Source: a virus
Lineage: Duplodnaviria; Heunggongvirae; Uroviricota; Caudoviricetes
DNA length: 40,666 nt
IMG/VR virus record: IMGVR_UViG_2563366836_000013
Location: 1-40,666 of that record
Reading direction: 5' to 3' (one strand)
This document shows, piece after piece, positions 1 through 40,666 of the stretch. The notes under the pieces were generated by a model that saw nothing but the letters and a program-made list of their open reading frames with translations, was not told the DNA's origin and searched no databases. The number at the start of each line of letters is the position of its first letter. Within the stretch, counting starts at the first letter, position 1. The position numbers were made by a program, and so were the translations under genes.

Positions 1-194
<194 letters not shown>

Positions 195-228
195 GTTTAC
201 GCCGCATCCGGCAAATAGTTAATAGCTC

Positions 229-1512
229 TTACTTCTTCGCCTCTGCAACCACTTTGCTACCCACGCCGCGGTTATTGTATTCCCACATGCGGTTGTAGTT
301 AGTGTCATTCAGATTGCGTTGTATTTCGTCGTTATCATCAACGCTGCCGGTGTTACCCGCAAACGGACGATTAGAGATCACCGCATCAGCCCAGGGTTTG
401 GCTGTGTTAAAACCTTCGTTGATGGCGCTATCACGGATCACCACCTGACCGTTGGTATTGGCATCAACATCCAGCGAGCGACCCAGTTGCGCCACGCCAT
501 CACCGGAAGCATTGAAACGGCTGTTTACGGCGAGGAAACCGTAATAGATGTTAGACAGCGTAGCCGGTGCAAACACATACGCTTCTTGCTGAGTACGTGA
601 GTTCACCACGCGGAATTCGGTGTTATCGAACACCACTGCGCCGCGACCAGAAACGATATCCACATCCCCTTCAATGTAACTGTTGGTCACCAGAGTACGC
701 GGCTGACGGTTGGTTTCCAGACGGTTTTGCACACCACTGTTGGTGACAAAGAAGGTATTCTGACGACCGAGAATGTTGACGTTATTGATCTGCACTTTGT
801 CACCATCAGTACGCAGTGCCACCGCCGGATGGTTACCCGCATCTACGCTATCGCCCAGCGTGTTTTCGATGGTCAGATTTTGCAGTTGCAGGCCATTGTT
901 TTGTGACCAGAAGACCGCAGAGCAGAGAACACCGATACTGTCGCTGCGTTTGCTCTGGCAGCTATCGTACATATACCACGCTGGTTTACCTGGCATATAT
1001 TTGCCGCGCGGGTTGACGTCGTGACGCCAGTCGGCAGGGCTCATGCCCCCATCAAGGGAAAGCCCAATCTTCACATCAATCGGTTTTTCACCTGTACCGT
1101 ACAGAGTAATTCCACCCGGAGCGGCAGGGACATACACCGTTCCCTGATACTCACCAGGCATCACGGCAATATACTGGCGCTTGTTGGTGCGCTTGATAAT
1201 TGCCGCATCTACCGCCGCCTGAATCGTGGTATGCGTTACACCTTGAGTACCCGCCGGGCCGACAACAAAGTCAGGTTGCGCAGGCAGGGTAATCGGGGAA
1301 GGATTCCACGCTGCCGCACCTGGTGTCAGGGATGCAAAATAGTGTTGAGCATCGAAATTCTGCGCTTCTTTTGCCGACAGAATCGGGCGAGAAGAGGTAC
1401 CAGGCGCGGTTTGATCAGAAGGACGTTGATCGGGCGGTGTTGAGCTACAGGCGGTCAGCGTCACGCCAAAAGCCAATGCCAGCGCCAGACGGGAAACTGA
1501 AAATGTGTTCAC
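229..1512 (-). CDS. ybhC: YbhC, pectinesterase-family outer-membrane lipoprotein (host gene flanking attB lambda)
   Basis: 427-aa ORF with lipoprotein signal (LTAC) and pectinesterase-like body; recognised as E. coli YbhC, which neighbours attB(lambda). Confidence 0.85.
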   Translation of the reverse strand: MNTFSVSRLALALAFGVTLTACSSTPPDQRPSDQTAPGTSSRPILSAKEAQNFDAQHYFASLTPGAAAWNPSPITLPAQPDFVVGPAGTQGVTHTTIQAAVDAAIIKRTNKRQYIAVMPGEYQGTVYVPAAPGGITLYGTGEKPIDVKIGLSLDGGMSPADWRHDVNPRGKYMPGKPAWYMYDSCQSKRSDSIGVLCSAVFWSQNNGLQLQNLTIENTLGDSVDAGNHPAVALRTDGDKVQINNVNILGRQNTFFVTNSGVQNRLETNRQPRTLVTNSYIEGDVDIVSGRGAVVFDNTEFRVVNSRTQQEAYVFAPATLSNIYYGFLAVNSRFNASGDGVAQLGRSLDVDANTNGQVVIRDSAINEGFNTAKPWADAVISNRPFAGNTGSVDDNDEIQRNLNDTNYNRMWEYNNRGVGSKVVAEAKK

Positions 1513-1548
1513 AGGTTGCTCCGGGCTATGAAATAGAAAAATGAATCC

Positions 1549-1680
1549 GTTGAAGCCTGCTTTTTTATACTAAGTTGGCATTATAAAAAAGCATTGCTTA
1601 TCAATTTGTTGCAACGAACAGGTCACTATCAGTCAAAATAAAATCATTATTTGATTTCAATTTTGTCCCACTCCCTGCCT
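1549..1680. other. Prophage attL (B-O-P'): 15-bp core 1559-1573 plus lambda-like P' arm
   Basis: Core GCTTTTTTATACTAA followed by GTTGGCATTATAAAAAAGCATTGCTTATCAATTTGTTGCAACGAACAGGTCACTATCAGTCAAAATAAAATCATTATTTGATTTC, matching the lambda attP P' arm as recalled; preceded by host B arm ...GAAGCCTGC. Confidence 0.9.
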
Positions 1681-2717
1681 CTGTCATCACGATACTGTGA
1701 TGCCATGGTGTCCGACTTATGCCCGAGAAGATGTTGAGCAAACTTATCGCTTATCTGCTTCTCATAGAGTCTTGCAGACAAACTGCGCAACTCGTGAAAG
1801 GTAGGCGGATCCCCTTCGAAGGAAAGACCTGATGCTTTTCGTGCGCGCATAAAATACCTTGATACTGTGCCGGATGAAAGCGGTTCGCGACGAGTAGATG
1901 CAATTATGGTTTCTCCGCCAAGAATCTCTTTGCATTTATCAAGTGTTTCCTTCATTGATATTCCGAGAGCATCAACATGCAATGCTGTTGGGATGGCAAT
2001 TTTTACGCCTGTTTTGCTTTGCTCGACATAAAGATATCCATCTACGATATCAGACCACTTCATTTCGCATAAATCACCAACTCGCTGCCCGGTAACAACA
2101 GCCAGTTCCATTGCAAGTCTAAGCCAACATGGTGATGATTCTGCTGCTTGATAAATTTTCAGGTATTCGTCAGCCGTAAGTCTTGATCTCCTTACCTCTG
2201 ATTTTGCTGCGCGAGTGGCAGCGACCGGGTTTGTTGTTATATGGCCTTCAGCTATTGCCTCTCGGAATGCATCGCTCAGTGTTGATCTGATTAACTTGGC
2301 TGACGCCGCCTTGCCCTCGTCTATGTATCCATTGAGCATTGCTGCAATTTCTTTTGTGGTGATGTCTTCAAGTGGAACATCAGGTAGCCCCCTCCTTATT
2401 GCTTTAATTTTGCTCATGTAATTTATAAGTGTCTTCTGCTTGATTCCTCTGCTGGCGAGGATTTTTTCGTAGCGATCAAGCCATGAATGTAACGTAACAG
2501 AATTATCACTGTTGATTCTCGCTGTCAGAGGCTTGTGTTTGTGTCCTGAAAATAACTCAATGTTTGCCTGTATTGCTTCAGTAATTGCTATCCTCCTGTC
2601 TCTGCCTAATCCGAACTCTTTACCCGTCCTTGGGTCCCTGTAGCAGTAATATCCATTGTTTCTTATATAAAGGTTAGGGGGTAAATCCCGGCGCTCATGA
2701 CTTCGCCTTCTTCCCAT
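1647..2717 (-). CDS. int: Lambda-type tyrosine integrase Int
   Basis: 356 aa, MGRRRSHERRDLPPNLYIRNNGYYCYRDPRTGKEFGLG... essentially identical to lambda Int as recalled; adjacent to P' arm. Confidence 0.97.
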   Translation of the reverse strand: MGRRRSHERRDLPPNLYIRNNGYYCYRDPRTGKEFGLGRDRRIAITEAIQANIELFSGHKHKPLTARINSDNSVTLHSWLDRYEKILASRGIKQKTLINYMSKIKAIRRGLPDVPLEDITTKEIAAMLNGYIDEGKAASAKLIRSTLSDAFREAIAEGHITTNPVAATRAAKSEVRRSRLTADEYLKIYQAAESSPCWLRLAMELAVVTGQRVGDLCEMKWSDIVDGYLYVEQSKTGVKIAIPTALHVDALGISMKETLDKCKEILGGETIIASTRREPLSSGTVSRYFMRARKASGLSFEGDPPTFHELRSLSARLYEKQISDKFAQHLLGHKSDTMASQYRDDRGREWDKIEIK

Positions 2718-2913
2718 TTCTGATCCTCTTCAAAAGGCTACCTGTTACTGGTCGATTTAAGTCAACCTTTACCGCTGATTCGTGGAACAGATACTCTCTT
2801 CCATCCTTAACCGGAGGAGGGAATATCCTGCATTCGCGCACCCATCGACGAACTGTTTCAAGGCTTCTTGGGCGTCGCTGGCGAGCGTTCCACTCCTGAA
2901 GTGTCAAGTACAT
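2695..2913 (-). CDS. xis: Excisionase Xis (lambda-type)
   Basis: 72 aa MYLTLQEWNARQRRPRSLETVRRWVRECRIFPPPVKDGREYLFHESAVKVDLNRPVTGSLLKRIRNGKKAKS; overlaps int start as in lambda. The ORF-track 102-aa version is a 5' over-extension. Confidence 0.93.
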   Translation of the reverse strand: MYLTLQEWNARQRRPRSLETVRRWVRECRIFPPPVKDGREYLFHESAVKVDLNRPVTGSLLKRIRNGKKAKS

Positions 2914-3027
2914 CGCAAAGTCTCCGCAATTACACGCAAGAAAAAGCCGCATTGATGCGGCGATGGTAGGTCTGGATATCATTGAGCAATGAACAGGCCT
3001 CATCGAGTGTGAGGCTGTATGGCTCCA

Positions 3028-3333
3028 TTATTTCACCTCTTGCTGTGTCATTGTTGAAAAATGGATACCAGCTCGTTGCTGCCAGACGATCCAACCGAGA
3101 GTCATATCCCATGCCATGTATTCGTTATCGCCGTTTTTTGCTCTCCGACGATCTACTAAGTCACCGAAACGCTTTTCCATGAATAATTCATAGGCTTCGC
3201 GTTCATCTGGCTCTACTTCCAGAGATACGAGTGCGATTTCATAAGCACGGCGCTCAATATCGTCTCGAACCTCTAGGCTGCTGATTCGTTCTTTGATTTC
3301 TTTAATCAGTTCTTTATTGGTAAATGTGGTCAT
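3028..3333 (-). CDS. Hypothetical early protein (YfdT-like position)
   Basis: 101-aa ORF, acidic helical protein, stop/start coupled with the upstream gene; same order as the CPS-53 yfdP-T cluster. Confidence 0.5.
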   Translation of the reverse strand: MTTFTNKELIKEIKERISSLEVRDDIERRAYEIALVSLEVEPDEREAYELFMEKRFGDLVDRRRAKNGDNEYMAWDMTLGWIVWQQRAGIHFSTMTQQEVK

Positions 3334-3695
3334 TATGCTCCAGCCTCCGGTGCTTTTGGCATTACTGCCCAGTGAGTGATATTGACGTTTTCAAGGTCCC
3401 CGACCTGAAATATCCACTGCCATTCTCCGGTTTCTTTTTGTCCCCAGGTGTACCAGAGAGAACGCCAGCCAATCAGCCAGCCTTCTCCATTAGCATCAAA
3501 TAACAGAACACTTTCATTTGCTGGTGGCAGTTCAGCTGACACTGGTATTATTTTGTTTTCCAGTGCCGCACATTTAGCTTCAAGCGCGTCGAATTTACGT
3601 ACCAGGTACTCAGCATTTGTTTCGTTCACTTTCAGATCTCGCGGTACACATTTCCCGCGAAGAAACCCTTCCATTTCGAAAACATTCATGCGCAT
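3333..3695 (-). CDS. DUF551-like protein (YfdS-like)
   Basis: 120 aa; C-terminal PVSAELPP ... THWAVMPKAPE resembles the DUF551 signature; packed between neighbours. Confidence 0.55.
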   Translation of the reverse strand: MRMNVFEMEGFLRGKCVPRDLKVNETNAEYLVRKFDALEAKCAALENKIIPVSAELPPANESVLLFDANGEGWLIGWRSLWYTWGQKETGEWQWIFQVGDLENVNITHWAVMPKAPEAGA

Positions 3696-4222
3696 TTGCG
3701 TAACTCCGATAAATCGTTAAAACGTTCCATAAACATCCCGTAGGCATGACCCGGTGCCAGTGGAATCACGTTGAACATCTCTGTTGCCGGGATGCCTTCC
3801 AGTACAGGCCAGAAAGAGCCATCATCAAGCCCGAGATCGCGGCGTTCGGTTGCCAGCATGATGAGATCGGCATATTTCACGGGTGTACTCATAACTGGGG
3901 GTAACTCGTATTTCTCACGGATTACGGCGTCTATTTTTTCTTCCATCCGTTTATAGTCAGGAAGAAGGCGTTTCAGTGGTGCGGGAATGTCCTGGCAATA
4001 CGCTTCTGTTGCATCATGCATTAACGCTTCAAAAGCAAATTCCTGCGGCACCAGCTGGCTGCAAAGAACCGCATGTTGGGCGACGCTGTAGAAGTGCGAA
4101 AGATGACCGGCAAAGCGACAGATATTTGAAAGGGAAACCGCGATATCGTTAATATCGATGTCGTCTTTATTTATCTTGTCATAATAAAAATGCTTCCCGG
4201 AAAAAGTTTTAATAAATGACAT
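3686..4222 (-). CDS. HD-domain phosphohydrolase (YfdR-like 5'-deoxynucleotidase family)
   Basis: Contains H..HD..D metal-binding pattern (HLSHFYSVAQHAV ... MHDATEAY); start set at internal ATG (MSFIKTF) with GGAG 8 nt upstream rather than the GTG of the ORF track. Confidence 0.75.
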   Translation of the reverse strand: MSFIKTFSGKHFYYDKINKDDIDINDIAVSLSNICRFAGHLSHFYSVAQHAVLCSQLVPQEFAFEALMHDATEAYCQDIPAPLKRLLPDYKRMEEKIDAVIREKYELPPVMSTPVKYADLIMLATERRDLGLDDGSFWPVLEGIPATEMFNVIPLAPGHAYGMFMERFNDLSELRKCA

Positions 4223-4349
4223 TTTGTTCTCCACGTATATGCACTGCACCGCGCTGAATTCTGGTAAAAGGAAGCCCTCACCATCCGGTGATTATTGAGT
4301 TAATTACGTTTCCATAAATGCCCCCGCAGGGGCATTTGCAGTAATGAAA

Positions 4350-5174
4350 TCAGGCGGTGAAAGTACCAATAAAGGTTTCTACTTTGCTGTCTTTGAATTT
4401 CTCAACAAGCAGATCACGAAATTCGTTAGCCATTTCTTCCTGCACCGCTTCCAGCTGAATAATGCGCAGAACCAGTACAGGACGATCGCCAGTGATAATG
4501 CTGAGGCGTAATTTAAACGGACGTTCTTTCAGACCTTCAAACGGAACGCATTTAAATTCAAATGCCACTGGCATAATGTCTTTGGTCTTCGCTTCGACAG
4601 ACTCCATCAGGGAGCGTTTGCCGCTGAAGTCATTATCTTCAAAATCAGCGGTCTGGTTTGCTTCAATCGTGATTTTACGGACTGCCGCAGCCGCTTTTGT
4701 TGCTTGAATGGCGTCACCATTAGCATCAAAGCCCACAAGGTAGTCGGCCCAGTCTTCGATCCATTCTGCCAGTGACTTCTGGGAGTTACGCTCGCCGTTA
4801 ACAGACAACAGAGCAGAGAACGGTGCTGTCTTTTTCAGTTTGAGAGTGGCAGTGTTATCTGCGTGACCTGGCTCATCAATAGTACCCAGGTTAAGCACAC
4901 TGACGGCACGCATATTATCGGCATCGATAAAGCAGCGGGTGCCTTCATCTGCAAGATCTTTAGAATAACGGGTAAAATCATCGATGCTGGCAGTGGAAAG
5001 TGCACCACGGAAACGGAAGCGATTTAAATTAAATTTTTCCAGATCATGAATGCGGAAATTCTCAGGCAATGCCACAGCATCGGCACCAATCTTACTGATA
5101 ATTTCATTAACACCCTGAGCAGAAATAAGGGCATGGATTTGATTAATTGCGGTTGCGTCTAAGTTCTGAGACAT
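4350..5174 (-). CDS. YfdQ-like protein (DUF2303 family), function unknown
   Basis: 274 aa, same length and gene order as CPS-53 yfdQ; family recalled from memory. Confidence 0.65.
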
Positions 5175-5239
5175 AATAAGTCCTCACTATATAAAGATAT
5201 TCAGTGATGAGATAAATAATCAGTTTATTACGAACGATA

Positions 5240-5602
5240 TTAACGACCTGCTGCGCGGAGTTTTCCGTCAGGTTCACCGGCAAGAGTCAGTAATTGTCCC
5301 TGGTCTTCCTGCAGAATAGTCAGGCGACCACCGCGATTGACATACATCGGCGTTTCGGTGGTGTCTTCTTCGGAAATTTTCCCGCGGTTAGTCGGGCGAA
5401 TATATGAGAGTTTGTGTTTGATTTTCACACGGTTCTCATCAAATGGTTCGATTTCCAGGTTGAGTGAGACCTTACCTTTGGTTTTCGTGTTCATCACACC
5501 GGAAGCGACTTCACTGAGAACTGCGCCGATTTTGGTTTCAAATACGCCGCCGTCCAGCTCCCCGATAAATGCCTGCACATCAGTACTGCGTTCGCTAGCC
5601 AT
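5240..5602 (-). CDS. YfdP-like hypothetical protein (120 aa)
   Basis: Start at ATG (MASERSTDVQAFIGEL...) preceded by AGGAG 8 nt upstream; the longer ORF-track version (to 5920) runs into GC-rich non-coding sequence. Confidence 0.6.
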   Translation of the reverse strand: MASERSTDVQAFIGELDGGVFETKIGAVLSEVASGVMNTKTKGKVSLNLEIEPFDENRVKIKHKLSYIRPTNRGKISEEDTTETPMYVNRGGRLTILQEDQGQLLTLAGEPDGKLRAAGR

Positions 5603-6071
5603 TTTGCTGCTCCTCATCATATCGACCCTGCAAGGCCGATTAGTTTCTCCACAAAACAGAGAAGAACACCTGTGGTGGCCGCCGCCCGGATGGATTGGGT
5701 TATGAGCCCGTCGTCCGGTGATGCTCTTCTCTGTTTTGTAAAAAGGACGGTACCAGCCGGAAGCAAGGGTACAAGCTGGTACCGCCAGGACTACACACAG
5801 CATAAAGTTGTGGTGCCGGGTGCCTCCCGGTGCCTGGCGAAGGTTGCACACCAGGCGGGTGGGTATCCACAGAAGGTCGACTGTCAGCCTCAACCTTAAC
5901 CCGCGTGCGCTGAGCCGCATTCACCACAACGCTAAGGATTCTCTCTGGTTGAAAATACTTAGCTGTTATGTGCCTGCTTTTAGCCACATCAGGCGAGGTG
6001 GACCTGGTTATTCCCCAACAACAAGGATTCGGTTAATCTGGATATCCCCAACAACAATAAGAGTATTCAAT

Positions 6072-6587
6072 GTGATCGCTGAATTAACGGCAGCAATGAC
6101 GGCTATTCGTGAAACAGCCCAGATTGCAAAACTAATGAACGAGGCAAAAACTCAAGCTGAAGTAAATGCGGCTATTGGTGAGCTGAACTCAAAGCTTGCG
6201 TCTATTCAGCGCGAATGCGTGTCTCTCGTTGAACTGGTGGGCTCTTATCAAGAAATAAATGCTTCTCTCAAAGCTAAAATTGCAGAATTCGAAAACTTTG
6301 AGGCTCAGACGGAAGGCTATATCCTTAACCAACTTGAGTCGGGTACTTTTGTATACTCGAAGGAGGTAATCGTGAACGGTGGCAGCATAACCATGCATCT
6401 TTGCCCAAAATGTTTTGGACAAAAGATAGTATCGATACTTCAACCATTCCCGGTTAGCGAAGATGAGCTTTTTCATAAAAGCAGGTGCCTCCACTGTGAA
6501 AATAAGTTTCTGATGAATAAAAATCCGGATTACGTATCGCCTCCATCCATTGAGGAGTTGTCCAGAAAACTTAACGGCAATCTGTAG
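6072..6587 (+). CDS. Orphan coiled-coil / zinc-ribbon protein, unknown function
   Basis: About 171 aa from GTG 6072 (AAGAG upstream; alternative ATG at 6096); N-terminal heptad-like helix, C-terminal CPKC-x24-CLHC; opposite strand to all flanking early-left genes; followed by a hairpin terminator. Confidence 0.5.
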   Translation: MIAELTAAMTAIRETAQIAKLMNEAKTQAEVNAAIGELNSKLASIQRECVSLVELVGSYQEINASLKAKIAEFENFEAQTEGYILNQLESGTFVYSKEVIVNGGSITMHLCPKCFGQKIVSILQPFPVSEDELFHKSRCLHCENKFLMNKNPDYVSPPSIEELSRKLNGNL

Positions 6588-6625
6588 ATTACTACTGTTG
6601 TGGATATCCAGATTGTTAAAGAGCT

Positions 6626-6650
6626 AAGCGTCCTGTAGGGCGCTTTTTTG
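6626..6650 (+). terminator. Rho-independent terminator after the orphan zinc-ribbon gene
   Basis: AAGCGTCC-TGTA-GGGCGCTT stem followed by TTTTG. Confidence 0.55.
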
Positions 6651-6734
6651 TTGCTAACGAATCATCCTGGACTTCATATGCCCCAGGCGGCTACTTCGTG
6701 GGCGTCCTGCCTGTTCGTTATCTATGATATAAAA

Positions 6735-6805
6735 TCTAACTTAACTTAGTTATTATGGCAAGAGAAAACACCAAACTTTTCTTAGTTCGGTGCCTTAGTT
6801 AGAGA
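6735..6805. promoter_or_regulatory. Putative OL operator cluster (repeated CTTAGTT half-sites) / PL region
   Basis: Several copies of ACTTAGTT / CTTAGTT just beyond the 3' end of the repressor gene; same motif recurs in the cI-cro intergenic region. Confidence 0.4.
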
Positions 6806-6814
6806 AGAGAGGCC

Positions 6815-7441
6815 TTAGAGTTCGTATTGAACTCCTTTGACTACACCAATGATAAGGCAATTACCATTGATAGGGATGTTGGGATACCGAGGATTTAATG
6901 GCACTAAAAACTTTTGAGGGCCATCGATGACTAATTTTTTTACTGTAGCTTCGTTTGTTCCATCAAGTCGAGCGATGACTATTTTTCCATGACGAGGTTC
7001 TGCATCTGGATCTACAATCACTGTTGCGCCTTCTGGTATTGTTGGGAGGCCATTAGGGTTAGTCATGGAGTCACCTTTAACCTCTAATGCAAATGAGTTA
7101 TCACCAACCTTTAATGATGTATCTACCCACTTGTCCACTTCACTAAACACTTCTGCTGCCCTGCACTCAGTAAACTGCCCAGCCTGAACCCACGATATTA
7201 CAGGAACTCTGCGCATGTTTGTGACGAGTTTGCCTTCAAACTCAGCACCATAAAGAATGTAATCTATTGACGTATTGAAGAACTTCGCTAATTTCGAAAG
7301 TGCCTCCCCACCAGGGGTATTGATGTCTTTCTCCCAGTACCCCACAGCAACGTCGCTTACTCCACAAAATTTACCCAATTCTTTCTGGGACGTTCTGGTA
7401 ACTCTTCTCAGAGCTTTTATACGCTGACCAACCGTTTCCAT
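6815..7441 (-). CDS. CI-like repressor (XRE HTH N-terminus plus LexA/S24-type autocleavage domain)
   Basis: 208 aa; N-terminal HTH (QKELGKFCGVSDVAVGYWE), C-terminal S24 peptidase-like region (GDSM...K); divergent from the cro-like gene. Confidence 0.9.
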   Translation of the reverse strand: METVGQRIKALRRVTRTSQKELGKFCGVSDVAVGYWEKDINTPGGEALSKLAKFFNTSIDYILYGAEFEGKLVTNMRRVPVISWVQAGQFTECRAAEVFSEVDKWVDTSLKVGDNSFALEVKGDSMTNPNGLPTIPEGATVIVDPDAEPRHGKIVIARLDGTNEATVKKLVIDGPQKFLVPLNPRYPNIPINGNCLIIGVVKGVQYEL

Positions 7442-7538
7442 AGGAGCACCATTTCTTTAATTACTAAGTAATCTTAGTTTTTATTGACCAAAGATAGATT
7501 TGTAATTAGCATCTAACAAAACTTAGTTTGGAGGGCGT
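7442..7538. promoter_or_regulatory. OR / PR-PRM region between repressor and cro-like gene
   Basis: Palindromes ATTACTAAGTAAT and AAACTTAGTTT (CTTAGT half-sites), a TTGACC -35-like hexamer, and GGAGG RBS before the cro-like ATG. Confidence 0.5.
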
Positions 7539-7739
7539 ATGACAACTGACGATATCGAAAGCTACTTCGGCAGTATTGAGAAAGTTGCTGCTTTTTTCGG
7601 CATAACAACTGAAGCCGTTTATCAGTGGCGAAACCGTCCGGGCCAGTTAATTCCAAAAGGACGTGCAGCAGAAGCTGCATATAGAACTTGCGGACGGTTG
7701 CCATTTAAACCTGAGCTTTATGAAAAATCTAATGGATAA
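7539..7739 (+). CDS. Cro-like HTH regulator (YdaS-family)
   Basis: 66 aa, FFGITTEAVYQWRNRPGQLIP resembles YdaS/Cro-type HTH; first gene rightward of the repressor; GGAGG RBS. Confidence 0.75.
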   Translation: MTTDDIESYFGSIEKVAAFFGITTEAVYQWRNRPGQLIPKGRAAEAAYRTCGRLPFKPELYEKSNG

Positions 7740-8334
7740 ATCGATTAACAGAAACCACAGAACGATGAGGCTAACCGTGGGTAAGCATCACTGGAAAGTA
7801 GAAAAACAGCCTGAGTGGTACGTGAAAGCTGTCAGAAAAACTATCGCAAAGTTGCCGGGTGGTTACGCTGAAGCAGCTGACTGGCTGGATGTAACAGAGA
7901 ACGCATTATTTAACCGCCTTCGTGCCGATGGCGATCAGATTTTCCCGCTGGGATGGGCAATGATTTTGCAACGTGCTGGTGGCACTCACTTCATTGCTGA
8001 TGCTGTGGCGCAGTCTGCAAATGGCGTCTTTGTGTCGCTTCCTGACGTCGAGGATGTGGACAACGCCGATATTAACCAGCGTCTGCTGGAAGTCATTGAA
8101 CAGATCGGCAGTTATTCAAAACAGATTCGTTCAGCAATCGAAGACGGTGTAGTGGAACCGCATGAGAAGACAGCAATTAACGACGAGCTGTATCTCTCAA
8201 TTTCGAAGCTGCAGGAGCATGCAGCACTGGTCTACAAAATCTTTTGCATTTCAGAAAGTAATGACGCCCGCGAGTGTGCAGCTCCGGGCGTCGTGGCGTC
8301 GATTGCTTCTGGTTGTGGAGAAACTAACGCATGA
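7720..8334 (+). CDS. CII-like regulatory protein (YdaT / Phage_CP76-like)
   Basis: Position immediately after cro; start set at ATG 7720 ([10 protein letters not shown]...), overlapping cro end; start uncertain. Confidence 0.45.
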
Positions 8335-8669
8335 ACAGTTTAACAACACACTACCGTCGCTCGCAACTGATTGCGCTTCCTGTACCGGGTGGAAAAGCGA
8401 AGGTGGAATATTGCTATGCAGTGAATGTACCAGGTGACAGGGAAATTGTAACCCACAGCTTTGCAGAGTGGGCTGTGGGGGATTTCAACCGGCAGAAGGA
8501 GACAGTCCTTTGCGACAAGTTAACCGCTGGTTCAAAGATCACTACGGAGTGCCCGTCAGAGTCATTCGTTGGGAACCGGAAACACAACGGGTTATCTACC
8601 TCCGCGAAGGCTATGAGCATGAGTGCTTCAGTCCGCTCGAACAGTTTCGTCGTAAATTCAGGGAAATAG
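8331..8669 (+). CDS. Hypothetical protein (start coupled ATGA with upstream gene); C-terminal half looks non-protein-like
   Basis: ATG overlaps the upstream stop; N-terminal 55 aa plausible, remainder S-rich low complexity; overlaps the next ORF in another frame. Confidence 0.3.
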
Positions 8670-8689
8670 AGGTCGGTCATGAGCACTAA
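8468..8689 (+). CDS. DUF4222-like small protein (possibly the C-terminal part of a frameshifted gene)
   Basis: ...[45 protein letters not shown] is protein-like and recalled as DUF4222-like; frame is open from 8438; GTG start only. Confidence 0.35.
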
Positions 8690-9620
8690 ATTAACCGGCT
8701 ATGTATGGGATGGTTGCGCAGCGTCAGGCATGAAATTATCCAGCGTGGCAATTATGGCCCGCCTGGCTGATTTCAGTAATGACGAAGGTGTGTGCTGGCC
8801 ATCGATTGAAACCATTGCCCGCCAGATTGGCGCGGGGATGAGTACCGTCAGAACGGCTATCGCACGGCTGGAAGCAGAAGGCTGGTTAACGCGTAAGGCG
8901 CGTCGCCAGGGTAACCGCAATGCGTCGAATGTTTATCAGCTTAACGTTGCGAAGCTTCAGGCAGCGGCATTTTCTCAACTGTCAGATTCTGACCCGTCAA
9001 AATCTGACGCATCAAAATCTGACCCGTCAAAATTTGATGCGTCGAAATCTGGCAAAAAAGCGGGTTTTCACCCGTCAGAATCTGGCGGGGATCCGTCAGT
9101 AAAATCAAAACATGATCCGTCAGATAAAAAACCTTCTCGTCCGGACGCTTCGCAACCGGACACGCAGACGGCTGAACAGGATTTTTTAACTCGCCATCCT
9201 GATGCGGTTGTATTCAGCCCTAAAAAGCGCCAGTGGGGAACGCAGGATGATTTGACCTGCGCACAGTGGCTCTGGAAAAAAATCATCGCCCTGTACGAGC
9301 AGGCCGCCGAATGTGACGGCGAGGTGGTTCGTCCCAAAGAACCGAACTGGACAGCCTGGGCAAACGAAATTCGCCTGATGTGTGTGCAGGATGGTCGTAA
9401 TCATAAACAAATCTGCGAGATGTACAGCCGCGTCAGTCGCGATCCGTTCTGGTGCCGTAACGTGCTCAGCCCGTCGAAGCTGCGGGAAAAATGGGATGAG
9501 CTTTCCCTGCGCTTATCGCCGTCCGTCAGCACGTACACCGAAAAACGCGAAGACCCGTACTTCAAATCCAGTTACGACAACGTGGACTACAGCCAGATCC
9601 CGGCAGGATTCAGGGGGTGA
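8679..9620 (+). CDS. Replication initiator (lambda O-like N-terminal HTH, DnaT-like C-terminus) with embedded iterons
   Basis: 313 aa; N-terminal HTH (WPSIETIARQIGAGMSTVRTAIARLEAEGWL); central SDPSKSDASKSDPSKFDASKS repeats encoded by DNA iterons; GAGG RBS. Confidence 0.8.
   Translation: MSTKLTGYVWDGCAASGMKLSSVAIMARLADFSNDEGVCWPSIETIARQIGAGMSTVRTAIARLEAEGWLTRKARRQGNRNASNVYQLNVAKLQAAAFSQLSDSDPSKSDASKSDPSKFDASKSGKKAGFHPSESGGDPSVKSKHDPSDKKPSRPDASQPDTQTAEQDFLTRHPDAVVFSPKKRQWGTQDDLTCAQWLWKKIIALYEQAAECDGEVVRPKEPNWTAWANEIRLMCVQDGRNHKQICEMYSRVSRDPFWCRNVLSPSKLREKWDELSLRLSPSVSTYTEKREDPYFKSSYDNVDYSQIPAGFRG
8981..9131. repeat. Iteron array (probable phage replication origin) inside the initiator gene
   Basis: About 6 direct repeats of CCGTCA(A/G)AATCTGA-like units (tgacccgtcaaaatctgacgcatcaaaatctgacccgtcaaaatttgatgcgtcgaaatctgg ... 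atccgtcagataaaaaacc). Confidence 0.65.
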
Positions 9621-9622
9621 TC

Positions 9623-10111
9623 ATGAGTCTGTTAAATGACGTTCAGAAATTCATTGAAGCCCATCCTGGGTGTACTTCCGGAGACATTGCGGATGCTTTT
9701 GCAGGTTACTCACGGCAGCGCGTTCTGCAGTCTGCAAGCAAGTTACGTCAGAGTGGGCGTGTGGCTCACCGTTGTGAAGGAGATACACGCAGACATTTCC
9801 CGCGCCTGACTGAGAGAGCGCAGGAGCCGGAACCACAACCAGTTCGTGAAACCAGACCTGTGCGCAATTTCTATGTCGGCACTAACGATCCCCGGGTGAT
9901 TTTGTGCCTGACCCGCCAGGCTGAAGAACTGGAGTCAAGGGGCTTATACCGTCGTGCTGCAACCGTGTGGATGGCGGCATTCCGTGAAAGCCACTCCCAG
10001 CCAGAACGAAACAATTTTCTGGCGCGTCGTGAGCGGTGTTTACGGAAAAGCAGCAAGCGCGCTGTATCGGGTGAAGAGTGGTATCTGTCAGGGAATTACG
10101 TGGGGGCTTAA
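9623..10111 (+). CDS. Putative DNA-binding regulator (PerC/ANR-like C-terminal motif)
   Basis: 162 aa from ATG with AGGGGG RBS; motif ...LESRGLYRRAATVWMAAF recalls PerC/ANR family; assignment tentative. Confidence 0.4.
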   Translation: MSLLNDVQKFIEAHPGCTSGDIADAFAGYSRQRVLQSASKLRQSGRVAHRCEGDTRRHFPRLTERAQEPEPQPVRETRPVRNFYVGTNDPRVILCLTRQAEELESRGLYRRAATVWMAAFRESHSQPERNNFLARRERCLRKSSKRAVSGEEWYLSGNYVGA

Positions 10112-10764
10112 TGAGTAATAAATATTGCCAGGCGCTGGTGGAACTGCGGAACAAACCAGCCCATGAACTGAAGGAAGTGGGCGATCAGTGGCGCACGCCG
10201 GACAACATTTTCTGGGGAATTAACACCCTGTTTGGTCCGTTTGTTCTGGATCTGTTCACTGACGGTGATAACGCCAAATGTGCCGCGTATTACACGGCGG
10301 AAGACAACGCGCTGGCGCATGACTGGTCAGAACGTCTTGCGGAGCTTAAAGGTGCTGCCTTTGGTAATCCCCCATACAGCCGCGCCAGTCAGCATGAGGG
10401 GCAATACATCACCGGCATGCGTTACATCATGAAACATGCCAGTGCCATGCGTGATAAGGGCGGGCGCTATGTTTTCCTGATCAAAGCTGCCACCAGCGAA
10501 GTTTGGTGGCCGGAAGATGCAGACCATATTGCTTTTATTCGCGGGCGTATTGGTTTTGAACTGCCTGCCTGGTTTATCCCGAAGGATGAGAAGCAGGTGC
10601 CGACAGGAGCGTTCTTCGCTGGTGCTATTGCTGTTTTCGACAAGACCTGGAAGGGACCGGCAATCAGCTACATCGGGCGCGATGAACTTGAGGCATGTGG
10701 TGAGGCGTTTCTGGCGCAGGTTCGCCAGCAGGCGGAAAAACTGGTCAGGGAGATGGCGGCATGA
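10111..10764 (+). CDS. Phage N6-adenine DNA methyltransferase (orphan, Dam-like family)
   Basis: Catalytic motif FGNPPYS (NPPY), about 217 aa; TAATG overlap with upstream gene; no adjacent restriction enzyme. Confidence 0.8.
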   Translation: MSNKYCQALVELRNKPAHELKEVGDQWRTPDNIFWGINTLFGPFVLDLFTDGDNAKCAAYYTAEDNALAHDWSERLAELKGAAFGNPPYSRASQHEGQYITGMRYIMKHASAMRDKGGRYVFLIKAATSEVWWPEDADHIAFIRGRIGFELPAWFIPKDEKQVPTGAFFAGAIAVFDKTWKGPAISYIGRDELEACGEAFLAQVRQQAEKLVREMAA

Positions 10765-11087
10765 CGACGTTAACTCAATGCCAGCAGCAGGTGCTGGATA
10801 TGCTGATTTCTTATCAGAAAGAACGTGGCTTTCCGCCAACCAATCAGGAGGTGGCAACCATGCTGGGATACCGTTCGGTGAATGCAGCGGTGGAGCATCT
10901 TCGCGCACTGGAGAAAAAAGGCGTCATCACGATAAAGCGTGGCGTGGCCCGGGGTATCACGCTTCATACCACAGTGAAGGACGACGACAGCGAGGCAGCC
11001 GGGATTATCCGCGCACTGCTTGCCGGTGAGGAAAACGCCAGACTGCGTGCAGCCCACTGGTTACATGAGAGGGGCCTGAAAGTATGA
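10761..11087 (+). CDS. LexA-N-terminal-like winged-helix DNA-binding protein
   Basis: LTQCQQQVLDMLISYQKERGFPPTNQEVATMLGYRSVNAAVEHLRALEKKGVI resembles the LexA DNA-binding domain; no peptidase domain. Confidence 0.55.
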   Translation: MTTLTQCQQQVLDMLISYQKERGFPPTNQEVATMLGYRSVNAAVEHLRALEKKGVITIKRGVARGITLHTTVKDDDSEAAGIIRALLAGEENARLRAAHWLHERGLKV

Positions 11088-11473
11088 AGCTGATCCTGCC
11101 TTTCCCGCCCAGCGTGAACACGTACTGGCGACACCCCAACAAAGGGGCGTTTGCAGGTAAGAGCCTGATAAGCGCGGCGGGGCGAAAATTTCAGAGCGCG
11201 GCGTGCGCAGCAATAGTTGAACAGTTACGTCGTCTGCCGAAACCAACGTCGGCACCTGCTTCAGTGGAGATCGTGTTGTTTCCTCCGGATAACAGGATCC
11301 GCGATCTGGACAACTATAACAAGGCGCTGTTTGACGTTCTGACCCACGCGGGTGTGTGGGAAGACGACAGTCAGGTGAAAAGAATGCTGGTGGAGTGGGG
11401 ACCGGTTATCCCGGAAGGGAAGGTCGAGATCACTATCAGTAAGTACGAGAAAACGGCGGGTGCAGCCGCCTGA
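11084..11473 (+). CDS. rusA: RusA Holliday-junction resolvase
   Basis: 129 aa, MKLILPFPPSVNTYWRH ... RDLDNYNKALFDVL typical of RusA. Confidence 0.85.
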   Translation: MKLILPFPPSVNTYWRHPNKGAFAGKSLISAAGRKFQSAACAAIVEQLRRLPKPTSAPASVEIVLFPPDNRIRDLDNYNKALFDVLTHAGVWEDDSQVKRMLVEWGPVIPEGKVEITISKYEKTAGAAA

Positions 11474-11492
11474 GCAAGAGGAGAAACGAAGT

Positions 11493-12302
11493 ATGAATAA
11501 TCTGATGGTCATTGATGGTATTGAAGTTCGTCGTGATGCTTATGGGCGTTACAGCCTGAACGATCTGCACAGGGCAGCCGGGGGAGAACAAAAAAACCGC
11601 CCGAAATACTGGCTCTCCAATAAGCAAACCTGTGAATTGATTGAACAACTTTTCACCGAGGGTGGAATTCCGCCTCTGGAACAAAATCAACCAGTTAGCG
11701 TCATTAATGGCGGAAATAACCAGGGGACGTATGTCTGCAAAGAACTGGTGTATGCCTATGCAATGTGGATCAGCCCGTCATTCCATCTGAAGGTGATCCG
11801 TACTTTCGATATGGTAACCAGCGCATCGGAAAAATTATCCGGGCAGGCTGCTGACAAGATGCAGGCTGGAGTGATTCTGCTGGACTTTATGCGCAGGGAG
11901 TTAAACCTGTCTAACTCTTCAGTGCTTGGTGCCTGTCAGAAACTCCAGGAGGCTGTTGGCTTACCGAATCTGGCACCGCGCTATGCCATTGATGCTCCTG
12001 CTGATGCACACGATGGCTCAAGTCGCCCGACACTGTCACTGAGTGCACTGCTGAAACAGTATGGTATCCGCCTGACGGCTAATCAGGCATATCACCAGAT
12101 GGTGAAATTGGGGATCGTCGAGCAGCGCGAACGATACAGCCGTACCGCGATTAACAACATCAAAAAATTCTGGTCGCTGACAGCGAAAGGTTGCATGTTC
12201 GGCAAGAACATCACCAGTCCCGCAAATCCGCGCGAGACGCAGCCGCATTTCTTCGAATCCCGATTCCCTGAGCTGTTAAAGCTGCTCGATACCGTTCATT
12301 GA
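11493..12302 (+). CDS. KilA-N domain protein (antirepressor-like)
   Basis: Start at ATG with AGGAG upstream (MNNLMVIDGIEV...); N-terminal KilA-N-like domain, C-terminal region resembling antirepressor KilAC. Confidence 0.65.
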   Translation: MNNLMVIDGIEVRRDAYGRYSLNDLHRAAGGEQKNRPKYWLSNKQTCELIEQLFTEGGIPPLEQNQPVSVINGGNNQGTYVCKELVYAYAMWISPSFHLKVIRTFDMVTSASEKLSGQAADKMQAGVILLDFMRRELNLSNSSVLGACQKLQEAVGLPNLAPRYAIDAPADAHDGSSRPTLSLSALLKQYGIRLTANQAYHQMVKLGIVEQRERYSRTAINNIKKFWSLTAKGCMFGKNITSPANPRETQPHFFESRFPELLKLLDTVH

Positions 12303-12303
12303 G

Positions 12304-13305
12304 GTGACCGTGAGAGCACTACTGACCCCTGAAATTGCCCCGCGTATGGGGATCGTATTGTTCAGGCCAGGTTCAGAGCTGATGCCCCTGTTTATGCAGG
12401 GGCGTGTCCTGCTGGAGCCTGAGCCGGAGCGTTATTCATCTTTCGCCAGTGGTGCCGTTCCGGCGGCATCACAACCGCTGGCGGATGATCCTGCCGTTCG
12501 GGCCGTGTTCCGCAATGAGGCAGTGATCCGTCGTGCTGGTGGCGTGGAATGTCTTGAAAGCTGGTTACTTCGTGAAAAAGGCTGCCAGTGGCCTCATTCC
12601 GACTGGCACAGCGAGAACATGACCACAATGCGGCACGCGCCGGGCGCAATCCGTCTGTGCTGGCACTGCGATAACCAGTTGCGCGATCAGTTCACGGAAC
12701 GGCTGGAATCAATGGCAACGGATAACTGTGCCCGCTGGGTGTTATCTGTTGTGCGCCGTGATCTCGGTTTTGATGATAGTCACGTTGTGACAATGCCGGA
12801 ACTGTGCTGGTGGCTGGTTCGTAATGACCTGGCGGATGCCTTACCGGAAAGTGCAGCCCGTAAGGCACTGAGATTACCGAAGCCTGTTGTGCCGTCTGTT
12901 ACCCGGGAAAGTGACCTTGTGCCTTCGGTTCCTGCCACCAGCATCATCCAGGATAAAGCGAAAAAGGTGCTGGCGCTGAAAGTGGATCCGGAGTCGCCGG
13001 AGTCTTTTATGTTACGCCCAAAACGTCGCCGCTGGGTTAATGAAAAGTACACGCGCTGGGTTAAGACACAGCCGTGTGCATGTTGTGGAAAGCCTGCTGA
13101 TGATCCCCACCACCTGATAGGTCACGGTCAGGGTGGAATGGGAACAAAAGCGCATGACCTCTTTGTGTTGCCTTTGTGCAGAAAGCATCACGACGAGCTG
13201 CATGCGGATACCGTGGCATTTGAAGAGATGTATGGCTCCCAGCTGGAGCTGATATTTCGTTTTATCGATCGTGCGCTGGCGATCGGCGTAATTGCGACAG
13301 CTTAA
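12304..13305 (+). CDS. DUF968 / HNH-like nuclease domain protein (YdfU-like)
   Basis: C-terminal CACCGKPADDPHHL...CRKHHDELH HNH-type motif; GTG start (alternative GTG at 12310). Confidence 0.6.
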   Translation: MTVRALLTPEIAPRMGIVLFRPGSELMPLFMQGRVLLEPEPERYSSFASGAVPAASQPLADDPAVRAVFRNEAVIRRAGGVECLESWLLREKGCQWPHSDWHSENMTTMRHAPGAIRLCWHCDNQLRDQFTERLESMATDNCARWVLSVVRRDLGFDDSHVVTMPELCWWLVRNDLADALPESAARKALRLPKPVVPSVTRESDLVPSVPATSIIQDKAKKVLALKVDPESPESFMLRPKRRRWVNEKYTRWVKTQPCACCGKPADDPHHLIGHGQGGMGTKAHDLFVLPLCRKHHDELHADTVAFEEMYGSQLELIFRFIDRALAIGVIATA

Positions 13306-13326
13306 GTGTATGGAGCGCTGAGAAGT

Positions 13327-14016
13327 ATGAATCAACAAGACTTGAATTTTGTCAGAATAGAACTACGTCGTGCGCTGTTTGACTTCTCTGGGGGGACAAA
13401 AGGGCAGCTTGAGGCTTTCACTGAACACCCACCAGCAGACAAAAATGCCACTCCACGCCGTGGAATTCATCTTGTCGAACTCGAAGGTGATAAGGGACCA
13501 CGCTTTGTTAACTCGCTTTCCGCGCCATTGTACGTGCAAGAAACACGTAGCCGCCCCAGGCCAATGCCGCCGATAAAAGATGTAGAATTTGAGTCCGCGC
13601 CGTGGCGTAGGGCAGTGTCCGCGCTTAGTGGATACCAGCAGGCTTGGTTGCGGTACTGTTACGGTTTTGACCTTAACTATACGCACCAGGTGATGATGTG
13701 TGAATACGTCTGGAAGGCTTATCAGAAATGCTTGGGTGAAAACTCACTTCAGGAGCGCGTAGTAAAAAAACTAATAGGCCTAGTATGGCTTGCAGGACAG
13801 GAAATTGCTGCAACCCGAAACAATGAAACCTATAAAGACTACGCTGGTGCGGCGCTGGCCCGTATGGTTAGCGTTGACCGTTCGACATGGTTGCGCGTCT
13901 ATTCAGGCCACTGGGCTGGGTTAAAGGCCGCTTTTACCCAGCTTGATGAGTCTGCGCTGGCCATGGCTCTTGAATACTATGAGGATGAAGAAGCTCTCAA
14001 AGTGGGAGAAATATGA
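13327..14016 (+). CDS. Late-gene antiterminator Q (phage 82/21 type)
   Basis: About 229 aa from ATG (MNQQDL...); last early gene before a promoter-plus-terminator unit and the lysis genes. Confidence 0.7.
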   Translation: MNQQDLNFVRIELRRALFDFSGGTKGQLEAFTEHPPADKNATPRRGIHLVELEGDKGPRFVNSLSAPLYVQETRSRPRPMPPIKDVEFESAPWRRAVSALSGYQQAWLRYCYGFDLNYTHQVMMCEYVWKAYQKCLGENSLQERVVKKLIGLVWLAGQEIAATRNNETYKDYAGAALARMVSVDRSTWLRVYSGHWAGLKAAFTQLDESALAMALEYYEDEEALKVGEI

Positions 14017-14046
14017 CGTAAATTTCACTATCTCCTTCAAACGCGC

Positions 14047-14075
14047 TTGCAAAATACAACAAAATAAGCCATATT
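14047..14075 (+). promoter_or_regulatory. Candidate late promoter PR' (TTGCAA-17 bp-CATATT)
   Basis: Hexamers with 17-bp spacing just downstream of Q stop, followed about 35 nt later by a terminator, as for lambda PR'-tR'. Confidence 0.35.
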
Positions 14076-14109
14076 GGAAGCATATTTGATATGTTGCCAA
14101 AGTTTTATA

Positions 14110-14134
14110 AACCCGCCGACGAGCGGGTTTTTTG
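14110..14134 (+). terminator. tR'-like rho-independent terminator
   Basis: CCCGC-CGACGA-GCGGG hairpin followed by TTTTTT. Confidence 0.6.
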
Positions 14135-14209
14135 ATATGCGACATAACCTATAACATTTTTTATAAAATAAAATATAATTGCTTTACCATTATCCTGTGA
14201 GTTGAGCAA

Positions 14210-14995
14210 ATGTATATATTTGAATTGACCAAACCTGGCAACTGGCTTGAAAGTGAAGACAAAGAGTGGTCTTGGAAAATAGAACGGCTTTTGGACCATC
14301 TTGAATTTGCATTTTATGAGGCTAATGTTGCATTAAATTTATTTATGCAGCAGCAAAACAATCAAATAGAACAACAAGGGGTTTCGCAATTGCAATGGGA
14401 AAAAGAAATGCAAGAACGAAGAACCATCGAAACACTAGTTCGTGAGGAGTTAGGTTTATCCCCTTTTGAGAATCCTGAAAACATACAATTTGAGGTGGAC
14501 GCGAGGTTTAAACGAGAAAAGTGGAGTTCTGGTGAAATTCCACGTAGCCACAAACATTGTGTGATTTTTATTTATGCAAAATCTTTTCTTTATTCTCTTG
14601 ATACTATTGATAAATTTATAAAGGTTATTTCGAATGAACCTTATGCTCCTGAGTCGATAAAAGCCCTACACGATCAGATAGGTAAAGATTTTCCTGATCT
14701 CAGAGGGGTTAGGAATTCAACTCAACACCTCGAAGATAGGGCTCGAGGGCTTGGCGCAGGGAGAGAACCGAAGCCTTTGAATCTCCAGCCTATAAGTAAT
14801 ACCTTCATAAATGCACCGCAAGGTGCTTTGATATTAAATAATCTGAATGGCACCAAATTCGGGTCAACTATATCTGATGGTCACTATGGTGAAGTGGACA
14901 TTTCACCTGAATCGTTATCAAAAATGCAAAGTATTGTTCAGGGCGTTCTTGACTCGTTTAAGTGGGTTGGTAATCAGCAACACTTACCAAGTTAA
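14210..14995 (+). CDS. AT-rich moron protein with HEPN-like R-N-x3-H motif (candidate Abi/defence RNase)
   Basis: 261 aa; low GC compared with flanks; RNSTQH at residues 168-173 fits the HEPN Rx4-6H signature; own TATAAT -10 (14174-14179) and downstream hairpin terminator. Confidence 0.5.
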   Translation: MYIFELTKPGNWLESEDKEWSWKIERLLDHLEFAFYEANVALNLFMQQQNNQIEQQGVSQLQWEKEMQERRTIETLVREELGLSPFENPENIQFEVDARFKREKWSSGEIPRSHKHCVIFIYAKSFLYSLDTIDKFIKVISNEPYAPESIKALHDQIGKDFPDLRGVRNSTQHLEDRARGLGAGREPKPLNLQPISNTFINAPQGALILNNLNGTKFGSTISDGHYGEVDISPESLSKMQSIVQGVLDSFKWVGNQQHLPS

Positions 14996-15017
14996 CTAAA
15001 CTTAATTATTCATATTA

Positions 15018-15041
15018 AGGCTGCCATATGGCGGCCTTTTT
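15018..15041 (+). terminator. Hairpin terminator after the AT-rich moron
   Basis: AGGCTGCC-ATAT-GGCGGCCT stem (one mismatch) followed by TTTT. Confidence 0.4.
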
Positions 15042-15088
15042 ATTCCCTTCACTTTTGAGAGGATTCACAGCAATTAAGAGGGGGCTAA

Positions 15089-15475
15089 ATGTCCGATCCG
15101 ATTTCCGGCACAGGGTTAGCTGCTGGAGTCCTGACAGGCGCTAGTGTTTATGGACTGCTGACCGGAACTGATTACGGTGTTGTATTTGGCGCATTTGCAG
15201 GGGCTGTATTCTACATCGCAACAGCAGCAGATCTGAGTTTATCGCGTCGACTGGCATATTTTATCGTGTCGTATATTGCCGGAATCCTTTGCTCTGGGTT
15301 GGTTGGCTCCAAGCTGGCAAACTTGACCGGATACAGTGATAAACCTCTGGATGCTATTGGTGCCGTAATCGTCTCTGCTTTAGCCGTTAAAATCCTGACG
15401 TTTCTGAATAACCAGGATATCGGTTCGCTGGTGGCGCTTATAACGCGCCGGGGAGGTTCAGGTGGAGCTAAATGA
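15089..15475 (+). CDS. Putative holin (multi-TM membrane protein)
   Basis: 128 aa, Gly/Ala-rich hydrophobic helices, strong AGAGGGGG RBS, first gene of the lysis cassette upstream of endolysin. Confidence 0.5.
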   Translation: MSDPISGTGLAAGVLTGASVYGLLTGTDYGVVFGAFAGAVFYIATAADLSLSRRLAYFIVSYIAGILCSGLVGSKLANLTGYSDKPLDAIGAVIVSALAVKILTFLNNQDIGSLVALITRRGGSGGAK

Positions 15476-15743
15476 CCCGACAGCAACTATAAATGCGCTG
15501 TTATGTGCTTGTGTTGTTATTACTCTGATGTTTTATCGTCGTGGTGATTCGCGGCATCGTCCTTGGGTTTCACGTTTAGCCTGGCTGATTACTGTTACAT
15601 ACAGTGCTGTTCCGTTGGCCTATCTCTGTGGGATTTATCCCCATTCCTCATGGCCCATTATCGTGGCGAATACTATTTTTCTTTCCGTGCTGGTGGCCGT
15701 CAGAGGCAACGTTGCACGTCTGGTTGATCATCTGAGGCACTAA
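15462..15743 (+). CDS. Second holin-like membrane protein
   Basis: 93 aa from GTG with GGGAGG RBS; hydrophobic TM segments; between holin and endolysin. Confidence 0.45.
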   Translation: MELNDPTATINALLCACVVITLMFYRRGDSRHRPWVSRLAWLITVTYSAVPLAYLCGIYPHSSWPIIVANTIFLSVLVAVRGNVARLVDHLRH

Positions 15744-16357
15744 TGAACCAACAATTATTTCAAAAGGCGGCTGGTATTAGCGCCGGGCTGGCTGCGCGCT
15801 GGTTTCCGCACATTGATGCGGCGATGAAGGAATTCGGCATTACAGCACCAGCGGATCAGGCAATGTTTATCGCTCAGGTAGGCCATGAGTCGATGGGGTT
15901 TAGCGCCGTAGTTGAAAATTTTAACTACACACCATCTGCGCTGGTGGCGTCGTTCGGAAAGAGGATTACACAGCAGCAGGCTGATGCCCTTGGCAGAACA
16001 TCCGGACATGCAGCTCGTCAGGATGCTATTGCCAATCTTGTGTATAGCAACCGACTGGGTAACAAAGCACCAGGTGATGGCTGGAAATATCGTGGTAGAG
16101 GATTAATTCAAATCACTGGCCTCCATAATTATCGCATCTGTGGCGCGGCGCTGAAGTTAGATCTGGTGACTTCACCTGAACAACTGGAACAGGAGCTACA
16201 GGCCGCGCGCTCAGCTGCATGGTTCTACACCTCTAAAGGTTGCATGGTCTACGGTACCGATATTAATCGTGTTACGCGCATCATTAACGGCGGTCTGAAC
16301 GGTATTGAGGATCGTAAGGTTCGATACAACAAGGCGCGGGCGGCGCTGCTGGTATGA
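15743..16357 (+). CDS. Endolysin, glycoside hydrolase family 19 (chitinase-like lysozyme)
   Basis: 204 aa; ...FIAQVGHESMGFS...NRLGN...GWKYRGRGLIQITGLHNY... typical of GH19 phage endolysins. Confidence 0.85.
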   Translation: MNQQLFQKAAGISAGLAARWFPHIDAAMKEFGITAPADQAMFIAQVGHESMGFSAVVENFNYTPSALVASFGKRITQQQADALGRTSGHAARQDAIANLVYSNRLGNKAPGDGWKYRGRGLIQITGLHNYRICGAALKLDLVTSPEQLEQELQAARSAAWFYTSKGCMVYGTDINRVTRIINGGLNGIEDRKVRYNKARAALLV

Positions 16358-16746
16358 AGATGAGTTATTGGGCGCTCATTTTAACGTTTATTGCTTGTAT
16401 TGCTGGTGGTCTTGTTTGGTCAGCGAATCACTATCATGGAAAGTTTCTGGAGGAGCAGAAGCGTGCTGACGCTGCGGAACAGCGAGCTGATTCTACTGAG
16501 GCTATCACCGCGAATGTTCTGCGTACTATGGCAATAACGAACATCATTCAGGAGGCGAATCAATATGCAAAACAGCAGATCGCACTGGAGTCACAGAGAA
16601 CCCAGGAAGATATCAAAGTGGCTGTTGCGGATGATGATTGTGCTTCACATCCTGTGCCTGCTGCCGCTGCTGACCGGTTGCGGAAGTACGCGAACAGTTT
16701 ACGTGAGCATTCCGAAGACTCCACTACCAGTCAGCTTGACTTCTGA
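16354..16746 (+). CDS. i-spanin (Rz-like)
   Basis: 130 aa, N-terminal TM (YWALILTFIACIAGGLVW) then coiled-coil periplasmic domain; ATGA overlap with endolysin stop. Confidence 0.8.
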   Translation: MKMSYWALILTFIACIAGGLVWSANHYHGKFLEEQKRADAAEQRADSTEAITANVLRTMAITNIIQEANQYAKQQIALESQRTQEDIKVAVADDDCASHPVPAAAADRLRKYANSLREHSEDSTTSQLDF

Positions 16747-16879
16747 TACACCTGTACCGTGTATACCCAACCCACTGACGTATGGTGCAAGTCTTGATTT
16801 GAATGTAAGTTTGTTATCCGCGTTGGCTCAATGTAATAGGGATAAGTCTGATATCAGAATCATTGATAATCAAAATTGA
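16631..16879 (+). CDS. o-spanin (Rz1-like lipoprotein) in +1 frame overlapping the Rz 3' end
   Basis: MMIVLHILCLLPLLTGCGS lipobox, Pro-rich mature part; starts inside Rz and extends past its stop. Confidence 0.7.
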   Translation: MMIVLHILCLLPLLTGCGSTRTVYVSIPKTPLPVSLTSDTPVPCIPNPLTYGASLDLNVSLLSALAQCNRDKSDIRIIDNQN

Positions 16880-17082
16880 TGTATATTTTTATCGTCATGT
16901 AGATAACGAACAAGGTATTCCTCTGATACGTTTCGTTGAATACAGGTCATGGGTAGGCATTGCAATATCGCTTCGAAATTATCTGTGATAATGCTCTTAA
17001 TTTTGAATGTATGTATTTGGGAAAAGAGATAAAGTAATAGTCTAATTAATGGAGATATCCACAAAACACAAAAGGGACTATT

Positions 17083-17589
17083 ATGCGACCAGATCAATTT
17101 TTCTATCCAGATACTTTTACCTTTAATTCATCCACCTATTATGGTCAACGTGACTCATCTAAAGGTCGATTGTATATTCCTATTGAAAGTGACTTATGTC
17201 CATTTAATATCGGCGATATCATTGTGCAAAAAATGGTCGACAGGGAAAGACTATTTGAAGTGCTTGATTACGAGGTGCAAATTAGTCTCGAGGCTGGTTG
17301 CCCTGGCTACTCACATTTGGCGGTATTGATAGTGAAGGCATTGGATGTAAAAGAGAAGCCGAAGCAGATTACGACCCATTTGACGTTTAACGGTGCTATT
17401 AATGCTGGTGGTGATTTTCAAGCCGGTAATGACAATTCGATCACAAAGAATATAACCATTCAACAACTACATGATGCTATAGAGCATTGCAATGATCCAG
17501 AGGTTAAAAGCCTTTGGCAAAAGCTATTGGAAAATCCGACGTTTGCTTCAATTGCTTCAATATTGGCAAAAAGTGCTTTAGGACAGTAA
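17083..17589 (+). CDS. AT-rich orphan moron protein (168 aa), unknown function
   Basis: Low-GC ORF with AAGGGA RBS, upstream extended -10-like TGtGATAAT and downstream terminator; sits between spanins and HNH/terminase. Confidence 0.55.
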   Translation: MRPDQFFYPDTFTFNSSTYYGQRDSSKGRLYIPIESDLCPFNIGDIIVQKMVDRERLFEVLDYEVQISLEAGCPGYSHLAVLIVKALDVKEKPKQITTHLTFNGAINAGGDFQAGNDNSITKNITIQQLHDAIEHCNDPEVKSLWQKLLENPTFASIASILAKSALGQ

Positions 17590-17597
17590 TTCATCAA

Positions 17598-17621
17598 GCC
17601 CCATTCAATATGGGGTTTTTA
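17598..17621 (+). terminator. Rho-independent terminator after the second moron
   Basis: GCCCCA-TTCAATA-TGGGG hairpin followed by TTTTT. Confidence 0.55.
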
Positions 17622-17646
17622 TGCTTATTACAAAGAGTTTTCTTCA

Positions 17647-17997
17647 ATGCCACCACGAACTCCAAAAGCCTGCCGTGTTCGCGGGTGCCGCCGTACCACC
17701 ACTGACCCGTCAGGTTATTGCGAAAGCCACAAAAGCGAAGGCTGGAAGCAATACAAGCCAGGACAATCCCGTCATCAGCGCGGCTACGGTTCGAAGTGGG
17801 ACGTTATCCGCGCGCGTGTGCTGAAACGTGACAAAGGTTTATGTCAGTTATGTCTGCGCGCTGGTGTGGTGCGTGAGGCGAAAACTGTTGACCACATCAT
17901 CCCTAAAGCGCATGGCGGCACTGATGCCGACTGTAATCTGCAGAGTCTGTGCTGGCCGTGTCATAAGGCGAAGACGGCCCGTGAACGGCTTAAGTGA
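17647..17997 (+). CDS. HNH endonuclease (terminase-associated, HK97-like packaging module)
   Basis: 116 aa with C..C ... H-N-H zinc-finger core (CQLCLRAGVVREAKTVDHIIPKAHGGTDADCNLQSLCWPCHKAKT). Confidence 0.85.
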   Translation: MPPRTPKACRVRGCRRTTTDPSGYCESHKSEGWKQYKPGQSRHQRGYGSKWDVIRARVLKRDKGLCQLCLRAGVVREAKTVDHIIPKAHGGTDADCNLQSLCWPCHKAKTARERLK

Positions 17998-18023
17998 TAA
18001 TAATTCTCAACTGTCTGAGGGGA

Positions 18024-18084
18024 GGGGCGGGTCAAATCTCTGCGGCCTGACGTCTTCCGGACTGCCCGCCCCATCGTTTTTTTA
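18024..18084. other. Inverted repeat GGGGCGGG / CCCGCCCC plus T7 run: candidate cos region or large-loop terminator
   Basis: 8-bp perfect inverted repeat separated by about 33 nt, followed by TTTTTTT; located between HNH and small terminase where HK97-like cos sites lie. Confidence 0.3.
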
Positions 18085-18122
18085 TACCCGCGAAAAATGA
18101 AATTTAACCAGGAGTGCCGCAT

Positions 18123-18617
18123 ATGGCTGGAACGGCGGGGCGTTCCGGGCGTCGCCCCAAGCCAACGGCGCGCAAGGCGCTGGCCGGAAACCCCGGCAAG
18201 CGAGCCCTGAATAAAGATGAACCTGTTTTTACGCCCATCAAAGGTGTTGAGCCACCGGAGTGGTTCGCTGAAGAAGATCTCCCTCTCGCTACGATCATGT
18301 GGCAACTGACAACTAAAGAACTCTGCGGTCAGGGCCTGCTGTGCGTGACTGACCTTGCGGTGCTTGAGCGGTGGTGCGTGGCCTACGAGTTCTGGCGACG
18401 TGCCGTGAAAAATATTGCCAGACAGGGCAACACCATCACCGGTGCAATGGGCGGTATGGTCAAAAATCCGGAGCTGACTGCCAAAAAAGAACAGGAGTCC
18501 GAGATGAGCAGTACGGGGGCAATGCTCGGACTCGACCCCAGCAGCCGCCAGCGTCTGATTGGCCTGGCGGGGAAGAAGAAAGCCACTAACCCGTTTCTGA
18601 AAATCATCGAATCATGA
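18123..18617 (+). CDS. Terminase small subunit (P27 family)
   Basis: [34 protein letters not shown] matches the P27-family TerS N-terminus; AGGAG RBS; ATGA overlap with TerL. Confidence 0.8.
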
Positions 18618-20347
18618 GCCGGAAATCTTACCCCAACGTAAATGCTGCAAATCAGTATGCCCGGGATGTCGTCCGCGGAAAGATTGTTGCCTGCCAGTTT
18701 GTGATTCAGGCCTGCCAGCGCCATCTTGATGACCTGATGGCGGAAAAAAGTAAGTCGTTTCGTTACCGCTTCGACAAGGACCTGGCTGAACGGGCCGCGA
18801 AATTTATTCAGCTGTTGCCGCACACCAAGGGGGAGTGGGCATTCAAACGGATGCCCATCACGCTGGAGCCGTGGCAGCTATTTGTGATCTGCTGTGCGTT
18901 TGGCTGGGTCAATAAAGGCACCCGGTTGCGCCGCTTCCGGGAGGTGTACACCGAAATCCCCCGTAAGAACGGCAAATCAGCAATCTCTGCCGGTGTTGCC
19001 CTGTATTGTTTTGCCTGTGATAACGAGTTTGGCGCGGAAGTGTATTCCGGTGCCACGACAGAGAAACAGGCGTGGGAAGTCTTTCGCCCGGCGCGACTGA
19101 TGTGTAAACGCACACCCATGCTGACGGAAGCGTTCGGGATTGAGGTTAACGCCTCAAACATGAACCGTCCGGAGGATGGCGCGCGGTTTGAACCGCTGAT
19201 CGGCAACCCAGGTGATGGTTCATCACCCCACTGTGCCGTGGTTGATGAATATCACGAGCATGCCACCGATGCGCTTTATACCACAATGCTTACCGGGATG
19301 GGGGCGCGACGTCAGCCACTGATGTGGGCCATCACCACCGCCGGGTACAACATTGAGGGGCCGTGCTACGACAAGCGGCGGGAAGTCATCGAGATGCTCA
19401 ACGGCTCGGTGCCTAACGATGAACTGTTCGGGATCATCTATACCGTTGATGAAGGTGACGACTGGACCGACCCGCAGGTGCTGGAAAAAGCCAATCCAAA
19501 TATTGGCGTGTCGGTTTATCGCGAATTTTTGTTAAGTCAGCAGCAGCGTGCGAAAAATAACGCCCGTCTGGCAAACGTCTTTAAAACAAAACACCTCAAT
19601 ATCTGGGTGTCGGCGCGTTCGGCGTATTTCAACCTGGTGAGCTGGCAGAGCTGCGAGGATAAATCACTGACTCTTGAGCAGTTCGAGGGGCAGCCGTGCA
19701 TTCTGGCCTTTGACCTGGCGCGTAAGCTGGATATGAACAGCATGGCGCGACTTTATACCCGCGAGATTGACGGTAAAACGCATTACTACAGTGTGGCCCC
19801 GCGTTTCTGGGTACCGTATGACACGGTGTACAGCGTCGAGAAAAATGAAGATCGCCGGACAGCCGAACGCTTTCAGAAATGGGTGGAAATGGGCGTTCTG
19901 ACCGTTACCGATGGTGCAGAGGTGGATTATCGCTACATCCTCGAAGAGGCCAAAGCGGCGAACAAAATCAGCCCGGTCAGTGAGTCACCCATCGACCCTT
20001 TCGGAGCGACCGGGCTGTCACATGACCTTGCTGATGAAGACCTGAATCCCGTTACTATCGTCCAGAACTTCGCCAATATGTCCGACCCGATGAAAGAGCT
20101 GGAGGCAGCGATTGAATCGGGACGCTTTCATCATGACGGCAATCCCATCATGACCTGGTGTATCGGCAATGTGGTCGGCAAAAACATGCCAGGTAACGAT
20201 GATTTAGTGAAGCCCGTCAAAGAGCAGGCGGAAAACAAAATCGATGGTGCAGTTGCGCTGATTATGGCGGTTGGCAGAGCCATGCTGTACGAGAAAGAAG
20301 ACACGCTGTCTGACCACATTGAGTCCTATGGGATCCGCTCGCTTTAA
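18614..20347 (+). CDS. Terminase large subunit
   Basis: 577 aa; ATPase and nuclease regions (VDEYHEH Walker-B-like); position between TerS and portal. Confidence 0.93.
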
Positions 20348-20358
20348 CTGAGGTAATT

Positions 20359-20541
20359 ATGATCATGCTGATTCTCGCGCCTCTGGTGGGCGTGCTGGGG
20401 GCGCTTTTGCTGGCGTATGGTGCCTGGCTGATTTATCCCCCGGCGGGGTTTGTTGTTGCCGGGGCGTTGTGTCTGTTCTGGTCGTGGCTGGTGGCGCGAT
20501 ATCTCGACCGTACACAGTCGTCTGTCGGCGGAGGTAAATAG
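20359..20541 (+). CDS. Small membrane protein (60 aa), unknown
   Basis: GAGG RBS, two hydrophobic helices, stop overlaps portal GTG start (TAGTG). Confidence 0.4.
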
Positions 20542-21782
20542 TGTTCTTTTCGGGATTATTTCAACGAAAAAGTGACGCACCGGTGACCACGCCAGCAGAG
20601 CTGGCGGATGTTATCGGGTTGTCCTACGACACCTATACCGGAAAGCAGATCAGCAGCCAGCGGGCCATGCGACTGACGGCGGTTTTTTCCTGTGTCAGGG
20701 TGCTGGCGGAGTCGGTCGGGATGTTGCCCTGCAACCTGTATCACCTGAACGGCAGTCTGAAGCAGAGAGCCGCTGGCGAACGTCTGCATAAGCTGATCTC
20801 CACGCATCCCAATGGCTATATGACGCCGCAGGAGTTCTGGGAGCTGGTGGTCACCTGTCTGTGCCTGCGGGGAAACTTTTACGCCTACAAAGTGAAAGCA
20901 TTTGGCGAAGTGGCTGAACTGCTGCCCGTCGATCCCGGCTGTGTGGTACCGAAGCTTAACAGTAGCTGGGAGCCGGTCTATCAGGTCACATTCCCGGATG
21001 GCTCCACGGATGTACTGAGCCAGGAGGATATCTGGCATGTGCGCACGCTGACGCTGGACGGACTGGTGGGGCTGAATCCCATCGCCTATGCCCGCGAGGC
21101 AATATCGCTGGCGGCAGCGACCGAAGAGCACGGGGCCAGACTGTTTAGCAATGGCGCGGTGACGTCGGGTGTGTTGCGTACAGAGCAGACGCTGTCAGAT
21201 CAGGCTTATGAGCGCCTGAAGAAAGATTTTGAGGAGCGTCACACCGGGCTTGGCAATGCTCACCGCCCGATGATCCTTGAGATGGGGCTGGACTGGAAGT
21301 CGATGGCGCTGAACGCCGAGGACAGCCAGTTCCTGGAAACCCGCAAGTTTCAGCTTGAAGAAATCTGTCGTCTGTTCCGGGTGCCGTTGCACATGGTGCA
21401 GAACACCGATCGCGCCACCTTCAACAATATCGAAGAGCTGGGGCTGGGATTTATCAACTATTCACTGGTGCCGTATCTGACCCGCATCGAACAGCGGATC
21501 AACACCGGACTGGTACGAAAAAGTAAGCAGGGCGTTTATTACGCCAAATTTAACGCCGGGGCGTTACTGCGCGGGGATATGAAGTCCCGTTTTGAAGCCT
21601 ACGCCACCGGGATCAACTGGGGAATTTACTCTCCCAATGACTGCCGCGACCTGGAAGATATGAATCCACGACCCGGTGGTGATGTCTATCTCACACCGAT
21701 GAACATGACCACGAAACCCTCCGATGGCAGTAAAGCCGGTAAGCAGAAGGATAACGCCAATGCAGACGAAACAACGTCTTGA
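20541..21782 (+). CDS. Portal protein (HK97 family)
   Basis: 413 aa, GTG start with GGAGG RBS; portal-like sequence and position after TerL. Confidence 0.9.
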   Translation: MFFSGLFQRKSDAPVTTPAELADVIGLSYDTYTGKQISSQRAMRLTAVFSCVRVLAESVGMLPCNLYHLNGSLKQRAAGERLHKLISTHPNGYMTPQEFWELVVTCLCLRGNFYAYKVKAFGEVAELLPVDPGCVVPKLNSSWEPVYQVTFPDGSTDVLSQEDIWHVRTLTLDGLVGLNPIAYAREAISLAAATEEHGARLFSNGAVTSGVLRTEQTLSDQAYERLKKDFEERHTGLGNAHRPMILEMGLDWKSMALNAEDSQFLETRKFQLEEICRLFRVPLHMVQNTDRATFNNIEELGLGFINYSLVPYLTRIEQRINTGLVRKSKQGVYYAKFNAGALLRGDMKSRFEAYATGINWGIYSPNDCRDLEDMNPRPGGDVYLTPMNMTTKPSDGSKAGKQKDNANADETTS

Positions 21783-22410
21783 TGTACCGCTGAGTCTGAA
21801 ATCTGTCAGTGACTCCGGTGAGTTTGAAGGGTATGGCTCCGTCTTTGGTGTAAAGGACAGCCACGATGATGTGGTGATGTCCGGGGCATTTGCTGCTTCC
21901 CTGCGGGCGTGGAGTGACAGAAAAGCGTTACCTGCGCTGCTCTGGCAGCACCGCATGGATGAACCCATCGGTGTTTACACCGAAATGAAGGAAGACGATG
22001 TCGGGCTTTACGTCAGGGGACGGTTGCTTATTGATGATGATCCCCTCGCAAAACGCGCACATGCACACATGAAGGCCGGTTCGTTAACCGGCCTTTCTAT
22101 TGGGTACGTCCTGAAAGACTGGGAATACGACCGGAGCAAAGAAGCCTTTCTGCTGAAAGAAATCGACCTCTGGGAAGTCAGCCTGGTGACGTTCCCGTCT
22201 AACGACGAGGCGCGGATCAGCGACGTCAAGAACGCACTGGCCCGCGGGGAAATCCCCGAACAGAAAAAAATCGAAAGAGTCCTGCGTGATGTCGGACTCT
22301 CCCGTACCCAGGCCAAAGCATTCATGGCCGGGGGCTATGGCGCACTGTCCCTGCGCGACGCTGAGGATGTGGGCTCTGCACTGAATGCACTGAAAAATCT
22401 GAACTTCTAA
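21760..22410 (+). CDS. Prohead protease (HK97 family)
   Basis: Start at internal ATG (MQTKQRL...), overlapping portal 3' end; protease-like sequence; precedes capsid gene. Confidence 0.8.
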   Translation: MQTKQRLDVPLSLKSVSDSGEFEGYGSVFGVKDSHDDVVMSGAFAASLRAWSDRKALPALLWQHRMDEPIGVYTEMKEDDVGLYVRGRLLIDDDPLAKRAHAHMKAGSLTGLSIGYVLKDWEYDRSKEAFLLKEIDLWEVSLVTFPSNDEARISDVKNALARGEIPEQKKIERVLRDVGLSRTQAKAFMAGGYGALSLRDAEDVGSALNALKNLNF

Positions 22411-22424
22411 TCAGGAGAAATACG

Positions 22425-23630
22425 ATGGCGGTTGATATTAAAGATGTCGAACAGGTCGCGCAGGAGCTGCAGCAGAAGTTTGACGACTTCAAAGCAAAGA
22501 ACGACAAGCGCGTGGATGCGATTGAGCAGGAAAAAGGCAAGCTTGCCGGGCAGGTGGAAACCCTGAACGGGAAACTCAGCGAGCTGGAAAATCTCAAAAG
22601 CGACCTTGAAAAAGAGCTGCTTGAGCTGAAACGTCCGGCAGGTGGAGCGCAAAATAAACTGGCCACCGAGCATAAAGAGGCGTTTGTGGGCTTCCTGCGT
22701 AAAGGCCGTGAAGACGGTCTGCGCGATCTGGAGCGTAAGGCATTGCAGGTGGGTACCGATGAAGACGGTGGCTACGCCGTGCCGGAAGAACTGGATCGCA
22801 ACATTCTTAACCTGCTGAAAGATGAAGTGGTGATGCGTCAGGAAGCCACGGTGATCACCGTTGGCGGTTCCGACTACAAAAAACTGGTGAATCTGGGCGG
22901 TACGGCTTCCGGATGGGTGGGGGAAACGGATACGCGATCCCAGACTGCCACCTCCAGACTGGAGCTGATTGAACCTCTCATGGGGGAAATCTACGGCAAC
23001 CCGCAGGCTACCCAGAAAATGCTGGACGATGCCTTCTTCAACGTGGAGGCCTGGATCAACAGCGAGCTGGCAACCGAATTTGCCGAACAGGAAGAAATTG
23101 CCTTTACCTCAGGCAATGGCACCAAGAAGCCGAAAGGGTTCCTGGCGTATGAATCCACTGATGAAACCGACAAGGTCCGGGCGTTCGGCAAACTTCAGCA
23201 TATTGTATCCGGCGAAGCGACCGCGGTGACCGCAGACGCCATTATCAAACTGATTTACACGCTGCGTAAGGCACACCGCACTGGCGCGAAGTTCATGATG
23301 AACAACAACAGCCTGTTTGCCATACGTCTGCTGAAAGACACCGAGGGTAACTATCTGTGGCGTCCGGGGCTGGAACTGGGGCAGCCGTCCTCTCTGGCGG
23401 GTTACGGTATCGCTGAAAACGAACAGATGCCGGATATCGCCGCTGATGCGAAAGCCATTGCATTTGGTAACTTCAAACGGGGTTACACCATCGTTGACCG
23501 TATCGGCACCCGCATTCTGCGTGACCCGTACACCAATAAACCGTTTGTCGGTTTTTATACCACCAAGCGCACCGGCGGGATGCTGGTCGATTCGCAGGCC
23601 ATCAAACTGCTGAAGATTGCAGCGGCGTAA
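22425..23630 (+). CDS. Major capsid protein (HK97 fold) with N-terminal coiled-coil delta domain
   Basis: 401 aa, AGGAG RBS; N-terminal charged coiled coil then capsid-like body. Confidence 0.9.
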   Translation: MAVDIKDVEQVAQELQQKFDDFKAKNDKRVDAIEQEKGKLAGQVETLNGKLSELENLKSDLEKELLELKRPAGGAQNKLATEHKEAFVGFLRKGREDGLRDLERKALQVGTDEDGGYAVPEELDRNILNLLKDEVVMRQEATVITVGGSDYKKLVNLGGTASGWVGETDTRSQTATSRLELIEPLMGEIYGNPQATQKMLDDAFFNVEAWINSELATEFAEQEEIAFTSGNGTKKPKGFLAYESTDETDKVRAFGKLQHIVSGEATAVTADAIIKLIYTLRKAHRTGAKFMMNNNSLFAIRLLKDTEGNYLWRPGLELGQPSSLAGYGIAENEQMPDIAADAKAIAFGNFKRGYTIVDRIGTRILRDPYTNKPFVGFYTTKRTGGMLVDSQAIKLLKIAAA

Positions 23631-23637
23631 TCACTCA

Positions 23638-23657
23638 GGGGCGCGGAACCGCGCCCC
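23638..23657 (+). other. Perfect 9-bp stem-loop after capsid gene (mRNA stabiliser or weak terminator)
   Basis: GGGGCGCGG-AA-CCGCGCCCC; no clear U-run. Confidence 0.4.
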
Positions 23658-23679
23658 CTGTTCTGACGGGTGAAGAATC

Positions 23680-23880
23680 ATGATCCTGAAACAAGATCTG
23701 AAATGGTCACCGGACGGTATGCGTGTTGAGGTCATTCGGGCCGGTGAGTATGACGACGGGGCGCTTCCTGCCCGGGTGCAGGAGATTGCACTTCAGGCCG
23801 GGTTAGCAGAGCGCGGAATCAGTGCAAAAAGCAGTAAAGCGGCAAAAGAGAAAAAAGCCACGACCAGTAAAGAGGGCTGA
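23680..23880 (+). CDS. Small hypothetical head-module protein
   Basis: 66-aa ORF between capsid and connector genes, weak RBS. Confidence 0.3.
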   Translation: MILKQDLKWSPDGMRVEVIRAGEYDDGALPARVQEIALQAGLAERGISAKSSKAAKEKKATTSKEG

Positions 23881-23882
23881 GT

Positions 23883-24206
23883 ATGCTTCTGACAATGGAA
23901 GAGATTAAAGCCCAACTCCGGCTGGATGAGGATTTCGATGCTGATGACCGCCATCTGCAACTGCTGGCCTGTGCGGCACAAAAGCGGACGGAAACGTATC
24001 TGAACCGGAAGCTCTATGCACCGGATGAAACCATTCCGGACAGCGATCCGGACGGGCTGCACCTGCCGGATGATATTCGTCTGGGGATGCTGATGCTTAT
24101 CAGCCATTTTTACGAAAACCGCTCGTCGGTTACGGAAGTGGAGAAACTCGACATGCCGCAGAGTTTTGGCTGGCTTGTCGGCCCGTACAGGTACTTTCCG
24201 CAATGA
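23883..24206 (+). CDS. Head-tail connector (gp6-like / DNA packaging) protein
   Basis: 107 aa, MEEIKAQLRLDEDFDADD... typical of gp6-like connectors; AGAGGG RBS. Confidence 0.7.
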   Translation: MLLTMEEIKAQLRLDEDFDADDRHLQLLACAAQKRTETYLNRKLYAPDETIPDSDPDGLHLPDDIRLGMLMLISHFYENRSSVTEVEKLDMPQSFGWLVGPYRYFPQ

Positions 24207-24613
24207 AAATTCGTCAGGCGCAGACCAGCGCAACCTACATTCTGCCGGACCCCGGTGAACTGAATAAACGCGTCCTGATCCGCCAGCGGGTGGATATGCC
24301 CGCGGATAACTTTGGCGTGGAGCCTCAATACCCGGTTACGTTCCGGACATGGGCGAAGGTTATCCAGACCAGTGCCACCACCTGGCAGGAAACCGCGCAG
24401 ACCGGGGACGCCATCACCCATTACATCACCATTCGTTACCGCCGGGGGATCACTGCTGATTATGAGGTGGTCTGTGATGACAGTGTGTACCGGGTGAAAC
24501 GTCAGCGTGATCTGAACGGGGCGCGGCGCTTTCTGCTGCTGGAGTGTACGGAGCTGGGCGAATGTAGGCAGAGTCACGGAGGCAGCAATGGCGACTCCCT
24601 TTTTTCACGTTGA
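24203..24613 (+). CDS. Head closure / head-tail adaptor protein
   Basis: 136 aa, ATGA-coupled, position after the gp6-like gene. Confidence 0.55.
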   Translation: MKIRQAQTSATYILPDPGELNKRVLIRQRVDMPADNFGVEPQYPVTFRTWAKVIQTSATTWQETAQTGDAITHYITIRYRRGITADYEVVCDDSVYRVKRQRDLNGARRFLLLECTELGECRQSHGGSNGDSLFSR

Positions 24614-25094
24614 TGTTCAGCAGCCCGCCGAGATGCGCTTTAACCGCGCCCGTGTCCGGAGGGCGTTTGTCACGATTGGGCAGCGTCATATGCGTGATGC
24701 CCGTCGGCTGGTGATGCGCCGTGCGCGGTCGGCACCGGGTGAAAACCCCGGTTATCAGACCGGACGCCTGGCTCGTTCGATTGGTTATATGGTGCCGAGA
24801 GCCAGTAAAAAGCGAGCCGGTTTTATGACACGCATTGCACCTAACCAGCGCAACGGGAAGGGGAACCGGATGATCTCTGGTGACTTCTATCCGGCGTTTC
24901 TGTTTTTTGGTGTCCGGGGAGGAGCAAAACGTCGTCGTAGTCATCATCGTGGTGCATCCGGTGGCAGCGGCTGGCGACTGGCTCCACGTAATAACTTCAT
25001 GGTGGAAACTCTTGAAAAGAACCGCAGCTGGACACGCTATTTTCTGGCGCGGGAATTGCGTAAATCACTGAAGCCGGAGAGACGACACAGATGA
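24588..25094 (+). CDS. HK97 gp10-like head-tail joining protein
   Basis: 168 aa basic protein in the head-completion position; family from memory. Confidence 0.5.
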   Translation: MATPFFHVDVQQPAEMRFNRARVRRAFVTIGQRHMRDARRLVMRRARSAPGENPGYQTGRLARSIGYMVPRASKKRAGFMTRIAPNQRNGKGNRMISGDFYPAFLFFGVRGGAKRRRSHHRGASGGSGWRLAPRNNFMVETLEKNRSWTRYFLARELRKSLKPERRHR

Positions 25095-25651
25095 AACTGA
25101 CGCCTGTTATTGCTGCGCTGCGTGCCCGCTGCCCGTATTTTGAAAACCGGGTGGCAGGCGCGGCACAGTTCAAAAATCTGCCGGAGGTCGGAAAGCTGAG
25201 ACTCCCGGCGGCGTATGTGGTACCGGGTGATGACTCTCCGGGAGAAAACAAAAGCCAGACCGACTACTGGCAGGAGCTGAAAGAGGGCTTCTCCGTGGTT
25301 GTCATACTGAGTAACGGGCGTGATGAGCGCGGTCAGTTTGCCTCGTATGATGTGGTGGACGATGTCCGGCAGATGCTCTTTAAGGCTCTGCTGGGCTGGA
25401 ACCCGGAAGCGTGCGGTAACCCGATTACCTATGACGGCGGCACGCTGCTGGATCTGAATCGTCATGAGCTGATTTATCAGTTCGATTTTTCGGTCATCAG
25501 CGAGCTGACCGAAGACGATACCCGCCAGCAGGATGACCTGAACAGTCTGGATGAACTGCAAACGCTGGCGATTGATGTTGATTATCTCGAGCCCGGTAAC
25601 GGGCCTGACGGCGATATCGAACATCACACCGAAATAACCCTTCCTTCCTGA
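25091..25651 (+). CDS. Mu-like tail completion / terminator protein
   Basis: 186 aa; immediately upstream of the Mu-type sheath operon. Confidence 0.5.
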   Translation: MKLTPVIAALRARCPYFENRVAGAAQFKNLPEVGKLRLPAAYVVPGDDSPGENKSQTDYWQELKEGFSVVVILSNGRDERGQFASYDVVDDVRQMLFKALLGWNPEACGNPITYDGGTLLDLNRHELIYQFDFSVISELTEDDTRQQDDLNSLDELQTLAIDVDYLEPGNGPDGDIEHHTEITLPS

Positions 25652-25659
25652 GAATCTTC

Positions 25660-25830
25660 ATGTTTGTGAAACCTGTTAAAGGGCGGTCAGTGCCTGACCC
25701 TGCCCGCGGTGACCTTTTGCCCGTCGAAGGGCGAAATGTTGACGAGAACAACTACTGGCTGCGCCGTGAAGCAGCGGGTGATATCCGGCGCGTGAATAAA
25801 AAGGTGAACACCGATGACGATAAGCTTTAA
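25660..25830 (+). CDS. Small DUF2635-like protein preceding the tail sheath gene
   Basis: 56 aa MFVKPVKGRSVPDPARGDLLPVEGRNVDENNYWLRREAAGDIRRV...; below the ORF-track size cutoff; overlaps the sheath start. Confidence 0.45.
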   Translation: MFVKPVKGRSVPDPARGDLLPVEGRNVDENNYWLRREAAGDIRRVNKKVNTDDDKL

Positions 25831-27310
25831 CACCATTCCGTCGAATACGCTGGTTCCGTTGTTTTATGCGGAAATGGATAACCAGGCGGCGAATACTGCA
25901 CAGGACAGCGGAGCATCGTTGCTGATTGGTCACGCCAATAACGGTGCAGAGATTGTTGCCAACAGTCTGGTGCTGATGCCGTCGGCAGACTATGCACGCC
26001 AGATTTGTGGTGCGGGAAGTCAGCTGGCGCGTATGGTCGAGGCTTATCGCCAGACCGACCCGTTTGGCGAGCTGTATGTGATTGCCGTTCCGGAAGCCGC
26101 AGGCGCGGCGGCAACGGTTACTCTGACGGTGACCGGGGCGGCAACCGAAACCGGCACGGTGAATGTGTATGTGGGACATACCCGCGTGCAGGCACCGGTG
26201 ACCAACGGCGATAACGTCGCGACCATTGCCAGCAGTATCCAGGATGCTATCAATGCCGTTCCGGCCCTGCCGTTTACGGCCTCATTTTCGGCTGGCGTGG
26301 TCACACTGACCGCGCGTCATAAGGGACTTTGCGGGAATGAAATTCCTGTCAGCCTCAATTACTACGGCTTTGGTGGGGGCGAAGTGCTGCCAGCGGGTGT
26401 ACAGATTGCTGTGGCGACGGGTACCGCCGGAACGGGCGCTCCTGTTCTCACCGGTGCGGTGGCTGCAATGGCGGATGAGCCGTTTGATTATATCGGTCTG
26501 CCGTTCAACGACACGGCCTCCGTTAACACGCTGGTGACCGAGATGAACGATACCAGCGGTCGCTGGAGCTATGCGCGTCAGCTGTATGGTCATGTGTATA
26601 CGTCAAAGACCGGTACGCTGTCAGAACTGGTGACCGCAGGTGACCAGTTTAACCAGCAGCACATTACCCTGGCGGGGTACGAAAAAGAAACCCAGACGCC
26701 TGCCGACGAGCTGGCGGCAAGCCGTACCGCCCGCGCAGCGGTGTTTATCCGCAACGATCCGGCACGTCCCACGCAGACCGGTGAGCTGGTGGGTATGCTG
26801 CCTGCGCCGAAGGGGAAACGGTTCACGATGACCGAGCAGCAGACCCTGTTGTCTCATGGCGTGGCAACGGCGTATGTCGAAAGCGGGGTGCTGCGCATTC
26901 AGCGTGATGTCACCACGTACAGGAAAAATTCTTACGGGGTTGCGGATAACAGCTACCTCGACAGCGAGACGCTGCATACCAGTGCGTATGTACTGCGCAA
27001 ACTGAAATCCGTCATTACCAGTAAGTACGGGCGTCACAAGCTTGCCAGCGACGGTACCCGCTTTGGTCCCGGTCAGGCGATTGTCACCCCGGCGGTAATC
27101 AAAGGGGAACTGCTGGCAACCTACCGTCAGCTTGAGCGTGCGGGGATCGTGGAAAACTACGAACTGTTTAAGCAGTACCTGGTTGTGGAGCGTGATGCCA
27201 GCGATCCGAACCGCCTGAACACGCTGTTCCCGCCTGACTATGTTAACCAGTTGCGTGTTTTTGCCGTGGTTAACCAGTTCCGTCTTCAGTATTCAGAGGA
27301 GTCTGCATAA
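25814..27310 (+). CDS. Contractile tail sheath protein (Mu gpL-like)
   Basis: 498 aa, sheath-like sequence and size; followed by the tube gene. Confidence 0.88.
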   Translation: MTISFNTIPSNTLVPLFYAEMDNQAANTAQDSGASLLIGHANNGAEIVANSLVLMPSADYARQICGAGSQLARMVEAYRQTDPFGELYVIAVPEAAGAAATVTLTVTGAATETGTVNVYVGHTRVQAPVTNGDNVATIASSIQDAINAVPALPFTASFSAGVVTLTARHKGLCGNEIPVSLNYYGFGGGEVLPAGVQIAVATGTAGTGAPVLTGAVAAMADEPFDYIGLPFNDTASVNTLVTEMNDTSGRWSYARQLYGHVYTSKTGTLSELVTAGDQFNQQHITLAGYEKETQTPADELAASRTARAAVFIRNDPARPTQTGELVGMLPAPKGKRFTMTEQQTLLSHGVATAYVESGVLRIQRDVTTYRKNSYGVADNSYLDSETLHTSAYVLRKLKSVITSKYGRHKLASDGTRFGPGQAIVTPAVIKGELLATYRQLERAGIVENYELFKQYLVVERDASDPNRLNTLFPPDYVNQLRVFAVVNQFRLQYSEESA

Positions 27311-27666
27311 TGGCCCGTATCGGGGGAACCTGTTATTTCAAAATTGACGGTCAGCAGCTATCGCTGACCGGCGGCATTGAGGTGCCCATGAACAGGACGG
27401 TCAATGATGACATCATCGGCCTGGACGGTTCAGTGGACCGCAAGGAAACTCACCGTGCGCCTTATGTCAAAGGGACCTTCAAGGTGCCGAAGAATTTTCC
27501 GGTGAGCAAAATCACCTCGTCTGATGAGATGACCATCACTGCTGAGCTGGCGAACGGTCAGGTCTATGTATTGTCGTCAGCCTGGCTGCACGGCGAAGCG
27601 AACCATAATGCCGAAGAAGGCACGGTTGATCTTGAGTTCCACGGTGAAGAAGGGGATTACCAGTAA
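27310..27666 (+). CDS. Tail tube protein (Mu gpM-like)
   Basis: 118 aa, TAATG-coupled to sheath. Confidence 0.8.
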   Translation: MARIGGTCYFKIDGQQLSLTGGIEVPMNRTVNDDIIGLDGSVDRKETHRAPYVKGTFKVPKNFPVSKITSSDEMTITAELANGQVYVLSSAWLHGEANHNAEEGTVDLEFHGEEGDYQ

Positions 27667-27935
27667 TGAAAGAGCTTGAGTTAAAGAAACCGATTACCGC
27701 TCATGGCGAGACACTCTCCGTACTGGAGTTTGATGAGCCCACCGGGAAAGATGTCCGCGAGCTGGGGTATCCCTACCAGATGAATCAGGATGAGTCCGTC
27801 AGACTTCTGGCGCATGTTGTATCGAAATACATTGTGCGGCTGGCGAAAGTGCCGCAAAGCTCTGTCGACCAGATGTCTCCGGCAGACCTGAATGCAGCGG
27901 CGTGGCTTGTGGCTGGTTTTTTCCTCCAGGCCTGA
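27666..27935 (+). CDS. Tail assembly chaperone (G-like)
   Basis: 89 aa directly upstream of the tape measure gene; contains slippery T_TTT_TTC near its 3' end. Confidence 0.6.
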   Translation: MKELELKKPITAHGETLSVLEFDEPTGKDVRELGYPYQMNQDESVRLLAHVVSKYIVRLAKVPQSSVDQMSPADLNAAAWLVAGFFLQA

Positions 27936-28090
27936 CGGCTGAATACCTCACTGATCGCTTCTTTGACTGCGCCAGCTACTGGCGCATTAATCCCTTCGAA
28001 TTGCTGAATATGCCGATCAGTGAAATTCCCTTGCTGGTCAGTCAGGCAAACAGGATAGAGCAGGAGAAACGCGCACATGGCGGAATTTGA
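27902..28090 (+). CDS. Frameshift extension of the tail assembly chaperone (GT-like, -1 frame)
   Basis: -1-frame ORF overlapping the chaperone 3' end and the tape measure start; accessed via the TTTTTTC heptamer at 27917-27923. Confidence 0.45.
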   Translation: MACGWFFPPGLTAEYLTDRFFDCASYWRINPFELLNMPISEIPLLVSQANRIEQEKRAHGGI

Positions 28091-29909
28091 GCTTAAGGCG
28101 TTGATCACCGGTGTCGACAGGCTTTCTCCCGCGCTGTCGAAAATGCAAAAGAAAATCCGGGGATTTAAACGCCAGGCGGAAGAAGCGTCACAGGGTGGGC
28201 TGGCGCTTGGAGGCGGACTGGCAGCGGGTCTGACGCTTTCCCTGAAATCTTATGCCGATCAGGAAAACGCCGCCACCGGGCTGAAAGTCGCCATGATGGA
28301 TGCGAACGGCGAGGTTGGAAAGAGCTTTCAGGACATCAATAAACTGGCTATTGGCCTGGGTAATCAGCTACCCGGTACAACGGCTGATTTCCAGAACATG
28401 ATGCAGATGCTGGTGCGTCAGGGGATCCCGGCAGAAAACATTCTTGGCGGTGTGGGTAAAGCGACAGCTTATCTTGCGGTACAACTGAAAAAAACACCGG
28501 AAGCGGCTGCCGAGTTTGCCGCAAAGATGCAGGATGCTACCGGAACGGCGTCAAAAGACATGATGGGGCTGTTCGACACTATCCAGAAGGCGTTTTATCT
28601 GGGCGTTGACGATACCAACATGTTGTCCTTCTTCACTAAAACCAGCTCTGTTCTGAAGATGGTGAACAAGGACGGTCTTCAGGCTGCACAGAGCCTTGCC
28701 CCCATCAGCGTCATGATGGATCAGATGGGGATGAACGGGGAGTCGGCAGGTAACGCCCTGCGAAAAGTTATCCAGTCCGGATTAAGCGTTAAGAAAATCA
28801 GGGACGTCAATAAAATCATGGCCCGCCAGAAACTCGGGGTACAGCTCGATTTTACTGACGGCAAAGGGAGTTTTGGCGGTCTTGATAACATGTTCAGGCA
28901 ACTGGCAAAGCTGCGAAAACTGACCGACGTTAAGCGAACAGGCGTACTTAAGGCAATATTTGGTGATGATGCCGAAACCCTTCAGGTGGTCAATGCACTA
29001 ATCGATAAAGGAAAGGATGGCTACGATCAGATCCAGCAGAAGATGAATAAACAGGCCAGCCTGAATAAACGTGTTCAGGCTCAGCTTGGTACGCTGTCCA
29101 ACCTGTGGGAGGCAATGACGGGGACCGCAACTAACGGTCTTGCAGCTATTGGCGGCGCATTTTCTGGTGACGCCAAAAATATCACGCAGTGGCTGGGGGA
29201 GTTGGGGGAGAAATTCACGAAGTTTGCGGATGAAAATCCCCGGGTTATTCGCGGCGTCGTCGGGCTTGCTGCCGGTCTTGCGATTCTGAAACTGGGATTG
29301 ATGGGCGTTGGCGGTGCCATCAGTATTGTCAGCAGGATCATGTCGATGACGCCGATTGGCATGATTGCGACGGCGATAGCCCTGGCTGCGGGATTAATTA
29401 TCACTAACTGGGATGTTGTCGGACCTTATTTTAAGAAACTCTGGGAAACCATTGGTCCTTATTTTGAGGCTGGCTGGGAACTCCTTAAGAAAGTTTTTGC
29501 CTGGTCGCCGCTGGGGATGGTGATCAATAACTGGGGACCGGTTGTTAAGTGGTTTCAGGATATGTGGGACAAGCTGAAGCCAATTATTGAGTGGTTTACC
29601 GACAGTTCCGGTGACACGGTCGATGCCATTAACTCTGCGCAGTGGGGCGCGGGTGCTTATGATGCTTATGGGACGGGAATACCGGCGCGGGGATACACAC
29701 CTTATCCGGCGGTGGATCCGGCTCAGTCAAACAACGCCTCCGATGCCACAGGCCCGAATCCCTTCATGATTAACAAAGCTTCTGCGCCAAAAGTTGATGG
29801 CGAGATCAAGGTTTCATTTATGAATATGCCACCAGGTATGCGGGTTACGGAAACACGTTCCAGTGGCATTGATATTAATCACGATGTTGGGTACACCAGA
29901 TTTAGGTAA
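28077..29909 (+). CDS. Tail tape measure protein
   Basis: 610 aa, helical with C-terminal hydrophobic segments; position after chaperone. Confidence 0.85.
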   Translation: MAEFELKALITGVDRLSPALSKMQKKIRGFKRQAEEASQGGLALGGGLAAGLTLSLKSYADQENAATGLKVAMMDANGEVGKSFQDINKLAIGLGNQLPGTTADFQNMMQMLVRQGIPAENILGGVGKATAYLAVQLKKTPEAAAEFAAKMQDATGTASKDMMGLFDTIQKAFYLGVDDTNMLSFFTKTSSVLKMVNKDGLQAAQSLAPISVMMDQMGMNGESAGNALRKVIQSGLSVKKIRDVNKIMARQKLGVQLDFTDGKGSFGGLDNMFRQLAKLRKLTDVKRTGVLKAIFGDDAETLQVVNALIDKGKDGYDQIQQKMNKQASLNKRVQAQLGTLSNLWEAMTGTATNGLAAIGGAFSGDAKNITQWLGELGEKFTKFADENPRVIRGVVGLAAGLAILKLGLMGVGGAISIVSRIMSMTPIGMIATAIALAAGLIITNWDVVGPYFKKLWETIGPYFEAGWELLKKVFAWSPLGMVINNWGPVVKWFQDMWDKLKPIIEWFTDSSGDTVDAINSAQWGAGAYDAYGTGIPARGYTPYPAVDPAQSNNASDATGPNPFMINKASAPKVDGEIKVSFMNMPPGMRVTETRSSGIDINHDVGYTRFR

Positions 29910-29940
29910 AGACGAACAGGGAGGGCCGCCCTCCCTGAAC

Positions 29941-30351
29941 TTACTGTGCGAACACGCAATTTCGGCCTGATGGGGAGCCGACAATTCTGGACATTTTTCC
30001 GCAAATAACAGTTACTTGTTCTCCTTTTTTAAGAGCAGCAGCTGTTGATTTTTCAGAGTCTTGCATCTCCATTCTTGCTGGCATGAATTCATTTTCAGTT
30101 CTGAATTTAATAATTATAGAGTCAGTAAAGTCCTTATCAATGGATTGTACGATACCTCTAACGGCGATTAATTTACCTTTTAACTGTTCATCGGTAGCGA
30201 CTTCATTTTCTTCATACTCTTTAAACAGCTGTCGAGCAGTAGTGTTGTAGATTTCTTTTTGCGGTGCCGCAGCTTCCGTATCGGATGAGTATGAAGAATT
30301 AGAGCCTTTATCGTTACCAGTAAATATTACTACTGATAATAAATATGGGAC
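29941..30351 (-). pseudogene. 5'-truncated OB-fold (tRNA_anti-like / BOF-type) gene without start codon
   Basis: Minus-strand frame open for 136 codons: ...LLSVVIFTGNDKGS...ARQLFKEYEENEVATDEQLKGKLIAVRGIVQSIDKDFTDSIIIKFRTENEFMPARMEMQDSEKSTAAALKKGEQVTVICGKMSRIVGSPSGRNCVFAQ*; no ATG/GTG/TTG before an internal Met; in-frame stop immediately upstream; AT-rich. Confidence 0.45.
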
Positions 30352-30355
30352 TTAT

Positions 30356-31681
30356 ATGACGTGGAAAGACAGACTTCAGGACGCGTCATTTCGCGGCGTG
30401 CCGTTTAAGGTTGAAGAAGAAAGTGCGGGAACCGGTCGCCGTGTGGAAACACATGAATACCCGAACCGCGACAAACCCTATACCGAAGACCTGGGGAAAA
30501 TCACTTTTCGCCCGTCCATCACGGCTTATGTGGTGGGAGATGACTGCTTTGACCAGCGCGATCGCCTGATTGACGCGCTGAATAAACCCGGTCCCGGCAC
30601 GCTTGTCCATCCGACATACGGTGAGCTGAAAGTCTGTGTTGACGGAGAAGTTCGGGTCAGCACATCGAAGAGTGAAGGGCGTATTGTCCGCTTTGACCTG
30701 AAGTTTGTCGAAGCGGGAGAACTCTCTTACCCCACTTCAGGTGCGGCGACGGCGCAGACGCTGATGTCATCCTGTTCTGCACTGGATGACTGCATCAGTG
30801 ACAGCTTCAGAGGTTTCAGTATCGATGGCGTGGCGGATTTCGTGCAGAACGACGTCGTCGGTAATGTCAGCACAATGCTTGGGTATGTTTCTGATGCGAT
30901 GAAAGTGGTGGATTCTGCCGTATCGGATGCTGCCAGGCTGTTGCAGGGGGATATCTCGGTACTTCTGCCGCCGCCATCGTCAGGCAAAAATTTCGTTGAG
31001 CAGGTGCAGAAAATGTGGCGTACCGGGAAACGCCTTTATGGTAACGCCAGCGACCTGGTCACCATGATCAAAACGCTTTCCGGTGTCAGCCTCGGCAGCG
31101 ATCTGCAACCGCGCGGCGTCTGGAAAACGGACAGTAAAACCACCGCCACGGCTACGCAGCAGCGTAACGTGGTTGCCAGCACCCTTCGTACGACCGCAAT
31201 CAGCGAAGCGGCGTATGCCGTCACCCGATTGCCTGCGCCAACAACTTCCGCGGTGATGCAGAATGCCGCAGTGGGGCAGGCAACAACACCTGCGCAGAGC
31301 ACTGGCTGGCCTTCCGTCACGCATCCGGCACTGAACAATGCACCGACGGTGAAAAACACAGTTGACCTGCCGACGTGGGAAGAACTGACTGACATTCGCG
31401 ACACACTGAATACGGCAATTGATAAGGAGTTGTCCCGTACAACCAGTGATGCGCTGTTTCTGGCGCTGCGCCGGGTGAAAGCAGATCTGAATGCGGATAT
31501 CAACACGCGCCTTGAACAGTCTGCACGGATCATTCAGCGCACGCCGGATGAGGTTTTACCCGCGCTGGTGCTGGCGGCGACCTGGTTTGATAACGCGGCG
31601 CGTGACGCGGACATTATCCGGCGTAATGCCATTACGCATCCCGGATTTGTGCCGGTGATCCCTCTGAAGGTGCCAGTGTAA
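30356..31681 (+). CDS. DNA circularisation protein (Mu gpN-like) of the baseplate
   Basis: 441 aa, N-terminal MTWKDRLQDASFRGVPFKVEE... typical of Mu N-like proteins. Confidence 0.8.
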   Translation: MTWKDRLQDASFRGVPFKVEEESAGTGRRVETHEYPNRDKPYTEDLGKITFRPSITAYVVGDDCFDQRDRLIDALNKPGPGTLVHPTYGELKVCVDGEVRVSTSKSEGRIVRFDLKFVEAGELSYPTSGAATAQTLMSSCSALDDCISDSFRGFSIDGVADFVQNDVVGNVSTMLGYVSDAMKVVDSAVSDAARLLQGDISVLLPPPSSGKNFVEQVQKMWRTGKRLYGNASDLVTMIKTLSGVSLGSDLQPRGVWKTDSKTTATATQQRNVVASTLRTTAISEAAYAVTRLPAPTTSAVMQNAAVGQATTPAQSTGWPSVTHPALNNAPTVKNTVDLPTWEELTDIRDTLNTAIDKELSRTTSDALFLALRRVKADLNADINTRLEQSARIIQRTPDEVLPALVLAATWFDNAARDADIIRRNAITHPGFVPVIPLKVPV

Positions 31682-32760
31682 TGAACGATAACGTCACGCT
31701 ACGGGTAAATGGCCGGGAGTGGAATGGCTGGACATCGGTGCGCATCGGTGCCGGTGTTGAACGACTGGCGCGGGATTTCAGTGTGGAGATCACTCGCCAG
31801 TGGCCGGGAGATGAGGGTATCACCACGCTTCAGCCGCGCATTAAAAACGGTTCAAAAGTGGAAGTGCTGATTGGTGATGAGCTGGTGATCACCGGCTGGG
31901 TGGAGGCGACTCCCGTTCGTTACGATGCCCGTTCGGTCAGCACCGGTATTGCCGGACGTAGTCTGACGGCTGACCTGATTGACTGTGCAGCCGAACCGAC
32001 ACAGTTTAACGGACGCTCGCTGGTGCAGATTGCGCAGGCGCTTGCTGCGCCTTTCGGCATTGAGGTGGTGAACAGCGGTGCGCCGTCGGGTGTTATTCCT
32101 GATGTTCAGCCTGATCACGGTGAAACGGTGATTGAGGTAATCAACAAAATACTCGGTCAGCAGCAGGCGCTGGCTTATGACGACCCGCACGGCAGGCTGG
32201 TGATTGGTGGTATTGGCTCAACGCGGGCACATACCGCGCTGGTACTCGGGGAAAACATCCTTTCCTGCGATACGGAGAAGAGTATCCGGGAGCGGTTTTC
32301 TGTTTACCAGGTGGCGGGGCAGCGTGCCGGAAACGACGATGATTTCGGTGAGGCCACCACCACCGCGCTGCGGGCCCGCACAGAGGACGCATTTATTGCC
32401 CGTTACCGTCCGATGTATATCAGGCAGACAGGGCAGGCTACGGGGGCAGGCTGTATTGCCCGTGCGGACTTTGAAGCCCGACAACGGGCGGCGCGGACGG
32501 ATGAAACCACCTATGTGGTGCAGGGCTGGCGACAGGGTAACGGTACGCTGTGGCAGCCCAACCAGCGGGTGATTGTCTTTGATCCGGTCTGTGGTTTCGA
32601 CAACACCGAACTGCTTGTTTCGGAAGTCACGTTTACTCAGGACCAGAACGGCACCCTGACGGAAATCCGTGTCGGCCCACCAGATGCTTATCTGCCTGAA
32701 CCCGAAGCCCCCGGCGCGCGGAAAAAGAAAAAAGCCAGAGTACAGGAGGACCCGTTCTGA
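31681..32760 (+). CDS. Baseplate hub / tail protein (Mu gpP-like, P2 gpD-like)
   Basis: 359 aa, TAATG-coupled; position and similarity to Mu P-like tail proteins. Confidence 0.75.
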   Translation: MNDNVTLRVNGREWNGWTSVRIGAGVERLARDFSVEITRQWPGDEGITTLQPRIKNGSKVEVLIGDELVITGWVEATPVRYDARSVSTGIAGRSLTADLIDCAAEPTQFNGRSLVQIAQALAAPFGIEVVNSGAPSGVIPDVQPDHGETVIEVINKILGQQQALAYDDPHGRLVIGGIGSTRAHTALVLGENILSCDTEKSIRERFSVYQVAGQRAGNDDDFGEATTTALRARTEDAFIARYRPMYIRQTGQATGAGCIARADFEARQRAARTDETTYVVQGWRQGNGTLWQPNQRVIVFDPVCGFDNTELLVSEVTFTQDQNGTLTEIRVGPPDAYLPEPEAPGARKKKKARVQEDPF

Positions 32761-33308
32761 TGAGGACGATTGAAGCCATGCAGCGACAACTCCTCGGCCT
32801 GATTGGGCGGGCCGTGGTGAAAAGCATCAGTGCCGCCACGAAATGTCAGACCGTGGATGTGTCCCTGATTGCCGGTGAACCCAAAGCCGGGGTTGAACAT
32901 CTTGAACCCTACGGTTTTACTGCAAGGGCAAACAGTGGTGCGGAAGCGGTGGTGTTGTTTCCGGATGGCGACCGTTCTCATGCGGTGGTTGTTACGGTGT
33001 CGGACCGTCGCTACCGCCTGAAAGGGCTGCAGACGGGGGAGGTGGCTGTCTATGACGATCAGGGGCAGTCCGTGACGCTGACCCGGGAGGGGATTGTGGT
33101 GGACGGTGCAGGTAAAACGATCACGTTTCGCAATGCACCTGAAGCACGTTTTGAAATGGACCTGGAAGTGACAGGACAGGTGAAAGACCTGTGCGACTCC
33201 GGCGGCACCACCATGTCAGCGATGCGGCTTGCCTATAACGGGCATCGTCACAGAGAGAACGGTCAGGGCAGTAACACCGACAAACCTGATAAAGCGATGG
33301 AGGCATGA
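32760..33308 (+). CDS. Baseplate assembly protein V (spike)
   Basis: 182 aa, gpV-like. Confidence 0.75.
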   Translation: MRTIEAMQRQLLGLIGRAVVKSISAATKCQTVDVSLIAGEPKAGVEHLEPYGFTARANSGAEAVVLFPDGDRSHAVVVTVSDRRYRLKGLQTGEVAVYDDQGQSVTLTREGIVVDGAGKTITFRNAPEARFEMDLEVTGQVKDLCDSGGTTMSAMRLAYNGHRHRENGQGSNTDKPDKAMEA

Positions 33309-33733
33309 TGGAACTGTGGCTGACGGTGAACGGTAAACGCACCTGCGCCAGCGCACCGCTGGATCCGCTGACCCGCGCCGTGGTGATTTCCCTGTTTACC
33401 TGGCGGCGGGCGGAGCCTGATGACAACGCCGACGTCCCGATGGGATGGTGGGGGGATACCTGGCCTGCGGTACAGAATGACCGTTACGGCTCCCGGCTGT
33501 GGCTGCTTCAGCGCAGCAAACTGACCAATCAGCTGGTGCAGACGGTAAAGGGGTATATCCGCGAATGCCTGCAATGGATGATTGATGACGGCGTGGTGTC
33601 CCGTATTGATCTGGATATCCGCCGCACCGGGATTAATGAACTGGGTAACAGTATCACTCTCTGGCGTCGTGACGGACCGGTAATGATTTCTTTTGATGAT
33701 CTGTGGAGTGCGATAACGCATGGCGGACAGTGA
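33305..33733 (+). CDS. GP46-family baseplate protein (gp25/W-like)
   Basis: 142 aa in the Mu gp46 position. Confidence 0.7.
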   Translation: MMELWLTVNGKRTCASAPLDPLTRAVVISLFTWRRAEPDDNADVPMGWWGDTWPAVQNDRYGSRLWLLQRSKLTNQLVQTVKGYIRECLQWMIDDGVVSRIDLDIRRTGINELGNSITLWRRDGPVMISFDDLWSAITHGGQ

Positions 33734-34778
33734 ATTTCAGCGCCCGACGCTGGCAGAAAATATCAGTATGCTCCGTAACGATTTATTCGCCAGGCTGGAC
33801 GTCAGCGACACGCTCCGGCGCATGGATGAAGACGTGCGGGCAAAGGTGTATGCGGCGGCGCTGCATACGGTTTACGGGTACATCGATTATCTGGCAATGA
33901 ATATGCTGCCTGACCTGTGCGATGAGTCCTGGCTGGCGCGACATGCTGCGATGAAACGGTGTCCGCGCAAGGGGGCCACGGCTGCCAGCGGGTATATGCG
34001 CTGGGAAGGTGTCAGCGATGGCCTGAAGGTGACTGCCGGAAGCGTGATTCAGCGCGATGACCTGGTTCAGTACACGGCAACTGCCGATGCAACCAGCTCC
34101 GGTGGTGTCCTGCGCGTGCCGATCGCCTGCTCAAGTGCAGGCGCGGTCGGTAACGCTGACGACGGTACGTCATTAATCCTGGTCACGCCGGTGAATGGTC
34201 TGCCGTCTTCCGGCGTGGCAGATACCCTGACAGGTGGATTTGATACTGAAGAGCTGGAAACGTGGCGCGCCCGCGTCATTGAGCGGTATTACTGGACGCC
34301 TCAGGGCGGGGCTGACGGGGACTATGTCGTCTGGGCTAAAGAAGTGCCCGGCATTACCCGCGCATGGACATACCGTCACTGGATGGGAACGGGAACTGTC
34401 GGTGTGATGATTGCCAGCAGTGACCTGATTAATCCCATTCCGGAAGAATCAACGGAAACGGCGGCAAGACAACATATCGAGCCACTGGCCCCGGTGGCAG
34501 GCTCTGATTTGTATGTGTTCAGGCCGGTGGCACATACGGTGGATTTTCATATCCGCGTGACGCCGGACACACCGGAAATACGGGCTGCCATCACCGCGGA
34601 GTTGCGTTCGTTCCTGCTGCGTGATGGTTATCCGCAGGGAGAACTGAAGGTATCGCGTATCAGTGAGGCGATTTCCGGTGCGAACGGGGAATACAGCCAT
34701 CAGTTGCTTGCACCGGCAGACAATATCTCCATTGCAAAAAATGAACTGGCGGTTCTGGGGACGATTTCATGGACGTGA
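33720..34778 (+). CDS. Baseplate J-like protein
   Basis: 352 aa, baseplate J family features and position. Confidence 0.85.
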
Positions 34779-35353
34779 CAAACGATGATTACATCCGTCT
34801 GTTGTCGGCACTGTTGCCCCCTGGTCCGGCGTGGTCAGCCAGCGATCCGGCGATTGCCGGTGCGGCACAGTCATTAACCCGTGCTCATCAGCGTGCGGAT
34901 GCCCTGATGCGGGAGCTGGATCCGCGCACCACCACCGAACTGATAAACCGCTGGGAGCGTCTGTGCGGCCTGCCGGATGAATGTATTCCGGCAGGGACGC
35001 AGACCCTTCGCCAGCGTCAGCAACGGCTGGATGCGAAGGTTAACCTGGCGGGTGGCATCAATGAGGATTTTTACCTTGCGCAGCTTGCTGCCCTGGGCAG
35101 ACCAGATGCCAACATCACGCGATACGACAAAAGCACGTTCACCTGCTCATCGGCCTGTACTGACGCGGTGAATGCGCCGGAATGGCGGTATTACTGGCAG
35201 GTCAACATGCCAGCTGCCACCAACACCACCTGGATGACATGTGGCGATCCCTGTGATTCCGCACTGCGTATCTGGGGCGACACCGTTGTCGAGTGTGTGC
35301 TTAACAAACTCTGCCCGTCGCATACCTACGTAATTTTTAAATATCCGGAGTAA
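34769..35353 (+). CDS. Tail protein I-like (DUF2313, YmfQ-like)
   Basis: 194 aa, [22 protein letters not shown]... resembles YmfQ / Mu gp48-type proteins. Confidence 0.75.
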
Positions 35354-35356
35354 TCC

Positions 35357-36289
35357 ATGCATCGTATAGACACGAAAACCGCGCAGAAGGATAAGTTCGG
35401 CGCGGGTAAGAACGGTTTTACCCGTGGTAACCCCCAGACCGGCACACCTGCCACCGATCTGGATGATGACTACTTTGACATGTTGCAGGAAGAACTTTGT
35501 AGCGTGGTGGAGGCCTCCGGTGCCAGCCTGGAGAAGGAGCGGCACGACCAGTTGCTTACCGCGCTTCGTGCGCTGCTGTTAAGCCGCAAGAATCCGTTTG
35601 GTGATATCAAATCGGATGGCACGGTGAAAACGGCTCTCGAAAACCTTGGTTTGGGAGATGGCTCGGGGCGTTACAGCAAAACTGTCGTTTTTTCATCGTC
35701 GGGTTCATATACGTGGCCAGCTGACGTAAAACGAATTGACGTTATTCTGACTGCGGGGGGCGGCGGTGGCGGTGGATGTAACGCGGAGAACGCAAATCAG
35801 ACATTTTCAGGGGCTGGCGGAGGAGCCGGAGGTACTGTTTTTGCCACTATTTATGCGACAGACAACGATGCCGGGCCAGGAACCTATACAGTGACAATTG
35901 GCAGCGGTGGTAGTGGTGCCAATGGGGCAGGGTCTGGAAATAATGGCGGTAATAGTTCGTTCATGACATTAACTGCGCTCGGCGGCCAGGGTGGGCAATG
36001 GGGCGGCGCTACAAATACCGCTGGCGGGCGCGGTGGCTCAGGCTCTGGCGGTTATAAAACTGAACAAGGCGGAGACGGTTCAGACGGACAGGCGGGCCAG
36101 GCGCTATTAGTAGGCAATGGGGCATCGAGCTATTGGGGTGGCGGCGGCCGCGCTGGGCAACTGAGCGGTAATCCTGGAGTTTGCTCTGGCTCCGGCGGCG
36201 GGGGTGCATACGATAATAGCTATTCACACACGTCAGGACGTGGCGGGCACGGAGCTAATGGCGTGCTGGTAATTCGGGAGTACATGTAA
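35357..36289 (+). CDS. Tail fiber protein (conserved N-terminal anchor plus Gly-rich distal domain)
   Basis: 310 aa; N-terminus [22 protein letters not shown] resembles the shared side-tail-fiber N-domain; C-terminal half is Gly-rich low complexity. Confidence 0.75.
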
Positions 36290-36694
36290 ATGAATGATGT
36301 CTATGCAGTTGTTGATAATAACGTTGTTATTAATGTCATTATCTGGGACGGAATTTCTGAATGGAAACCAGAGGCTGGTAATTTAGTTCCGTTAAACGGC
36401 GATGCTGGCATCGGTTGGTCATATTCAGACGGAGTATTTACCGCGCCACCTCCCCCAGAACGCTCTCACAACGCGTTAGTTGCGGAGGCTGAGCTGCAGA
36501 AATCAGCACTACTGACCGTAGCAAATAACGCAATAGCACCGCTGCAGGATGCCGTTGATTTGGAAATGGCGACAGACGATGAACAGACGTTACTGCTGGC
36601 GTGGAAAAAATACAGGGTACTGCTGAACCGTGTTGATACCTCAGCGGCACCCGAAATAGAGTGGCCTACGCAACCGGGGGAGCGGGCCAGTTGA
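36290..36694 (+). CDS. Tail fiber assembly protein (Tfa)
   Basis: 134 aa, [21 protein letters not shown] ... APEIEWPT typical Tfa; TAAATG coupling to fiber gene. Confidence 0.8.
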
Positions 36695-36815
36695 TATCAG
36701 GCGCAGCGTCAGCATCAACTGCTGTCACTGCGTCGATGTAGTCGAGTACCGCATTCAGCCGCGTTTTTTCATCATCAGTCAGTTTGCGGCCTGCACTTCT
36801 CCGTTGGCATCTTTG
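36666..36815 (-). pseudogene. Remnant of an alternative tail fiber assembly gene (tfa') in inverted orientation
   Basis: Minus frame reads ...[39 protein letters not shown], a Tfa C-terminus, with no start and an in-frame stop at 36816-36818; its 3' end overlaps the 3' end of the intact tfa. Confidence 0.5.
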
Positions 36816-36992
36816 TTATATGGTACAACTGCGCAGAGGCCTGTCTCTTCAATTGTGCCAGTTGAATACTACGATACAACGCTCGGCCTTCCTGTTTGGT
36901 GGAACATAACCACATCCACATGGAAAAGAGCTGATGGTGCAGATGTATAATTCTGGTGCCGCGCATGCGGCACCAATAAAAAACATATTAAA

Positions 36993-38468
36993 CTAAAGTG
37001 AATCTATTCCATTTTTCCAAATAAGAACTTTTTTGTCTTGTATTTTATGAGTGCTATCAGGCTGCCCAAACTGTTTTATGGCCTTTTCCTCTTGCTCTAC
37101 ATCATCAGCAATTAAAAAATTAGCTCCTTTTTGGTACCATTCTTTTTTTGATAACCAATTATATGGTGTGAATCTATCACCATACGACTCAAATGGAGCT
37201 ACGTTGATATCACTAAATCCAGCAACAGATGATGCAAACCAAAATGATGCATAACCTCTTTGTAGTTTATTTTTTATTAAGAAATCTCTTAATTCTATTG
37301 TAATATCATTTTTATTAACAATGTTTTTTGTTGTTGCCATCGTTGGCAACGATAACGCAATAACGATTAATGATATTAGTAAATTTGTCTTCACTGGTAA
37401 GGAGAAAGAATTTCTAGCAATCACAATTGACATGAAAATAAACGTTGGGACTATGTATCTAATTGAGAAAAGATTTGTTGGCCTGTCACTTGAAACATAG
37501 GCAATCAACATGACTAATGATGATACAATAAGAACCTGGTCAATAAAATCAATTTCTTTAAATTTAAGAATGTTTTTATAAGATAAAAATAAGAATACAA
37601 AAATGAAAAACACCTTTATCATGGTGAATAATGAGTTAAAGCTACCTATCTCCATTCCAAACGCGTACCCACCAAAAAATTTGAATACGCCCATGATAAC
37701 AAGAGATATGTTGCTTGTTATTTGTTGAAACTCTACTATGTGAGGTTTGGTTATGCCTGGCAGGTTAAATCCACCAAGCTTAATGAATATAAATGATATG
37801 AGCTCAGCAATAAATATAGATGATATAGTGAAAACCAACAATAACAAATCATTAGTATTCAACGAATCTCTTTTCATTAGAGAAGCATACATTCTATATA
37901 TGCAAACAAAAACTATAGGTATTATAAAGGCATATTTAGATATATCATCACTAAAAACAAGCAACGATAACATAAATACATATGGAAAAAGTAATTTTAA
38001 ATCATTTTTCTTTCTGTATCTATCTATTATTAGTATGATCGCCAGCATGTAAATGTACGCACCAATATGTATACATGCTATAAGCATTATACTTGATGAG
38101 AAAACCGTTGGAATTCCAAATACAGAAAGAACAGGCCATAACGATGCCCTGCTTTTAGTATGAGAGATATATAGCGATAGTGTTACTAACATAGACATGA
38201 AAATTCCAGGCACAATATAGTACAGATTTTCATTAAATCCTATTATTTTTATCGCTATAGCATATGGTATTATTTCTGTGAAATAGAATGATACAGTTGA
38301 TAAATCCCACCCACTGAGAAAAATATTTCCTTCAGTAATATCCCTTGCCTCTCTGAATGAAGACATGACATCTGAGTTTGGAATTATGTTTTTAGCAATC
38401 ATTGAGTAAATTATTGATAATACAATAAATGTTGCCAGCCAATATAAAAGCTCAAGCTTCTTGCTCAT
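36993..38468 (-). CDS. GtrC-type serotype-specific O-antigen glucosyltransferase (polytopic membrane protein)
   Basis: 491 aa, very AT-rich, many TM helices, immediately downstream of gtrA-gtrB (ATGA-coupled). Confidence 0.8.
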
Positions 38469-39382
38469 TTTTTACCCTTAAGTACATACTTTGGACGCTG
38501 CTTAACTTCAATGTAAATTCTACCAATATACTCACCGAGCACTCCAATCCCAATTAACTGGATGCCGCCAAGAAATAATATTGATACAAGAATTGAAGGG
38601 TATCCAGGTACATTATTACCAAAAATTAATTTATCAATTATCATCCATGAACCGTATGTAAATGATATACATGCAATAAATAACCCAATATAGGTCCACA
38701 TGCGAAGCGGGAATGTTGAGAAGCTAGTGATCCCTTCCAGCGCCAAGTTCCATAGCTTCCATCCATTGAACTTTGTGCTTCCTGCAACGCGTTCTGCTCG
38801 CGCATATTCTACGACATCGGTTCGACCACCAACCCAGCTCAGCACACCCTTCATAAACAGGTTTCGTTCTGGCATGAGCTTAATGTTTTCTACTACTTCG
38901 CGAGACATGAGCCGGAAGTCGCCAACATTCTCTTCTATCTGAGGGTTGCTGATTTTGTTATGAAGTTTATAGAACCACTCAGCAGATTTACGCTTCAGCC
39001 TGCTGTCAGTGGAGCGGTCAGAGCGTTTAGCCAGAACCATATCTGCACCGGCCTGCCATTTCTCTATCAAGTGAGGAATAACTTCGATAGGGTCTTGCAG
39101 ATCAACGTCAATCGGGATAATTGCCTCCCCGGTAGCATGGTCCAGACCTGCGAACAGGGCGGGTTCTTTGCCGAAGTTACGTGTGAACGACAGCGAAACA
39201 ACAAGCGGGTCGGCAACAGCAAGCTCGTTGATAATTGATTCTGTAGCGTCTTTGCTGCCATCGTTTATGAAGACTATCTCGACTTCATGCTGCTGAAGCC
39301 CTTCAAATTCGCGCACAGTTTTATAAAAAATAGGTATCGTGGCCTCTTCGTTAAAGACCGGAACGACTAAAGAAATTTTCAT
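38465..39382 (-). CDS. gtrB: GtrB bactoprenol glucosyltransferase (GT2 family)
   Basis: 305 aa, [13 protein letters not shown]...FINDGSKD...DVDLQDP GT2 motifs and C-terminal TM helices. Confidence 0.92.
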
Positions 39383-39741
39383 TTCGCATCCCTAAAGACA
39401 ATGAACTTTGAATAGACGAAACCGCACACCAGGCTGATGGCGGAGAAGGTGACAAGAGTTATCATCGGGGGAAGTGCGCATCTATCAGCAGCCCATCCAA
39501 CAGTAGCACTGAGTGTTCCCATGAACCCGACATATAACATGTAGCGCATCGTTGTAGTTGATGCTTTGAATGTGAATTTTGCATTCGCGAAGAAGCTAAA
39601 ACTCACAGCCACAACGAAACCTGCGAAGTTTGCCAGAGCCTGATTGGTATGCGCGGCATAGATACATACACCAAAAACCACCCAGTGTATAAGTGTGTTC
39701 AGCACACCAATCGAGGTGTACCTTGCAAATATATTTAACAT
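39379..39741 (-). CDS. gtrA: GtrA flippase (bactoprenol-linked glucose translocase)
   Basis: 120 aa, four TM helices, GtrA-like; first gene of operon. Confidence 0.9.
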
Positions 39742-39895
39742 TTATTTAATCAATGAGTTCTGAAAGGTATGAAGTCTATCATCCAAGTCTCAATCGATCG
39801 ATACTTGCGGTAGTTGATGAGGAAAACTCTGGTACACAAAGCTTTGCACTGGACTGCAAGGTGTTGTGCTTCTCTGGAGTGCGATATGTTTGATG

Positions 39896-39939
39896 ACAAA
39901 AAATTAGCGCAAGAGGACAAAAAATCACCTTGCGCTAAT
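39896..39939 (-). terminator. Minus-strand rho-independent terminator upstream of the gtr promoter region
   Basis: 10-bp perfect inverted repeat TTAGCGCAAG / CTTGCGCTAA; on the minus strand the hairpin is followed by TTTTTTGT. Confidence 0.45.
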
Positions 39940-40110
39940 GCTCTGTCTCAGGTCACTAATACCATCTAAGTAGTTGATTCATAGTGACTGGATATGTTGT
40001 GTTTTGTAGTATCATGCAGTCTATTTTTTAGACTAAATGTATTTTAACGCATTGATATTATTGGCTTTTACTGTTTTGCGTTCAGCTTTTTTATACTAAC
40101 TTGAGCGAAA
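39925..40110. other. Prophage attR (P-O-B'): lambda-like P arm, 15-bp core 40085-40099, host B' arm
   Basis: ...GGTCACTAATACCATCTAAGTAGTTGATTCATAGTGACTG... P-arm-like sequence, core GCTTTTTTATACTAA, then CTTGAGCGAAACGGGAAGG (host B' arm as recalled). Confidence 0.88.
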
Positions 40111-40189
40111 CGGGAAGGTAAAAAGACAAAAAGTTGTTTTTAATACCTTTAAGTGATACCAGATGGCATAGCGCCATCTGGCAGAGTGA

Positions 40190-40666
40190 TTAACTAAACA
40201 TCGCAGTAATCGAGGCGCTTGCCAGAGAATGGAAATGGACGTTAAACCCGACCATCGCGCCGCTGGCACCTTCATCGACATCAATACGTTCTACATCCAG
40301 CGCGTGAACGGTAAAAATGTAGCGATGGGTTTCGCCTTTCGGCGGCGCTGCACCATCGTACCCGGTTTTACCAAAGTCGGTACGCGTCTGCAAAACGCCG
40401 TCTGGCATTGCTACCAGACCAGAGCCAAACCCTTGCGGTAATACGCGGGTATCAGCGGGTAAATTAACAACTACCCAGTGCCACCAGCCGGAGCCGGTTG
40501 GCGCATCCGGGTCGTAGCAGGTGACAACAAAACTTTTCGTTCCCGCAGGAACATCATCCCACGCCAGATGCGGTGAAACATTATCGCCATCGTAACCCAT
40601 GCCGTTAAAGACATGACGATGTGGCAACTTATCGCCATCGCGCAGATCATTACTGATGAGTTTCAT
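40190..40666 (-). CDS. ybhB: YbhB (PEBP / UPF0098 family protein), host gene flanking attB lambda
   Basis: 158 aa MKLISNDLRDGDKLPHRHVFNGMGYDGDN...; start codon at the window edge. Confidence 0.85.
   Translation of the reverse strand: MKLISNDLRDGDKLPHRHVFNGMGYDGDNVSPHLAWDDVPAGTKSFVVTCYDPDAPTGSGWWHWVVVNLPADTRVLPQGFGSGLVAMPDGVLQTRTDFGKTGYDGAAPPKGETHRYIFTVHALDVERIDVDEGASGAMVGFNVHFHSLASASITAMFS

Follow-up and report, generated by a model that had tools for sequence, protein, structure and literature searches.

An SfV-like prophage at attB(lambda) with a lambda/HK97-type integration cassette

Phages of the SfV-like group are lambdoid myoviruses, in which an HK97-type head and a Mu-like contractile tail are combined with lambdoid regulation. 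In the Shigella flexneri serotype-converting phages gtrABC directly adjoins the attachment site, and the integration slot of SfV and SfII holds an SfV-type Int/Xis and an attP derived from tRNA-Thr (thrW). In E. coli, five integration sites have been reported for SfV-like prophages, and this integrase and the thrW site are not defining for the group. A prophage of enteroaggregative E. coli 042, 042p1 (ROD15), was published by Chaudhuri et al. 2010 (PMC2808357); it lies between ybhC and ybhB and is bounded by the same 15-bp repeat as the element described here.

We analyzed a window of 40,666 nt of viral DNA, this being the whole stretch presented here, in which an element of 38,526 bp (one core copy counted) lies between ybhC and ybhB. 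We conclude with high confidence that this element is an apparently complete SfV-like temperate phage at attB(lambda), in which a lambda/HK97-type cassette of ~1.66 kb stands in place of the phage's own integration module. The features of the window are collected in Table 1. The att arm sites are named as is established for lambda attP.

Table 1. Positions of features in the 40,666-nt window; PGAP gene names are from the copy in strain SW070912, 99.995% identical across window 195-40666
Feature	Position	Strand	Basis or remark
ybhC	229-1512	-	host gene flanking attL, gal side; PGAP annotation of copy
attL core (B-O-P'), 15-bp GCTTTTTTATACTAA	1559-1573	+	exact match
P' arm	1574-1655	+	100% identical to lambda
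H' IHF consensus	1597-1611		within P' arm
P'1 arm-type Int site	1619-1629		within P' arm
P'2 arm-type Int site	1630-1639		within P' arm
P'3 arm-type Int site	1640-1650		within P' arm
int, lambda-type tyrosine integrase, 356 aa	1647-2717	-	protein and DNA comparison
xis, excisionase, 72 aa	2695-2913	-	comparison with lambda Xis
Left cassette junction	2946-3018	-	homology end points in alignments
Terminator-like hairpin	2961-2946		within left junction, upstream of xis
Early-left genes like yfdT, yfdS, yfdR, yfdQ, yfdP (SfV orf28-32)	3028-5602	-	alignment, PGAP names
Immunity region	6815-8334		Pfam
cI	6815-7441	-	HTH and S24 peptidase
cro	7539-7739	+	P22_Cro
cII-like gene (YmfL/CP76)	7777-8334	+	Pfam Phage_CP76/YmfL
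Replication and nin-like region: O-like initiator, YfdN, Dam methylase, LexA-DBD protein, RusA, KilA-N, DUF968/HNH, Q	8510-14016	+	alignment, Pfam, PGAP
Q antiterminator	13327-14016	+	phage-82 family, PF06323
Lysis cassette: two holins, GH19 endolysin, Rz/Rz1 spanins	15089-16879	+	PGAP; Pfam Glyco_hydro_19
Packaging and head: HNH endonuclease, P27-family TerS, TerL, portal, HK97-family prohead protease, HK97-fold major capsid protein	17647-23630	+	alignment; Pfam HNH, Terminase_4, Phage_capsid; PGAP
Head-tail connectors and Mu-like contractile tail: sheath, tube, tape measure, DNA-circularisation gpN-like protein, baseplate P/gp45-48-like proteins, tail fibre and assembly protein	23680-36694	+	alignment; Pfam sheath, DNA_circ_N
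O-antigen glucosylation cassette	36993-39741	-	adjoins attR; Pfam
gtrC-slot gene, 491 aa polytopic membrane protein	36993-38468	-	position; overlaps end of gtrB
gtrB, bactoprenol glucosyltransferase	38465-39382	-	Pfam Glycos_transf_2, PF00535
gtrA, flippase-like protein	39379-39741	-	Pfam GtrA_DPMS_TM, PF04138
Right cassette junction	39810-39870		homology end points in alignments
sib/tI retroregulator region	39832-39945	-	downstream of int in attP configuration
P arm	39950-40084	+	alignment to lambda
P1	39950-39959		P arm
H1	39967-39979		P arm
P2	39980-39989		P arm
X1	39992-40005		P arm
X1.5/X2/F	40006-40035		P arm
H2 consensus TAAnnnnTTGATA	40045-40057		P arm; spacer after
C core-type site	40083-40091		straddles boundary of P arm and core
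attR core (P-O-B')	40085-40099	+	second exact copy of 15-bp GCTTTTTTATACTAA
ybhB	40190-40666	-	host gene flanking attR, bio side; PGAP

The attachment site and the relatives of the element

The core is present in exactly two copies in the window, where no chance match is expected. Joining the flanks without the element recreates the empty attB, which is 100% identical over 615 bp in several E. coli genomes. These results confirm the claim of an earlier note, made from the sequence alone, that attB(lambda) is occupied between direct repeats of the core. Among 5,426 complete E. coli genomes attB(lambda) is contiguous in 3,492 and interrupted in ~36%.

The earlier note also held that the remainder of the element is not lambda, and alignment places it in the SfV/SfI/SfII/SfIV family, with which it shares its architecture and 95-98% DNA identity, in synteny, over the alignable segments. 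For SfV/SfII these are early-left, replication/nin, terminase, head (SfII type) and the Mu-like tail. The element differs from this group in the immunity region, Q, the lysis genes, the tail-fibre tip and gtrC. As that note had proposed, the layout resembles that of SfV with another integrase and site: the element lacks the Int/Xis and tRNA-Thr-derived attP found in the slot of SfV. The K-12 cryptic prophage CPS-53 (KplE1) belongs to the same backbone family (97.7% over yfdT-yfdP and yfdO-yfdM), but has IntS/TorI at argW and is heavily deleted. Escherichia phage vB_EcoM-689R6 has this backbone too, with 97.5% identity across 69-74% of the element; unlike the element, this phage has an e14-type integrase beside icd and is without a gtr cassette.

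The sibling prophage 042p1 shares both the site and the late genes. The int-xis-att ends of the two prophages are 98.35% identical over window 229-3018, the late region from HNH to gtrA with its flank is 98.38% identical over 17647-40666, and an OB-fold moron is present in both. In contrast, the two are unrelated from window 3018 to 17647, a 14.6-kb stretch with the early, replication, Q and lysis genes and those next to them: here 042p1 carries P22/lambda-like genes (RecT, Kil, N, CII, DnaB, nin genes, another Q and a holin of lambda type), while the element has SfV/CPS-53-type genes.

With lambda, HK97, HK106 and 434 the element shares the core, P' arm, Int, Xis, sib/tI and the Int and IHF sites. 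Lambda/HK97-type DNA is limited to ~1.66 kb, sib-attP-int-xis, outside which nothing is common with lambda, and the carrier is a myovirus-type genome rather than a siphovirus. For HK97 no match was reported outside the int-xis-att region. It is extremely improbable that the element is a lambda/HK97 derivative, a true Lambdavirus or a member of Hendrixvirinae that acquired foreign late genes. The identity of int, xis and att with lambda/HK97 (98-99%) and the HK97 fold of the head genes would fit such a derivative, but the extent of lambda homology does not, the head genes match SfII, the tail is contractile and Mu-like, and the early-left, replication and nin regions are of the SfV/CPS-53 type; the whole-element alignments contradict such a derivative. 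Lambdavirus proper was also considered as an assignment, but lambda structural, early and regulatory genes were not found.

The lambda-type cassette and its junctions

Int is identical to lambda Int at 353 of 356 residues (A114V, H164P, I248V) and Xis to lambda Xis at 71 of 72 (G59S), which bears out the view of the earlier note that both are essentially lambda proteins. None of the four substitutions is at a position that we take to be catalytic. The DNA of the module, far from being diverged from lambda, is 98.1% identical to it and 99.2% identical to HK97, and is therefore nearer HK97. It had further been noticed that the P' arm appears identical and the P arm substituted relative to lambda, and this held on alignment. 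On the P' side the first mismatch to lambda is at 1976, within int, while the P arm with sib (39832-40084) has mismatches or indels in 35 of 253 columns (87.6% identity by BLAST). P1, H1, P2, X1 and C have no differences from lambda. The three differences in H2 are confined to the degenerate NNNN positions of YAANNNNTTGATW, so that the consensus is kept; X1.5-X2-F has eight substitutions, each found also in HK97, HK106 or 720R6, and the H2-C spacer has ten differences. Most P-arm differences from lambda recur in HK97, HK106 or 720R6, and the substitutions are mostly common to HK97, HK106 and a P22-like prophage, which points to natural allelic variation rather than decay. The arm-type Int sites P1, P2 and P'1-3 and the IHF sites H1, H2 and H' are all retained in the sequence. 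The sib/tI region aligns to lambda and is near-identical to HK106; on folding, its minus-strand RNA forms a terminator hairpin (-42.2 kcal/mol, z = -4.7).

The cassette is predicted to be competent for recombination, although its X1.5-X2-F substitutions may influence binding of Xis and Fis. Integration would proceed by Int and IHF, attP with attB, across the 15-bp core, and excision would require Int, Xis, IHF and Fis, following SOS-triggered autocleavage of the LexA-like cI. Retroregulation of int by sib would be active solely in the attP configuration.

The cassette ends in short sequences at both sides. At the left junction homology to lambda stops near 2947 and homology to HK97, 434 and 042p1 at 3015-3018, and homology to SfV, SfII and CPS-53 starts at 2958-2966. 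At the right junction homology to SfV, SfII and CPS-53 upstream of gtrA stops at 39861-39870, and that to lambda/HK106 begins near 39832; where they overlap lies a sib-like stretch that the two lineages have partly in common. Both junctions coincide with boundaries that recur in relatives with other integrases, CPS-53 (IntS/TorI at argW) and SfV using these two boundaries as well. The left junction is present in at least 34 of the 5,426 complete genomes, with flanks 98 to 100% identical. The exchanged unit comprises sib/tI, P arm, core, P' arm, int and xis, the counterpart of the SfV-type Int/Xis and tRNA-Thr-derived attP in SfV, and the swap probably took place at two short conserved boundaries, the terminator-like hairpin region upstream of xis and the sib-like stretch upstream of gtrA.

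The cassette might alternatively be the remnant of an earlier lambda-, HK97- or 042p1-like prophage at attB with which an SfV-like genome, resident or incoming, recombined in situ, giving a hybrid that was born on the chromosome and need not have moved as a phage. We consider this origin somewhat unlikely. Since 042p1 has identical ends and a P22/lambda-like early region, the two prophages differ by one internal 14.6-kb replacement; the frequent interruption of attB(lambda) in complete genomes gives ample opportunity for recombination in situ, and the junctions lie in short common sequences suited to homologous exchange. However, the occurrence of the hybrid in at least 34 complete genomes with such flanks is compatible with spread or descent, and an in-situ origin bears on history alone, leaving the present function of the element unaffected.

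Gene content and state of the prophage

Every module expected of a lambdoid phage is represented by ORFs in the element. The early-left genes had been called CPS-53-like, and they are 97.7% identical to K-12 CPS-53 and 97.3% to SfV. The description of cro and cII as YdaS/YdaT-type was imprecise: Cro matches P22_Cro (42.8 bits, cut-off 30.2), with YdaS below threshold (19.5 versus 30), and the cII-like product belongs to Phage_CP76/YmfL, not YdaT. On alignment the stretch with cI and cro (6001-7752) has no counterpart in SfV or SfII; the cII-like gene is 88% identical to SfV and 96% to SfII. Q was rightly assigned to the 82 type (PF06323; 31% identity to phage 82 Q, E 8e-30). The regulatory layout is lambdoid, with divergent cI and cro, the cII-like gene, and Q ahead of lysis. 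In agreement with the earlier reading, Pfam and PGAP identify an HK97-type head with HNH/P27 TerS, and the head genes are 97.9% identical to SfII. The contractile tail is likewise of the Mu type by its Pfam sheath and DNA_circ_N domains and by the annotation of the SfV tail genes as 'similar to Mu'. It is 95-98% identical to SfV and SfII as far as 35658, past which the fibre tip and assembly gene show poor alignment or none. The HK97-type head module is joined to the Mu-like tail module in the SfV gene order. PGAP flagged a few small pseudogenes, one moron is without a start codon, and the Sie-like ORF is truncated.

We also searched for the excised form. No attP-form contig was found in IMG/VR, where all 13 contigs that carry this gtrA/sib junction show the attR (prophage) configuration. 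A metagenome collection likewise yielded no attP form, a result that carries no information, since the attR form was missing there as well. Among the matches listed for the attR end, which all begin at query position 124 or later, none crosses the gtrA/lambda-attP junction.

It is rather unlikely that the element has become domesticated or cryptic, no longer excising or forming particles, and is kept vertically for its gtr cargo. The structural, lysis, replication and regulatory genes are all full-length ORFs in synteny with SfV/SfII, there are just three substitutions in Int and one in Xis, the Int and IHF sites are intact in sequence, and 38.5 kb fits SfV (37.1 kb) and SfII (41.5 kb). What speaks for domestication is that IMG/VR shows integrated forms only, that no phage isolate record has the gtrA/lambda-attP junction (among the matches listed) or this gtrC (in a collection of 50,697 phages), that the Sie-like ORF is truncated and small pseudogenes are flagged by PGAP, and that K-12 CPS-53 is an example of decay in place within the SfV-like family. 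We believe that the element is an apparently complete temperate phage and probably inducible.

The gtr cassette and its implications

The earlier note had named gtrABC beside the attachment site. Pfam supports gtrA and gtrB, whose DNA is ~80% identical to SfV gtrAB. The gene in the gtrC slot encodes a polytopic membrane protein in which a soluble C-terminal domain accompanies ~9-10 hydrophobic segments; this protein has no family match in Pfam or NCBIfam and no match in the PDB. In most other carriers the same slot holds a GtrII-family protein, and no record in the collection of 50,697 phages carries the gtrC-slot gene of the element. The protein is identical at 488 of 491 residues to Ec042-0853 of E. 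coli 042, which was called a glucosyl transferase in the paper on that strain (PMC2808357), and the gtr cargo as a whole is near-identical to that of E. coli 042 (O44:H18). The resident prophage would express gtrABC beside attR and thereby attach a glucose side branch to the O antigen of its host. The cargo probably alters the O antigen by O44-type glucosylation within the O77 group. Such a change is relevant to serotyping, immune recognition and the availability of phage receptors.

More tentatively, the SfV-like scaffold at attB(lambda) may be a platform on which unrelated gtrC alleles are exchanged, one of them encoding the 491-aa family-less protein, and these alleles may be what sets serogroups O17, O44, O73 and O106 apart from the unbranched backbone of O77 in lineages of clinical importance. 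If true, serogroups that are inseparable by current in-silico serotyping could be told apart in genome sequences by their gtrC allele at attB(lambda).

The arrangement itself is not new, as the sibling 042p1 from 2010 has the same ends and late region, and the case is one of textbook modular exchange that does not challenge current understanding. It provides a clean worked example of a 1.66-kb integration cassette traded between otherwise unrelated temperate phage lineages at recurrent short boundaries. By such an exchange an O-antigen-converting phage comes to integrate at attB(lambda) instead of in a tRNA gene.

Attachment site and integration module

The lambda 15-bp common core (GCTTTTTTATACTAA), of which no copy is expected by chance, occurs in the window as two exact copies, the same direct repeats that the earlier note had placed at the ends of the element. 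The flanking host genes are ybhC and ybhB, with bioA beyond ybhB in related genomes; the site is the classical gal-attB(lambda)-bio locus. With host-core-GTTGGCATT... (B-O-P') at the left junction and ...GTTCA-core-CTTGAGCG (P-O-B') at the right, the element is oriented as in a lambda lysogen. When the DNA between the cores was removed and the flanks (1259-1573 and 40100-40399) were joined, the rebuilt 615-bp empty site was contiguous in 3,492 of 5,426 complete E. coli genomes, in several at 100% identity. Because this site occurs uninterrupted in other E. coli, the boundaries of the element are exactly the two cores, and the insertion is 38,526 bp long with one core counted. The ybhC-ybhB site was not contiguous in ∼36% of the complete genomes (1,933 of 5,425 matching genomes), which suggests that natural isolates often have attB(lambda) occupied. 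Just outside ybhC, window 1-162 (+) encodes the C terminus of an IS3-family transposase (ending in SPVEYRTEYQKAG before the stop). Strain SW070912, which has two mismatches to window 195-40666 in 40,472 bp, carries ybhJ in this place and its homology to the window begins at 195. The IS copy thus belongs to this strain and not to the prophage.

Int and Xis had been described as essentially those of lambda, with an identical P' arm and a P arm bearing several substitutions, and the alignments agree on each point. The DNA from the core through P', int and xis matches lambda at 98.1% identity and HK97 at 99.2%; marked divergence of int, xis and att from lambda, which the earlier note had named as evidence against its reading, was not seen. 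The P' arm is 100% identical to lambda, with the first difference at 1976, within int. To the left of the attR core, lambda homology extends over 253 bp (39832-40084), taking in the P arm and the sib/tI retroregulator; 35 of the alignment columns are mismatches or indels (87.6% identity by BLAST). The P-arm differences are unevenly distributed among the sites, for which we assume the names and consensus sequences of the established lambda literature, assigned by us and not by a tool. All three changes in H2, here TAA-CGCA-TTGATA, are confined to the degenerate NNNN stretch of the IHF consensus YAANNNNTTGATW. When five sequences were aligned, most P-arm bases that differ from lambda recurred in HK97, HK106 (92% identical over the P-arm/sib region) or the attR of vB_EcoP-720R6, a P22-like prophage. 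We rejected decay as their cause, since the substitutions spare the Int and IHF sites and are also present in other phages; this P arm is a natural allele within the lambda family. The int-sense RNA of 39825-39950 gives a tI-type hairpin and then a U run (-42.2 kcal/mol, z = -4.7).

Features of the element and its flanks, with identities to reference phages or differences from lambda
Feature	Coordinates	Strand	Comparison or content
ybhC	229-1512	-	Host gene left of element
Left core	1559-1573		Exact lambda core
Int	1647-2717	-	353/356 identical to lambda Int; A114V, H164P, I248V
Xis	2695-2913	-	71/72 identical to lambda Xis; G59S
Early-left genes	2958-5621		97.7% to CPS-53
yfdT/S/R/Q/P-like early-left genes	2966-6001		97.3% to SfV
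226-aa ORF	5240-5920		
ORF upstream of yfdP	5617-5927	-	
cI, cro	6001-7752		No SfV/SfII counterpart
171-aa ORF adjoining cI	6072-6587	+	PHROG 1244 (no assigned function)
cII-like, replication, nin-type genes	7752-13289		96.2% to SfII
Q, 261-aa ORF, lysis genes	13296-16551		No SfV/SfII counterpart
261-aa ORF between Q and holins	14210-14995	+	PHROG 5322 (no assigned function)
	16860-17643		No SfV/SfII counterpart
Terminase, portal, protease, capsid, connectors, sheath, tube, tape measure	17998-29912		97.9% to SfII
440-bp insert	29912-30352		No SfV/SfII counterpart
Moron in insert	29941-30327	-	
Mu-like baseplate	30352-35658		97.5-97.8% to SfV and SfII
Tail-fibre tip, fibre assembly gene, gtrC	35658-38487		No SfV/SfII counterpart
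gtrC slot	36993-38468	-	
gtrB, gtrA and their upstream region	38487-39861		About 80% to SfV and SfII
P1	39950-39959		0 differences
H1	39967-39979		0 differences
P2	39980-39989		0 differences
X1	39992-40005		0 differences
X1.5-X2-F	40006-40035		8 differences
H2 consensus	40045-40057		3 differences
H2-C spacer	40058-40082		10 differences
C core-type site	40083-40091		0 differences
Right core	40085-40099		Exact lambda core
ybhB	40190-40666	-	Host gene right of element

Backbone and cassette junctions

Megablast against 50,697 phage records placed the remainder of the element with the serotype-converting Shigella phages of the SfV/SfI/SfII/SfIV group and with the relatives of these phages in E. 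coli. The segments in the table were mapped by direct blastn against SfV, SfII, the K-12 cryptic prophage CPS-53 and 042p1 (ROD15), the sibling prophage of E. coli 042. Five segments lacked an SfV/SfII counterpart by blastn, save for short alignments of 75-83% at 16551-16859 and 36498-36637. We rejected derivation of the element from lambda, since the phage-record searches and the SfV/SfII alignments place the remainder in the SfV group. The element is an SfV-like serotype-converting prophage. This confirms what the earlier note had observed and supports its interpretation of a non-lambda element with CPS-53-like early-left genes and an SfV-like layout but a different integrase and site, SfV having its own Int and Xis at thrW.

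At the left junction, lambda homology stops at ∼2947 and that of HK97, 434 and 042p1 at 3015-3018, while homology to CPS-53 starts at 2958 and to SfV and SfII at 2966. These ends overlap, and therefore about 50 bp are common to both lineages; a minus-strand terminator-like hairpin (2961-2946, then TTTTTCTT) lies at the switch point. At the right junction, homology to SfV, SfII and CPS-53 upstream of gtrA stops at 39861-39870 and lambda/HK106 homology starts at ∼39832, the overlap being a sib-like stretch partly conserved in both lineages. Past it, SfV and SfII run into a tRNA-Thr 3' fragment (their attP) and the window into lambda tI and the P arm. On this same backbone, SfV and SfII have an SfV-type Int/Xis at thrW, CPS-53 has IntS/TorI at argW and vB_EcoM-689R6 has an e14-type Int adjoining icd. 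The integration cassette has been exchanged at module boundaries that are used again and again, as is standard in lambdoid mosaicism, and 2958-3018 and 39832-39870 behave as recurrent recombination linkers. The same boundaries also flank the cassette in SfV, SfII, CPS-53, HK97, 434 and 042p1, although four integrase types are involved: the SfV, IntS/TorI and lambda types, and the e14 type in 689R6 on the common backbone.

Prophage 042p1 also has ybhC and ybhB as its neighbours. Its identity to the window is 98.35% over 229-3018 and 98.38% over 17647-40666. The 14.6 kb of the window in between (early, replication, Q, lysis) is unrelated to 042p1, which carries RecT, Kil, N, CII, DnaB and nin genes there. 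The genome paper of enteroaggregative E. coli 042 lists ROD15/042p1 at 877116..917926 (40,811 bp), gives '15bp direct repeat' for the insertion site and gtrAB with Ec042-0853 for the cargo, and describes a lambda/P22-like half and a structural half with high relatedness to SfV (PMC2808357). SfV-like prophages have been classed as a group integrating at five E. coli sites (Bobay et al., PMC3603311), and lysogeny upstream of ybhC is reported for a P22-like phage in a 2026 preprint. The published 042p1 and other non-lambda phages with the lambda cassette already exemplify such use of the lambda site and integrase.

Gene assignments and the gtr cassette

The module calls were backed by Pfam and PGAP. 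The cI protein combines an HTH with an S24 peptidase domain. Cro matched P22_Cro, with YdaS only below threshold, and the cII-like protein matched Phage_CP76/YmfL, not YdaT; the YdaS/YdaT-type labels first given to cro and cII are imprecise and need minor correction. The other proposals, an 82-type Q, an HK97-type head with HNH/P27 TerS and a Mu-type contractile tail, were borne out by matches to PF06323 for Q, to HNH, P27-family TerS and an HK97-fold capsid, and to tail sheath domains and the N-terminal domain of a Mu gpN-like DNA circularisation protein, beside the Mu-like baseplate. Q shares 31% identity with phage 82 Q (E 8e-30), reaches no more than about 61% with any phage record and, checked for the solved lambda or phage-21 type, had no PDB match; it belongs to the phage-82 family as a distant member. 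Scans of the whole window for Rfam families and tRNAs gave no matches, and a PADLOC screen of the unassigned ORFs gave no defence-system match save a weak partial one in a KilA-N protein.

Several of the smaller ORFs deserve description. The moron within the 440-bp insert lies on the opposite strand, flanked by the tape-measure and gpN-like genes; 042p1 has it, SfV and SfII do not. PGAP annotates it as 'OB-fold protein'. Its match to PHROG 8545 'superinfection exclusion Sie-like' begins only at profile position 42, and past the upstream stop its frame contains no ATG, GTG or TTG start codon. It looks N-terminally truncated, and a signal peptide or lipobox may have been lost. The 261-aa ORF had no Pfam, NCBIfam or PADLOC match; its late-promoter-proximal slot between Q and the holins is the stx position in Stx phages. 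The 171-aa ORF runs opposite to the early-left operon and had no defence-family match; exclusion genes are frequent at this position in lambdoid phages. The ORF upstream of yfdP is marked as a frameshifted hypothetical protein by PGAP in the near-identical SW070912 copy, and in the window the single 226-aa ORF covers this region together with yfdP.

From the gtrABC of the earlier note, gtrA and gtrB were upheld (GtrA and a GT2-family GtrB); a gene is present in the gtrC slot but matches no curated family. Its 491-aa product had no Pfam, NCBIfam or PDB match and no tblastn match in the 50,697 phage records, and its C-terminal half matches only PHROGs of no known function. This polytopic membrane protein has ∼9-10 hydrophobic segments, followed at the C terminus by a soluble domain of ∼110 aa, and GtrC of 042p1 is identical to it at 488 of 491 positions. 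E. coli O17, O44, O73, O77 and O106 have one common O-antigen backbone and are separated by glucose branches attributed to gtr prophages, a source confirmed for O44 by such a prophage in the genome, according to the E. coli O-antigen review (PMC7685785). From its position and the 042 literature we regard the protein as a putative O44-type glucosyltransferase. The slot is allelic, with the family-less 491-aa protein in the window and 042 and an unrelated protein elsewhere: in GN06156, the one other carrier strain in which it was inspected, it holds an unrelated 495-aa GtrII-family protein (PF14264). Most other carriers among the matches listed covered 71% of the right-end query, without this gtrC segment.

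Distribution and excision

At least 34 of the 5,426 complete E. coli genomes share ≥80% of window 1-6000 (ybhC, attL, int, xis and SfV-type early-left genes), and 10 of the 5,426 share the right end including this gtrC. A junction scan of the GTDB species-representative genomes, one per species, gave no matches and hence no evidence of the element outside E. coli.

The element has an intact lambda-type attL/attR pair, its Int and Xis are almost those of lambda, and its phage modules form a full set that is syntenic with SfV. The gtrA/sib junction was found in 13 IMG/VR contigs, all 13 in the integrated (attR) form, and an exact 56-mer of the attP form over the P arm, core and P' arm had no match in IMG/VR. 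In metagenome contigs an attP 46-mer gave no match, but the attR-form control was absent too, so this zero carries no weight. Because no excised form was found, the element could be a cryptic, non-excising prophage, a state that we consider rather unlikely. For an active prophage, Int with IHF would integrate the phage at attB(lambda), and Int, Xis, IHF and Fis would excise it once the S24-type cI undergoes RecA-stimulated cleavage; sib would regulate int only while attP is contiguous. DNA would be packaged from cos ends via the HNH/TerS/TerL system into a particle with an HK97-type head on a Mu-like contractile tail. Expression of gtrABC from the prophage would lead to glucosylation of the O antigen.

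Follow-up and report, generated by a model that had tools for sequence, protein, structure and literature searches.

The minus strand of the stretch analyzed here (the window: all 40,666 nucleotides of the tailed-phage record IMGVR_UViG_2563366836_000013) carries a compact block of five co-oriented open reading frames (ORFs), one of which encodes an HD-domain phosphohydrolase, and the question that this locus raises is whether these genes counter host defense or alter nucleotide pools, as a sequence-only reading had suggested, or serve the phage in a different way. The ORFs encode YfdP, YfdQ, YfdR, YfdS and YfdT and fill positions 3028-5602 exactly:

5240 to 5602, minus strand: yfdP, the first gene of the block (120 aa; PF27127/phrog_204; 97.5 % identical to K-12), with an AGGAG Shine-Dalgarno sequence 7 nt upstream
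4350 to 5174, minus strand: yfdQ (274 aa; DUF2303; 99.3 % identical to K-12; PF10065 at 309.7 bits)
3686 to 4222, minus strand: yfdR, HD-domain phosphohydrolase (178 aa; 98.9 % identical to K-12); a GTG at 4249 just extends the ORF
3333 to 3695, minus strand: yfdS (120 aa; N-terminal Ea-type module and C-terminal DUF551-like domain; 99.2 % identical to K-12), overlapping yfdR by 10 nt
3028 to 3333, minus strand: yfdT (101 aa; phrog_660; 98.0 % identical to K-12), overlapping the yfdS stop by 1 nt

The resemblance to the yfdT-yfdS-yfdR-yfdQ-yfdP genes of the cryptic prophage CPS-53 (KpLE1) of E. coli K-12, which that reading had noted, is fully borne out: all five are full-length orthologues on one strand, in the order P-Q-R-S-T, with 97.5-99.3 % protein identity at 100 % coverage and with equal spacing, and positions 2958-5621 are 97.7 % identical to CPS-53 DNA across 2664 bp, far beyond chance. 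The description of the genes as tightly coupled holds for yfdR, yfdS and yfdT, which overlap, and fails for the two upstream junctions, given that 65 nt separate yfdP from yfdQ and 127 nt separate yfdQ from yfdR, the latter spacer harboring a further element:

4316 to 4337, minus strand: GC-rich hairpin, AAATGCCCC-TGCG-GGGGCATTT, read from the sequence and devoid of a proper T-run

Among the domain calls, DUF2303 is unequivocal, with positions 2-269 of the 269 of the PF10065 profile covered, and DUF551 and the YfbR-like HD assignment come with caveats: YfdS reaches 21.6 bits against a gathering score of 22 for PF04448 (profile positions 3-68 of 68), and YfdR scores 24.6 against a cut-off of 25.9 for PF12917. 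The K-12 YfdS is handled as a DUF551 protein in the literature (PMC4776307).

With respect to the setting, the block belongs to an SfV/CPS-53-type lambdoid prophage that looks complete and intact, spanning 38.5 kb between two copies of GCTTTTTTATACTAA (at 1559 and 40085, both prophage ends), which we take to be the lambda att core sequence, and encoding Q, lysis, terminase, tail and gtr genes. The prophage has no N gene, and its replication initiator is of the O type only. The reported attachment to a lambda int/xis module is confirmed by 99.1 % identity to HK97 and 98.4 % to phage 434, along with the Pfam arm-binding, catalytic and Exc domains and the att cores. Moreover, the claimed early-left position within the pL operon is upheld by the succession of a cI-like repressor gene (6815-7441), a candidate pL, a leader and yfdP; no plausible protein-coding ORF was found on the strand of the block between pL and yfdP. 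At its distal end, the block meets the lambda-type module at a mosaic joint, where CPS-53 homology stops at 2958 and HK97-type homology reaches 3015:

2946 to 2961, minus strand: terminator-like hairpin, GCCGCATCAATGCGGC then TTTTTCTTGC, between the block and xis; its HK97 counterpart is annotated 'terminator'
2930 to 3112, minus strand: ypdJ-like ORF (60 aa) across the joint

The first 44 residues of the latter are 84 % identical to K-12 YpdJ, and the ORF is probably a by-product of recombination. CPS-53 also has a ypdJ-like ORF after yfdT, but its block adjoins torI downstream and its immunity and leader region has been lost, whereas the window has a lambda/HK97-type xis-int after the block, a full leader, pL and repressor gene before it, and both att cores.

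As for function, the view that the DUF551 and DUF2303 partners are without a known role is outdated. In K-12, multicopy yfdQ and yfdR together with either yfdS or yfdT suppress over-initiation mutants and inhibit initiation at oriC in the wild type (Noguchi & Katayama 2016, PMC4776307). Purified K-12 YfdR binds domain I of DnaA in a Phe46-dependent manner and moderately inhibits the binding of both DiaA and DnaB to DnaA, and extracts inhibit oriC replication in vitro (PMC4776307). In these genetics, yfdQ is needed, yfdP is dispensable and yfdT can replace yfdS; YfdQ, YfdS and YfdT did not co-purify with YfdR or DnaA (PMC4776307). Pointing to the homologues in SfV, the authors suggest a function in the ancestor that could still propagate; however, the DnaA effect appears on over-expression only, deletion of yfdQRST in K-12 has no initiation phenotype, and a possible artefact is conceded (PMC4776307).

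Thus, we propose, with somewhat more confidence than doubt, that the block is cargo of the pL operon and that YfdR, together with YfdQ and YfdS or YfdT, blocks initiation at the host oriC. Upon loss of the repressor, transcription from pL would read through several leader terminators, a step probably aided by a put-like cis-acting RNA, and the block would be expressed. YfdR, with its metal site intact, would then bind the Phe46 surface of DnaA domain I in competition with DiaA and DnaB, and in concert with YfdQ plus one of YfdS and YfdT would block oriC initiation, as described for the 98-99 % identical K-12 proteins in multicopy. During lytic growth, initiation of the host chromosome would be shut off, an outcome analogous to that of lambda P acting on DnaA. 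That the window proteins themselves bind DnaA and inhibit initiation is inferred from the 98.9 % identity of YfdR to its K-12 counterpart, from which it differs by two substitutions, V23D and G106E. Lambda P, SirA of B. subtilis and Dps of E. coli are alike in outcome, each being a small factor that binds DnaA and blocks oriC initiation, and SirA and Dps likewise target DnaA domain I (PMC4776307). None of the three is related in sequence or fold; furthermore, domain III is where lambda P binds DnaA, and P also serves as the helicase loader, whereas the prophage lacks P.

The read-through step of this oriC-blocking scheme draws attention to the region between the repressor gene and yfdP, which contains the following elements:

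6733 to 6761, minus strand: candidate pL promoter from a promoter scan (TTGCCA, 17 nt spacer, TAGATT)
6656 to 6725, minus strand: candidate RNA resembling HK022 put, located where the pL transcript begins
5737 to 5960, minus strand: STnc100-like structured RNA (RF02076 at 42.4 bits, E 2e-7, full model length)
5603 to 5739, minus strand: proximal leader, with a long hairpin (18-nt arms 5739-5722 and 5668-5651) followed by the yfdP ribosome-binding site

The candidate pL overlaps operator-like repeats of the ACTAAGT type, which recur between cI and cro. Repeats of the TTGGGGATATCCA type (6007-6060 and 6589-6614) were considered as OL operators and rejected, given that the cI-cro intergenic region has the ACTAAGT type instead; a better description is 26-nt inverted repeats around an inserted plus-strand ORF.

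The put-like RNA is a candidate assigned by position and partial motif similarity only. The module follows four different promoter/operator types, always starting 8-12 nt past the -10 element, and has the motifs CGAAC-GGC and YCARGGAUGA in common with HK022 putL/putR; in ST64B, a compensatory change converts CUGG/CCAG to CCGG/CCGG. As in HK022, the element lies directly after pL of an N-less lambdoid phage, is ~70 nt long and has terminators downstream, but its interior sequence differs, and the NANNAT sigma-pause element (+23 to +28) conserved in known putLs is absent. Thermodynamic folding gave no significant signal (z = -1.67), a test that is uninformative for this class because HK022 putL and putR also do no better than shuffled sequences. 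The window yielded no second copy resembling putR.

The STnc100-like element is best described, from its profile match and covariation, as a divergent relative of RF02076, its 42.4 bits lying below the gathering threshold of 47; at gathering thresholds, no Rfam family matches anywhere in the window. An intrinsic-terminator hairpin (5784-5748) with a T-run behind it forms the end of the element, and four diverged copies yield an RNAalifold structure of 35 pairs, 7 of them with compensatory changes, with the same closing helix in interior variants. A search of the pR'/Q region for a paralogue of this element found an ordinary short terminated transcript in its place. The hairpin of the proximal leader corresponds to inverted repeat I2 and is 94 % complementary; this segment stays with yfdP in all related loci and is conserved up to 5787 in 44 of the 80 loci, these 44 differing upstream.

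Comparison across these loci and other phages indicates how the block was put together. In all seven diverse phages checked, yfdQ is directly preceded by a yfdP homologue, and the two form an old, always-adjacent phage gene pair. YfdR is an add-on to this pair that is itself widespread in phages, and the remaining genes vary, yfdS being present in 52 and yfdT in 34 of the 80 related loci. YfdS matches phrog_583 at full length, and other phrogs match each of its halves; YfdT has no match to any Pfam family, not even at E 10. The two show no significant similarity to each other (E 0.31), with a W-rich patch common to both. The block is thus composite: a yfdP-yfdQ pair, the YfdR add-on and the swappable accessories yfdS and yfdT.

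The same layout of repressor, leader, yfdP, yfdQ and HD gene recurs in the E. coli/Shigella phages SfV, SfIV, mEp460, cdtI, Stx2c phages and PhiR29_1, the last being 99.7 % identical to the block region of the window over 3.75 kb, and in the more distant ST64B and LLS. Past the HD gene these phages differ, with yfdS and/or yfdT replaced by Ea-type, DUF551, DUF262 or DnaQ-like genes, and their integration modules differ as well.

An alternative that we regard as unlikely holds that YfdP and YfdQ assemble into an oligomer associated with DNA or the replisome and, with YfdR, redirect DnaA and DnaB to the origin of the phage in those lambdoids that encode just an O protein and lack a helicase loader. 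In distant phages, the yfdP-yfdQ pair occurs beside SSB, Erf/RecT, exonuclease or DnaQ-like genes, and a YfdQ homologue has been solved as a 36-chain assembly (PDB 9O7M, 'YfdQ protein', ~40 % identical). Of the 80 related loci, 63 carry a gene of the YfdN type, which in this prophage follows O; O-type genes turned up in 58, and none contains a gene resembling P or DnaB, as judged with a small reference set of helicase loaders (phiES15 P and HK022 DnaB). The same backbone is found in ST64B, LLS, mEp460, cdtI and an Stx2c phage, all with an O-only module; wherever we inspected the replication genes of a phage with the P-Q-R trio, a helicase loader was lacking. Moreover, YfdR targets exactly the surface of DnaA that contacts DnaB (PMC4776307), and the O-only phages, 34 of 314 lambdoid phages, replicate in a mode that is not understood (PMC12315714). 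However, the O-only association is confounded by ancestry because all these phages share one early-region lineage; in ArgO145 the P-Q pair stands alongside a full Rec module; a recombinase role is judged unlikely by the authors of PMC12315714; and yfdP is dispensable for the DnaA phenotype (PMC4776307).

Structural comparisons likewise reveal no likeness of either protein to any DNA-metabolism protein. The membership of YfdP in PF27127 is secure, with a precomputed match in all 120 listed homologues, including the 98 % identical cluster representative; its AF2 model (pLDDT 80.6) consists of one helix and three long strands, and a fold search of the PDB returned nothing significant. The AF2 model of YfdQ (pLDDT 76.5), a member of a protein cluster of ~10,800 sequences, had no significant match in the Foldseek PDB set, which does not include 9O7M, and in BFVD matched only other DUF2303 proteins. 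Because these searches gave no informative match, no function can be derived from the fold for YfdP or YfdQ. The sequence in 9O7M comes from Xanthomonas/Xylella phages of the CP2/Usme type; no mention of the entry was found in the literature, and the structure is apparently unpublished. Conceivably, YfdP and YfdQ are an ancient large-oligomer module that works with YfdR to move DnaB and DnaA from oriC to the phage origin in O-only lambdoids, a proposal that we consider improbable; if true, this cooperation would explain the replication of a group of phages that are unstudied in this respect.

The anti-defense hypothesis, which we also rate as improbable, posits that YfdR depletes or reshapes dNMP/dNTP pools or destroys second messengers of defense systems, with its partners acting as further counter-defense factors. 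The early-left position of the genes fits this idea. The catalytic residues of YfdR are intact: H50, H69-D70, E73, D78 and D119 are invariant, or conserved to at least 90 %, among 34 representatives that share 38-67 % identity. YfdR thus has the H...HD...D signature of the HD metal-dependent phosphohydrolase superfamily, and the possibility of a catalytically dead protein is unlikely because these residues are conserved. The family is huge, with 22,673 cluster representatives at E<=1e-3 and genes in 333 phage records (tblastn) from many hosts, including Bacillus, Caulobacter and Vibrio, a distribution that fits a host-independent enzymatic role. In phages of such hosts, E. coli-type contacts with DnaA domain I need not hold, so the ancestral function of the HD protein may be enzymatic, a point against the oriC-blocking proposal. 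Homology to T5 Dmp gained no backing, no T5-like phage being among 40 sampled matches or the most frequent organisms of the 333 tblastn records. PHROG annotates YfdR as a dNMP phosphatase, and the RefSeq name of the K-12 protein is '5'-deoxynucleotidase'.

The comparison with YfbR, the E. coli 5'-deoxynucleotidase, however, weakens the nucleotide-pool proposal. Both are HD-fold proteins with an H...HD...D metal site, and YfdR is reported to be a structural homologue with nucleotidase activity (PMC4776307). Its score against the YfbR equivalog model NF003009 is only 20 bits for a cut-off of 122, and together with the PF12917 score this places YfdR, as judged from the profiles, in an HD subfamily separate from YfbR; its closest solved relative is Atu1052 (2GZ4, E 5e-13). 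[quoted passage not shown] Furthermore, nothing connects YfdP, YfdQ, YfdS or YfdT with any defense system: PADLOC returned nothing for the block beyond a 12-bit noise match for YfdR, and no anti-defense literature was found on the YfdP-YfdT families. Given these results and the low reported affinity, the suggested anti-defense or nucleotide-pool role finds no support. The block is a widespread module, present in over 150 sequenced phages and described before, and not a new anti-defense system, because the yfdP-yfdT set has already been published as blocking DnaA on over-expression.

It is very doubtful that low-level prophage expression of the block aids host survival under oxidative or DNA-damaging stress: multicopy yfdQRST does raise hydroxyurea resistance (PMC4776307), but such phenotypes are weak, in this prophage the genes are preceded by a pL under repressor control and by no fewer than two terminator-like hairpins, and expression in K-12 cannot be transferred to it because K-12 homology stops 19 nt before yfdP.

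As it stands, the locus matters little: its genes barely differ from K-12 genes that have been annotated and for which a phenotype is published. Its residual value is that of an intact, probably inducible prophage with a complete operon, natural promoter and leader. Because the operon is complete and has its own promoter and leader, this prophage is better suited than the cryptic CPS-53 for asking what DnaA inhibition by YfdQRST means to a phage, and it could also reveal the function of YfdP and YfdQ and the manner of helicase loading in O-only lambdoid phages. The combination of this block with a lambda-type excision module is rare: lambda Xis occurs in none of the 80 related IMG/VR loci, and the joint from yfdT to a lambda-type xis has six full-length matches in 5,426 complete E. 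coli genomes.

The early-left (pL) operon cargo at window 3028-5602 is the already known yfdPQRST module of the cryptic prophage CPS-53 of E. coli K-12. Five co-oriented ORFs end exactly at these limits, and all are nearly identical to the CPS-53 genes over their full protein length (97.5-99.3 %).

3028-3333, minus strand: yfdT, 98.0 % protein identity to K-12 YfdT, full length
3333-3695, minus strand: yfdS, 99.2 % to K-12 YfdS, full length
3686-4222, minus strand: yfdR, 98.9 % to K-12 YfdR, full length
4350-5174, minus strand: yfdQ, 99.3 % to K-12 YfdQ, full length
5240-5602, minus strand: yfdP, 97.5 % to K-12 YfdP, full length
2930-3112: ypdJ-like small sixth ORF, first 44 residues matching K-12 YpdJ, then lambda-type sequence
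2961-2946: terminator-like hairpin separating the block from xis

At the DNA level, 2664 bp (window 2958-5621) are 97.7 % identical to CPS-53 of E. coli K-12 MG1655, and the attached int and xis belong to the lambda group (99.1 % identity to HK97, 98.4 % to phage 434). The anatomy described in the sequence-only reading is thus confirmed, except that its "tight coupling" applies to yfdR/yfdS and yfdS/yfdT, which overlap, but not to yfdP-yfdQ (65-nt gap) or yfdQ-yfdR (127-nt spacer containing a GC hairpin). Pfam and PHROG scans back the family assignments; in Pfam, YfdQ matches DUF2303 with 309.7 bits, the DUF551 match of YfdS is borderline (21.6 bits vs. a cut-off of 22), and the YfbR-like match of YfdR is sub-threshold (24.6 vs. 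25.9).

The same reading regarded the roles of the DUF551 and DUF2303 partners as unknown. They are not wholly so: it missed a study that ties yfdQRST to inhibition of DnaA and oriC (PMC4776307). [quoted passage not shown] Deletion gave no phenotype, and the authors concede that an over-expression artefact is possible (PMC4776307). We lean, at somewhat better than even, toward yfdPQRST being an inhibitor of host replication initiation during lytic development, which would act through binding of DnaA by YfdR, with YfdQ and YfdS/YfdT assisting; YfdR would retain minor nucleotidase activity.

With respect to that activity, YfdR is very probably a functional enzyme because the HD residues are conserved: H50, H69-D70, E73, D78 and D119 show little or no variation among 34 representatives at 38-67 % identity. 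The family is large (22,673 cluster representatives), with homologues in 333 phage records whose hosts range as far as Bacillus and Caulobacter. YfdR falls short of the YfbR equivalog model, and its closest solved relative is Atu1052. [quoted passage not shown]

The block is composite. Of 80 related IMG/VR loci with ~100 % identical YfdQ, all 80 encode YfdP, 76 YfdR, 52 YfdS and 34 YfdT, and recombination boundaries lie at gene or domain borders. The invariant core is YfdP-YfdQ: a YfdP homologue is encoded directly upstream of YfdQ in 7/7 diverse phages (LLS, ST64B, ArgO145, Halomonas H4907, Vibrio 34E29.1, Xanthomonas CP2 and Acinetobacter Mystique; hmmsearch E-values 1e-19 to 3e-67, hhalign 99.3 % for CP2). 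The CP2 homologues are ORF38-ORF37 (positions 2639-3892 of the CP2 sequence L003); in CP2/Usme-type phages the pair is followed by a 511-aa gene and then by Erf, exonuclease, endonuclease and SSB genes. Of the seven, the enterobacterial lambdoids alone have YfdR next to the pair. The yfbR-like/yfdQ/yfdP trio is common in early-left operons of lambdoid phages (PMC12315714). PDB 9O7M (36 chains) is the structure of a YfdQ homologue (~40 % identical) from Xanthomonas/Xylella phages of the CP2/Usme type, and a literature search found no publication on it; moderately confident AF2 models of YfdQ and YfdP matched no annotated fold. The block matches 152 phage records, including PhiR29_1 (99.7 %), SfIV, SfV, mEp460, cdtI and Stx2c phages, and the 90 % cluster of YfdQ has 10,812 member sequences. 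Its junction with a lambda-type xis is rare (6 full-length matches in 5,426 complete E. coli genomes, 4 at 100 % identity), and no lambda Xis was found in the 80 loci.

The whole prophage lies in the window. The 15-bp lambda att core, GCTTTTTTATACTAA, occurs exactly twice (1559-1573 and 40085-40099; none expected by chance), bounding 38.5 kb, with the left copy adjoining a ybhC-like pectinesterase gene. The element is an SfV/CPS-53-type phage with Mu-like tail genes that acquired a lambda/HK97 integration module, at attB-lambda beside ybhC. Besides a cI-like S24 repressor (6815-7441, minus strand), it encodes Cro, CII-like, an O-type initiator, YfdN/PerC, Dam, RusA, KilA-N, DUF968 and Q, followed by lysis, terminase and tail genes and a gtrA-gtrB-gtr(type) glucosylation cassette (36993-39741); N, exo/bet/gam and a P-like or DnaB-like helicase loader are absent from this gene content. 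A sub-threshold Rfam IS009 match (36457-36645, plus strand; 48.8 bits vs. a gathering score of 117, E 2.5e-8) overlaps the gene for tail-fibre assembly (36290-36694), shortly before the cassette. In K-12, yfdO-yfdN-yfdM are what is left of this O-YfdN-Dam arrangement, so the prophage appears to be an intact relative of the phage whose decay produced CPS-53; Noguchi and Katayama, who pointed to SfV, anticipated such a relative (PMC4776307).

Window 8679-10111 fits the class of lambdoid phages that have an O-type initiator without a helicase loader (34/314 encode only O; their replication is not understood and experimentally unstudied; PMC12315714). This O-only backbone recurs in all P-Q-R trio phages with replication genes examined (the window prophage, ST64B, LLS, mEp460, cdtI and an Stx2c phage), and 63/80 IMG/VR loci have a YfdN-type gene, with no P-like or DnaB-like gene in any of the 80. 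The linkage is suggestive, but these phages inherited their early region as a whole from a common ancestor, which confounds it. Together with the SSB, Erf/RecT, exonuclease and DnaQ-like genes surrounding yfdP-yfdQ in distant phages, it speaks for a replication or recombination accessory of O-only phages, a reading that we consider rather unlikely. Its specific form, in which YfdPQ(R) supplies the missing helicase or DnaA-hijacking function, is more doubtful still. Comparably improbable is manipulation of nucleotide pools or anti-defence, as the sequence-only reading had proposed: the literature on these families and a PADLOC scan yielded no positive evidence. A stress-tolerance benefit to the lysogen fits a repressed, terminator-guarded prophage operon poorly and is the least probable.

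Arguably more interesting than the block genes are the leader RNAs that precede them.

6761-6733, minus strand: sigma-70-like promoter, candidate pL, overlapping ACTAAGT-type repeats also present between cI and cro
6725-6656, minus strand: put-like 70-nt module, predicted start of the pL transcript, just downstream of candidate pL
6645-6626: bidirectional terminator-like hairpin downstream of the put-like module
6093-6587, plus strand: inserted 164-aa ORF between pL and the leader RNA, on the opposite strand
6035-6060 and 6589-6614: 26-nt inverted repeats around this ORF, 85 % complementary
6001-5972, minus strand: conserved 30-nt hairpin module
5737-5960, minus strand: STnc100-like structured RNA, 224 nt (42.4 bits vs. 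Rfam threshold 47, E 2e-7)
5784-5748 plus T5, minus strand: clean intrinsic terminator ending the STnc100-like RNA
5739-5651, minus strand: long 18-bp-armed hairpin before the yfdP ribosome-binding site

We take the promoter to be pL, as a candidate. Elsewhere, the put-like module is found behind four unrelated types of promoter/operator and always begins 8-12 nt past the -10 (~+1), and the ST64B module has a compensatory stem change (CUGG/CCAG to CCGG/CCGG). It shares the motifs CGAAC-GGC and YCARGGAUGA, and its position, with HK022 putL and putR; no second, putR-like copy was seen in the window. HK022 put RNA occupies exactly this promoter-proximal position and renders RNA polymerase terminator-resistant (PMC9378689), and LLS-type phages, which lack N, may use a put-like RNA (PMC12315714). 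By this analogy the module is a candidate antiterminator RNA of a phage lacking N. On the simplest reading, the block and xis-int would be expressed from pL only with processive antitermination, most probably mediated by RNA.

Comparison supports the STnc100-like RNA as a genuine structure: its diverged copies in the window, ST64B, phiES15 and LLS yield 35 consensus pairs, 7 of which show compensatory changes, and E. coli loci hold three different interiors within one closing helix, GUUGUGGUG/CACCACAAC. In the Cronobacter phage phiES15 it stands ahead of a kil-gam operon without yfd genes, and therefore the element belongs to the leader, not the cargo. Canonical STnc100 lies downstream of stx2AB in Stx2 phages (PMC12370729). 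Just ahead of the terminator, a conserved stretch that stays unpaired, UGCUGUGUGUAGUC, looks like an sRNA seed.

The inserted ORF, carried by 8/80 related loci, matches phrog_1244 and no Pfam, NCBIfam or PADLOC family; it combines a helix-rich, possibly coiled-coil N-terminal half with two C-terminal CxxC pairs. It occupies the slot of rexAB in lambda and may be a moron or an exclusion gene. A low-GC (~37 %) 261-aa ORF (14210-14995, plus strand), with no matches in Pfam, NCBIfam or PADLOC, has its own AT-rich promoter-like sequence; it follows immediately on the terminator of the short pR' transcript (14113-14135), ahead of the lysis genes, in a typical late-region moron slot where Stx phages carry stx.

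Follow-up and report, generated by a model that had tools for sequence, protein, structure and literature searches.

A minus-strand relative of the prophage STnc100/PasD small RNAs at the head of an early-left operon

The window (the whole 40,666-nt stretch of phage DNA analysed here) contains, on its minus strand, the gene yfdP (5240..5602), which is annotated by RefSeq in a 100%-identical genome and is the first early-left gene 3' of the RNA described below. Its Shine-Dalgarno sequence, GAGGAG, is located at 5615-5610, near a small hairpin at 5640-5621. An orphan gene lies on the plus strand at 6072-6587. A promoter scan located the leftward early promoter pL at 6733..6787 on the minus strand, with the -35 element TTGCCA (6761-6756) and the -10 element TAGATT (6738-6733). 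This promoter is overlapped by operator-like repeats, CTAAC-N4-CTTAGTT, at 6735-6751 and 6771-6787, and the same motif was found at 7464-7480 and 7513-7529, between the cI-like and cro-like genes, which were recognised by domain matches (Peptidase_S24 plus HTH, and P22_Cro, respectively). Operator sites had been one of the functions proposed for the DNA between yfdP and the orphan gene. Since the OL operators and the pL-like promoter are about 800 bp away, at 6733-6787, this proposal is not supported. About 100 nt into the pL transcript there is a hairpin followed by a boxA-like sequence, GCUCUUUAACAA (6613..6645, minus strand), which is the only exact copy in the window and which we take to resemble the rrn boxA. 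The boxA-like sequence is strand-specific. It was rejected as a general partner of the RNA, since it was found upstream of only 18 of 85 related loci. No recognisable N gene was found in the window between pL and the RNA, and the only minus-strand gene from pL to the structured core is an ORF antisense to the orphan gene.

The segment between yfdP and the orphan gene was originally described as a single GC-rich, repeat-containing block. Its GC content is indeed raised (0.535-0.565 over 5500-5999 vs 0.39-0.47 in the flanks), and its repeats are real. The large inverted repeat, ACAAAACAGAGAAGA at 5651-5665 paired with TCTTCTCTGTTTTGT at 5725-5739, can be extended to 18 nt at 94% (5651-5668 / 5722-5739). 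The small one, GGTACCAGC / GCTGGTACC, is perfect over 10 nt (5748-5757 / 5775-5784), and the direct repeat TCCCCAACAACAA has exact copies at 6012-6024 and 6045-6057. A further 9-nt inverted repeat, GTTGTGGTG at 5807-5815 and CACCACAAC at 5922-5930, had been missed. We estimate that exact repeats of 13-15 nt within 470 nt would be expected by chance fewer than 0.01 times, and the hairpins are kept in phages of Salmonella, Cronobacter and Klebsiella. The block, however, is not one unit but a mosaic of two modules. One consists of a minus-strand RNA gene, a terminator and a hairpin (5651-5964), and the other of the CAA repeats (6012-6057), which travel with the plus-strand orphan gene. The two TCCCCAACAACAA copies (6012..6057, plus strand) lie upstream of the orphan gene or within its 5' UTR, and outside the STnc100 match described below. 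In Klebsiella phage Kp4882-1, the CAA repeats occur together with a 171-aa homologue of the orphan gene (L353 979-1494). The CAA repeats belong to the opposite-strand orphan gene.

When both strands were folded, the minus strand gave -172.6 kcal/mol (z -6.4, 0 of 100 shuffles as stable), and the plus strand gave a z of -2.0. The repeats and the GC rise can be interpreted only on the minus strand, which is the sense strand of the early-left operon and folds far better. An Rfam covariance-model scan matched it end to end to STnc100 (RF02076), covering 5960->5737 and model positions 1-206 of 206, with a score of 42.4 bits (E 1.9e-7) that is below the gathering threshold of 47 bits. The homologues in SfV, ST64B, sal3 and phiES15 score 35-41 bits with the STnc100 model. 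The core motifs of STnc100, UGGUGAAU ... CACCGGGAGGCACCCGGCACCA, are present together with the closing helix: the 22-mer CACCGGGAGGCACCCGGCACCA occurs exactly at 5832-5811 on the minus strand, and GUGGUGAAU at 5927. This 22-mer, identical to that of the canonical family, is carried by over 120 contigs of IMG/VR, which form 46 clusters at 80% identity. The terminator stem and U5 of the window align with the terminal hairpin of the model. A contig scan with a pattern of 15 specified bases was discarded; it gave chance matches, all but one among the matches listed being in unrelated taxa.

The predicted small RNA is about 190 nt in length (5741..5930, minus strand) and extends from the first base of helix P1 to the U-tract of the terminator. 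It contains a multi-helix structured core of 124 nt (5807..5930; -58 kcal/mol, z -2.7), the closing helix of which, P1, is formed by the inverted repeat that had been missed (GUUGUGGUG at 5930-5922 with CACCACAAC at 5815-5807). Within the core, also on the minus strand, are P2 (5919-5906), P3 (GCGGGU at 5904-5899 with ACCCGC at 5860-5855), a core hairpin (5897-5873), P5 (5870-5859), P6 (CCUGGUG at 5855-5849 with CGCCAGG at 5839-5833) and P7 (CCGGG-AGGCA-CCCGG, 5830-5816). The segment AAGGUUG at 5897-5891 and the P6 loop CAACCUU at 5846-5840 are the predicted pseudoknot partners, and their complementarity is seen across the variants of the family.

Between the core and the terminator lies a conserved single-stranded linker of 14 nt, UGCUGUGUGUAGUC (5789..5802, minus strand), which is a candidate seed. 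Copies from E. coli, Salmonella (ST64B, sal3) and Cronobacter (phiES15) all retain it despite a wholly different terminator stem behind it; no site complementary to it was found in the window. The small inverted repeat corresponds to an intrinsic terminator, T (5738..5786, minus strand), the 13-pair stem of which (5786-5746; GGCGGUACCAGC... / ...GCUGGUACCGUC) is followed by CUUUUUAC with its U5 (-23 kcal/mol, z -4.5). In homologues, at least six unrelated stem sequences fill the terminator slot, each followed by at least five U. The large inverted repeat corresponds to a hairpin, H2 (5651..5739, minus strand), the 22-pair stem of which is capped by a structured apical part. As RNA, H2 has a folding energy of -43.1 kcal/mol (z -6.0), and none of 200 shuffles was as stable. 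Eight distinct arm pairs of H2 were found, with 18-20 of the 22 positions paired, and the Salmonella copies show a compensatory change from G-C to A-U. H2 accompanies T ahead of differing first genes (yfdP, xisE and others), and may be a target of RNase III or a determinant of stability in read-through transcripts.

On the other side of the core, a hairpin, H1 (5931..5964, minus strand; -11.8 kcal/mol, z -6.0), adjoins the 5' strand of P1 and is conserved in SfV and e14. The upstream module H0 (5966..6006, minus strand; CCACC..GCCUGA.GUGG..AAAAG.CAGGCACAUAAC) is conserved and folds weakly (z -1.7). Phages of Klebsiella and Hafnia and other E. coli phages carry pieces of H0 that are 84-88% identical, some together with the core and some without it. 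The promoter scan gave no sigma-70 promoter adjoining the RNA, and there is no minus-strand promoter-like site in 5960-6075.

In the MAFFT core alignments (A2-A4), the subgroups disagreed in the register of P3 and P6, and covariation was therefore counted with Python scripts. For P1 and P7, anchored positions were used without fitting. P6 and the pseudoknot were located as the best complementary segments, and only for the pseudoknot were shuffled loops used as a control. Among 105 distinct family members, positions 5-7 of P1 alternate G-C/A-U with U-A/C-G, and position 3 of P7 changes from G-C to U-A in seven members. P6 is represented by 50 distinct stems. The pseudoknot segments are complementary in nearly all variants, with 44 different sequence pairs such as AAGGCUGG/UCAGCCUU, AGACUGACAAA/UUUGUCAGUCU, CAGUUAA/UUAACUG and CCAGUC/GACUGG. 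The loop-shuffle tests gave p<0.05 in 23 of these 44 (Fisher combined p = 8e-20). The covarying pseudoknot is absent from the Rfam consensus line and from the published RNAalifold models. Compensatory changes among the relatives were found in P1, P7, P6, the pseudoknot and H2. The minus-strand transcript forms a compact pseudoknotted multi-helix core that belongs, as a divergent member, to the prophage STnc100/PasD superfamily.

The conserved element might instead act as DNA, either as a set of protein-binding sites or as conserved 'linker' recombination joints between phage modules. A DNA-level role would be in line with the homology breakpoints among phages, which fall at sub-module boundaries (near 5787, 6001 and 6055), with the same T-H2 module ahead of different first genes and with the CAA direct repeats spaced 33 bp apart. 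The compensatory changes, however, are at paired positions, the G-U pairs work only on the minus strand, and the repressor operator motif is elsewhere. A function as a joint could exist in addition, but it would leave the conserved fold unexplained. We therefore consider a DNA-level element to be very unlikely.

RefSeq annotates a 'frameshifted hypothetical protein' in the window and 'ymfH' at the homologous e14 locus, and according to this annotation the region would be a decayed protein-coding gene, a ymfH pseudogene. There is an intact 103-codon ORF (ymfH) in e14, of which PGAP calls the window copy a frameshifted homologue, and frames of about 100 codons are open in four of the six frames. 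Longest-ORF counts do not discriminate between coding and non-coding sequence, and codon-position and indel tests were used instead. Substitutions relative to e14 are flat over the three codon positions (8/14/11 in the window, 21/24/25 in ST64B and 24/25/28 in phiES15). Homologues differ by 1-nt indels, stops are found in all three frames of the Salmonella and Cronobacter copies, and the spacing of two conserved blocks uses all residues modulo 3 (42/43/28). No frame is conserved. The compensatory base-pair changes indicate that the RNA structure is under selection, and the open frames are a chance product of GC-rich sequence. The original prediction had stated that no plausible ORF covers the region while listing a decayed gene among its options; the former is right biologically, and the latter is extremely improbable. 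The region is not protein-coding. A small peptide from the AUG of the canonical STnc100 copies was also ruled out, since no frame is conserved.

This RNA gene is wrongly annotated as the protein YmfH in E. coli K-12 and in many other genomes. Of 5426 complete E. coli genomes, 3009 match pieces of the block and 1610 carry at least 80% of it; it is annotated there either not at all or as a protein (ymfH in e14 of K-12, or 'frameshifted hypothetical protein'). The e14 copy belongs to the e14 induction iModulon. Recognition of the RNA gene corrects a y-ome entry, and experiments with 'ymfH' clones, for example the retron trigger screen, in which the e14 'ymfH' clone was reported to trigger the retron-Sen2 toxin, need a new reading.

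The ends of the RNA were placed by homology to sRNA-17 of E. coli K1 RS218, a 193-nt RNA of an mEp460-like prophage that has been mapped by RACE (Sun et al. 2020; PMC7719688). sRNA-17 was aligned to the window via the mEp460 and Stx2a_1447 rows of alignment A1; these two sequences, identical to that of RS218, stood in for the RS218 record. The RACE ends of sRNA-17, GTTGTGGTGAATGCG... and ...GGCTGGTACCGCTCTTTT (PMC7719688), fall at the start of P1 and in the terminator U-tract of the sister locus. A Northern signal was reported for sRNA-17, and only four RNA-seq reads mapped to it in LB (PMC7719688). Replacement of the locus in the sRNA-17 mutant raised yfdP by log2 6.6, and yfdR too (PMC7719688). 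The sRNA-17::cat mutant retained the terminator arm (PMC7719688), and read-through out of the cat insert could account for the rise of yfdP. The authors of that study reported no Rfam homologue and claimed an ArcA-regulated promoter, and in the published alignment copies sharing only the terminator region or the P1 strand were classed as 'degenerative sRNA-17' (PMC7719688). Copies like that of the window would fall into this class.

As a side observation, sRNA-17 looks like a sister variant in which only the closing strands are kept, and a possible long-range pairing was seen by eye.

Of the functions originally suggested for the block, a regulatory RNA in the early-left leader is supported by the strand-specific fold, the STnc100 match, the covariation and the RACE-mapped sister RNA. 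The element might also act in antitermination, another of those suggestions; it is neither a put nor a nut element. It always sits in sense orientation, with the repressor gene on one side and the first early-left gene on the other. The element, which heads the early-left operon, had not been recognised as related to known prophage sRNAs. We think it probable that it is an operon-embedded sRNA of the STnc100/PasD/sRNA-17 superfamily, that it is released at a terminator, and that this terminator also acts as an attenuator of yfdP transcription. The leader of the early-left operon, from the repressor-controlled pL (about 6730) to yfdP, would house the minus-strand sRNA gene, and leftward transcription would take place mainly with the repressor off. 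Transcripts reaching T would terminate to give the RNA of about 190 nt (5930->~5741), the 5' end of which would be generated by processing or by a promoter that was not recognised. The 3' hairpin, the U-tail and the conserved linker would serve as Hfq-binding module and seed, as is usual in trans-acting sRNAs. T, with H2 behind it, would lower transcription into yfdP-yfdQ-yfdR...xis-int. Since the same terminator would release the RNA and lower the transcription of yfdP, the element would be both an sRNA source and an attenuator. A strong terminator heading an early-left operon, with no recognisable N gene upstream, raises the question of how xis and int are expressed. In addition, the core is extremely conserved across genera while linkers and terminators vary, which suggests a conserved binding partner, from the host or the phage, for the core itself. 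The shared covarying pseudoknot points to a structured-domain function beyond base pairing. STnc100, PasD and sRNA-17, which were described separately, are joined by the element into one superfamily.

The conservation of the core could also be explained by a purely cis-acting leader domain, the short RNA being a by-product like the lambda 6S RNA. The pseudoknotted core would then bind or sense RNA polymerase, Nus factors, some factor of the phage or a small ligand, and would control termination at T and downstream, or the processing or stability of the early-left mRNA. An invariant core beside a freely varying linker and terminator would be expected of such a domain. The core is always sense, within the operon and without a promoter of its own. 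The leader, of about 1.1 kb, is untranslated, starts with the boxA-like sequence and has no minus-strand gene before the core except the antisense ORF. The arrangement, a complex and conserved fold with a terminator behind it, resembles that of a riboswitch or attenuator; inspection of variants with different terminators, however, revealed no conserved anti-terminator pairing of the riboswitch type and no conserved alternative pairing between core and terminator. In some relatives the core is followed by the gene without a terminator, as in Klebsiella Kp4882-1, where none follows the core, or the order is terminator, core and gene, as in the orf61 type, where the terminator is upstream of the core. 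A cis-acting leader fits these relatives better than a free sRNA does. Sampled canonical relatives lie between Q antiterminator genes and holins, where terminators need to be overridden. On the other hand, canonical copies have constitutive promoters of their own and precede lysis genes, where an antiterminator acting autonomously would kill the lysogen. The orf61-type copy is found in prophages that look lambda-like, a type expected to encode N, and the boxA-like sequence is confined to the minority of loci given above. There is also no sequence similarity to the put RNAs of HK022 or HK639. A purely cis-acting domain is possible but, in our judgement, rather unlikely. Separately, a put antiterminator RNA was rejected on sequence, the putL of both HK022 and HK639 having no alignable similarity on inspection, and the core itself is not a nut site.

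A more general proposal is that the pseudoknotted core of 120-130 nt of STnc100, PasD and the early-left type is a discrete functional domain, beyond a 5' scaffold of an sRNA. We regard this as improbable. If it were true, the core could be an aptamer or a module binding RNA polymerase or a host protein, it would occur in the leaders of two terminator-override operons of lambdoid phages, early-left and late, and it would define a new RNA class with a cis-regulatory or decoy role. On this view, it is as RNA that the e14 'ymfH' clone would trigger the retron-Sen2 toxin.

The window RNA shares with STnc100 and PasD the identical 22-nt P7/P1 segment, the GGUGAAU start, a size of about 190-210 nt and the order of closing helix, internal hairpins, pseudoknot, single-stranded linker and intrinsic terminator. 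It differs from STnc100 in P2 (GCGGCUCAGCGC vs CCCCCUGUGCGGAGGGG) and in the linker. A sigma-70 promoter precedes canonical STnc100 copies by about 7 nt, whereas the window copy has no promoter of its own. The window copy is in the early-left operon, between cI/pL and yfdP, while the sampled canonical copies sit between Q (two families, PF06530 and PF06323) and holin genes. Since the canonical copy of Stx2 phages is downstream of stx2B, this position can be described at most as 'between Q and lysis genes'. Canonical copies have been reported to be expressed, one of them verified by Northern analysis, and one overlaps the Hfq-bound sRNA EcOnc27/sRNA103 of EHEC. PasD is an sRNA from Hfq RIL-seq and a relative of STnc100.

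sRNA-17 occupies the same slot, from the repressor region to yfdP, on the strand of yfdP. Its first 15 nt (GUUGUGGUGAAUGCG) and 3' closing strand (ACCACAAC) are identical to those of the window RNA, and the terminator, H2 and the yfdP leader are about 95% identical. The interior of about 110 nt is, in contrast, unrelated and without the CACCGGGAGGCACCCGG hairpin, whereas that of the window is STnc100-like.

The likeness to the put RNAs of HK022 and HK639 lies in a structured pL-proximal leader RNA, the lack of a recognisable N gene and a terminator downstream that has to be passed. The put RNAs, however, are of about 70 nt with two stems and directly follow the promoter, whereas the core is of 124 nt with a pseudoknot and starts about 800 nt from pL. 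Unlike put, the core has relatives behind constitutive promoters before lysis genes. Lambda 6S RNA and StxS are likewise short RNAs ending at an operon-internal terminator that is overridden in lytic transcription. They start directly at pR', whereas the window RNA is about 800 nt downstream of pL. StxS, in the work of Sy et al. in 2020, is said to show that short terminated leader RNAs can act in trans.

The block at 5603-6071 lies in an SfV-like E. coli prophage, and every feature that the original prediction had described in it was found in the sequence. The GC content was 0.535-0.565 over 5500-5999, as against 0.39-0.47 in the flanks. The 15-bp inverted repeat extends to 18 nt (5651-5668/5722-5739) and the 9-bp inverted repeat to 10 nt (5748-5757/5775-5784). 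A further 9-nt inverted repeat, which had been overlooked, is located at 5807-5815/5922-5930. When both strands were folded, the minus strand gave -172.6 kcal/mol (z -6.4), and none of 100 shuffled sequences was equally stable; the plus strand gave a z of -2.0.

On the minus strand, hairpin H1 (5964-5931) abuts the core (5930-5807). The additional inverted repeat is the closing helix of this RNA domain, P1 (GUUGUGGUG/CACCACAAC), within which are P2, P3, two small hairpins, P6 and the invariant hairpin P7 (CCGGG-AGGCA-CCCGG). Then come the linker UGCUGUGUGUAGUC (5802-5789) and the terminator T (5786-5738; 13 pairs, -23 kcal/mol, then CUUUUUAC), formed by the arms of the 9-bp repeat. The arms of the 15-bp repeat form hairpin H2 (5739-5651; 22 pairs, -43 kcal/mol). 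A small hairpin (5640-5621) and a Shine-Dalgarno sequence (5615-5610) precede the first early-left gene, yfdP, which starts at 5602, also on the minus strand.

Leftward of the block, yfdP, yfdQ, yfdR, yfdT and the xis/int side all run on the minus strand. To the right are an orphan gene (6072-6587, plus strand), a LexA-type repressor gene (6815-7441, minus strand) and a Cro-like gene. Two copies of CTAAC-N4-CTTAGTT overlap a leftward promoter-like site (-35 at 6761-6756, -10 at 6738-6733, minus strand). In the form CTAA(C/G)-N4-CTTAGTT, the motif has two copies over this promoter (6733-6787) and two more in the interval separating the cI-like gene from the cro-like one (7464-7529). Since the same motif overlaps the promoter and separates the repressor and cro genes, we assigned the promoter as pL/OL, and the four copies define OL/pL and OR of an e14-type immunity region. 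The operators, which had been proposed for the block itself, are thus at 6733-6787. From the position of pL and the leftward genes on the minus strand, the block sits in an untranslated early-left leader of about 1.1 kb, which crosses the orphan gene in antisense. The predicted pL transcript contains, about 100 nt from its start, a hairpin with GCUCUUUAACAA behind it (6613-6645, minus strand), a sequence that resembles the rrn boxA. This boxA-like sequence is strand-specific, and only 18 of 85 related loci have it upstream; read in the other direction, on the plus strand, the hairpin is the orphan gene's terminator.

The paired CAA-rich direct repeats (TCCCCAACAACAA) are exact at 6012 and 6045, spaced 33 bp apart. 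Over 6065-5963 there is 88% identity to part of Klebsiella phage Kp4882-1, in which near-identical copies lie in front of a same-strand homologue (171 aa) of the orphan gene. This co-occurrence places the repeats in the upstream region or 5' UTR of the orphan gene, not in the RNA; they may be protein sites or an unstructured CA-rich leader. The 171-aa orphan gene product has a coiled coil and a CxxC...CxxC motif. It matched no Pfam family, and no clear promoter was found for the gene, which is transcribed against the pL transcript. Since the Klebsiella homologue (locus L353, 979-1494) is of equal length and conserves the zinc-ribbon motif, the orphan gene is real.

No Rfam family reached its own gathering score in the window. 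In a permissive scan, however, the entire STnc100 model (RF02076, positions 1-206) aligned to 5960->5737 on the minus strand with 42.4 bits, below the threshold of 47 (E 1.9e-7). The homologous blocks of SfV, Salmonella ST64B, 118970_sal3 and Cronobacter phiES15 scored 35-41 bits. All of them are in sense orientation and have the repressor gene on one side and, on the other, the first gene of the early-left operon, which may be yfdP, kil, xisE or another. At least 120 IMG/VR contigs carry the exact 22-mer CACCGGGAGGCACCCGGCACCA; they fall into 46 clusters at 80% identity, and a second scan, with the window-type 5' motif, gave 29 further clusters at 90% identity. Pieces of the block matched 3009 of 5426 complete E. 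coli genomes, with at least 80% of it in 1610. Canonical STnc100 copies start (A/G)UGGUGAAUCCCCCU..., and a sigma-70 promoter can be recognised about 7 nt in front of them. In the loci sampled, they are flanked on one side by Q antiterminator genes, which belong to two Pfam families, and on the other by holin or NanS-type esterase genes; no canonical copy occurs anywhere in the window. Window-type copies start GUGGUGAAUGCGGC... and are always inside early-left operons; a promoter scan found none adjoining the window-type RNA.

Tandem cores, 267-484 nt apart, were seen in seven IMG/VR loci (L023, L040, L054, L074, L079, L127 and L317). In L317, one core's 3' closing strand is complementary to the 5' closing strand of the core that follows, which makes the long inter-core hairpins and the closing helices alternative pairings. 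The 3' arm of H2 in the window, with GGAGAA, resembles the truncated start of a second core.

Other sub-threshold Rfam matches in the window were full-length IS009 at 36457-36645 (plus strand; 48.8 bits, gathering score 117, E 2.5e-8), just downstream of ORF 35357-36289 and upstream of minus-strand ORFs 36993-39741, and a weak Trp_leader-like match at 14069-14136 (plus strand; 24.8 bits, E 0.68) in the gap between ORFs 13306-14016 and 14210-14995. The SfV locus (L003, 5890-6078) carries isrK (64 bits) and C4 antisense RNA (82 bits) side by side in the rightward operon; together they make up an RNA immunity pair of the P1/P4 type. The window phage, although similar otherwise, has neither.

Present annotation either shows the element as a protein or omits it: RefSeq has ymfH in the E. 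coli K-12 prophage e14, and a frameshifted hypothetical protein in a genome identical to the window. Relative to the e14 ORF, two 1-nt insertions are present in the window and SfV, and several 1-nt indels in ST64B. Substitutions against e14 are flat over codon positions (window 8/14/11, ST64B 21/24/25, phiES15 24/25/28), and distant copies have stops in all frames. The spacing of two conserved blocks, modulo 3, is spread 42/43/28 over 113 distinct family members. With no frame conserved, we rejected the protein gene ymfH; the block is non-coding, as originally described, and the flat substitutions and unconserved phase also speak against a decayed gene. In the e14 copy (L002, 3002-3313), P7 is damaged (CCGGG-GGCACCCGA) and an STnc100 scan gave no match at E<0.01; this copy therefore looks like a decaying RNA gene. 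A 'ymfH' clone was reported as a trigger of the retron-Sen2 toxin (bioRxiv 10.1101/2020.06.22.160242), and the e14 copy is a member of the e14 induction iModulon.

Several helices covary, which supports the RNA structure; compensatory changes among related prophages are seen in P1, P7 and H2. For P1 and P7, these were counted at positions anchored to invariant motifs, without fitting. Pairs 5-7 of P1 switch between G-C/A-U and U-A/C-G across the family, P7 shows G-C to U-A in 7 sequences, and H2 a compensatory G-C to A-U change in Salmonella. P6, immediately 5' of P7, occurs as 50 different stems. Nearly all variants have, close to the 5' end, a segment complementary to the P6 loop; 44 different sequence pairs are used, and the partners in the window are AAGGUUG 5897-5891 and CAACCUU 5846-5840 (minus strand). 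In loop-shuffle controls, 23 of the 44 gave p<0.05 (Fisher combined p 8e-20). This pseudoknot is missing from the Rfam STnc100 consensus line, and the published RNAalifold models cannot display pseudoknots. At the position of T, at least 6 unrelated stems occur among homologues with the terminator structure preserved. The linker UGCUGUGU(GU)AGUC stays constant in front of changing terminators, as would be expected of an sRNA seed, and is a candidate for one. By eye, the P2 loop GCUGAU of an sRNA-17-type variant (L130, 2420-2560) is complementary to the AUCAGC loop of a P7-like hairpin, and the long-range tertiary pairing seems to be kept there despite the replaced interior.

Published RNAs bear on whether the RNA is discrete. 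EHEC STnc100 copies are transcribed; one is Northern-confirmed, and another overlaps the Hfq-bound sRNA EcOnc27/sRNA103. PasD is an Hfq RIL-seq sRNA of EPEC, for which common ancestry with STnc100 was recently proposed. Working independently on E. coli K1, Sun et al. (PMC7719688) used 5'/3' RACE to map the 193-nt sRNA-17 of an mEp460-like prophage, and stated that it has no Rfam homologue. According to their supplementary alignment and deletion primers, it starts GTTGTGGTGAATGCGCAGGC and ends GGCTGGTACCGCTCTTTT. These ends match the mEp460/Stx2a_1447 variant aligned to the window, which counts 193 nt from the start of P1 to the U-tract; the sister locus thus makes a discrete RNA with exactly the predicted ends. 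This variant is like the window in the P1 strands, terminator, H2 and yfdP, but differs in the interior. By homology, the window RNA would run from 5930 to about 5741 (190 nt). Only 4 reads mapped to sRNA-17 in LB (PMC7719688), as expected if transcription relies mainly on repressed pL. When a cat cassette replaced sRNA-17, with the terminator arm retained, yfdP rose by log2 6.6 and yfdR was also up (PMC7719688). The rise of yfdP is compatible with a cis-attenuating role, but is confounded by possible read-through from the cassette. In the Stx2a_1447 (L130), mEp460 (L129) and sal3 (L005) loci, a hairpin GGUCCG-UUCGAUU-CGGAC, whose 7-nt loop fits the tRNA T-loop consensus, lies about 25-45 nt upstream of the RNA start. 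It is just upstream of the mapped sRNA-17-type 5' end and may be a processing signal.

The evidence thus shows a structured RNA of the STnc100 superfamily that is non-coding, covarying and strand-specific; it carries an intrinsic terminator, lies in sense within the pL leader, and has a sister RNA with mapped ends. The strand-specific fold, the full-length STnc100 match, the covariation and the sister RNA bear out one part of the original prediction, a regulatory RNA in the early-left leader, while its operators and decayed gene fall away. We are highly confident of a structured RNA and consider a discrete sRNA likely; base pairing in trans is a more tentative proposal. Transcripts reaching the block would fold into the core, and many would terminate at T, freeing the RNA of about 190 nt, in which the linker and the 3' hairpin with U-tail would form a typical Hfq module. 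T would limit or process transcription into yfdP...xis-int, and H2, a long duplex suited to RNase III, possibly does so as well.

The main rival, which we consider less likely, is that the core acts in cis, as a module for attenuation, antitermination or the binding of a factor. It would agree with the core being conserved far more than the presumed seed, with the Kp4882-1 relative, whose core has no terminator after it, with an orf61-type relative with the terminator upstream of the core, and with the absence of an N-like gene between pL and T in the window. An autonomous put-like antiterminator, however, fits poorly with canonical copies behind constitutive promoters upstream of lysis genes, and the putL of HK022 or HK639 shows no resemblance to the core. 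The element is a sub-threshold, operon-embedded relative of STnc100/PasD that has closing-helix strands, terminator and flanks in common with sRNA-17.

Follow-up and report, generated by a model that had tools for sequence, protein, structure and literature searches.

A probable divergent Rip1-family gene in an exchangeable cargo slot beside the immunity region of an SfV-like prophage

Results

Gene content of the locus

The stretch of DNA analyzed in this study (the window; 40,666 nucleotides) was found to be a complete SfV-like prophage integrated between ybhC and ybhB. All annotated genes from int/xis to yfdT, yfdR, yfdQ and yfdP, as well as the LexA/CI-type repressor gene, lie on the minus strand, and the sole rightward gene from int to the repressor is that at 6072-6587, which bears out the opposite-strand arrangement described in the first-pass annotation. 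The features of the gene and of its flanks are the following.

5971-6071, plus strand: leader module of about 100 nt that precedes every cargo and is conserved between genera
6035-6060, no strand assigned: left arm, with the core AATCTGGATATCC, of an inverted repeat on either side of the cargo
6059-6063, plus strand: AAGAG, weakly resembling a Shine-Dalgarno sequence and spaced 8 nt from the GTG
6072 (GTG)-6587 (TAG), plus strand: rip1-like coding sequence, 171 aa, WP_000559922.1
6589-6614, no strand assigned: right arm of that repeat, immediately past the stop codon, with the core GGATATCCAGATT
6613-6624, minus strand (that of the PL transcript): consensus boxA GCTCTTTAACAA, the same sequence as the boxA in the annotated nutL of HK620
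6626-6650, plus strand: intrinsic terminator of the cargo gene, an 8-bp G+C-rich hairpin and a T-run
6733-6761, minus strand: candidate PL, TTGCCA-17-TAGATT, among CTTAGT/ACTAAG operator-like repeats
6815-7441, minus strand: CI/LexA-type repressor gene (HTH_3 and Peptidase_S24), given for context only

The same coordinates are annotated by RefSeq/PGAP as WP_000559922.1, a "hypothetical protein", in an E. coli chromosome of 99.99% identity, and of 5,426 complete E. coli genomes, 383 contained 80% or more of the 1.2-kb locus. The protein matched phrog_1244 (E = 9.3e-60, residues 5-156 of 171), and the family profile matched 2,624 clusters at 50% identity, all of about 145-180 aa. Moreover, the substitutions between homologues were distributed as 34, 17 and 63 over the first, second and third codon positions of the plus frame. 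The 171-aa opposite-strand ORF proposed earlier is therefore a real gene under purifying selection, and coding clearly resides mainly in the sense frame. The GTG start was backed by the N-terminus, since MIAEL or MLAEF opens all close homologues, and by the conservation of A7 and A11 (at least 90%), which reaches upstream of the internal ATG at 6096. A GTG or TTG start was also found in diverged genera, and the (A/T)GAGTATTCAAA-GTG context was conserved among rip1-type cargos; the other cargos of the slot have ATG starts and stronger Shine-Dalgarno sequences.

The terminator scan recovered the 8-bp hairpin at 6626-6645, followed by TTTTTTGTTG, and the stem was conserved across genera with a variable loop, so that the terminator first noticed after the 171-aa gene is confirmed. 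The sigma-70 scan of 5200-7800 gave no passing plus-strand site upstream of the rip1-like gene, and inspection of the conserved leader revealed no convincing -35/-10 and no sigma-54 motif; a search of the window with Rfam at gathering thresholds gave no match. The candidate PL lies just downstream of the repressor gene. The arrangement suggests that the rip1-like gene may be expressed in the lysogen and silenced by antisense PL transcription.

The cargo slot

SfV, SfIV and Kati share the flanks of the gene and carry other cargo in the slot, and at least four or five unrelated, uncharacterized cargo types were found behind the same leader. Judging from these sequence comparisons, many cargos can replace one another in this slot, which separates the PL/boxA region from the early-left genes, and the rip1-like gene is one of them. 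The leader contains a direct repeat, TCCCCAACAACAA, at 6012-6024 and 6045-6057, and upstream of the leader module the sequence was unrelated between genera. Searches of the alternative cargos with Pfam and PADLOC gave nothing significant.

The inverted repeat bracketing the cargo was conserved and co-varying, and its arms are complementary over 13 bp (6035-6047 with 6602-6614). Its arms were considered as Hin/Gin-type inversion sites, and this was rejected because the cargo has a single orientation at all of the about 120 loci; moreover, we know of no sequence resemblance between the repeat and Hin/Gin-type sites. A minus-strand-specific RNA stem was likewise considered and rejected. The excess of G.U-compatible mismatches on the minus strand (50:9) is a trivial outcome of the C/A-rich left arm and does not constitute evidence for such a stem.

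Architecture of the protein

The AlphaFold2 model of the 171-aa protein (pLDDT 89.9) consisted of two helices, 2-24 and 28-79, followed by a beta-rich domain at 84-150. The corresponding stretches of DNA are given below.

6075-6308, plus strand: long N-terminal helix, codons 2-79 (helices 2-24 and 28-79 in AlphaFold2), the putative pore-forming part by homology
6321-6521, plus strand: beta-rich zinc-ribbon domain, codons 84-150, the putative ring-binding part by homology
6402-6413 and 6486-6497, plus strand: predicted zinc knuckles C111/C114 and C139/C142

The first-pass annotation had described an N-terminal coiled coil and a C-terminal zinc ribbon. The CPKC-x24-CLHC motif was exact (C111-P-K-C114, 24 residues, C139-L-H-C142) and the N-terminal helix was recovered, but the helix is, by homology, probably the amphipathic pore-forming part of the protein and not a classical coiled coil. 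Its amphipathicity was moderate, not strong (muH of 0.40-0.44 at residues 7-30 and 37-54), and no hydrophobic transmembrane segment was found in it. None of the four cysteines varied among 36 close and 55 distant members of the family, nor did Y95 across 55 sequences at about 25% identity, and S121-I122-L123 was nearly invariant in the family.

Relationship to Rip1

The 171-aa protein produced no more than sub-threshold coiled-coil noise in searches of Pfam, NCBIfam and PADLOC, and the PADLOC result is explained by the age of the library, which dates from 2023. The PHROG family phrog_1244 carries no functional annotation and is older than the description of Rip1, which is said to be that of Patel et al. 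2026, Nature 651:1060.

In searches of the PDB, phmmer aligned residues 14-150 of the query with residues 28-159 of chain 9oox_L (E = 2.7e-7), with both CxxC pairs aligned, and the 36-member profile matched the same Rip1 chain with E = 2.6e-19 and 72.7 bits (profile 5-156, chain 15-160 of 164). Foldseek of the AlphaFold2 model gave 9oox_M with E = 5.8e-7, a TM score of 0.55/0.72 and 120 columns; 9oox_M and 9oox_L were the only significant matches, the next having E = 0.37. Thus the profile and structure searches that the first-pass annotation had named as a check both found Rip1. According to its PDB title, 9OOX is HK446 Rip1 in complex with the T6 small terminase. BLASTP gave 27% identity to HK446_037, the 9OOX sequence (E = 4e-11), and 29% identity to JBD30_030 (E = 9e-20). 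Single-protein scans with HkaP and with the HK446 homologue returned near-identical copies almost exclusively.

Rip1 (ring interacting pore 1) is presented as a prophage defence protein in a review (PMC13434031) and a meeting report (PMC12908700), and the review names the small-terminase or portal rings of the invading phage as its trigger. The defining features of Rip1 were taken from the review and from the PDB title of 9OOX. The window protein was found to have full-length homology, the same fold, the arrangement of helix plus C-terminal domain, and the CxxC pairs; its four cysteines aligned with the cysteine pairs of 9oox_L, and metal binding is predicted. Furthermore, 6072-6587 is a stand-alone gene of a temperate prophage with its own terminator, as expected of Rip1. 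Taken together, these results indicate with good confidence that 6072-6587 (plus strand) encodes a divergent Rip1-family protein. Rip1 proteins give prophages an abortive-infection defence that consists of one protein. The notion of an exclusion-type moron was thereby strengthened, as the Rip1-family homology and fold, the swappable slot cargo and the recurring antisense placement within a lytic operon all agree with it. Because the identity to the tested proteins is just 27-29%, trigger specificity, or even activity, could differ from that of tested Rip1.

The same low identity of 27-29% leaves some room for a homologue that serves its own phage, either in lysis timing or packaging through the terminase or portal ring of that phage, or as a zinc-ribbon regulator that forms no pore. 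The prophage has a P27-family small terminase (18123-18617) and a portal protein (20541-21782) of its own, which also bears on self-activation, and the Pseudomonas homologues are located between terS and terL. However, the gene runs against the lytic operons and has a terminator of its own, which argues for lysogen-type expression, and it is dispensable and swappable, with unrelated cargo in its place in related phages. In addition, tested Rip1 proteins protect against other phages, as stated in the review (PMC13434031). A function for the phage itself, or as such a regulator, was thus regarded as improbable, and assignment to the Rip1 family as a defence protein is preferred.

The boxA element and the question of an N gene

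The boxA GCTCTTTAACAA at 6613-6624 was the sole exact copy in the window and follows the candidate PL at a distance of about 100 nt, as would be expected of the boxA of a nut site. The 17-mer GCTCTTTAACAATCTGG recurred in many unrelated phage contigs. No small boxB was found after the boxA, which is followed by the stem of the long-range inverted repeat instead, and no second boxA with two or fewer mismatches was found on the plus strand after cro. Among the annotated genes and ORFs of the window, no N gene was recognized. The remark in the first-pass annotation that no N-like antiterminator is visible in the expected position was therefore upheld, and a consensus, nutL-like boxA is nevertheless present on the minus strand.

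Opposite the rip1-like gene, the minus strand carries the following open frame.

6189-6494, minus strand: in-register antisense ORF, 101 aa from GTG 6494 or 95 aa from ATG 6476

This ORF could be imagined as the true and only product of the region, for instance an N-like antiterminator encoded after nutL, with the plus-strand ORF as its shadow. It lies directly downstream of the consensus boxA on the strand of the PL transcript, its product of 95-101 aa is basic and N-protein-like, and no other N candidate was visible between PL and yfdP. However, the purifying-selection signature (34/17/63) is located in the plus frame, and it is the plus frame that has thousands of homologues, a relative of solved structure and a confident fold. 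The minus product had no homologue in Pfam, PHROGs or NCBIfam and is without an N-terminal arginine-rich motif. Moreover, HK446 and HK630/HK620 have the same antisense open frame beside rip1/hkaP, yet a separate annotated N gene, and phages whose slot holds another cargo do not have the minus ORF. The minus ORF was consequently rejected as an N-like gene on account of the selection in the plus frame, the lack of an arginine-rich N-terminus and the lack of a family match, and we consider it extremely unlikely that it is the sole product.

The antisense open frame

A different possibility adds to the assignment to Rip1 rather than replacing it: the region might be dual-coding, in which case the PL transcript would direct translation of the antisense frame as well when the phage grows lytically. 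The antisense frame is open over 6192-6623, and its openness, not its sequence, is conserved across the family; a GGAGG is located 11 nt upstream of ATG 6476 on the minus strand. Sense codons that give antisense stops (TTA, CTA and TCA) made up 25 of the 86 Leu and Ser codons in sense codons 1-46 and only 4 of 167 in codons 47-145. The test covered 10 representatives from three subfamilies of 30% mutual identity or less, with a gene GC of 0.39-0.46, and gave a Fisher p of about 1e-9, although the sequences are not fully independent. In the other cargo genes of the slot, which have the same GC, the corresponding codons amounted to 83/315 (26%), and antisense open runs were 29-71 codons long, compared with 93-133 in the Rip1-like genes. 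Under the codon usage of the prophage itself, the open antisense frame of the window gene had a probability of about 0.007.

Individual codons followed the same pattern. In 12 of 20 sequences the codon of the invariant L42 is CTA or TTA, so that a stop is conserved on the antisense strand. The rare codon ATA encodes I122 in 18 of the 20, and S121 is TCG or TCT, both of which read as Arg on the antisense strand. In addition, the antisense ORF is constant in size (88-103 aa), has its start codon near the second CxxC and is preceded by an SD-like motif in about 8 of 11 cases, and the homologues are all antisense within a lytic operon.

Against these observations, codon identity between subfamilies at identical amino-acid sites was just 1.14 times the expectation, which gives no evidence that an antisense protein sequence is under selection. 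Synonymous-site conservation as proof of a functional antisense protein was accordingly rejected, as strong conservation was not found. The antisense peptide resembles a typical antisense translation (pI 10.4, 20% aromatic residues, no family matches). Codon bias is known to give rise to in-register antisense ORFs, and such ORFs were common in the GC-rich late genes of the same prophage. Furthermore, the antisense RNA had no C-rich, rut-like composition, and a general need for anti-polarity is not evident because the other cargos of the slot are without a comparable antisense ORF. On balance, dual coding is a tentative proposal that we would rather doubt than accept. If it held, the ORF could be a sequence-independent "pass-through" on which translating ribosomes block Rho-dependent polarity; alternatively, it could encode a small basic protein that antagonizes Rip1 and provides self-immunity.

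Discussion

The lambda rexAB and sieB genes, the P22 sieA and sieB genes and BTP1 bstA are the classical exclusion or abortive-infection genes of immunity regions. These genes are expressed from the prophage, are located in or near the immunity or early-left region and protect the lysogen, and several of them act on the membrane. The window protein is unrelated to RexAB, SieA/SieB and BstA in sequence and fold, and its searches against Pfam, PADLOC, PHROGs and NCBIfam gave no match to classical exclusion genes. Among these systems, sensing of oligomeric ring proteins is specific to Rip1.

The HK446 Rip1 (164 aa) and the window protein (171 aa) are homologous over their full length, with a Foldseek TM score of 0.72 on the target. 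The window protein shares with the HK446 and JBD30 Rip1 proteins the long N-terminal helix, the C-terminal beta domain and the four aligned cysteines, and the three genes are all prophage-encoded, single and opposite to the lytic operon; characterized Rip1 is also carried by JBD/DMS3-type prophages of P. aeruginosa. The positions, however, are different. The window gene lies in an SfV-like myovirus between the boxA/PL region beside the repressor and the yfdP-type early-left genes, whereas HK446 rip1 lies between N and cIII and the JBD30 homologue between terS and terL. Homologues antisense inside the PL operon were found in HK446, HK630/HK620 and 689R2. Unlike the genes of HK446 and JBD30, the window gene is a cassette bracketed by an inverted repeat and has a GTG start. 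HkaP of HK620/HK630 belongs to the same family but to a different subfamily (28% identity, tblastn E = 3e-13), and its gene is rightward within the leftward PL operon, with the same antisense open frame as the window gene; the CxxC pairs are conserved in HkaP, too. As early as 2001, the authors of HK620 had annotated the hkaP product as a "putative superinfection exclusion protein". In contrast to the window, HK620 carries N as a separate gene, its nutL is of the classical type with a boxB, and it is without the bracketing inverted repeat of the window type.

By analogy, we infer that the mechanism of the window protein is the same as that of Rip1. In the lysogen, the prophage would, by homology, make the Rip1-like protein at a low, non-toxic level, a proposal that fits with the GTG start and the weak Shine-Dalgarno sequence. 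Once a superinfecting phage has entered the late stage of its cycle, the ring-shaped oligomer of its small terminase or portal would be bound by the C-terminal domains, and about 12 Rip1 subunits would be templated into a ring. The N-terminal amphipathic helices of this ring would then form a pore in the inner membrane, and the host cell would be permeabilized or lysed ahead of the maturation of progeny. Upon induction, convergent PL transcription across the rip1-like gene would reduce its expression, as the anatomy of the locus suggests.

A wider reading of the locus, which we put forward only speculatively, is that the genes of the Rip1 family are dual-use DNA and that the defence gene is looped in a co-varying long-range stem after the boxA. 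As the antisense frame is open over codons of about 47-145, the lytic operon would read an ORF through the defence gene, and this ORF could be an anti-polarity "pass-through" or a self-immunity peptide made only in the lytic phase of the prophage itself. The stem would lie in the PL leader directly after the rrn-type boxA, and unrelated cargos may be swapped there without disturbing early-left transcription.

In conclusion, a gene annotated as a "hypothetical protein" gains a name and a testable mechanism. Its probable membership extends the Rip1 family by a divergent enterobacterial subfamily and by a new genomic position beside the immunity region. Since several unrelated cargos are located behind the same leader, the slot offers a ready-made site in which to look for more prophage defence genes. 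If the antisense frame and the stem with its boxA are functional, this locus would show how a temperate phage can house a potentially suicidal defence gene within its lytic operon and leave induction unharmed.

Results

The rip1-like gene lies in a complete SfV-like prophage with a myovirus-type tail and an HK97-type head, flanked by ybhC and ybhB in the lambda attachment region. The prophage of E. coli SCU-105 is 99.99% identical to the window. In that prophage, an IS3 element lies inside int and the remainder is identical, and the int of the window (1647-2717) is intact; positions 13-162, at the very left edge, code for the C-terminus of an IS3-family transposase. At the right end, gtrA, gtrB and a third gene of low GC (0.31), at about 36990-39740 on the plus strand, form an O-antigen modification (serotype-conversion) module typical for SfV-like phages.

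Features of the prophage and of the cassette
Left part, minus strand: int, xis, yfdT, phage protein, yfdR, yfdQ, yfdP, in this order
6035-6060: left arm of the inverted repeat, AATCTGGATATCCCCAACAACAATAA, bracketing the cargo
6072-6587, plus strand: rip1-like gene, between yfdP and the repressor gene
6589-6614: right arm, an imperfect complement of AATCTGGATATCCCCAACAACAATAA, directly 3' of the stop codon
6613-6624, minus strand (PL-transcript strand): boxA GCTCTTTAACAA, exact consensus
6815-7441, minus strand: LexA/CI-type repressor, HTH_3 and Peptidase_S24
Right of the repressor, rightward: cro, ymfL, replication genes, Q, lysis, terS/terL/portal, head, tail, gtr

The open reading frame runs from a GTG at 6072 to 6587 (171 aa) and is identical to the PGAP CDS WP_000559922.1, a "hypothetical protein". 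The GTG start is supported because MIAEL is also the N-terminus of homologues, because residues ahead of the internal Met9 are conserved, and because diverged genera retain GTG or TTG after (A/T)GAGTATTCAAA. The first-pass annotation had described an opposite-strand gene between int and the repressor, followed by a terminator at 6626-6650 and encoding a CPKC-x24-CLHC motif. All of this was confirmed: homologues differ mainly at the third codon position of the plus frame (20/5/45 and 34/17/63 by codon position in two examples), the terminator scan returned a hairpin of 8 bp (6626-6645) with a T-run behind it, and the cysteines are spaced C111-x2-C114-x24-C139-x2-C142. No plus-strand sigma-70-type promoter for the gene was found by a sigma-70 scan and inspection of the leader. 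A perfect 12-nt palindrome, AGTATCGATACT, occurs within the gene at 6428-6439 and spans the near-invariant S121-I122-L123.

The protein had no significant match in Pfam, NCBIfam or PADLOC (2023), and matched phrog_1244 (function unknown) in PHROGs at E = 9e-60. A search of PDB sequences with the single protein retrieved 9oox_L, "ring interacting pore 1 (Rip1)" (E = 2.7e-7), in an alignment that pairs the two CxxC motifs of each protein, and a 36-member family profile retrieved the same chain at E = 2.6e-19 over almost the entire length of both proteins. A confident AlphaFold2 model built with the 36-member alignment (pLDDT 89.9) consists of a long helix (2-24, 28-79) followed by a beta-rich domain, and in a Foldseek search of the PDB its only significant matches were 9oox_M/L (E = 5.8e-7, TM 0.55/0.72). 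Entry 9OOX is titled [quoted passage not shown], and its Rip1 sequence is that of HK446_037, which shares 27% BLASTP identity with the window protein; the Pseudomonas-type JBD30_030 shares 29%. The profile matched 2,624 50%-identity clusters (E <= 1e-3), all of about 145-180 aa, and only Y95 and the four cysteines were invariant across 55 diverse members. The N-terminal helix is moderately amphipathic (muH <= 0.44), and no transmembrane segment was found in the 171 aa. Membership of the Rip1 family is therefore very probable, and these comparisons support the gene as a divergent, newly recognised member, in a new genomic position, of a family already known (2026).

Homology to SfIV and Kati ends at window position 6055 and restarts at 6608; these phages, SfV and others share the flanks with the window and carry a different cargo. 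When IMG/VR was scanned with the left junction, about 120 loci (L-numbers) were recovered. They share a leader of about 100 nt (window 5971-6071), and no more than about 15 nt beyond it come the Shine-Dalgarno (SD) sequence and start codon of differing, unrelated plus-strand genes. In these viral contigs the cargo is bracketed by the leader and a 13-26-nt inverted repeat, after which GTTAAAGAGC and a terminator always follow. Window 5971-6650 is a swappable cargo slot. The leader module also occurs in Citrobacter, Kosakonia, Scandinavium, Symbiopectobacterium, Kluyvera and Enterobacter, with unrelated sequence farther upstream.

Cargo types in the slot
Several rip1 subtypes
144-148-aa protein with a convergent 68-aa gene
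26-aa Pro-rich peptide, then a two-TM protein of about 150 aa
Further cargo types

None of the non-rip1 cargos received a Pfam or PADLOC assignment. The rip1-type cargos consistently start with GTG or TTG behind a weak SD, and the others with ATG behind stronger SDs; the former pattern would fit low-level production of a potentially lethal protein. In Kati and SfIV (L004/L005; cargo at 2957-3624 of the locus) and in L039, the 144-148-aa gene is met by a convergent minus-strand gene of 68-91 aa with a strong GAGGAGG SD ahead; since it starts directly after the right arm, the PL transcript would carry it ahead of any other ORF. In L027, L022, L028, L073, L096, L103 and L109, a 26-43-aa Pro/Lys-rich peptide follows the left arm, and then a protein of about 150-170 aa with two predicted TM helices and a weak, non-significant similarity to the PADLOC "2TM effector" (E ~0.01).

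Brackets of the type seen at 6035-6060/6589-6614 surround every cargo type. In an alignment of 47 distinct arm pairs, pairing held in 80.7% of cells, and changes on both sides occurred in 11 of 20 pairs. The covariation score was 0.096; shuffles gave 0.056 (0/500 reached 0.096), and sliding the partner gave no more than 0.051. The clearest cases, GATGACT replacing GATATCC in both arms (three loci) and GGATACCC in both arms (one locus), represent only about three independent events. A long-range stem was predicted on both strands (z = -3.3 for plus RNA, -5.0 for minus RNA). The inverted repeat may form an RNA stem, either within the cargo mRNA or within the PL transcript, may be an RNase III-type processing site or may act at the DNA level. 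A minus-strand G.U bias of the arm mismatches was rejected as a composition artefact.

Taken in the minus direction, GTTAAAGAGC, which is conserved, and the arm together give GCTCTTTAACAA-TCTGG. The 12-mer GCTCTTTAACAA, the consensus boxA of the rrn type, has its sole exact copy in the window here and is identical to the boxA of the curated nutL of HK620. A promoter-like TTGCCA-17-TAGATT (6761 to 6733, minus) is found about 100 nt upstream of it. This candidate PL lies among CTTAGT/ACTAAG operator-like repeats adjoining the repressor gene. Copies of the 17-mer GCTCTTTAACAA-TCTGG are present in many phage contigs unrelated to this one. Along the PL-transcript strand, the boxA comes after the hairpin which, in plus orientation, terminates the cargo gene, and the long-range stem follows it. 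Neither a small boxB-like hairpin after 6613-6624 nor a second boxA after cro was found. The remark that no N-like antiterminator was visible was borne out, as no N gene was found, and a nutL-like element is nevertheless present.

Shortly past the cassette, following PL transcription, the segment 5737-5960 (minus) gave a full-length, sub-threshold match to the prophage sRNA family STnc100 (42.4 bits, gathering score 47; E = 3.7e-7), which a 2026 preprint links to PasD. Overlapping this region upstream of yfdP, long ORFs at 5240-5987 (minus; 226 aa from 5920, 95 aa over 5700-5987) carry conflicting annotations (226-aa CDS in SfIV/Kati, "frameshifted hypothetical" by PGAP) and are probably noncoding.

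Discussion

In HK446, HK446_037 reads rightward between cIII and N within the leftward PL operon, and HkaP of HK630/HK620, labelled "putative superinfection exclusion protein" in 2001, is placed in the same way. In 689R2, as in the window, the homologue separates leftward early genes from the repressor gene, whose 3' end faces it, and JBD30_030 occupies the opposite strand between terS and terL. Because of these placements, an opposite-strand gene inside a lytic transcription unit is regarded as a family trait, and the central point of the first-pass annotation extends family-wide. Such a placement would favour expression in the lysogen and silencing during lytic growth.

In the account of Patel et al. 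(2026, Nature 651:1060) as relayed in a 2026 review (PMC13434031) and a meeting report (PMC12908700), Rip1 is a prophage protein, non-toxic alone, that protects from superinfecting phages; its homologues are widespread among proteobacterial prophages. Escapers are described there in the portal of Pseudomonas phages and the small terminase of E. coli phages, and cryo-EM showed an 11-mer ring of small terminase encircled by 12 Rip1 subunits, which contact it through the C-terminal half, the N-terminal part being an amphipathic helix. The same sources describe the assembly as a pore, with dye release from liposomes, holes in cells and premature lysis. Because the window protein shares this architecture (N-terminal helix, C-terminal beta-rich domain), the Rip1 mechanism was assigned to it by homology, and the protein would probably act in this way. 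Overall, the observation of the first-pass annotation was confirmed and its interpretation is supported.

The minus-strand ORF 6189-6494, in register with the sense codons, was rejected as the sole product since the plus frame has Rip1 homology, the fold and a large family. The in-register antisense frame is open over 144 codons (6189-6623, minus), and is open also in HK446 Rip1, HkaP, ECO95, 689R2 and Klebsiella homologues (GC 39-46%) and not in other slot cargos; open runs measured 93-133 codons in rip1-type genes versus 29-71 in other cargos. In a set of 10 representatives drawn from three subfamilies that are <= 30% identical to one another (GC of the genes 0.39-0.46), antisense-stop codons made up 25/86 of the Leu and Ser codons in codons 1-46 versus 4/167 in codons 47-145 (Fisher p ~1e-9), and 83/315 in other cargos of the slot. 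The L42 codon was CTA or TTA in 12/20 sequences, I122 was encoded by the rare ATA in 18/20 diverse homologues, and the S121 codons were those reading Arg on the other strand. The antisense ORFs comprise 88-103 aa, often with an SD-like motif upstream. The openness is an unexplained, family-wide feature and is not trivial. It is compatible with translation of this frame, either as a pass-through ORF or to make a self-immunity peptide, a reading that is rather doubtful. Against a functional antisense protein, codon identity between subfamilies was only 1.14 times expectation, and the antisense peptide has no relatives. Together with the cassette architecture, the antisense open frame is a part of this system that a specialist might not expect.

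Follow-up and report, generated by a model that had tools for sequence, protein, structure and literature searches.

An iteron array within an O-like initiator gene as the probable replication origin of an SfII/SfIV-type lambdoid prophage

The window, by which we mean the whole 40,666-nucleotide stretch of DNA analyzed here, contains an early region with the gene order cI-like (6815-7441, minus strand), Cro-like (7539-7739), CII-like (7663-8334) and replication initiator, the last preceded by a ribosome-binding site, GAGG, 6 nt upstream. The initiator matched PHROG 391 (replication initiation O-like) over its full length with an E value of 6e-135, and its gene shares 98-99% identity with those for replication in Shigella phages SfIV and SfII and in E. 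coli PhiR29_1. The features of the locus are as follows.

7484..7512, plus strand: pR-like promoter match upstream of the cro-like gene (9/12 in a consensus scan, alone no better than chance)
8679..9620, plus strand: initiator gene, 313 aa, from the list of open reading frames; the end includes the stop codon
8679..8978, plus strand: N-terminal winged-helix DNA-binding domain, the presumed reader of the iterons (aa 1-100; Pfam and alignment with 11 relatives)
8980..9054, unstranded: iterons 1-5, five abutting 15-bp sites arranged head to tail, TGTCAGATTCTGACC / CGTCAAAATCTGACG / CATCAAAATCTGACC / CGTCAAAATTTGATG / CGTCGAAATCTGGCA
9055..9072, unstranded: 18-bp spacer separating iteron 5 from iteron 6 and containing an A-tract and a T-tract, AAAAAGCGGGTTTTCACC
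9073..9087, unstranded: iteron 6, the isolated and best conserved copy, CGTCAGAATCTGGCG, with 0 mismatches to the consensus
9090..9137, unstranded: two 24-bp direct repeats (family D6), each consisting of GATCCGTCAG and then an A-rich run; candidate DNA-unwinding region
9121..9157, unstranded: conserved joint coding for KKPSRPDASQP, at which recombination joins the N-domain-plus-origin module to differing C-terminal modules
9192..9509, plus strand: all-helical C-terminal domain, homologue of the lambda O C-domain (aa 172-277; BLASTP, AlphaFold2)
9561..9617, plus strand: DnaT-like C-terminal tail, predicted to be disordered (aa 295-313, ...FKSSYDNVDYSQIPAGFRG; pLDDT below 50)

Six 15-bp dyad-symmetric sites with the consensus CGTCARAATCTGRCG were found at 8980-9087, corresponding to aa 101-137 of 313, in the linker between the HTH_36 match (aa 23-70) and the lambda-O-like C-domain (aa 172-277). 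An initial annotation of this DNA had described about six iterons of a CCGTCA(A/G)AATCTGA-type unit at 8981-9131. That unit is the CGTCARAATCTGRCG-type repeat in a slightly shifted register, and the CCGTCA copies that extend to 9131 are explained by two further exact copies of GATCCGTCAG at 9090 and 9114. All of the window copies are in frame within ORF 8679-9620 and translate as SDSDPSKSDASKSDPSKFDASKS...HPSESGGDPSVKSKHDPSD. Tandem Repeats Finder reported the array at 8988-9051 (period 15, 4.3 copies, 81% matches; period 30, 2.1 copies, 88% matches) as the sole multi-copy array of its kind in the 40.7-kb window. A repeat search returned direct-repeat families D1 and D2 with 15-nt spacing and one copy 33 nt further on. 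Many inverted repeats were also detected at the array, because each unit is itself palindromic.

Searching the window for CGTCARAATCTGRCG with up to 3 mismatches gave 15 hits versus 3.84 ± 1.88 expected, and none of 100 shuffles reached 15. Ten of these hits, counting both strands, correspond to the six sites, at 8980, 8995, 9010, 9025, 9040 and 9073. Taken together, the six 15-mers had 31 self-complementary positions out of 42, versus about 10.7 expected; the window background was 1.78 of 7 per 15-mer, and none of 100,000 random sets of six reached 31. The core TCARAWTCTGR is confined to this linker and was found there in 13 homologues. A sub-threshold Rfam hit to mir-5880 on the repeats (30.7 bits, versus a gathering score of 97) was rejected as an artefact of repeat symmetry, and a minus-strand terminator-like hairpin at 9061-9074 was dismissed as not conserved among homologues.

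Among 80 loci near-identical to the window, copy number varied by 15-bp steps, giving proteins of 308, 313, 318 and 323 aa from alleles with near-identical N-domains. Iteron 6 was present in all clade members, and the spacers of relatives retained an A-rich run and TTTT(C/G)AC ahead of the isolated iteron. The A-tract and T-tract of the spacer at 9055..9072 may have a role in DNA bending.

We compared codon usage between the linker and other parts of the gene among homologues, which are not phylogenetically independent. Synonymous differences numbered 14 of 132 (11%) in the 57 nt from iteron 6 to the second GATC repeat versus 365 of 701 (52%) in the N-domain. In 12 homologues with N-domains that differed synonymously at 44-65% of conserved codons, serine was encoded by TCA or TCT in 140 of 161 instances in the linker versus 112 of 328 elsewhere, and lysine by AAA in 61 of 62 versus 162 of 224. 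The charge-changing substitution of K to E (AAA to GAA) was found among the copies, and the synonymous codon AAG occurred at only 1 of the 62 linker lysines. Relative L006 carries one repeat copy in another reading frame, and the repeat spacings in L002 and L011 (23/46/24 and 23/22/24 nt) are incompatible with peptide repeats. The constraint on the repeats is at the level of DNA and not of protein.

All 22 distinct relatives examined carry 3-7 symmetric direct repeats at the same position. The sequence of the repeats is clade-specific, with a different consensus in at least 8 N-domain clades, and in both L006 (CCTTCA type) and L007 (GTCCAG type) iteron 6 has changed in step with the tandem copies. 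Phage phiNP matched the query at nt 2-479 only, comprising the N-domain and repeats, and mEp460_4F5 matched at nt 443-942 only, the C-domain side. The joint was also found, as PSCP(D/V)ASQP, in relatives bearing three different C-domains. As judged from these alignments, the repeats stay with the N-domain at mosaic breakpoints.

Immediately to the right of iteron 6, the GATC pair 24 bp apart was retained in 12 of 13 homologues. No 40-bp stretch of the gene is less stable than positions 9098-9137, although at 30% G+C this segment is only moderately unstable and ranks among the top 5% when all 40-mers of the window are compared. No DnaA box (TTATNCACA, up to 1 mismatch) was found between 8323 and 11491, and a scan for promoters and terminators gave no result above chance.

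The N-domain of the initiator matched Pfam HTH_36 (PF13730) at aa 23-70 (4e-11), and there were GntR, PaaX and DnaD_N-like matches as well. It did not match Phage_rep_O (PF04492), whereas lambda O matched that family at 6e-36 with the same library. The C-domain, on the other hand, aligned with lambda O by BLASTP at 1e-26, and the two C-domains share the pattern WGTxxDLTxAxW...WANxIRLM...DGRNH...FW..NVLSPxKLRxKW. An AlphaFold2 model of the C-domain had pLDDT values of 85-93 across the helices, and Foldseek found no fold match for it in the PDB. The protein had been called O-like from the outset, a description that is well founded in a C-domain truly homologous to that of lambda O, joined to an N-domain of the HTH_36 and not the Phage_rep_O type.

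As the initial annotation had stated, no helicase loader gene follows; neither a helicase, a loader (P-type or DnaC-type) nor a primase gene was found between int and Q. The gene immediately downstream of the initiator is PerC-like and not a P-type loader, and the downstream genes as a whole encode PerC-like, Dam methylase, LexA-DBD, RusA, KilA-like, DUF968 and Q proteins.

The C-terminus had also been described as DnaT-like, which proved correct for the last 19-21 residues and incorrect for the globular C-domain. The tail, ...SQIPAGFRG, is identical at 8 of 9 residues to that of E. coli DnaT, ...SQIPPGFRG, the DnaT sequence having been verified against PDB 9zbt_D. Comparison of the tail with DnaT by hhalign gave E values of 1.6e-5 and 3.4e-6 and probabilities of 79-88%, confined to the last 19-21 residues. 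The tail is nearly invariant among DnaT orthologues, including that of Buchnera, and its conserved motif, ...(S/P)xPDxxIPxGFRG, is present in the initiator. In relative P0073, the last 30 residues align to DnaT with 19 of 30 identical (BLASTP, 2e-8). The ssDNA-binding three-helix domain of DnaT (PF17948) gave no Pfam hit in 19 family members even at E = 10, and no DnaT chain appeared among PDB matches, either by phmmer/profile sequence search or with the AlphaFold2 model and Foldseek. Pfam, PDB sequence search, hhalign profile comparison and Foldseek gave no sign of a DnaT-like globular C-domain, with the tail as the only match, and a correspondence seen by eye between the C-domain helices and the three-helix bundle of DnaT did not hold up.

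The tail was found on three unrelated C-domain types. We examined 25 relatives, which are not phylogenetically independent, and found a helicase or loader gene downstream of 0 of 13 tail-bearing initiators versus 8 of 12 tail-less ones (Fisher p = 5e-4). C-domains of the ST64B type carry the tail where no loader follows (ST64B, mEp460 and 2H10), and in L006, where a C-domain of this type lacks the tail, the initiator gene is followed by an IstB/DnaC-like AAA+ gene. In four tail-less relatives, YeP2, L091, Vibrio D75 and Vibrio D65, the 1.5-4 kb examined downstream likewise contained neither a helicase nor a loader gene, and the tail is therefore not the sole route. The distribution of the tail is consistent with a part in recruiting host primosome components.

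We propose that the array serves in cis as the replication origin of this SfII/SfIV-type lambdoid prophage, located in the linker of its own initiator and acting through binding, melting and tail-mediated recruitment, and we put the probability of this at about three in four. The lambda O/ori arrangement suggested earlier gains support from the position of the repeats in the linker after the winged helix, their dyad symmetry, the synonymous conservation, the co-variation with the N-domain, the breakpoints and the homology of the C-domain to that of lambda O. Dimers of the N-terminal winged-helix domain would bind the six 15-bp iterons at 8980-9087, as the symmetry of the sites, their position and their co-variation with the domain suggest. 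A point against this scheme is that the sites, abutting at 15 bp, are packed more closely than in lambda and the sister clades, where the spacing is 20-24 bp, so the number of dimers bound together is uncertain. By analogy with ori-lambda, the nucleoprotein complex would strain the adjoining, least stable A-rich GATC segment at 9090-9137 and cause it to open. Because the phage encodes neither a helicase nor a primase, nor a loader of the P or DnaC type, the initiator itself would have to bring in host DnaB-DnaC, through its lambda-O-type C-domain and most likely through the disordered tail that copies the tail of host DnaT. Transcription from a pR-like early promoter would traverse the origin, as it does in lambda. 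The literature searched yielded no report of an origin mapped in this phage group, and the SfIV genome paper makes no mention of one.

Repeats of this kind might instead be a by-product of replication slippage in a low-complexity, flexible Ser/Asp/Pro/Lys linker, with no function as DNA. The window copies are all in frame and encode a plausible disordered linker, and the 15-bp copy-number steps (308 to 323 aa) are as slippage would give. We nevertheless regard this explanation as highly improbable, since codon choice is fixed across diverged homologues, a radical K-to-E change is tolerated where synonymous AAG is almost never used, palindromic units are inexplicable by protein-level selection, relatives have copies out of frame and spacings not divisible by three, and the repeat sequence switches with the clade of the DNA-binding domain. 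It is also unlikely that the repeats are sites bound by the initiator in autoregulation, in copy control or in excluding related phages, comparable to plasmid handcuffing, with replication starting elsewhere. Plasmid iterons do double as control elements, and stretches far more AT-rich than the moderately unstable region adjoining the array occur elsewhere in the window, for example at 6717-6756 and 14141-14180. Those stretches, however, are intergenic or moron regions without repeats, and the window has no other array of 3 or more copies. The strongest synonymous-site conservation spans iteron 6 and the GATC A-rich repeats, as for an origin core, and every lambdoid system that has been characterised has its origin at the iterons within the gene (PMC8022706; lambda annotation).

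We give little credence to the further idea that replication is mainly recombination-dependent, with the initiator coupling the origin, as a site-specific adaptor, to PriA-PriB-DnaT restart in place of direct DnaB-DnaC loading and lambda-like theta replication. In its favor, the window has 18 Chi sites where 1.5 would be expected, with 14 on the same strand; a scan of early-left ORFs revealed no gene of the Red, RecT or Erf type; and the tail is common to DnaT, a restart protein. The related phage LLS, which is Chi-rich and has an O-only module, is aided by RecBCD (PMC12315714). Yet the regions of DnaT that touch PriA and PriB are the core of its C-terminal domain and the linker, not the tail, and the iterons would still be required as a binding site, which makes recombination-dependent initiation a variant of the in-gene origin and not a replacement for it.

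Iterons inside an initiator gene are a textbook arrangement that is already known. The proposed origin would be a lambda-type in-gene origin, and the allele belongs to the O-only class of lambdoid replication modules. The window shares with lambda ori and O-P the placement of direct, individually dyad-symmetric repeats, which bind the initiator in lambda and presumably do so in the window, midway along the initiator gene in the part coding for the linker. Also shared are the least stable segment of the gene to the right of the repeats, which in the window is only moderately A/T-rich, a location in the pR operon after cII and a homologous initiator C-domain. The right-hand palindrome of lambda, CGTCAGAGAATTCTGGCG, also resembles iteron 6. 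Lambda, however, has four 18-bp iterons spaced 20-24 bp apart, whereas the window has five abutting 15-bp sites and one isolated site. The window differs from lambda further in its HTH_36 N-domain in place of Phage_rep_O, in having no P gene and in its DnaT-like tail, which is missing from lambda O. Iterons within the gene are the norm in lambda, P22 and phage L, with 4 iterons of about 20 bp in P22 gene 18 and 6 of 11 bp in phage L gene 18 (PMC8022706), and the origins of Stx phages (933W, P27) have 6 iterons in the initiator gene (PMC7466680). The iterons of P22, phage L and the Stx phages are, like those of the window, in-gene and initiator-specific, and their sequence and number differ between phages. 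P22 and L carry a partner helicase (gene 12) and the Stx phages a loader, P, whereas the window phage has neither.

Iteron plasmids (pSC101 RepA, R6K pi, F RepE, RK2 TrfA) combine a winged-helix initiator with tandem iterons beside an A/T-rich region and use host DnaB-DnaC with no loader of their own, as proposed for the window. Their origins lie outside the rep gene and usually contain DnaA boxes, in contrast to the window, where the putative origin is within the gene and has no DnaA box with up to 1 mismatch.

O-only modules (phages LLS and mEp460_4F5; 34 of 314 lambdoid phages) were described with the statement that their replication "is not yet understood" (PMC12315714, 2025); neither iterons nor a DnaT-like tail are described there. 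Like these phages, the window has a single O-like gene without a helicase or loader, and it is Chi-rich like LLS. It shares the C-domain and tail with mEp460_4F5 at 97% nucleotide identity, but mEp460_4F5 has another N-domain and other iterons, with four copies of CATYGGKTCAAAATG that do not all share one reading frame. In the domesticated O/P-like pair DopC/DopE, DopC is reported to combine an HTH_36 N-domain with a DnaT C-terminal domain and to have a P-like partner and no iterons (PMC5509034). The window protein likewise joins an HTH_36 N-domain to a DnaT-like C-terminus, but it has the DnaT tail only, no partner and an iteron array. That DopC couples its DnaT-like C-terminus with a P-like partner is a point against the scheme proposed here (PMC5509034).

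It is conceivable, if rather doubtful, that the tail of about 20 residues (...PDxxIPxGFRG) common to DnaT and O-only initiators is a portable helicase-recruitment motif and the element by which DnaT hands over to DnaB-DnaC. If this were so, phages with the tail on their origin-binding protein could forgo a loader or helicase gene of their own. One DnaT paper favors the N-domain of DnaT as the recruiter of DnaB/DnaC, the DnaT literature examined does not establish a function for the tail, and a 2026 preprimosome structure paper calls the DnaB/DnaC-recruiting step still unknown (PMC13377028). Our literature search found no published work joining iterons, DnaT and phage. From the tail comes a hypothesis of helicase recruitment that can be tested, and the system may reveal what part the conserved DnaT tail plays in replication restart. 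A defined origin together with a modular initiator (winged helix, iterons, lambda-O-like domain and DnaT tail) would also provide constructs for studying P-less DnaB loading in a lambdoid phage.

Of 5426 complete E. coli genomes, 2007 carried the N-domain-plus-origin allele, which is also present in Shigella serotype-converting phages. Replication of one of the commonest types of enterobacterial prophage therefore probably starts at this allele.

An iteron array had been proposed within the initiator gene, and it was confirmed by Tandem Repeats Finder, by a repeat search, and by a consensus scan with shuffles. Tandem Repeats Finder returned one array, at 8988-9051 with a period of 15 or 30, while the repeat search gave a phasing of 15 nt plus one more copy 33 nt on. 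The units are inverted repeats of one another, so each is palindromic. Six sites fit the consensus CGTCARAATCTGRCG (8980, 8995, 9010, 9025, 9040, and 9073), and across these 15-mers 31 of 42 positions were self-complementary, versus about 10.7 expected. Over the window, CGTCARAATCTGRCG gave 15 matches against 3.8 ± 1.9 expected, a count reached in 0 of 100 shuffles. The layout, left to right, is five abutting iterons, an A-tract/T-tract spacer, the sixth iteron, and a pair of 24-bp A-rich repeats, each headed by an exact copy of GATCCGTCAG (9090 and 9114); no other 30-40 bp of the gene is as unstable as 9098-9137 (30% G+C). The whole array is in frame and encodes a Ser/Asp/Pro/Lys-rich linker. 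A terminator-like hairpin in the spacer that separates iteron 5 from iteron 6 (9061-9074, minus strand, CGGGTGAAAACCCG then CTTTTTTG) is not kept by homologues and is probably due to chance.

The repeats might be a peptide repeat only, but five lines of evidence point to a DNA element. We compared codons in 12 homologues whose N-domains are 58-93% identical to that of the window. Synonymous differences affected 44-65% of conserved N-domain codons, yet codon choice in the linker was held fixed: Ser was TCA or TCT at 140 of 161 linker codons versus 112 of 328 elsewhere, and Lys was AAA at 61 of 62 versus 162 of 224. Between the start of iteron 6 and the end of the second GATC repeat, synonymous differences numbered 14/132, versus 365/701 in the N-domain. 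The change from K to E (AAA to GAA) was tolerated while the silent AAG was almost absent, and palindromic units are not a product of protein-level selection. In one relative, L006, a copy lies in a different reading frame, and two others have spacings of 23/46/24 nt (L002) and 23/22/24 nt (L011). Alleles with near-identical N-domains encode proteins of 308, 313, 318, and 323 aa, and these 15-bp steps in copy number would be allowed by a DNA element and by a peptide repeat alike.

Relatives also argue against a peptide repeat alone. In each of the 22 distinct relatives examined, this position is occupied by 3-7 direct repeats that are symmetric and specific in sequence to the clade.

Repeat types in relatives
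24B O: GGGCAGGAGCTGCCC
ST64B, mEp460, and 2H10: GTGCAnnAnnTTCAC
RothC: TGCCATCTGATGGCA
Vibrio D75: GTGACAnnnTGTCAC
S107, S1249, and BUCT709: further repeat types

In L006 and a further relative, L007, the isolated iteron copy was altered in step with the tandem copies. The gene is mosaic and the repeats travel with the N-domain, again contrary to a purely peptide role: phiNP matched only the N-domain and repeats (query nt 2-479), mEp460_4F5 matched only the C-domain (query nt 443-942), and the joint between the two modules lies at 9121-9157. Separately, GAACCAGTCA, coding RTSHSFEPVKEP, occurs right after the iterons in the ST64B/24B/Vibrio clade, in 2-3 copies and different reading frames (relative loci L009 2800-2850, L096, L008, L011, L013, L095, and L097-L100). 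It is kept from E. coli to Vibrio, Aggregatibacter, and Stenotrophomonas phages regardless of iteron type, at the position of the window's GATCCGTCAG pair.

In-gene iterons are the accepted origins of lambda, P22, phage L, and Stx phages (PMC8022706; PMC7466680). The initial annotation's lambda O/ori arrangement held up, with iterons in the linker-coding part of an O-like gene, DNA-level constraint, and clade-specific repeats, and the array is very probably a lambda-type in-gene origin, as read from sequence comparison. The arrangement is already known; the iteron specificity is its own. Residues 172-277 are homologous to the lambda O C-terminal domain (BLASTP 1e-26), whereas the N-domains belong to different Pfam families, Phage_rep_O in lambda O and HTH_36 here (winged helix, aa 23-70, 4e-11; weaker matches to GntR, PaaX, MarR, DnaD_N, and RP-C). 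The full-length protein falls in PHROG 391, "replication initiation O-like". To the right of the A/T-rich origin region, lambda has a palindrome, CGTCAGAGAATTCTGGCGAATCC (39162-39184; L101 663-685), closely resembling iteron 6 and its flank, CGTCAGAATCTGGCGGGGATCC (9073-9094). An A-rich run precedes both, and the likeness could reflect shared linker ancestry or chance.

By its sequence, the window belongs to the lambdoid prophages typified by SfII and SfIV of Shigella and PhiR29 of E. coli. The replication genes of these phages are 98-99% identical to ORF 8679-9620 and variously annotated as "replication protein O", "primosomal protein", or "helix-turn-helix domain-containing protein"; the paper describing the SfIV genome names a replication module and gives no origin.

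Genes around the initiator (strand where noted)
229-1512, minus: pectinesterase-like host gene, left end of the window
1647-2717, minus: lambda-type integrase, adjoining the pectinesterase-like gene
6815-7441, minus: cI-like repressor
7539-7739: P22-Cro-like gene
7663-8334: CII (CP76)-like gene
between the CII-like gene and the initiator: DUF4222 gene
8679-9620: initiator
9617-10111: PerC-like gene
after the PerC-like gene, in order: Dam-type methylase, LexA-DBD protein, RusA, KilA-like protein, DUF968/HNH, Q

As the host pectinesterase-like gene lies beside the integrase, the left prophage-host junction is inside the window.

The more interesting question is how the phage would load helicase with no loader of its own. 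As had been suggested, none follows: the genes between int and Q include none for a helicase, loader, or primase. Zheng et al. 2025 (PMC12315714) found only an O-like gene in 34 of 314 lambdoid phages, LLS among them (its repressor genes are nearest to those of mEp460_4F5), and state that such replication "is not yet understood". The window matches this class, Chi enrichment included. Chi, GCTGGTGG, occurs 18 times (3520-40488), where 1.5 were expected and 0 of 100 shuffles reached as many; the strand bias is strong, 14 of 18 being on the plus strand, mostly at 7975-20850. A scan of early-left ORFs turned up no gene of the Red, RecT, or Erf type, and the combination agrees with the lambdoid class "no Rec module, high Chi" in the same study.

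The proposed DnaT-like C-terminus was borne out for the last 19-21 residues, to which profile alignments with DnaT were confined (E 1.6e-5 and 3.4e-6), but not for the DnaT DNA-binding domain, which Pfam and PDB sequence searches did not detect in the initiator family. The protein ends in SQIPAGFRG and E. coli DnaT in SQIPPGFRG (sequence checked against PDB 9zbt_D); P0073, from the same family as the initiator, shares 19 of 30 positions with the DnaT tail. The tail is nearly invariant among DnaT orthologues, Buchnera included. An AlphaFold2 model of aa 161-313 gave a confident helical domain with the last 30 residues disordered, and Foldseek found no PDB relative of it. A 160-aa Salmonella protein, P0296, joins the DnaT C-terminal domain and tail to an unrelated basic low-complexity N-terminus and may be a mobile-element DnaT variant.

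Among 25 initiators of the family, scoring as tailed those ending in GFR(G/S/T), a helicase or loader gene lay downstream of 0 of 13 tailed and 8 of 12 tail-less initiators (Fisher p = 5e-4; the lineages are not independent); the eight were followed by lambda-P-like, DnaC/IstB-like, DnaB-like, or primase-helicase genes. Three unrelated C-domain types bear the tail: lambda-O-type, Phg_2220_C, and ST64B-type. With the ST64B-type domain, ST64B, mEp460, and 2H10 have the tail and no loader, while L006 lacks the tail and has a DnaC-like neighbour. L006 is the Stx2a phage Stx2_KH16-043, with a related N-domain and an identical iteron core, and its unannotated IstB/DnaC-like AAA+ gene (3444-4331) lies 3' of the tail-less initiator; it is a natural counterpart to the tailed initiators for the role of the tail. 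The tail is a specific, if speculative, candidate for helicase loading without a loader. Against recruitment by the tail, four tail-less initiators were likewise followed by neither a helicase nor a loader gene within the downstream flank examined, DopC has both a DnaT-like C-terminus and a P-like partner (PMC5509034), and the DnaT papers examined give no function for the DnaT tail.

Directly 5' of the initiator, plus-strand ORFs 8331-8669 and 8468-8689 overlap by ~200 nt in different frames, and both have family support (112 aa, PHROG 1170, 6e-70; 73 aa, Pfam DUF4222, 3e-19). One of the families may have been built on wrong-frame gene calls; alternatively, read-through from a 63-aa gene (PHROG 20047) may account for the first gene.

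The allele comprising N-domain and origin is very common, occurring in 37% of complete E. coli genomes. Two circular records of phage size filed as plasmids, CP085522.1 (41.5 kb) and NZ_CP081716.1 (37.7 kb), carry segments 88-90% identical to it; they may represent either phage-plasmids or phage genomes that have been excised and are replicating. In many E. coli chromosomes, 138-aa proteins (P0191-P0202 and others) join about 80 residues, the first ~80% of the N-domain query, to part of RusA. Such fusions resemble the remains of prophages in which one end of a deletion fell shortly upstream of the iteron array.

Follow-up and report, generated by a model that had tools for sequence, protein, structure and literature searches.

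Solo nucleases that act in abortive infection (Abi) and are carried by prophages or other mobile genetic elements are an established concept, with HepS, Tha, and the Abi HEPN proteins as examples. HepS is the "HEPN solo" abortive-infection protein coded by STM14_3211 of prophage Gifsy-1 (Sargen et al., Nature 2026, PMC13043305); it is under 250 aa long with its motif near residue 100, is expressed constitutively from a lambdoid accessory slot, is harmless at rest, and is switched on by a siphovirus tail-tip protein, whereupon it cuts tRNA anticodon loops. Prophages of Staphylococcus aureus carry Tha, a tail-activated HEPN system (PMC11087260), and Tha and the AbiV/AbiU2-type systems are HEPN effectors on prophages or integron cassettes that are triggered by phage structural proteins. 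The Abi_2 proteins (AbiD-AbiF, PF07751) are single-gene, plasmid- or phage-borne systems of about 340 aa with a motif of the style hydrophobic-R-N-x-x-[A/x]-H. Lambdoid prophages, moreover, carry morons between Q and S (stx, tRNAs, methylases, and others) that are of foreign composition, have a promoter-like site 5' and a terminator 3', lie between late-operon genes, and differ among sibling prophages. The gene described here, which occupies a slot of this last kind, resembles each of these systems in part, and its architecture is distinct from that of the solo nucleases.

The window (the whole 40,666-nucleotide stretch of viral DNA that was analyzed) contains a prophage located between host genes ybhC and ybhB, in the part of the chromosome where phage lambda has its attachment site. 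The ybhC end (window positions 1-1520) adjoins the integrase and excisionase genes, and ybhB, a PBP-family gene, is at 40190-40666 on the minus strand. The prophage is 99.6 to 100% identical to one in Escherichia coli SCU-482 except for an IS5 insertion in the latter, which is at about window position 5960; several early genes of the SCU-482 prophage are also annotated as frameshifted. No tRNA genes or Rfam elements were found anywhere in the window.

Three other regions of the window are of atypical composition. A second AT-rich moron (17083-17589, plus strand, GC 0.32 to 0.40) lies between the Rz/Rz1 and HNH/terminase genes and codes for a 168-aa protein that matches PHROG 5789 (unknown function) but nothing in Pfam, NCBIfam, or PADLOC; the equivalent slot in sibling prophages contains a DUF2441 gene (locus L015) or a gene for a 187-aa hypothetical protein (locus L003). 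At the right end of the prophage, positions 36993-39741 (minus strand, GC 0.30 to 0.40) form a gtr-type O-antigen glucosylation operon with GtrA (PF04138), GtrB (GT2, PF00535), and a 491-aa gtrC-like gene without a Pfam match, and this block is a classical serotype-conversion and exclusion module. There is also a dip in GC to 0.44 at 29900-30360, in the interval that separates the tape-measure gene from the tail gene following it, where SCU-482 has an annotated 128-aa minus-strand "OB-fold protein"; in the window, minus-strand ORFs there do not exceed 56 aa and the only plus-strand one is 55 aa long, and the OB-fold gene may be disrupted or different in the strain from which the window derives.

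The moron ORF (14210-14995, plus strand) starts with ATG and codes for a 261-aa member of PHROG 5322 that is identical to WP_001673687.1, a "hypothetical protein" at the 100%-identical locus of SCU-482. The choice of start is backed by the N-terminal sequence M-x-[IV]-F-E-[LI]-x-x-P-G, which is kept in all homologues, and the leader upstream of it is 76 nt long. To its left is the antiterminator Q gene (13306-14016, plus strand; PF06323, 3.6e-37; phrog_304, 1.3e-71), followed at 14109-14130 (plus strand) by a hairpin and T-run detected in a terminator scan, which resembles tR'. To its right, the same scan finds a second terminator at 15017-15045 (plus strand; hairpin 15017-15038, then TTTTATT), ahead of a holin gene (15089-15475, plus strand; PF16931, 9.1e-35) that begins the lysis cassette; the genes 3' of the ORF comprise two holins (PF16931 and PF05449), a GH19-type endolysin, and an Rz-like gene.

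A preliminary description of this locus had called the ORF AT-rich relative to its flanks, assigned it a promoter and a terminator of its own, and placed it as a moron in the Q-holin slot. The ORF and its composition are as described, with a GC content of 0.385, lower than in either flank (0.53 and 0.50) or in the window as a whole (0.506), and the assignment to the slot is borne out by at least six distinct prophage backbones of enterobacteria in which the family occupies that slot. The promoter-like sequence and the hairpin are both present, but neither is as distinctive as had been thought. The sigma-70-like promoter candidate (14151-14179, plus strand) consists of ATAACA at 14151-14156, a 17-nt spacer, and TATAAT at 14174-14179, and matches the consensus at 10 of 12 positions. 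Promoter-like sites are, however, no more common in the AT-rich region of the ORF than in shuffled sequences (4 versus 3.5 ± 2.1), so that the match is not statistically distinctive in such a stretch and the promoter is plausible rather than statistically supported. The hairpin with its T-run at 15017-15038 is likewise not private to the gene, as prophages with an unrelated gene in the slot share the sequence from 15016/15017 onward.

Comparison with 5,426 complete E. coli genomes delimits the cargo, with homology breakpoints at query positions 734 and 1617, corresponding to window positions 14133 and 15016; the exchangeable segment is thus 14134-15016 (plus strand). The Q module, including the tR'-like hairpin, is common to other prophages (E. 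coli Nissle and others) up to 14133, and homology in the lysis module resumes at 15016/15017, 15043, or 15056, depending on the genome. The segment of about 880 bp is present in only 25 of the 5,426 genomes, and the gene overall in about 0.9% of E. coli genomes, versus more than 200 genomes with the flanking lysis module. In Nissle the same slot contains an S49 peptidase and a methyltransferase, and in the prophage of O169:H41 F6326-C1 it contains two hypothetical genes unrelated to the moron ORF; one of these is of similar size and was considered as a homologue, and was rejected when comparison showed it to be unrelated. The Q-holin interval is therefore a true exchangeable cargo slot between two hairpins, and its occupant is a moron by virtue of its foreign composition, its insertion within a conserved operon, and the alternative cargo of related prophages. 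Both hairpins (14109-14130 and 15017-15038) coincide with the homology breakpoints between prophages of differing cargo, and they may be recombination boundaries for exchange of the cargo. These features are those of the lambdoid Q-S morons, with the difference that the cargo here belongs to an uncharacterized family that also travels in integrons, as a cassette, and on plasmids.

The protein belongs to a large family without a name or a described function. A word-indexed search returned 404 homologues, and all 120 that were listed are named "hypothetical protein," most of them 257 to 270 aa long and a few up to 300 aa. When 1.84 billion cluster representatives (50% identity) were searched exhaustively with the family profile, 967 clusters matched at E ≤ 1e-3, of which 431 reached E ≤ 1e-30; the best 150 of the 967 are mostly full-length proteins of about 260 aa, with a few fragments (180 to 230 aa) and a few proteins up to 318 aa, and no fusion to another domain occurs among these 150. 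A profile scan (alignment A1) of 185,579 species genomes identifies 66 loci, mostly in several classes of Pseudomonadota, together with Campylobacterales, one acidobacterial genome, and a partial match in one actinobacterial genome. Homologues from Acinetobacter, Vibrio, Chromobacterium, Limnobacter, and a Desulfuromonadales genome are still at least 50% identical to the E. coli protein, and tblastn against 50,697 deposited phage genomes gave no match.

The suggestion that this gene was undescribed is supported by the model libraries and the searchable literature. Scans of the window protein against Pfam, NCBIfam, PADLOC, and PHROGs return PHROG 5322 ("unknown function") as the sole match, and no Pfam or PADLOC model consistently matches the members of two alignments of 52 and 87 sequences. 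PADLOC-DB v2.0.0 has no match to the window protein and yields only scattered single-member matches (E about 0.005) among the 87. Neither the accession nor any description of the family was found in the searchable literature, neither the family accessions nor its peptide strings are present in the DefensePredictor supplements, and the main text of a 2026 integron-cassette preprint does not describe the family. A domain-centric screen (NAR 2026) left out single-gene systems.

Homologues are found in a variety of mobile contexts. Four Klebsiella prophages that differ in Q family (PF06323 or PF06530), lysis genes, and terminases have a 60%-identical homologue, always between Q and the holin and with a similar hairpin 3' of it. 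In three of the four, gene callers predict a small ORF (51 to 86 aa) just 5' of the homologue and oriented against it (loci L004-L007, about 7630-7895, minus strand); nothing equivalent occurs in the E. coli window, and the ORF may not be a real gene. E. coli itself has a second allele, which is 58% identical, is present in 23 genomes, and lies in a sibling prophage with a PF03589 antiterminator on one side and a PF05106 holin on the other. In Vibrio parahaemolyticus, homologue P0093 (locus L012, 7001-7786) is bracketed by attC-type repeats at 6861-6982 and 7790-7926 within an array with 12 attC-like repeat copies, identifying it as an integron cassette. That array (L012, 1-9000; GCA_031154015.1) also includes HEPN_AbiV (2763-3389), GNAT, glyoxalase, and PNPOx cassettes, and a group II intron reverse transcriptase and an SMC/AAA_15-type ATPase are just beyond it.

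Plasmids and bacterial chromosomes carry the gene as well. The 4,168-bp Psychrobacter plasmid pA53P1 (locus L019, NZ_MN657115.1) has the homologue (1356-2207) directly flanked by rep and mobA, as its only gene besides rep and mobA/mobC; this mobilizable plasmid would be a convenient natural minimal construct for functional work. On small Acinetobacter and Proteus plasmids the homologue lies beside Abi_2, RelE/HTH, and YafQ/DinJ genes, with the Abi_2 gene directly upstream of it in Acinetobacter. The Desulfuromonadales homologue is between Xre-RES, a large AAA_21/SMC ATPase, and a type I restriction-modification (R-M) system, and the Chromobacterium homologue is an orphan with a GC content of 0.50 among genes of GC 0.645. 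An unbiased survey of 150 flanking ORFs from 49 of the 66 loci shows many housekeeping genes, with toxin-antitoxin (TA), R-M, and CBASS-type genes scattered through them, and no recurrent partner (at most 4 of 150). The association with defense islands is real but moderate. No conserved neighbor is present in 49 plus 15 loci, in keeping with the single-gene module that had been proposed, and the DNA upstream of homologues in different taxa has no common sequence or repeats. A hidden antitoxin or partner was sought and rejected, there being no conserved neighbor, upstream sequence, or RNA family. Taken together, these contexts indicate that the gene needs no co-encoded partner, is tolerated alone, and moves horizontally as a unit of one gene.

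The protein contains the sequence RNSTQH at residues 168-173 (nucleotides 14711-14728), as had been reported, and this was the sole basis for the earlier proposal that it is HEPN-like. In one sequence this is weak evidence and within chance expectation: shuffles that preserve composition contain R[NDH]x3H in 4.2% of cases, R[NDH]x3-5H in 11.5%, and plain Rx4-6H in 62%, and the motif is also present in 3 to 5 of the 44 ORFs of at least 150 aa in the window. It is raised above chance by its conservation across the family. Residues R168, N169, H173, E175, R177, and R179 are invariant in 52 closer members, and in 87 divergent representatives that are 30 to 52% identical to the query (alignment A2), the residue preceding R168 is V, I, or L in all 87, R168 is conserved in 86 and H173 in 85, position 169 is N in 61 and D in 25, position 170 is S or T in 83, position 175 is E in 75 and D in 11, position 176 is D in 72 and E in 11, and R177 is present in 83; the more distant D131 is conserved in 81. 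Two of the 87 lack the R...H pair, having R-S-x3-C and S-D-x3-R, respectively, and in one of these two the E-D-R block is missing as well. Conservation exceeds that of R168 only at G10, G224, and W252, all of them in a predicted beta subdomain. The R-[ND]-[ST]-x2-H-x-[ED]-[DE]-R block (R168-N-S-T-Q-H173-L-E175-D176-R177 in the window protein; codons at 14711-14740, plus strand) is the dominant polar feature of the aligned sequences, a genuine family signature, and a candidate active site. The signature has the form expected of HEPN, reportedly set out by Anantharaman and colleagues in 2013 as a hydrophobic residue, Arg, N or D, three residues, and His, and Rx4-6H with a polar residue after the Arg is found nearly family-wide.

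The predicted structure is of high confidence. AlphaFold2 gives a pLDDT of 89 with the 52-sequence alignment, and a pLDDT of 97.4 and a pTM of 0.91 with the 87-sequence alignment, for which all five models score at least 97. Both AlphaFold2 models agree on short N-terminal strands, helices at 18-55, 60-81, 89-106, 112-141, 149-160, and 164-178, and then strands at 211-230, a helix at 233-248, and a final strand. The protein is thus modeled as one compact unit, in which a six-helix bundle (18-178) is clamped by a beta subdomain composed of the N-terminal strands and residues 211-259. DSSP assigns R168 to a short helix (164-172) and H173 to a kink. Foldseek searches of the PDB and BFVD with the 52-sequence-alignment model gave nothing significant, only generic four-helix-bundle matches, and the predicted fold is compatible with HEPN without being diagnostic of it.

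Searches for a link to known HEPN families were negative. None of the 139 members of the two alignments (52 + 87) matches a HEPN profile, PF18728 (HEPN_AbiV) included. In hhalign comparisons of the family profile with the Abi_2 protein coded by a neighboring gene, the RNxxxH motifs are in register, yet the probability is 0.2%; it is 0.4% against a purpose-built 44-sequence Abi_2 profile and 3% against an AbiV-type protein, where the alignment is to an unrelated segment. Sequence and profile searches of the PDB (2026 copy) found no HEPN protein, the only hits being insignificant and unrelated chains, namely choline kinase (E 0.018 to 0.033), SRP54 (0.14), and phosphopantetheine adenylyltransferase (0.59); no relationship to HepS was detected in this copy, which is assumed to include the HepS structure 9OIK. 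HEPN families are often mutually undetectable by sequence, and these results therefore weaken HEPN membership without ruling it out. The HEPN call thus fares unevenly, in that the near-invariant R-[ND]-[ST]-x2-H motif and the all-alpha bundle stand in its favor, and the profile searches and structure comparison suggested in the preliminary description return no HEPN profile link and only generic four-helix-bundle matches. The call had been presented as resting on one short motif only, and this is no longer so, since family-wide near-invariance and the all-alpha bundle make it stronger. Overall, we place a HEPN-type site at slightly short of an even chance.

Comparison with the systems introduced above shows both likeness and difference. 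Like HepS, the window protein is coded by a single gene in a lambdoid prophage accessory slot with no conserved partner or inhibitor gene, and has an Rx4H motif with a polar residue after the Arg and a predicted all-alpha core; we propose that it also resembles HepS in being latent at rest and in combining sensing and killing in one protein. It differs in its length of 261 aa, the position of its motif at 168-173, its extra beta subdomain, and its genomic slot. Likeness to Abi_2 extends to the style and register of the motif and to single-gene mobility, but the Abi_2 proteins are longer, with other invariant residues. The mobile contexts recall those of Tha and the AbiV/AbiU2-type systems, whereas the family members match neither PF18728 nor any other HEPN Pfam model.

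The gene probably serves conflict between genetic elements by one mechanism or another, and a role in defense is suggested by its mobility and context. It might do so without being a HEPN protein, with the conserved block and D131 forming the active or ligand-binding site of an enzyme or sensor of a new helical-bundle type (for example, a phosphodiesterase, a nuclease of another kind, or a switch that binds nucleotides) and the likeness to Rx4-6H arising by convergence. We consider this rather unlikely, although it accommodates the lack of a profile link to any HEPN family, the generic fold matches, the additional conserved E175, D176, and R177 after the His together with D131, the predicted position of the motif in a short kinked helix, and a mobility pattern like that of defense or toxin cargo. 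It leaves to coincidence the exact HEPN pattern in 85 to 86 of the 87 divergent members, inside an all-alpha bundle, and the mutual undetectability of HEPN families makes the negative profile results weak support for it. Accessory cargo outside of defense, whether a stress or fitness factor, a regulator, or an aid to element persistence that hitchhikes in slots, is unlikely. Many homologues are indeed amid housekeeping genes (PTS/GntR in Chromobacterium; purD/purH, NlpA, and GNAT), defense and TA genes make up only a modest share of the neighbors, no known defense model is matched, and the Q-holin slot of Nissle contains a peptidase and a methyltransferase. But the recurrence of the gene in integron arrays, small plasmids, and R-M/TA islands, its sparse and patchy distribution despite >50% identity across classes, and its enzyme-like invariant polar cluster fit a conflict gene better than a housekeeping one.

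Two further explanations concern what the gene would do for the element that carries it. A toxin with a missed antitoxin in cis, such as a small RNA or a micro-ORF in the 76-nt leader (type III or AbiF-like), could stabilize the element, and homologues do occur on small plasmids beside classical TA pairs; AbiF-type HEPN proteins, moreover, can have RNA antitoxins (PMC12373285). Such an arrangement is very improbable given that the leader is so short, upstream regions across taxa have no common sequence or repeats, the window has no Rfam element, there is no conserved adjacent ORF, and rep and mobA directly flank the gene in pA53P1. In every prophage example the gene is directly 3' of Q/tR' and co-oriented with the lysis genes, as would be expected of a phage late function such as lysis timing or shut-off of host RNA in lytic growth. 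This explanation too is very improbable, as it is contradicted by the 50 to 55%-identical proteins on plasmids, in integrons, and as a chromosomal orphan without phage genes nearby, and by the absence of the gene from deposited phage genomes; moreover, the gene is much rarer in E. coli than the lysis module flanking it, and unrelated genes take its place in sibling prophages.

Our preferred, still tentative, reading is that the gene codes for a HEPN-like RNase that is self-contained and latent and works through abortive infection or exclusion, by analogy with HepS; the RNase chemistry, latency, trigger, and defense phenotype are what we infer. In a lysogen, the ORF would be transcribed from its putative AT-rich promoter, which would be the only active one because tR' would shield the ORF from PR'. 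Following induction, Q-modified polymerase would read through both hairpins, making the ORF the first late gene ahead of the holin, as the gene order suggests. The V-R168-[N/D]-[S/T]-x-x-H173-x-[E/D]-[D/E]-R177 block and D131 would constitute a HEPN-type metal-independent RNase site, with the protein remaining latent until a phage-derived cue switches on the RNase; once activated, it would cut tRNA or mRNA, and the infection would be aborted. That the protein is a new and structurally distinct class of one-protein immune sensor-effector, with R-[ND]-x3-H-x-E-D-R representing an unrecognized HEPN branch or a convergent center, we regard as quite unlikely. Under that reading, because the gene is at the head of the late operon behind a possible promoter of its own, it could have two modes of action. 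In one, the lysogen would be guarded against incoming phages; in the other, a Q-dependent boost at induction would shut down competitors or host RNA while the resident phage completes lysis.

If the preferred reading is correct, about a thousand clusters of "hypothetical proteins" spanning Enterobacterales, Vibrio, Acinetobacter, Pseudomonas, Burkholderiales, and beyond would gain a function, and a defense gene missed by PADLOC v2, Pfam, and NCBIfam would be added to those known. Being a one-gene module of 0.8 kb that a 4-kb plasmid can carry with no other cargo, it is easily testable, and its Q-holin location provides a natural experiment as to whether the gene is active in lysogeny, in lytic growth, or in both. 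It would also be the second case, after HepS, of a prophage that carries a suicide nuclease without harm to its own spread.
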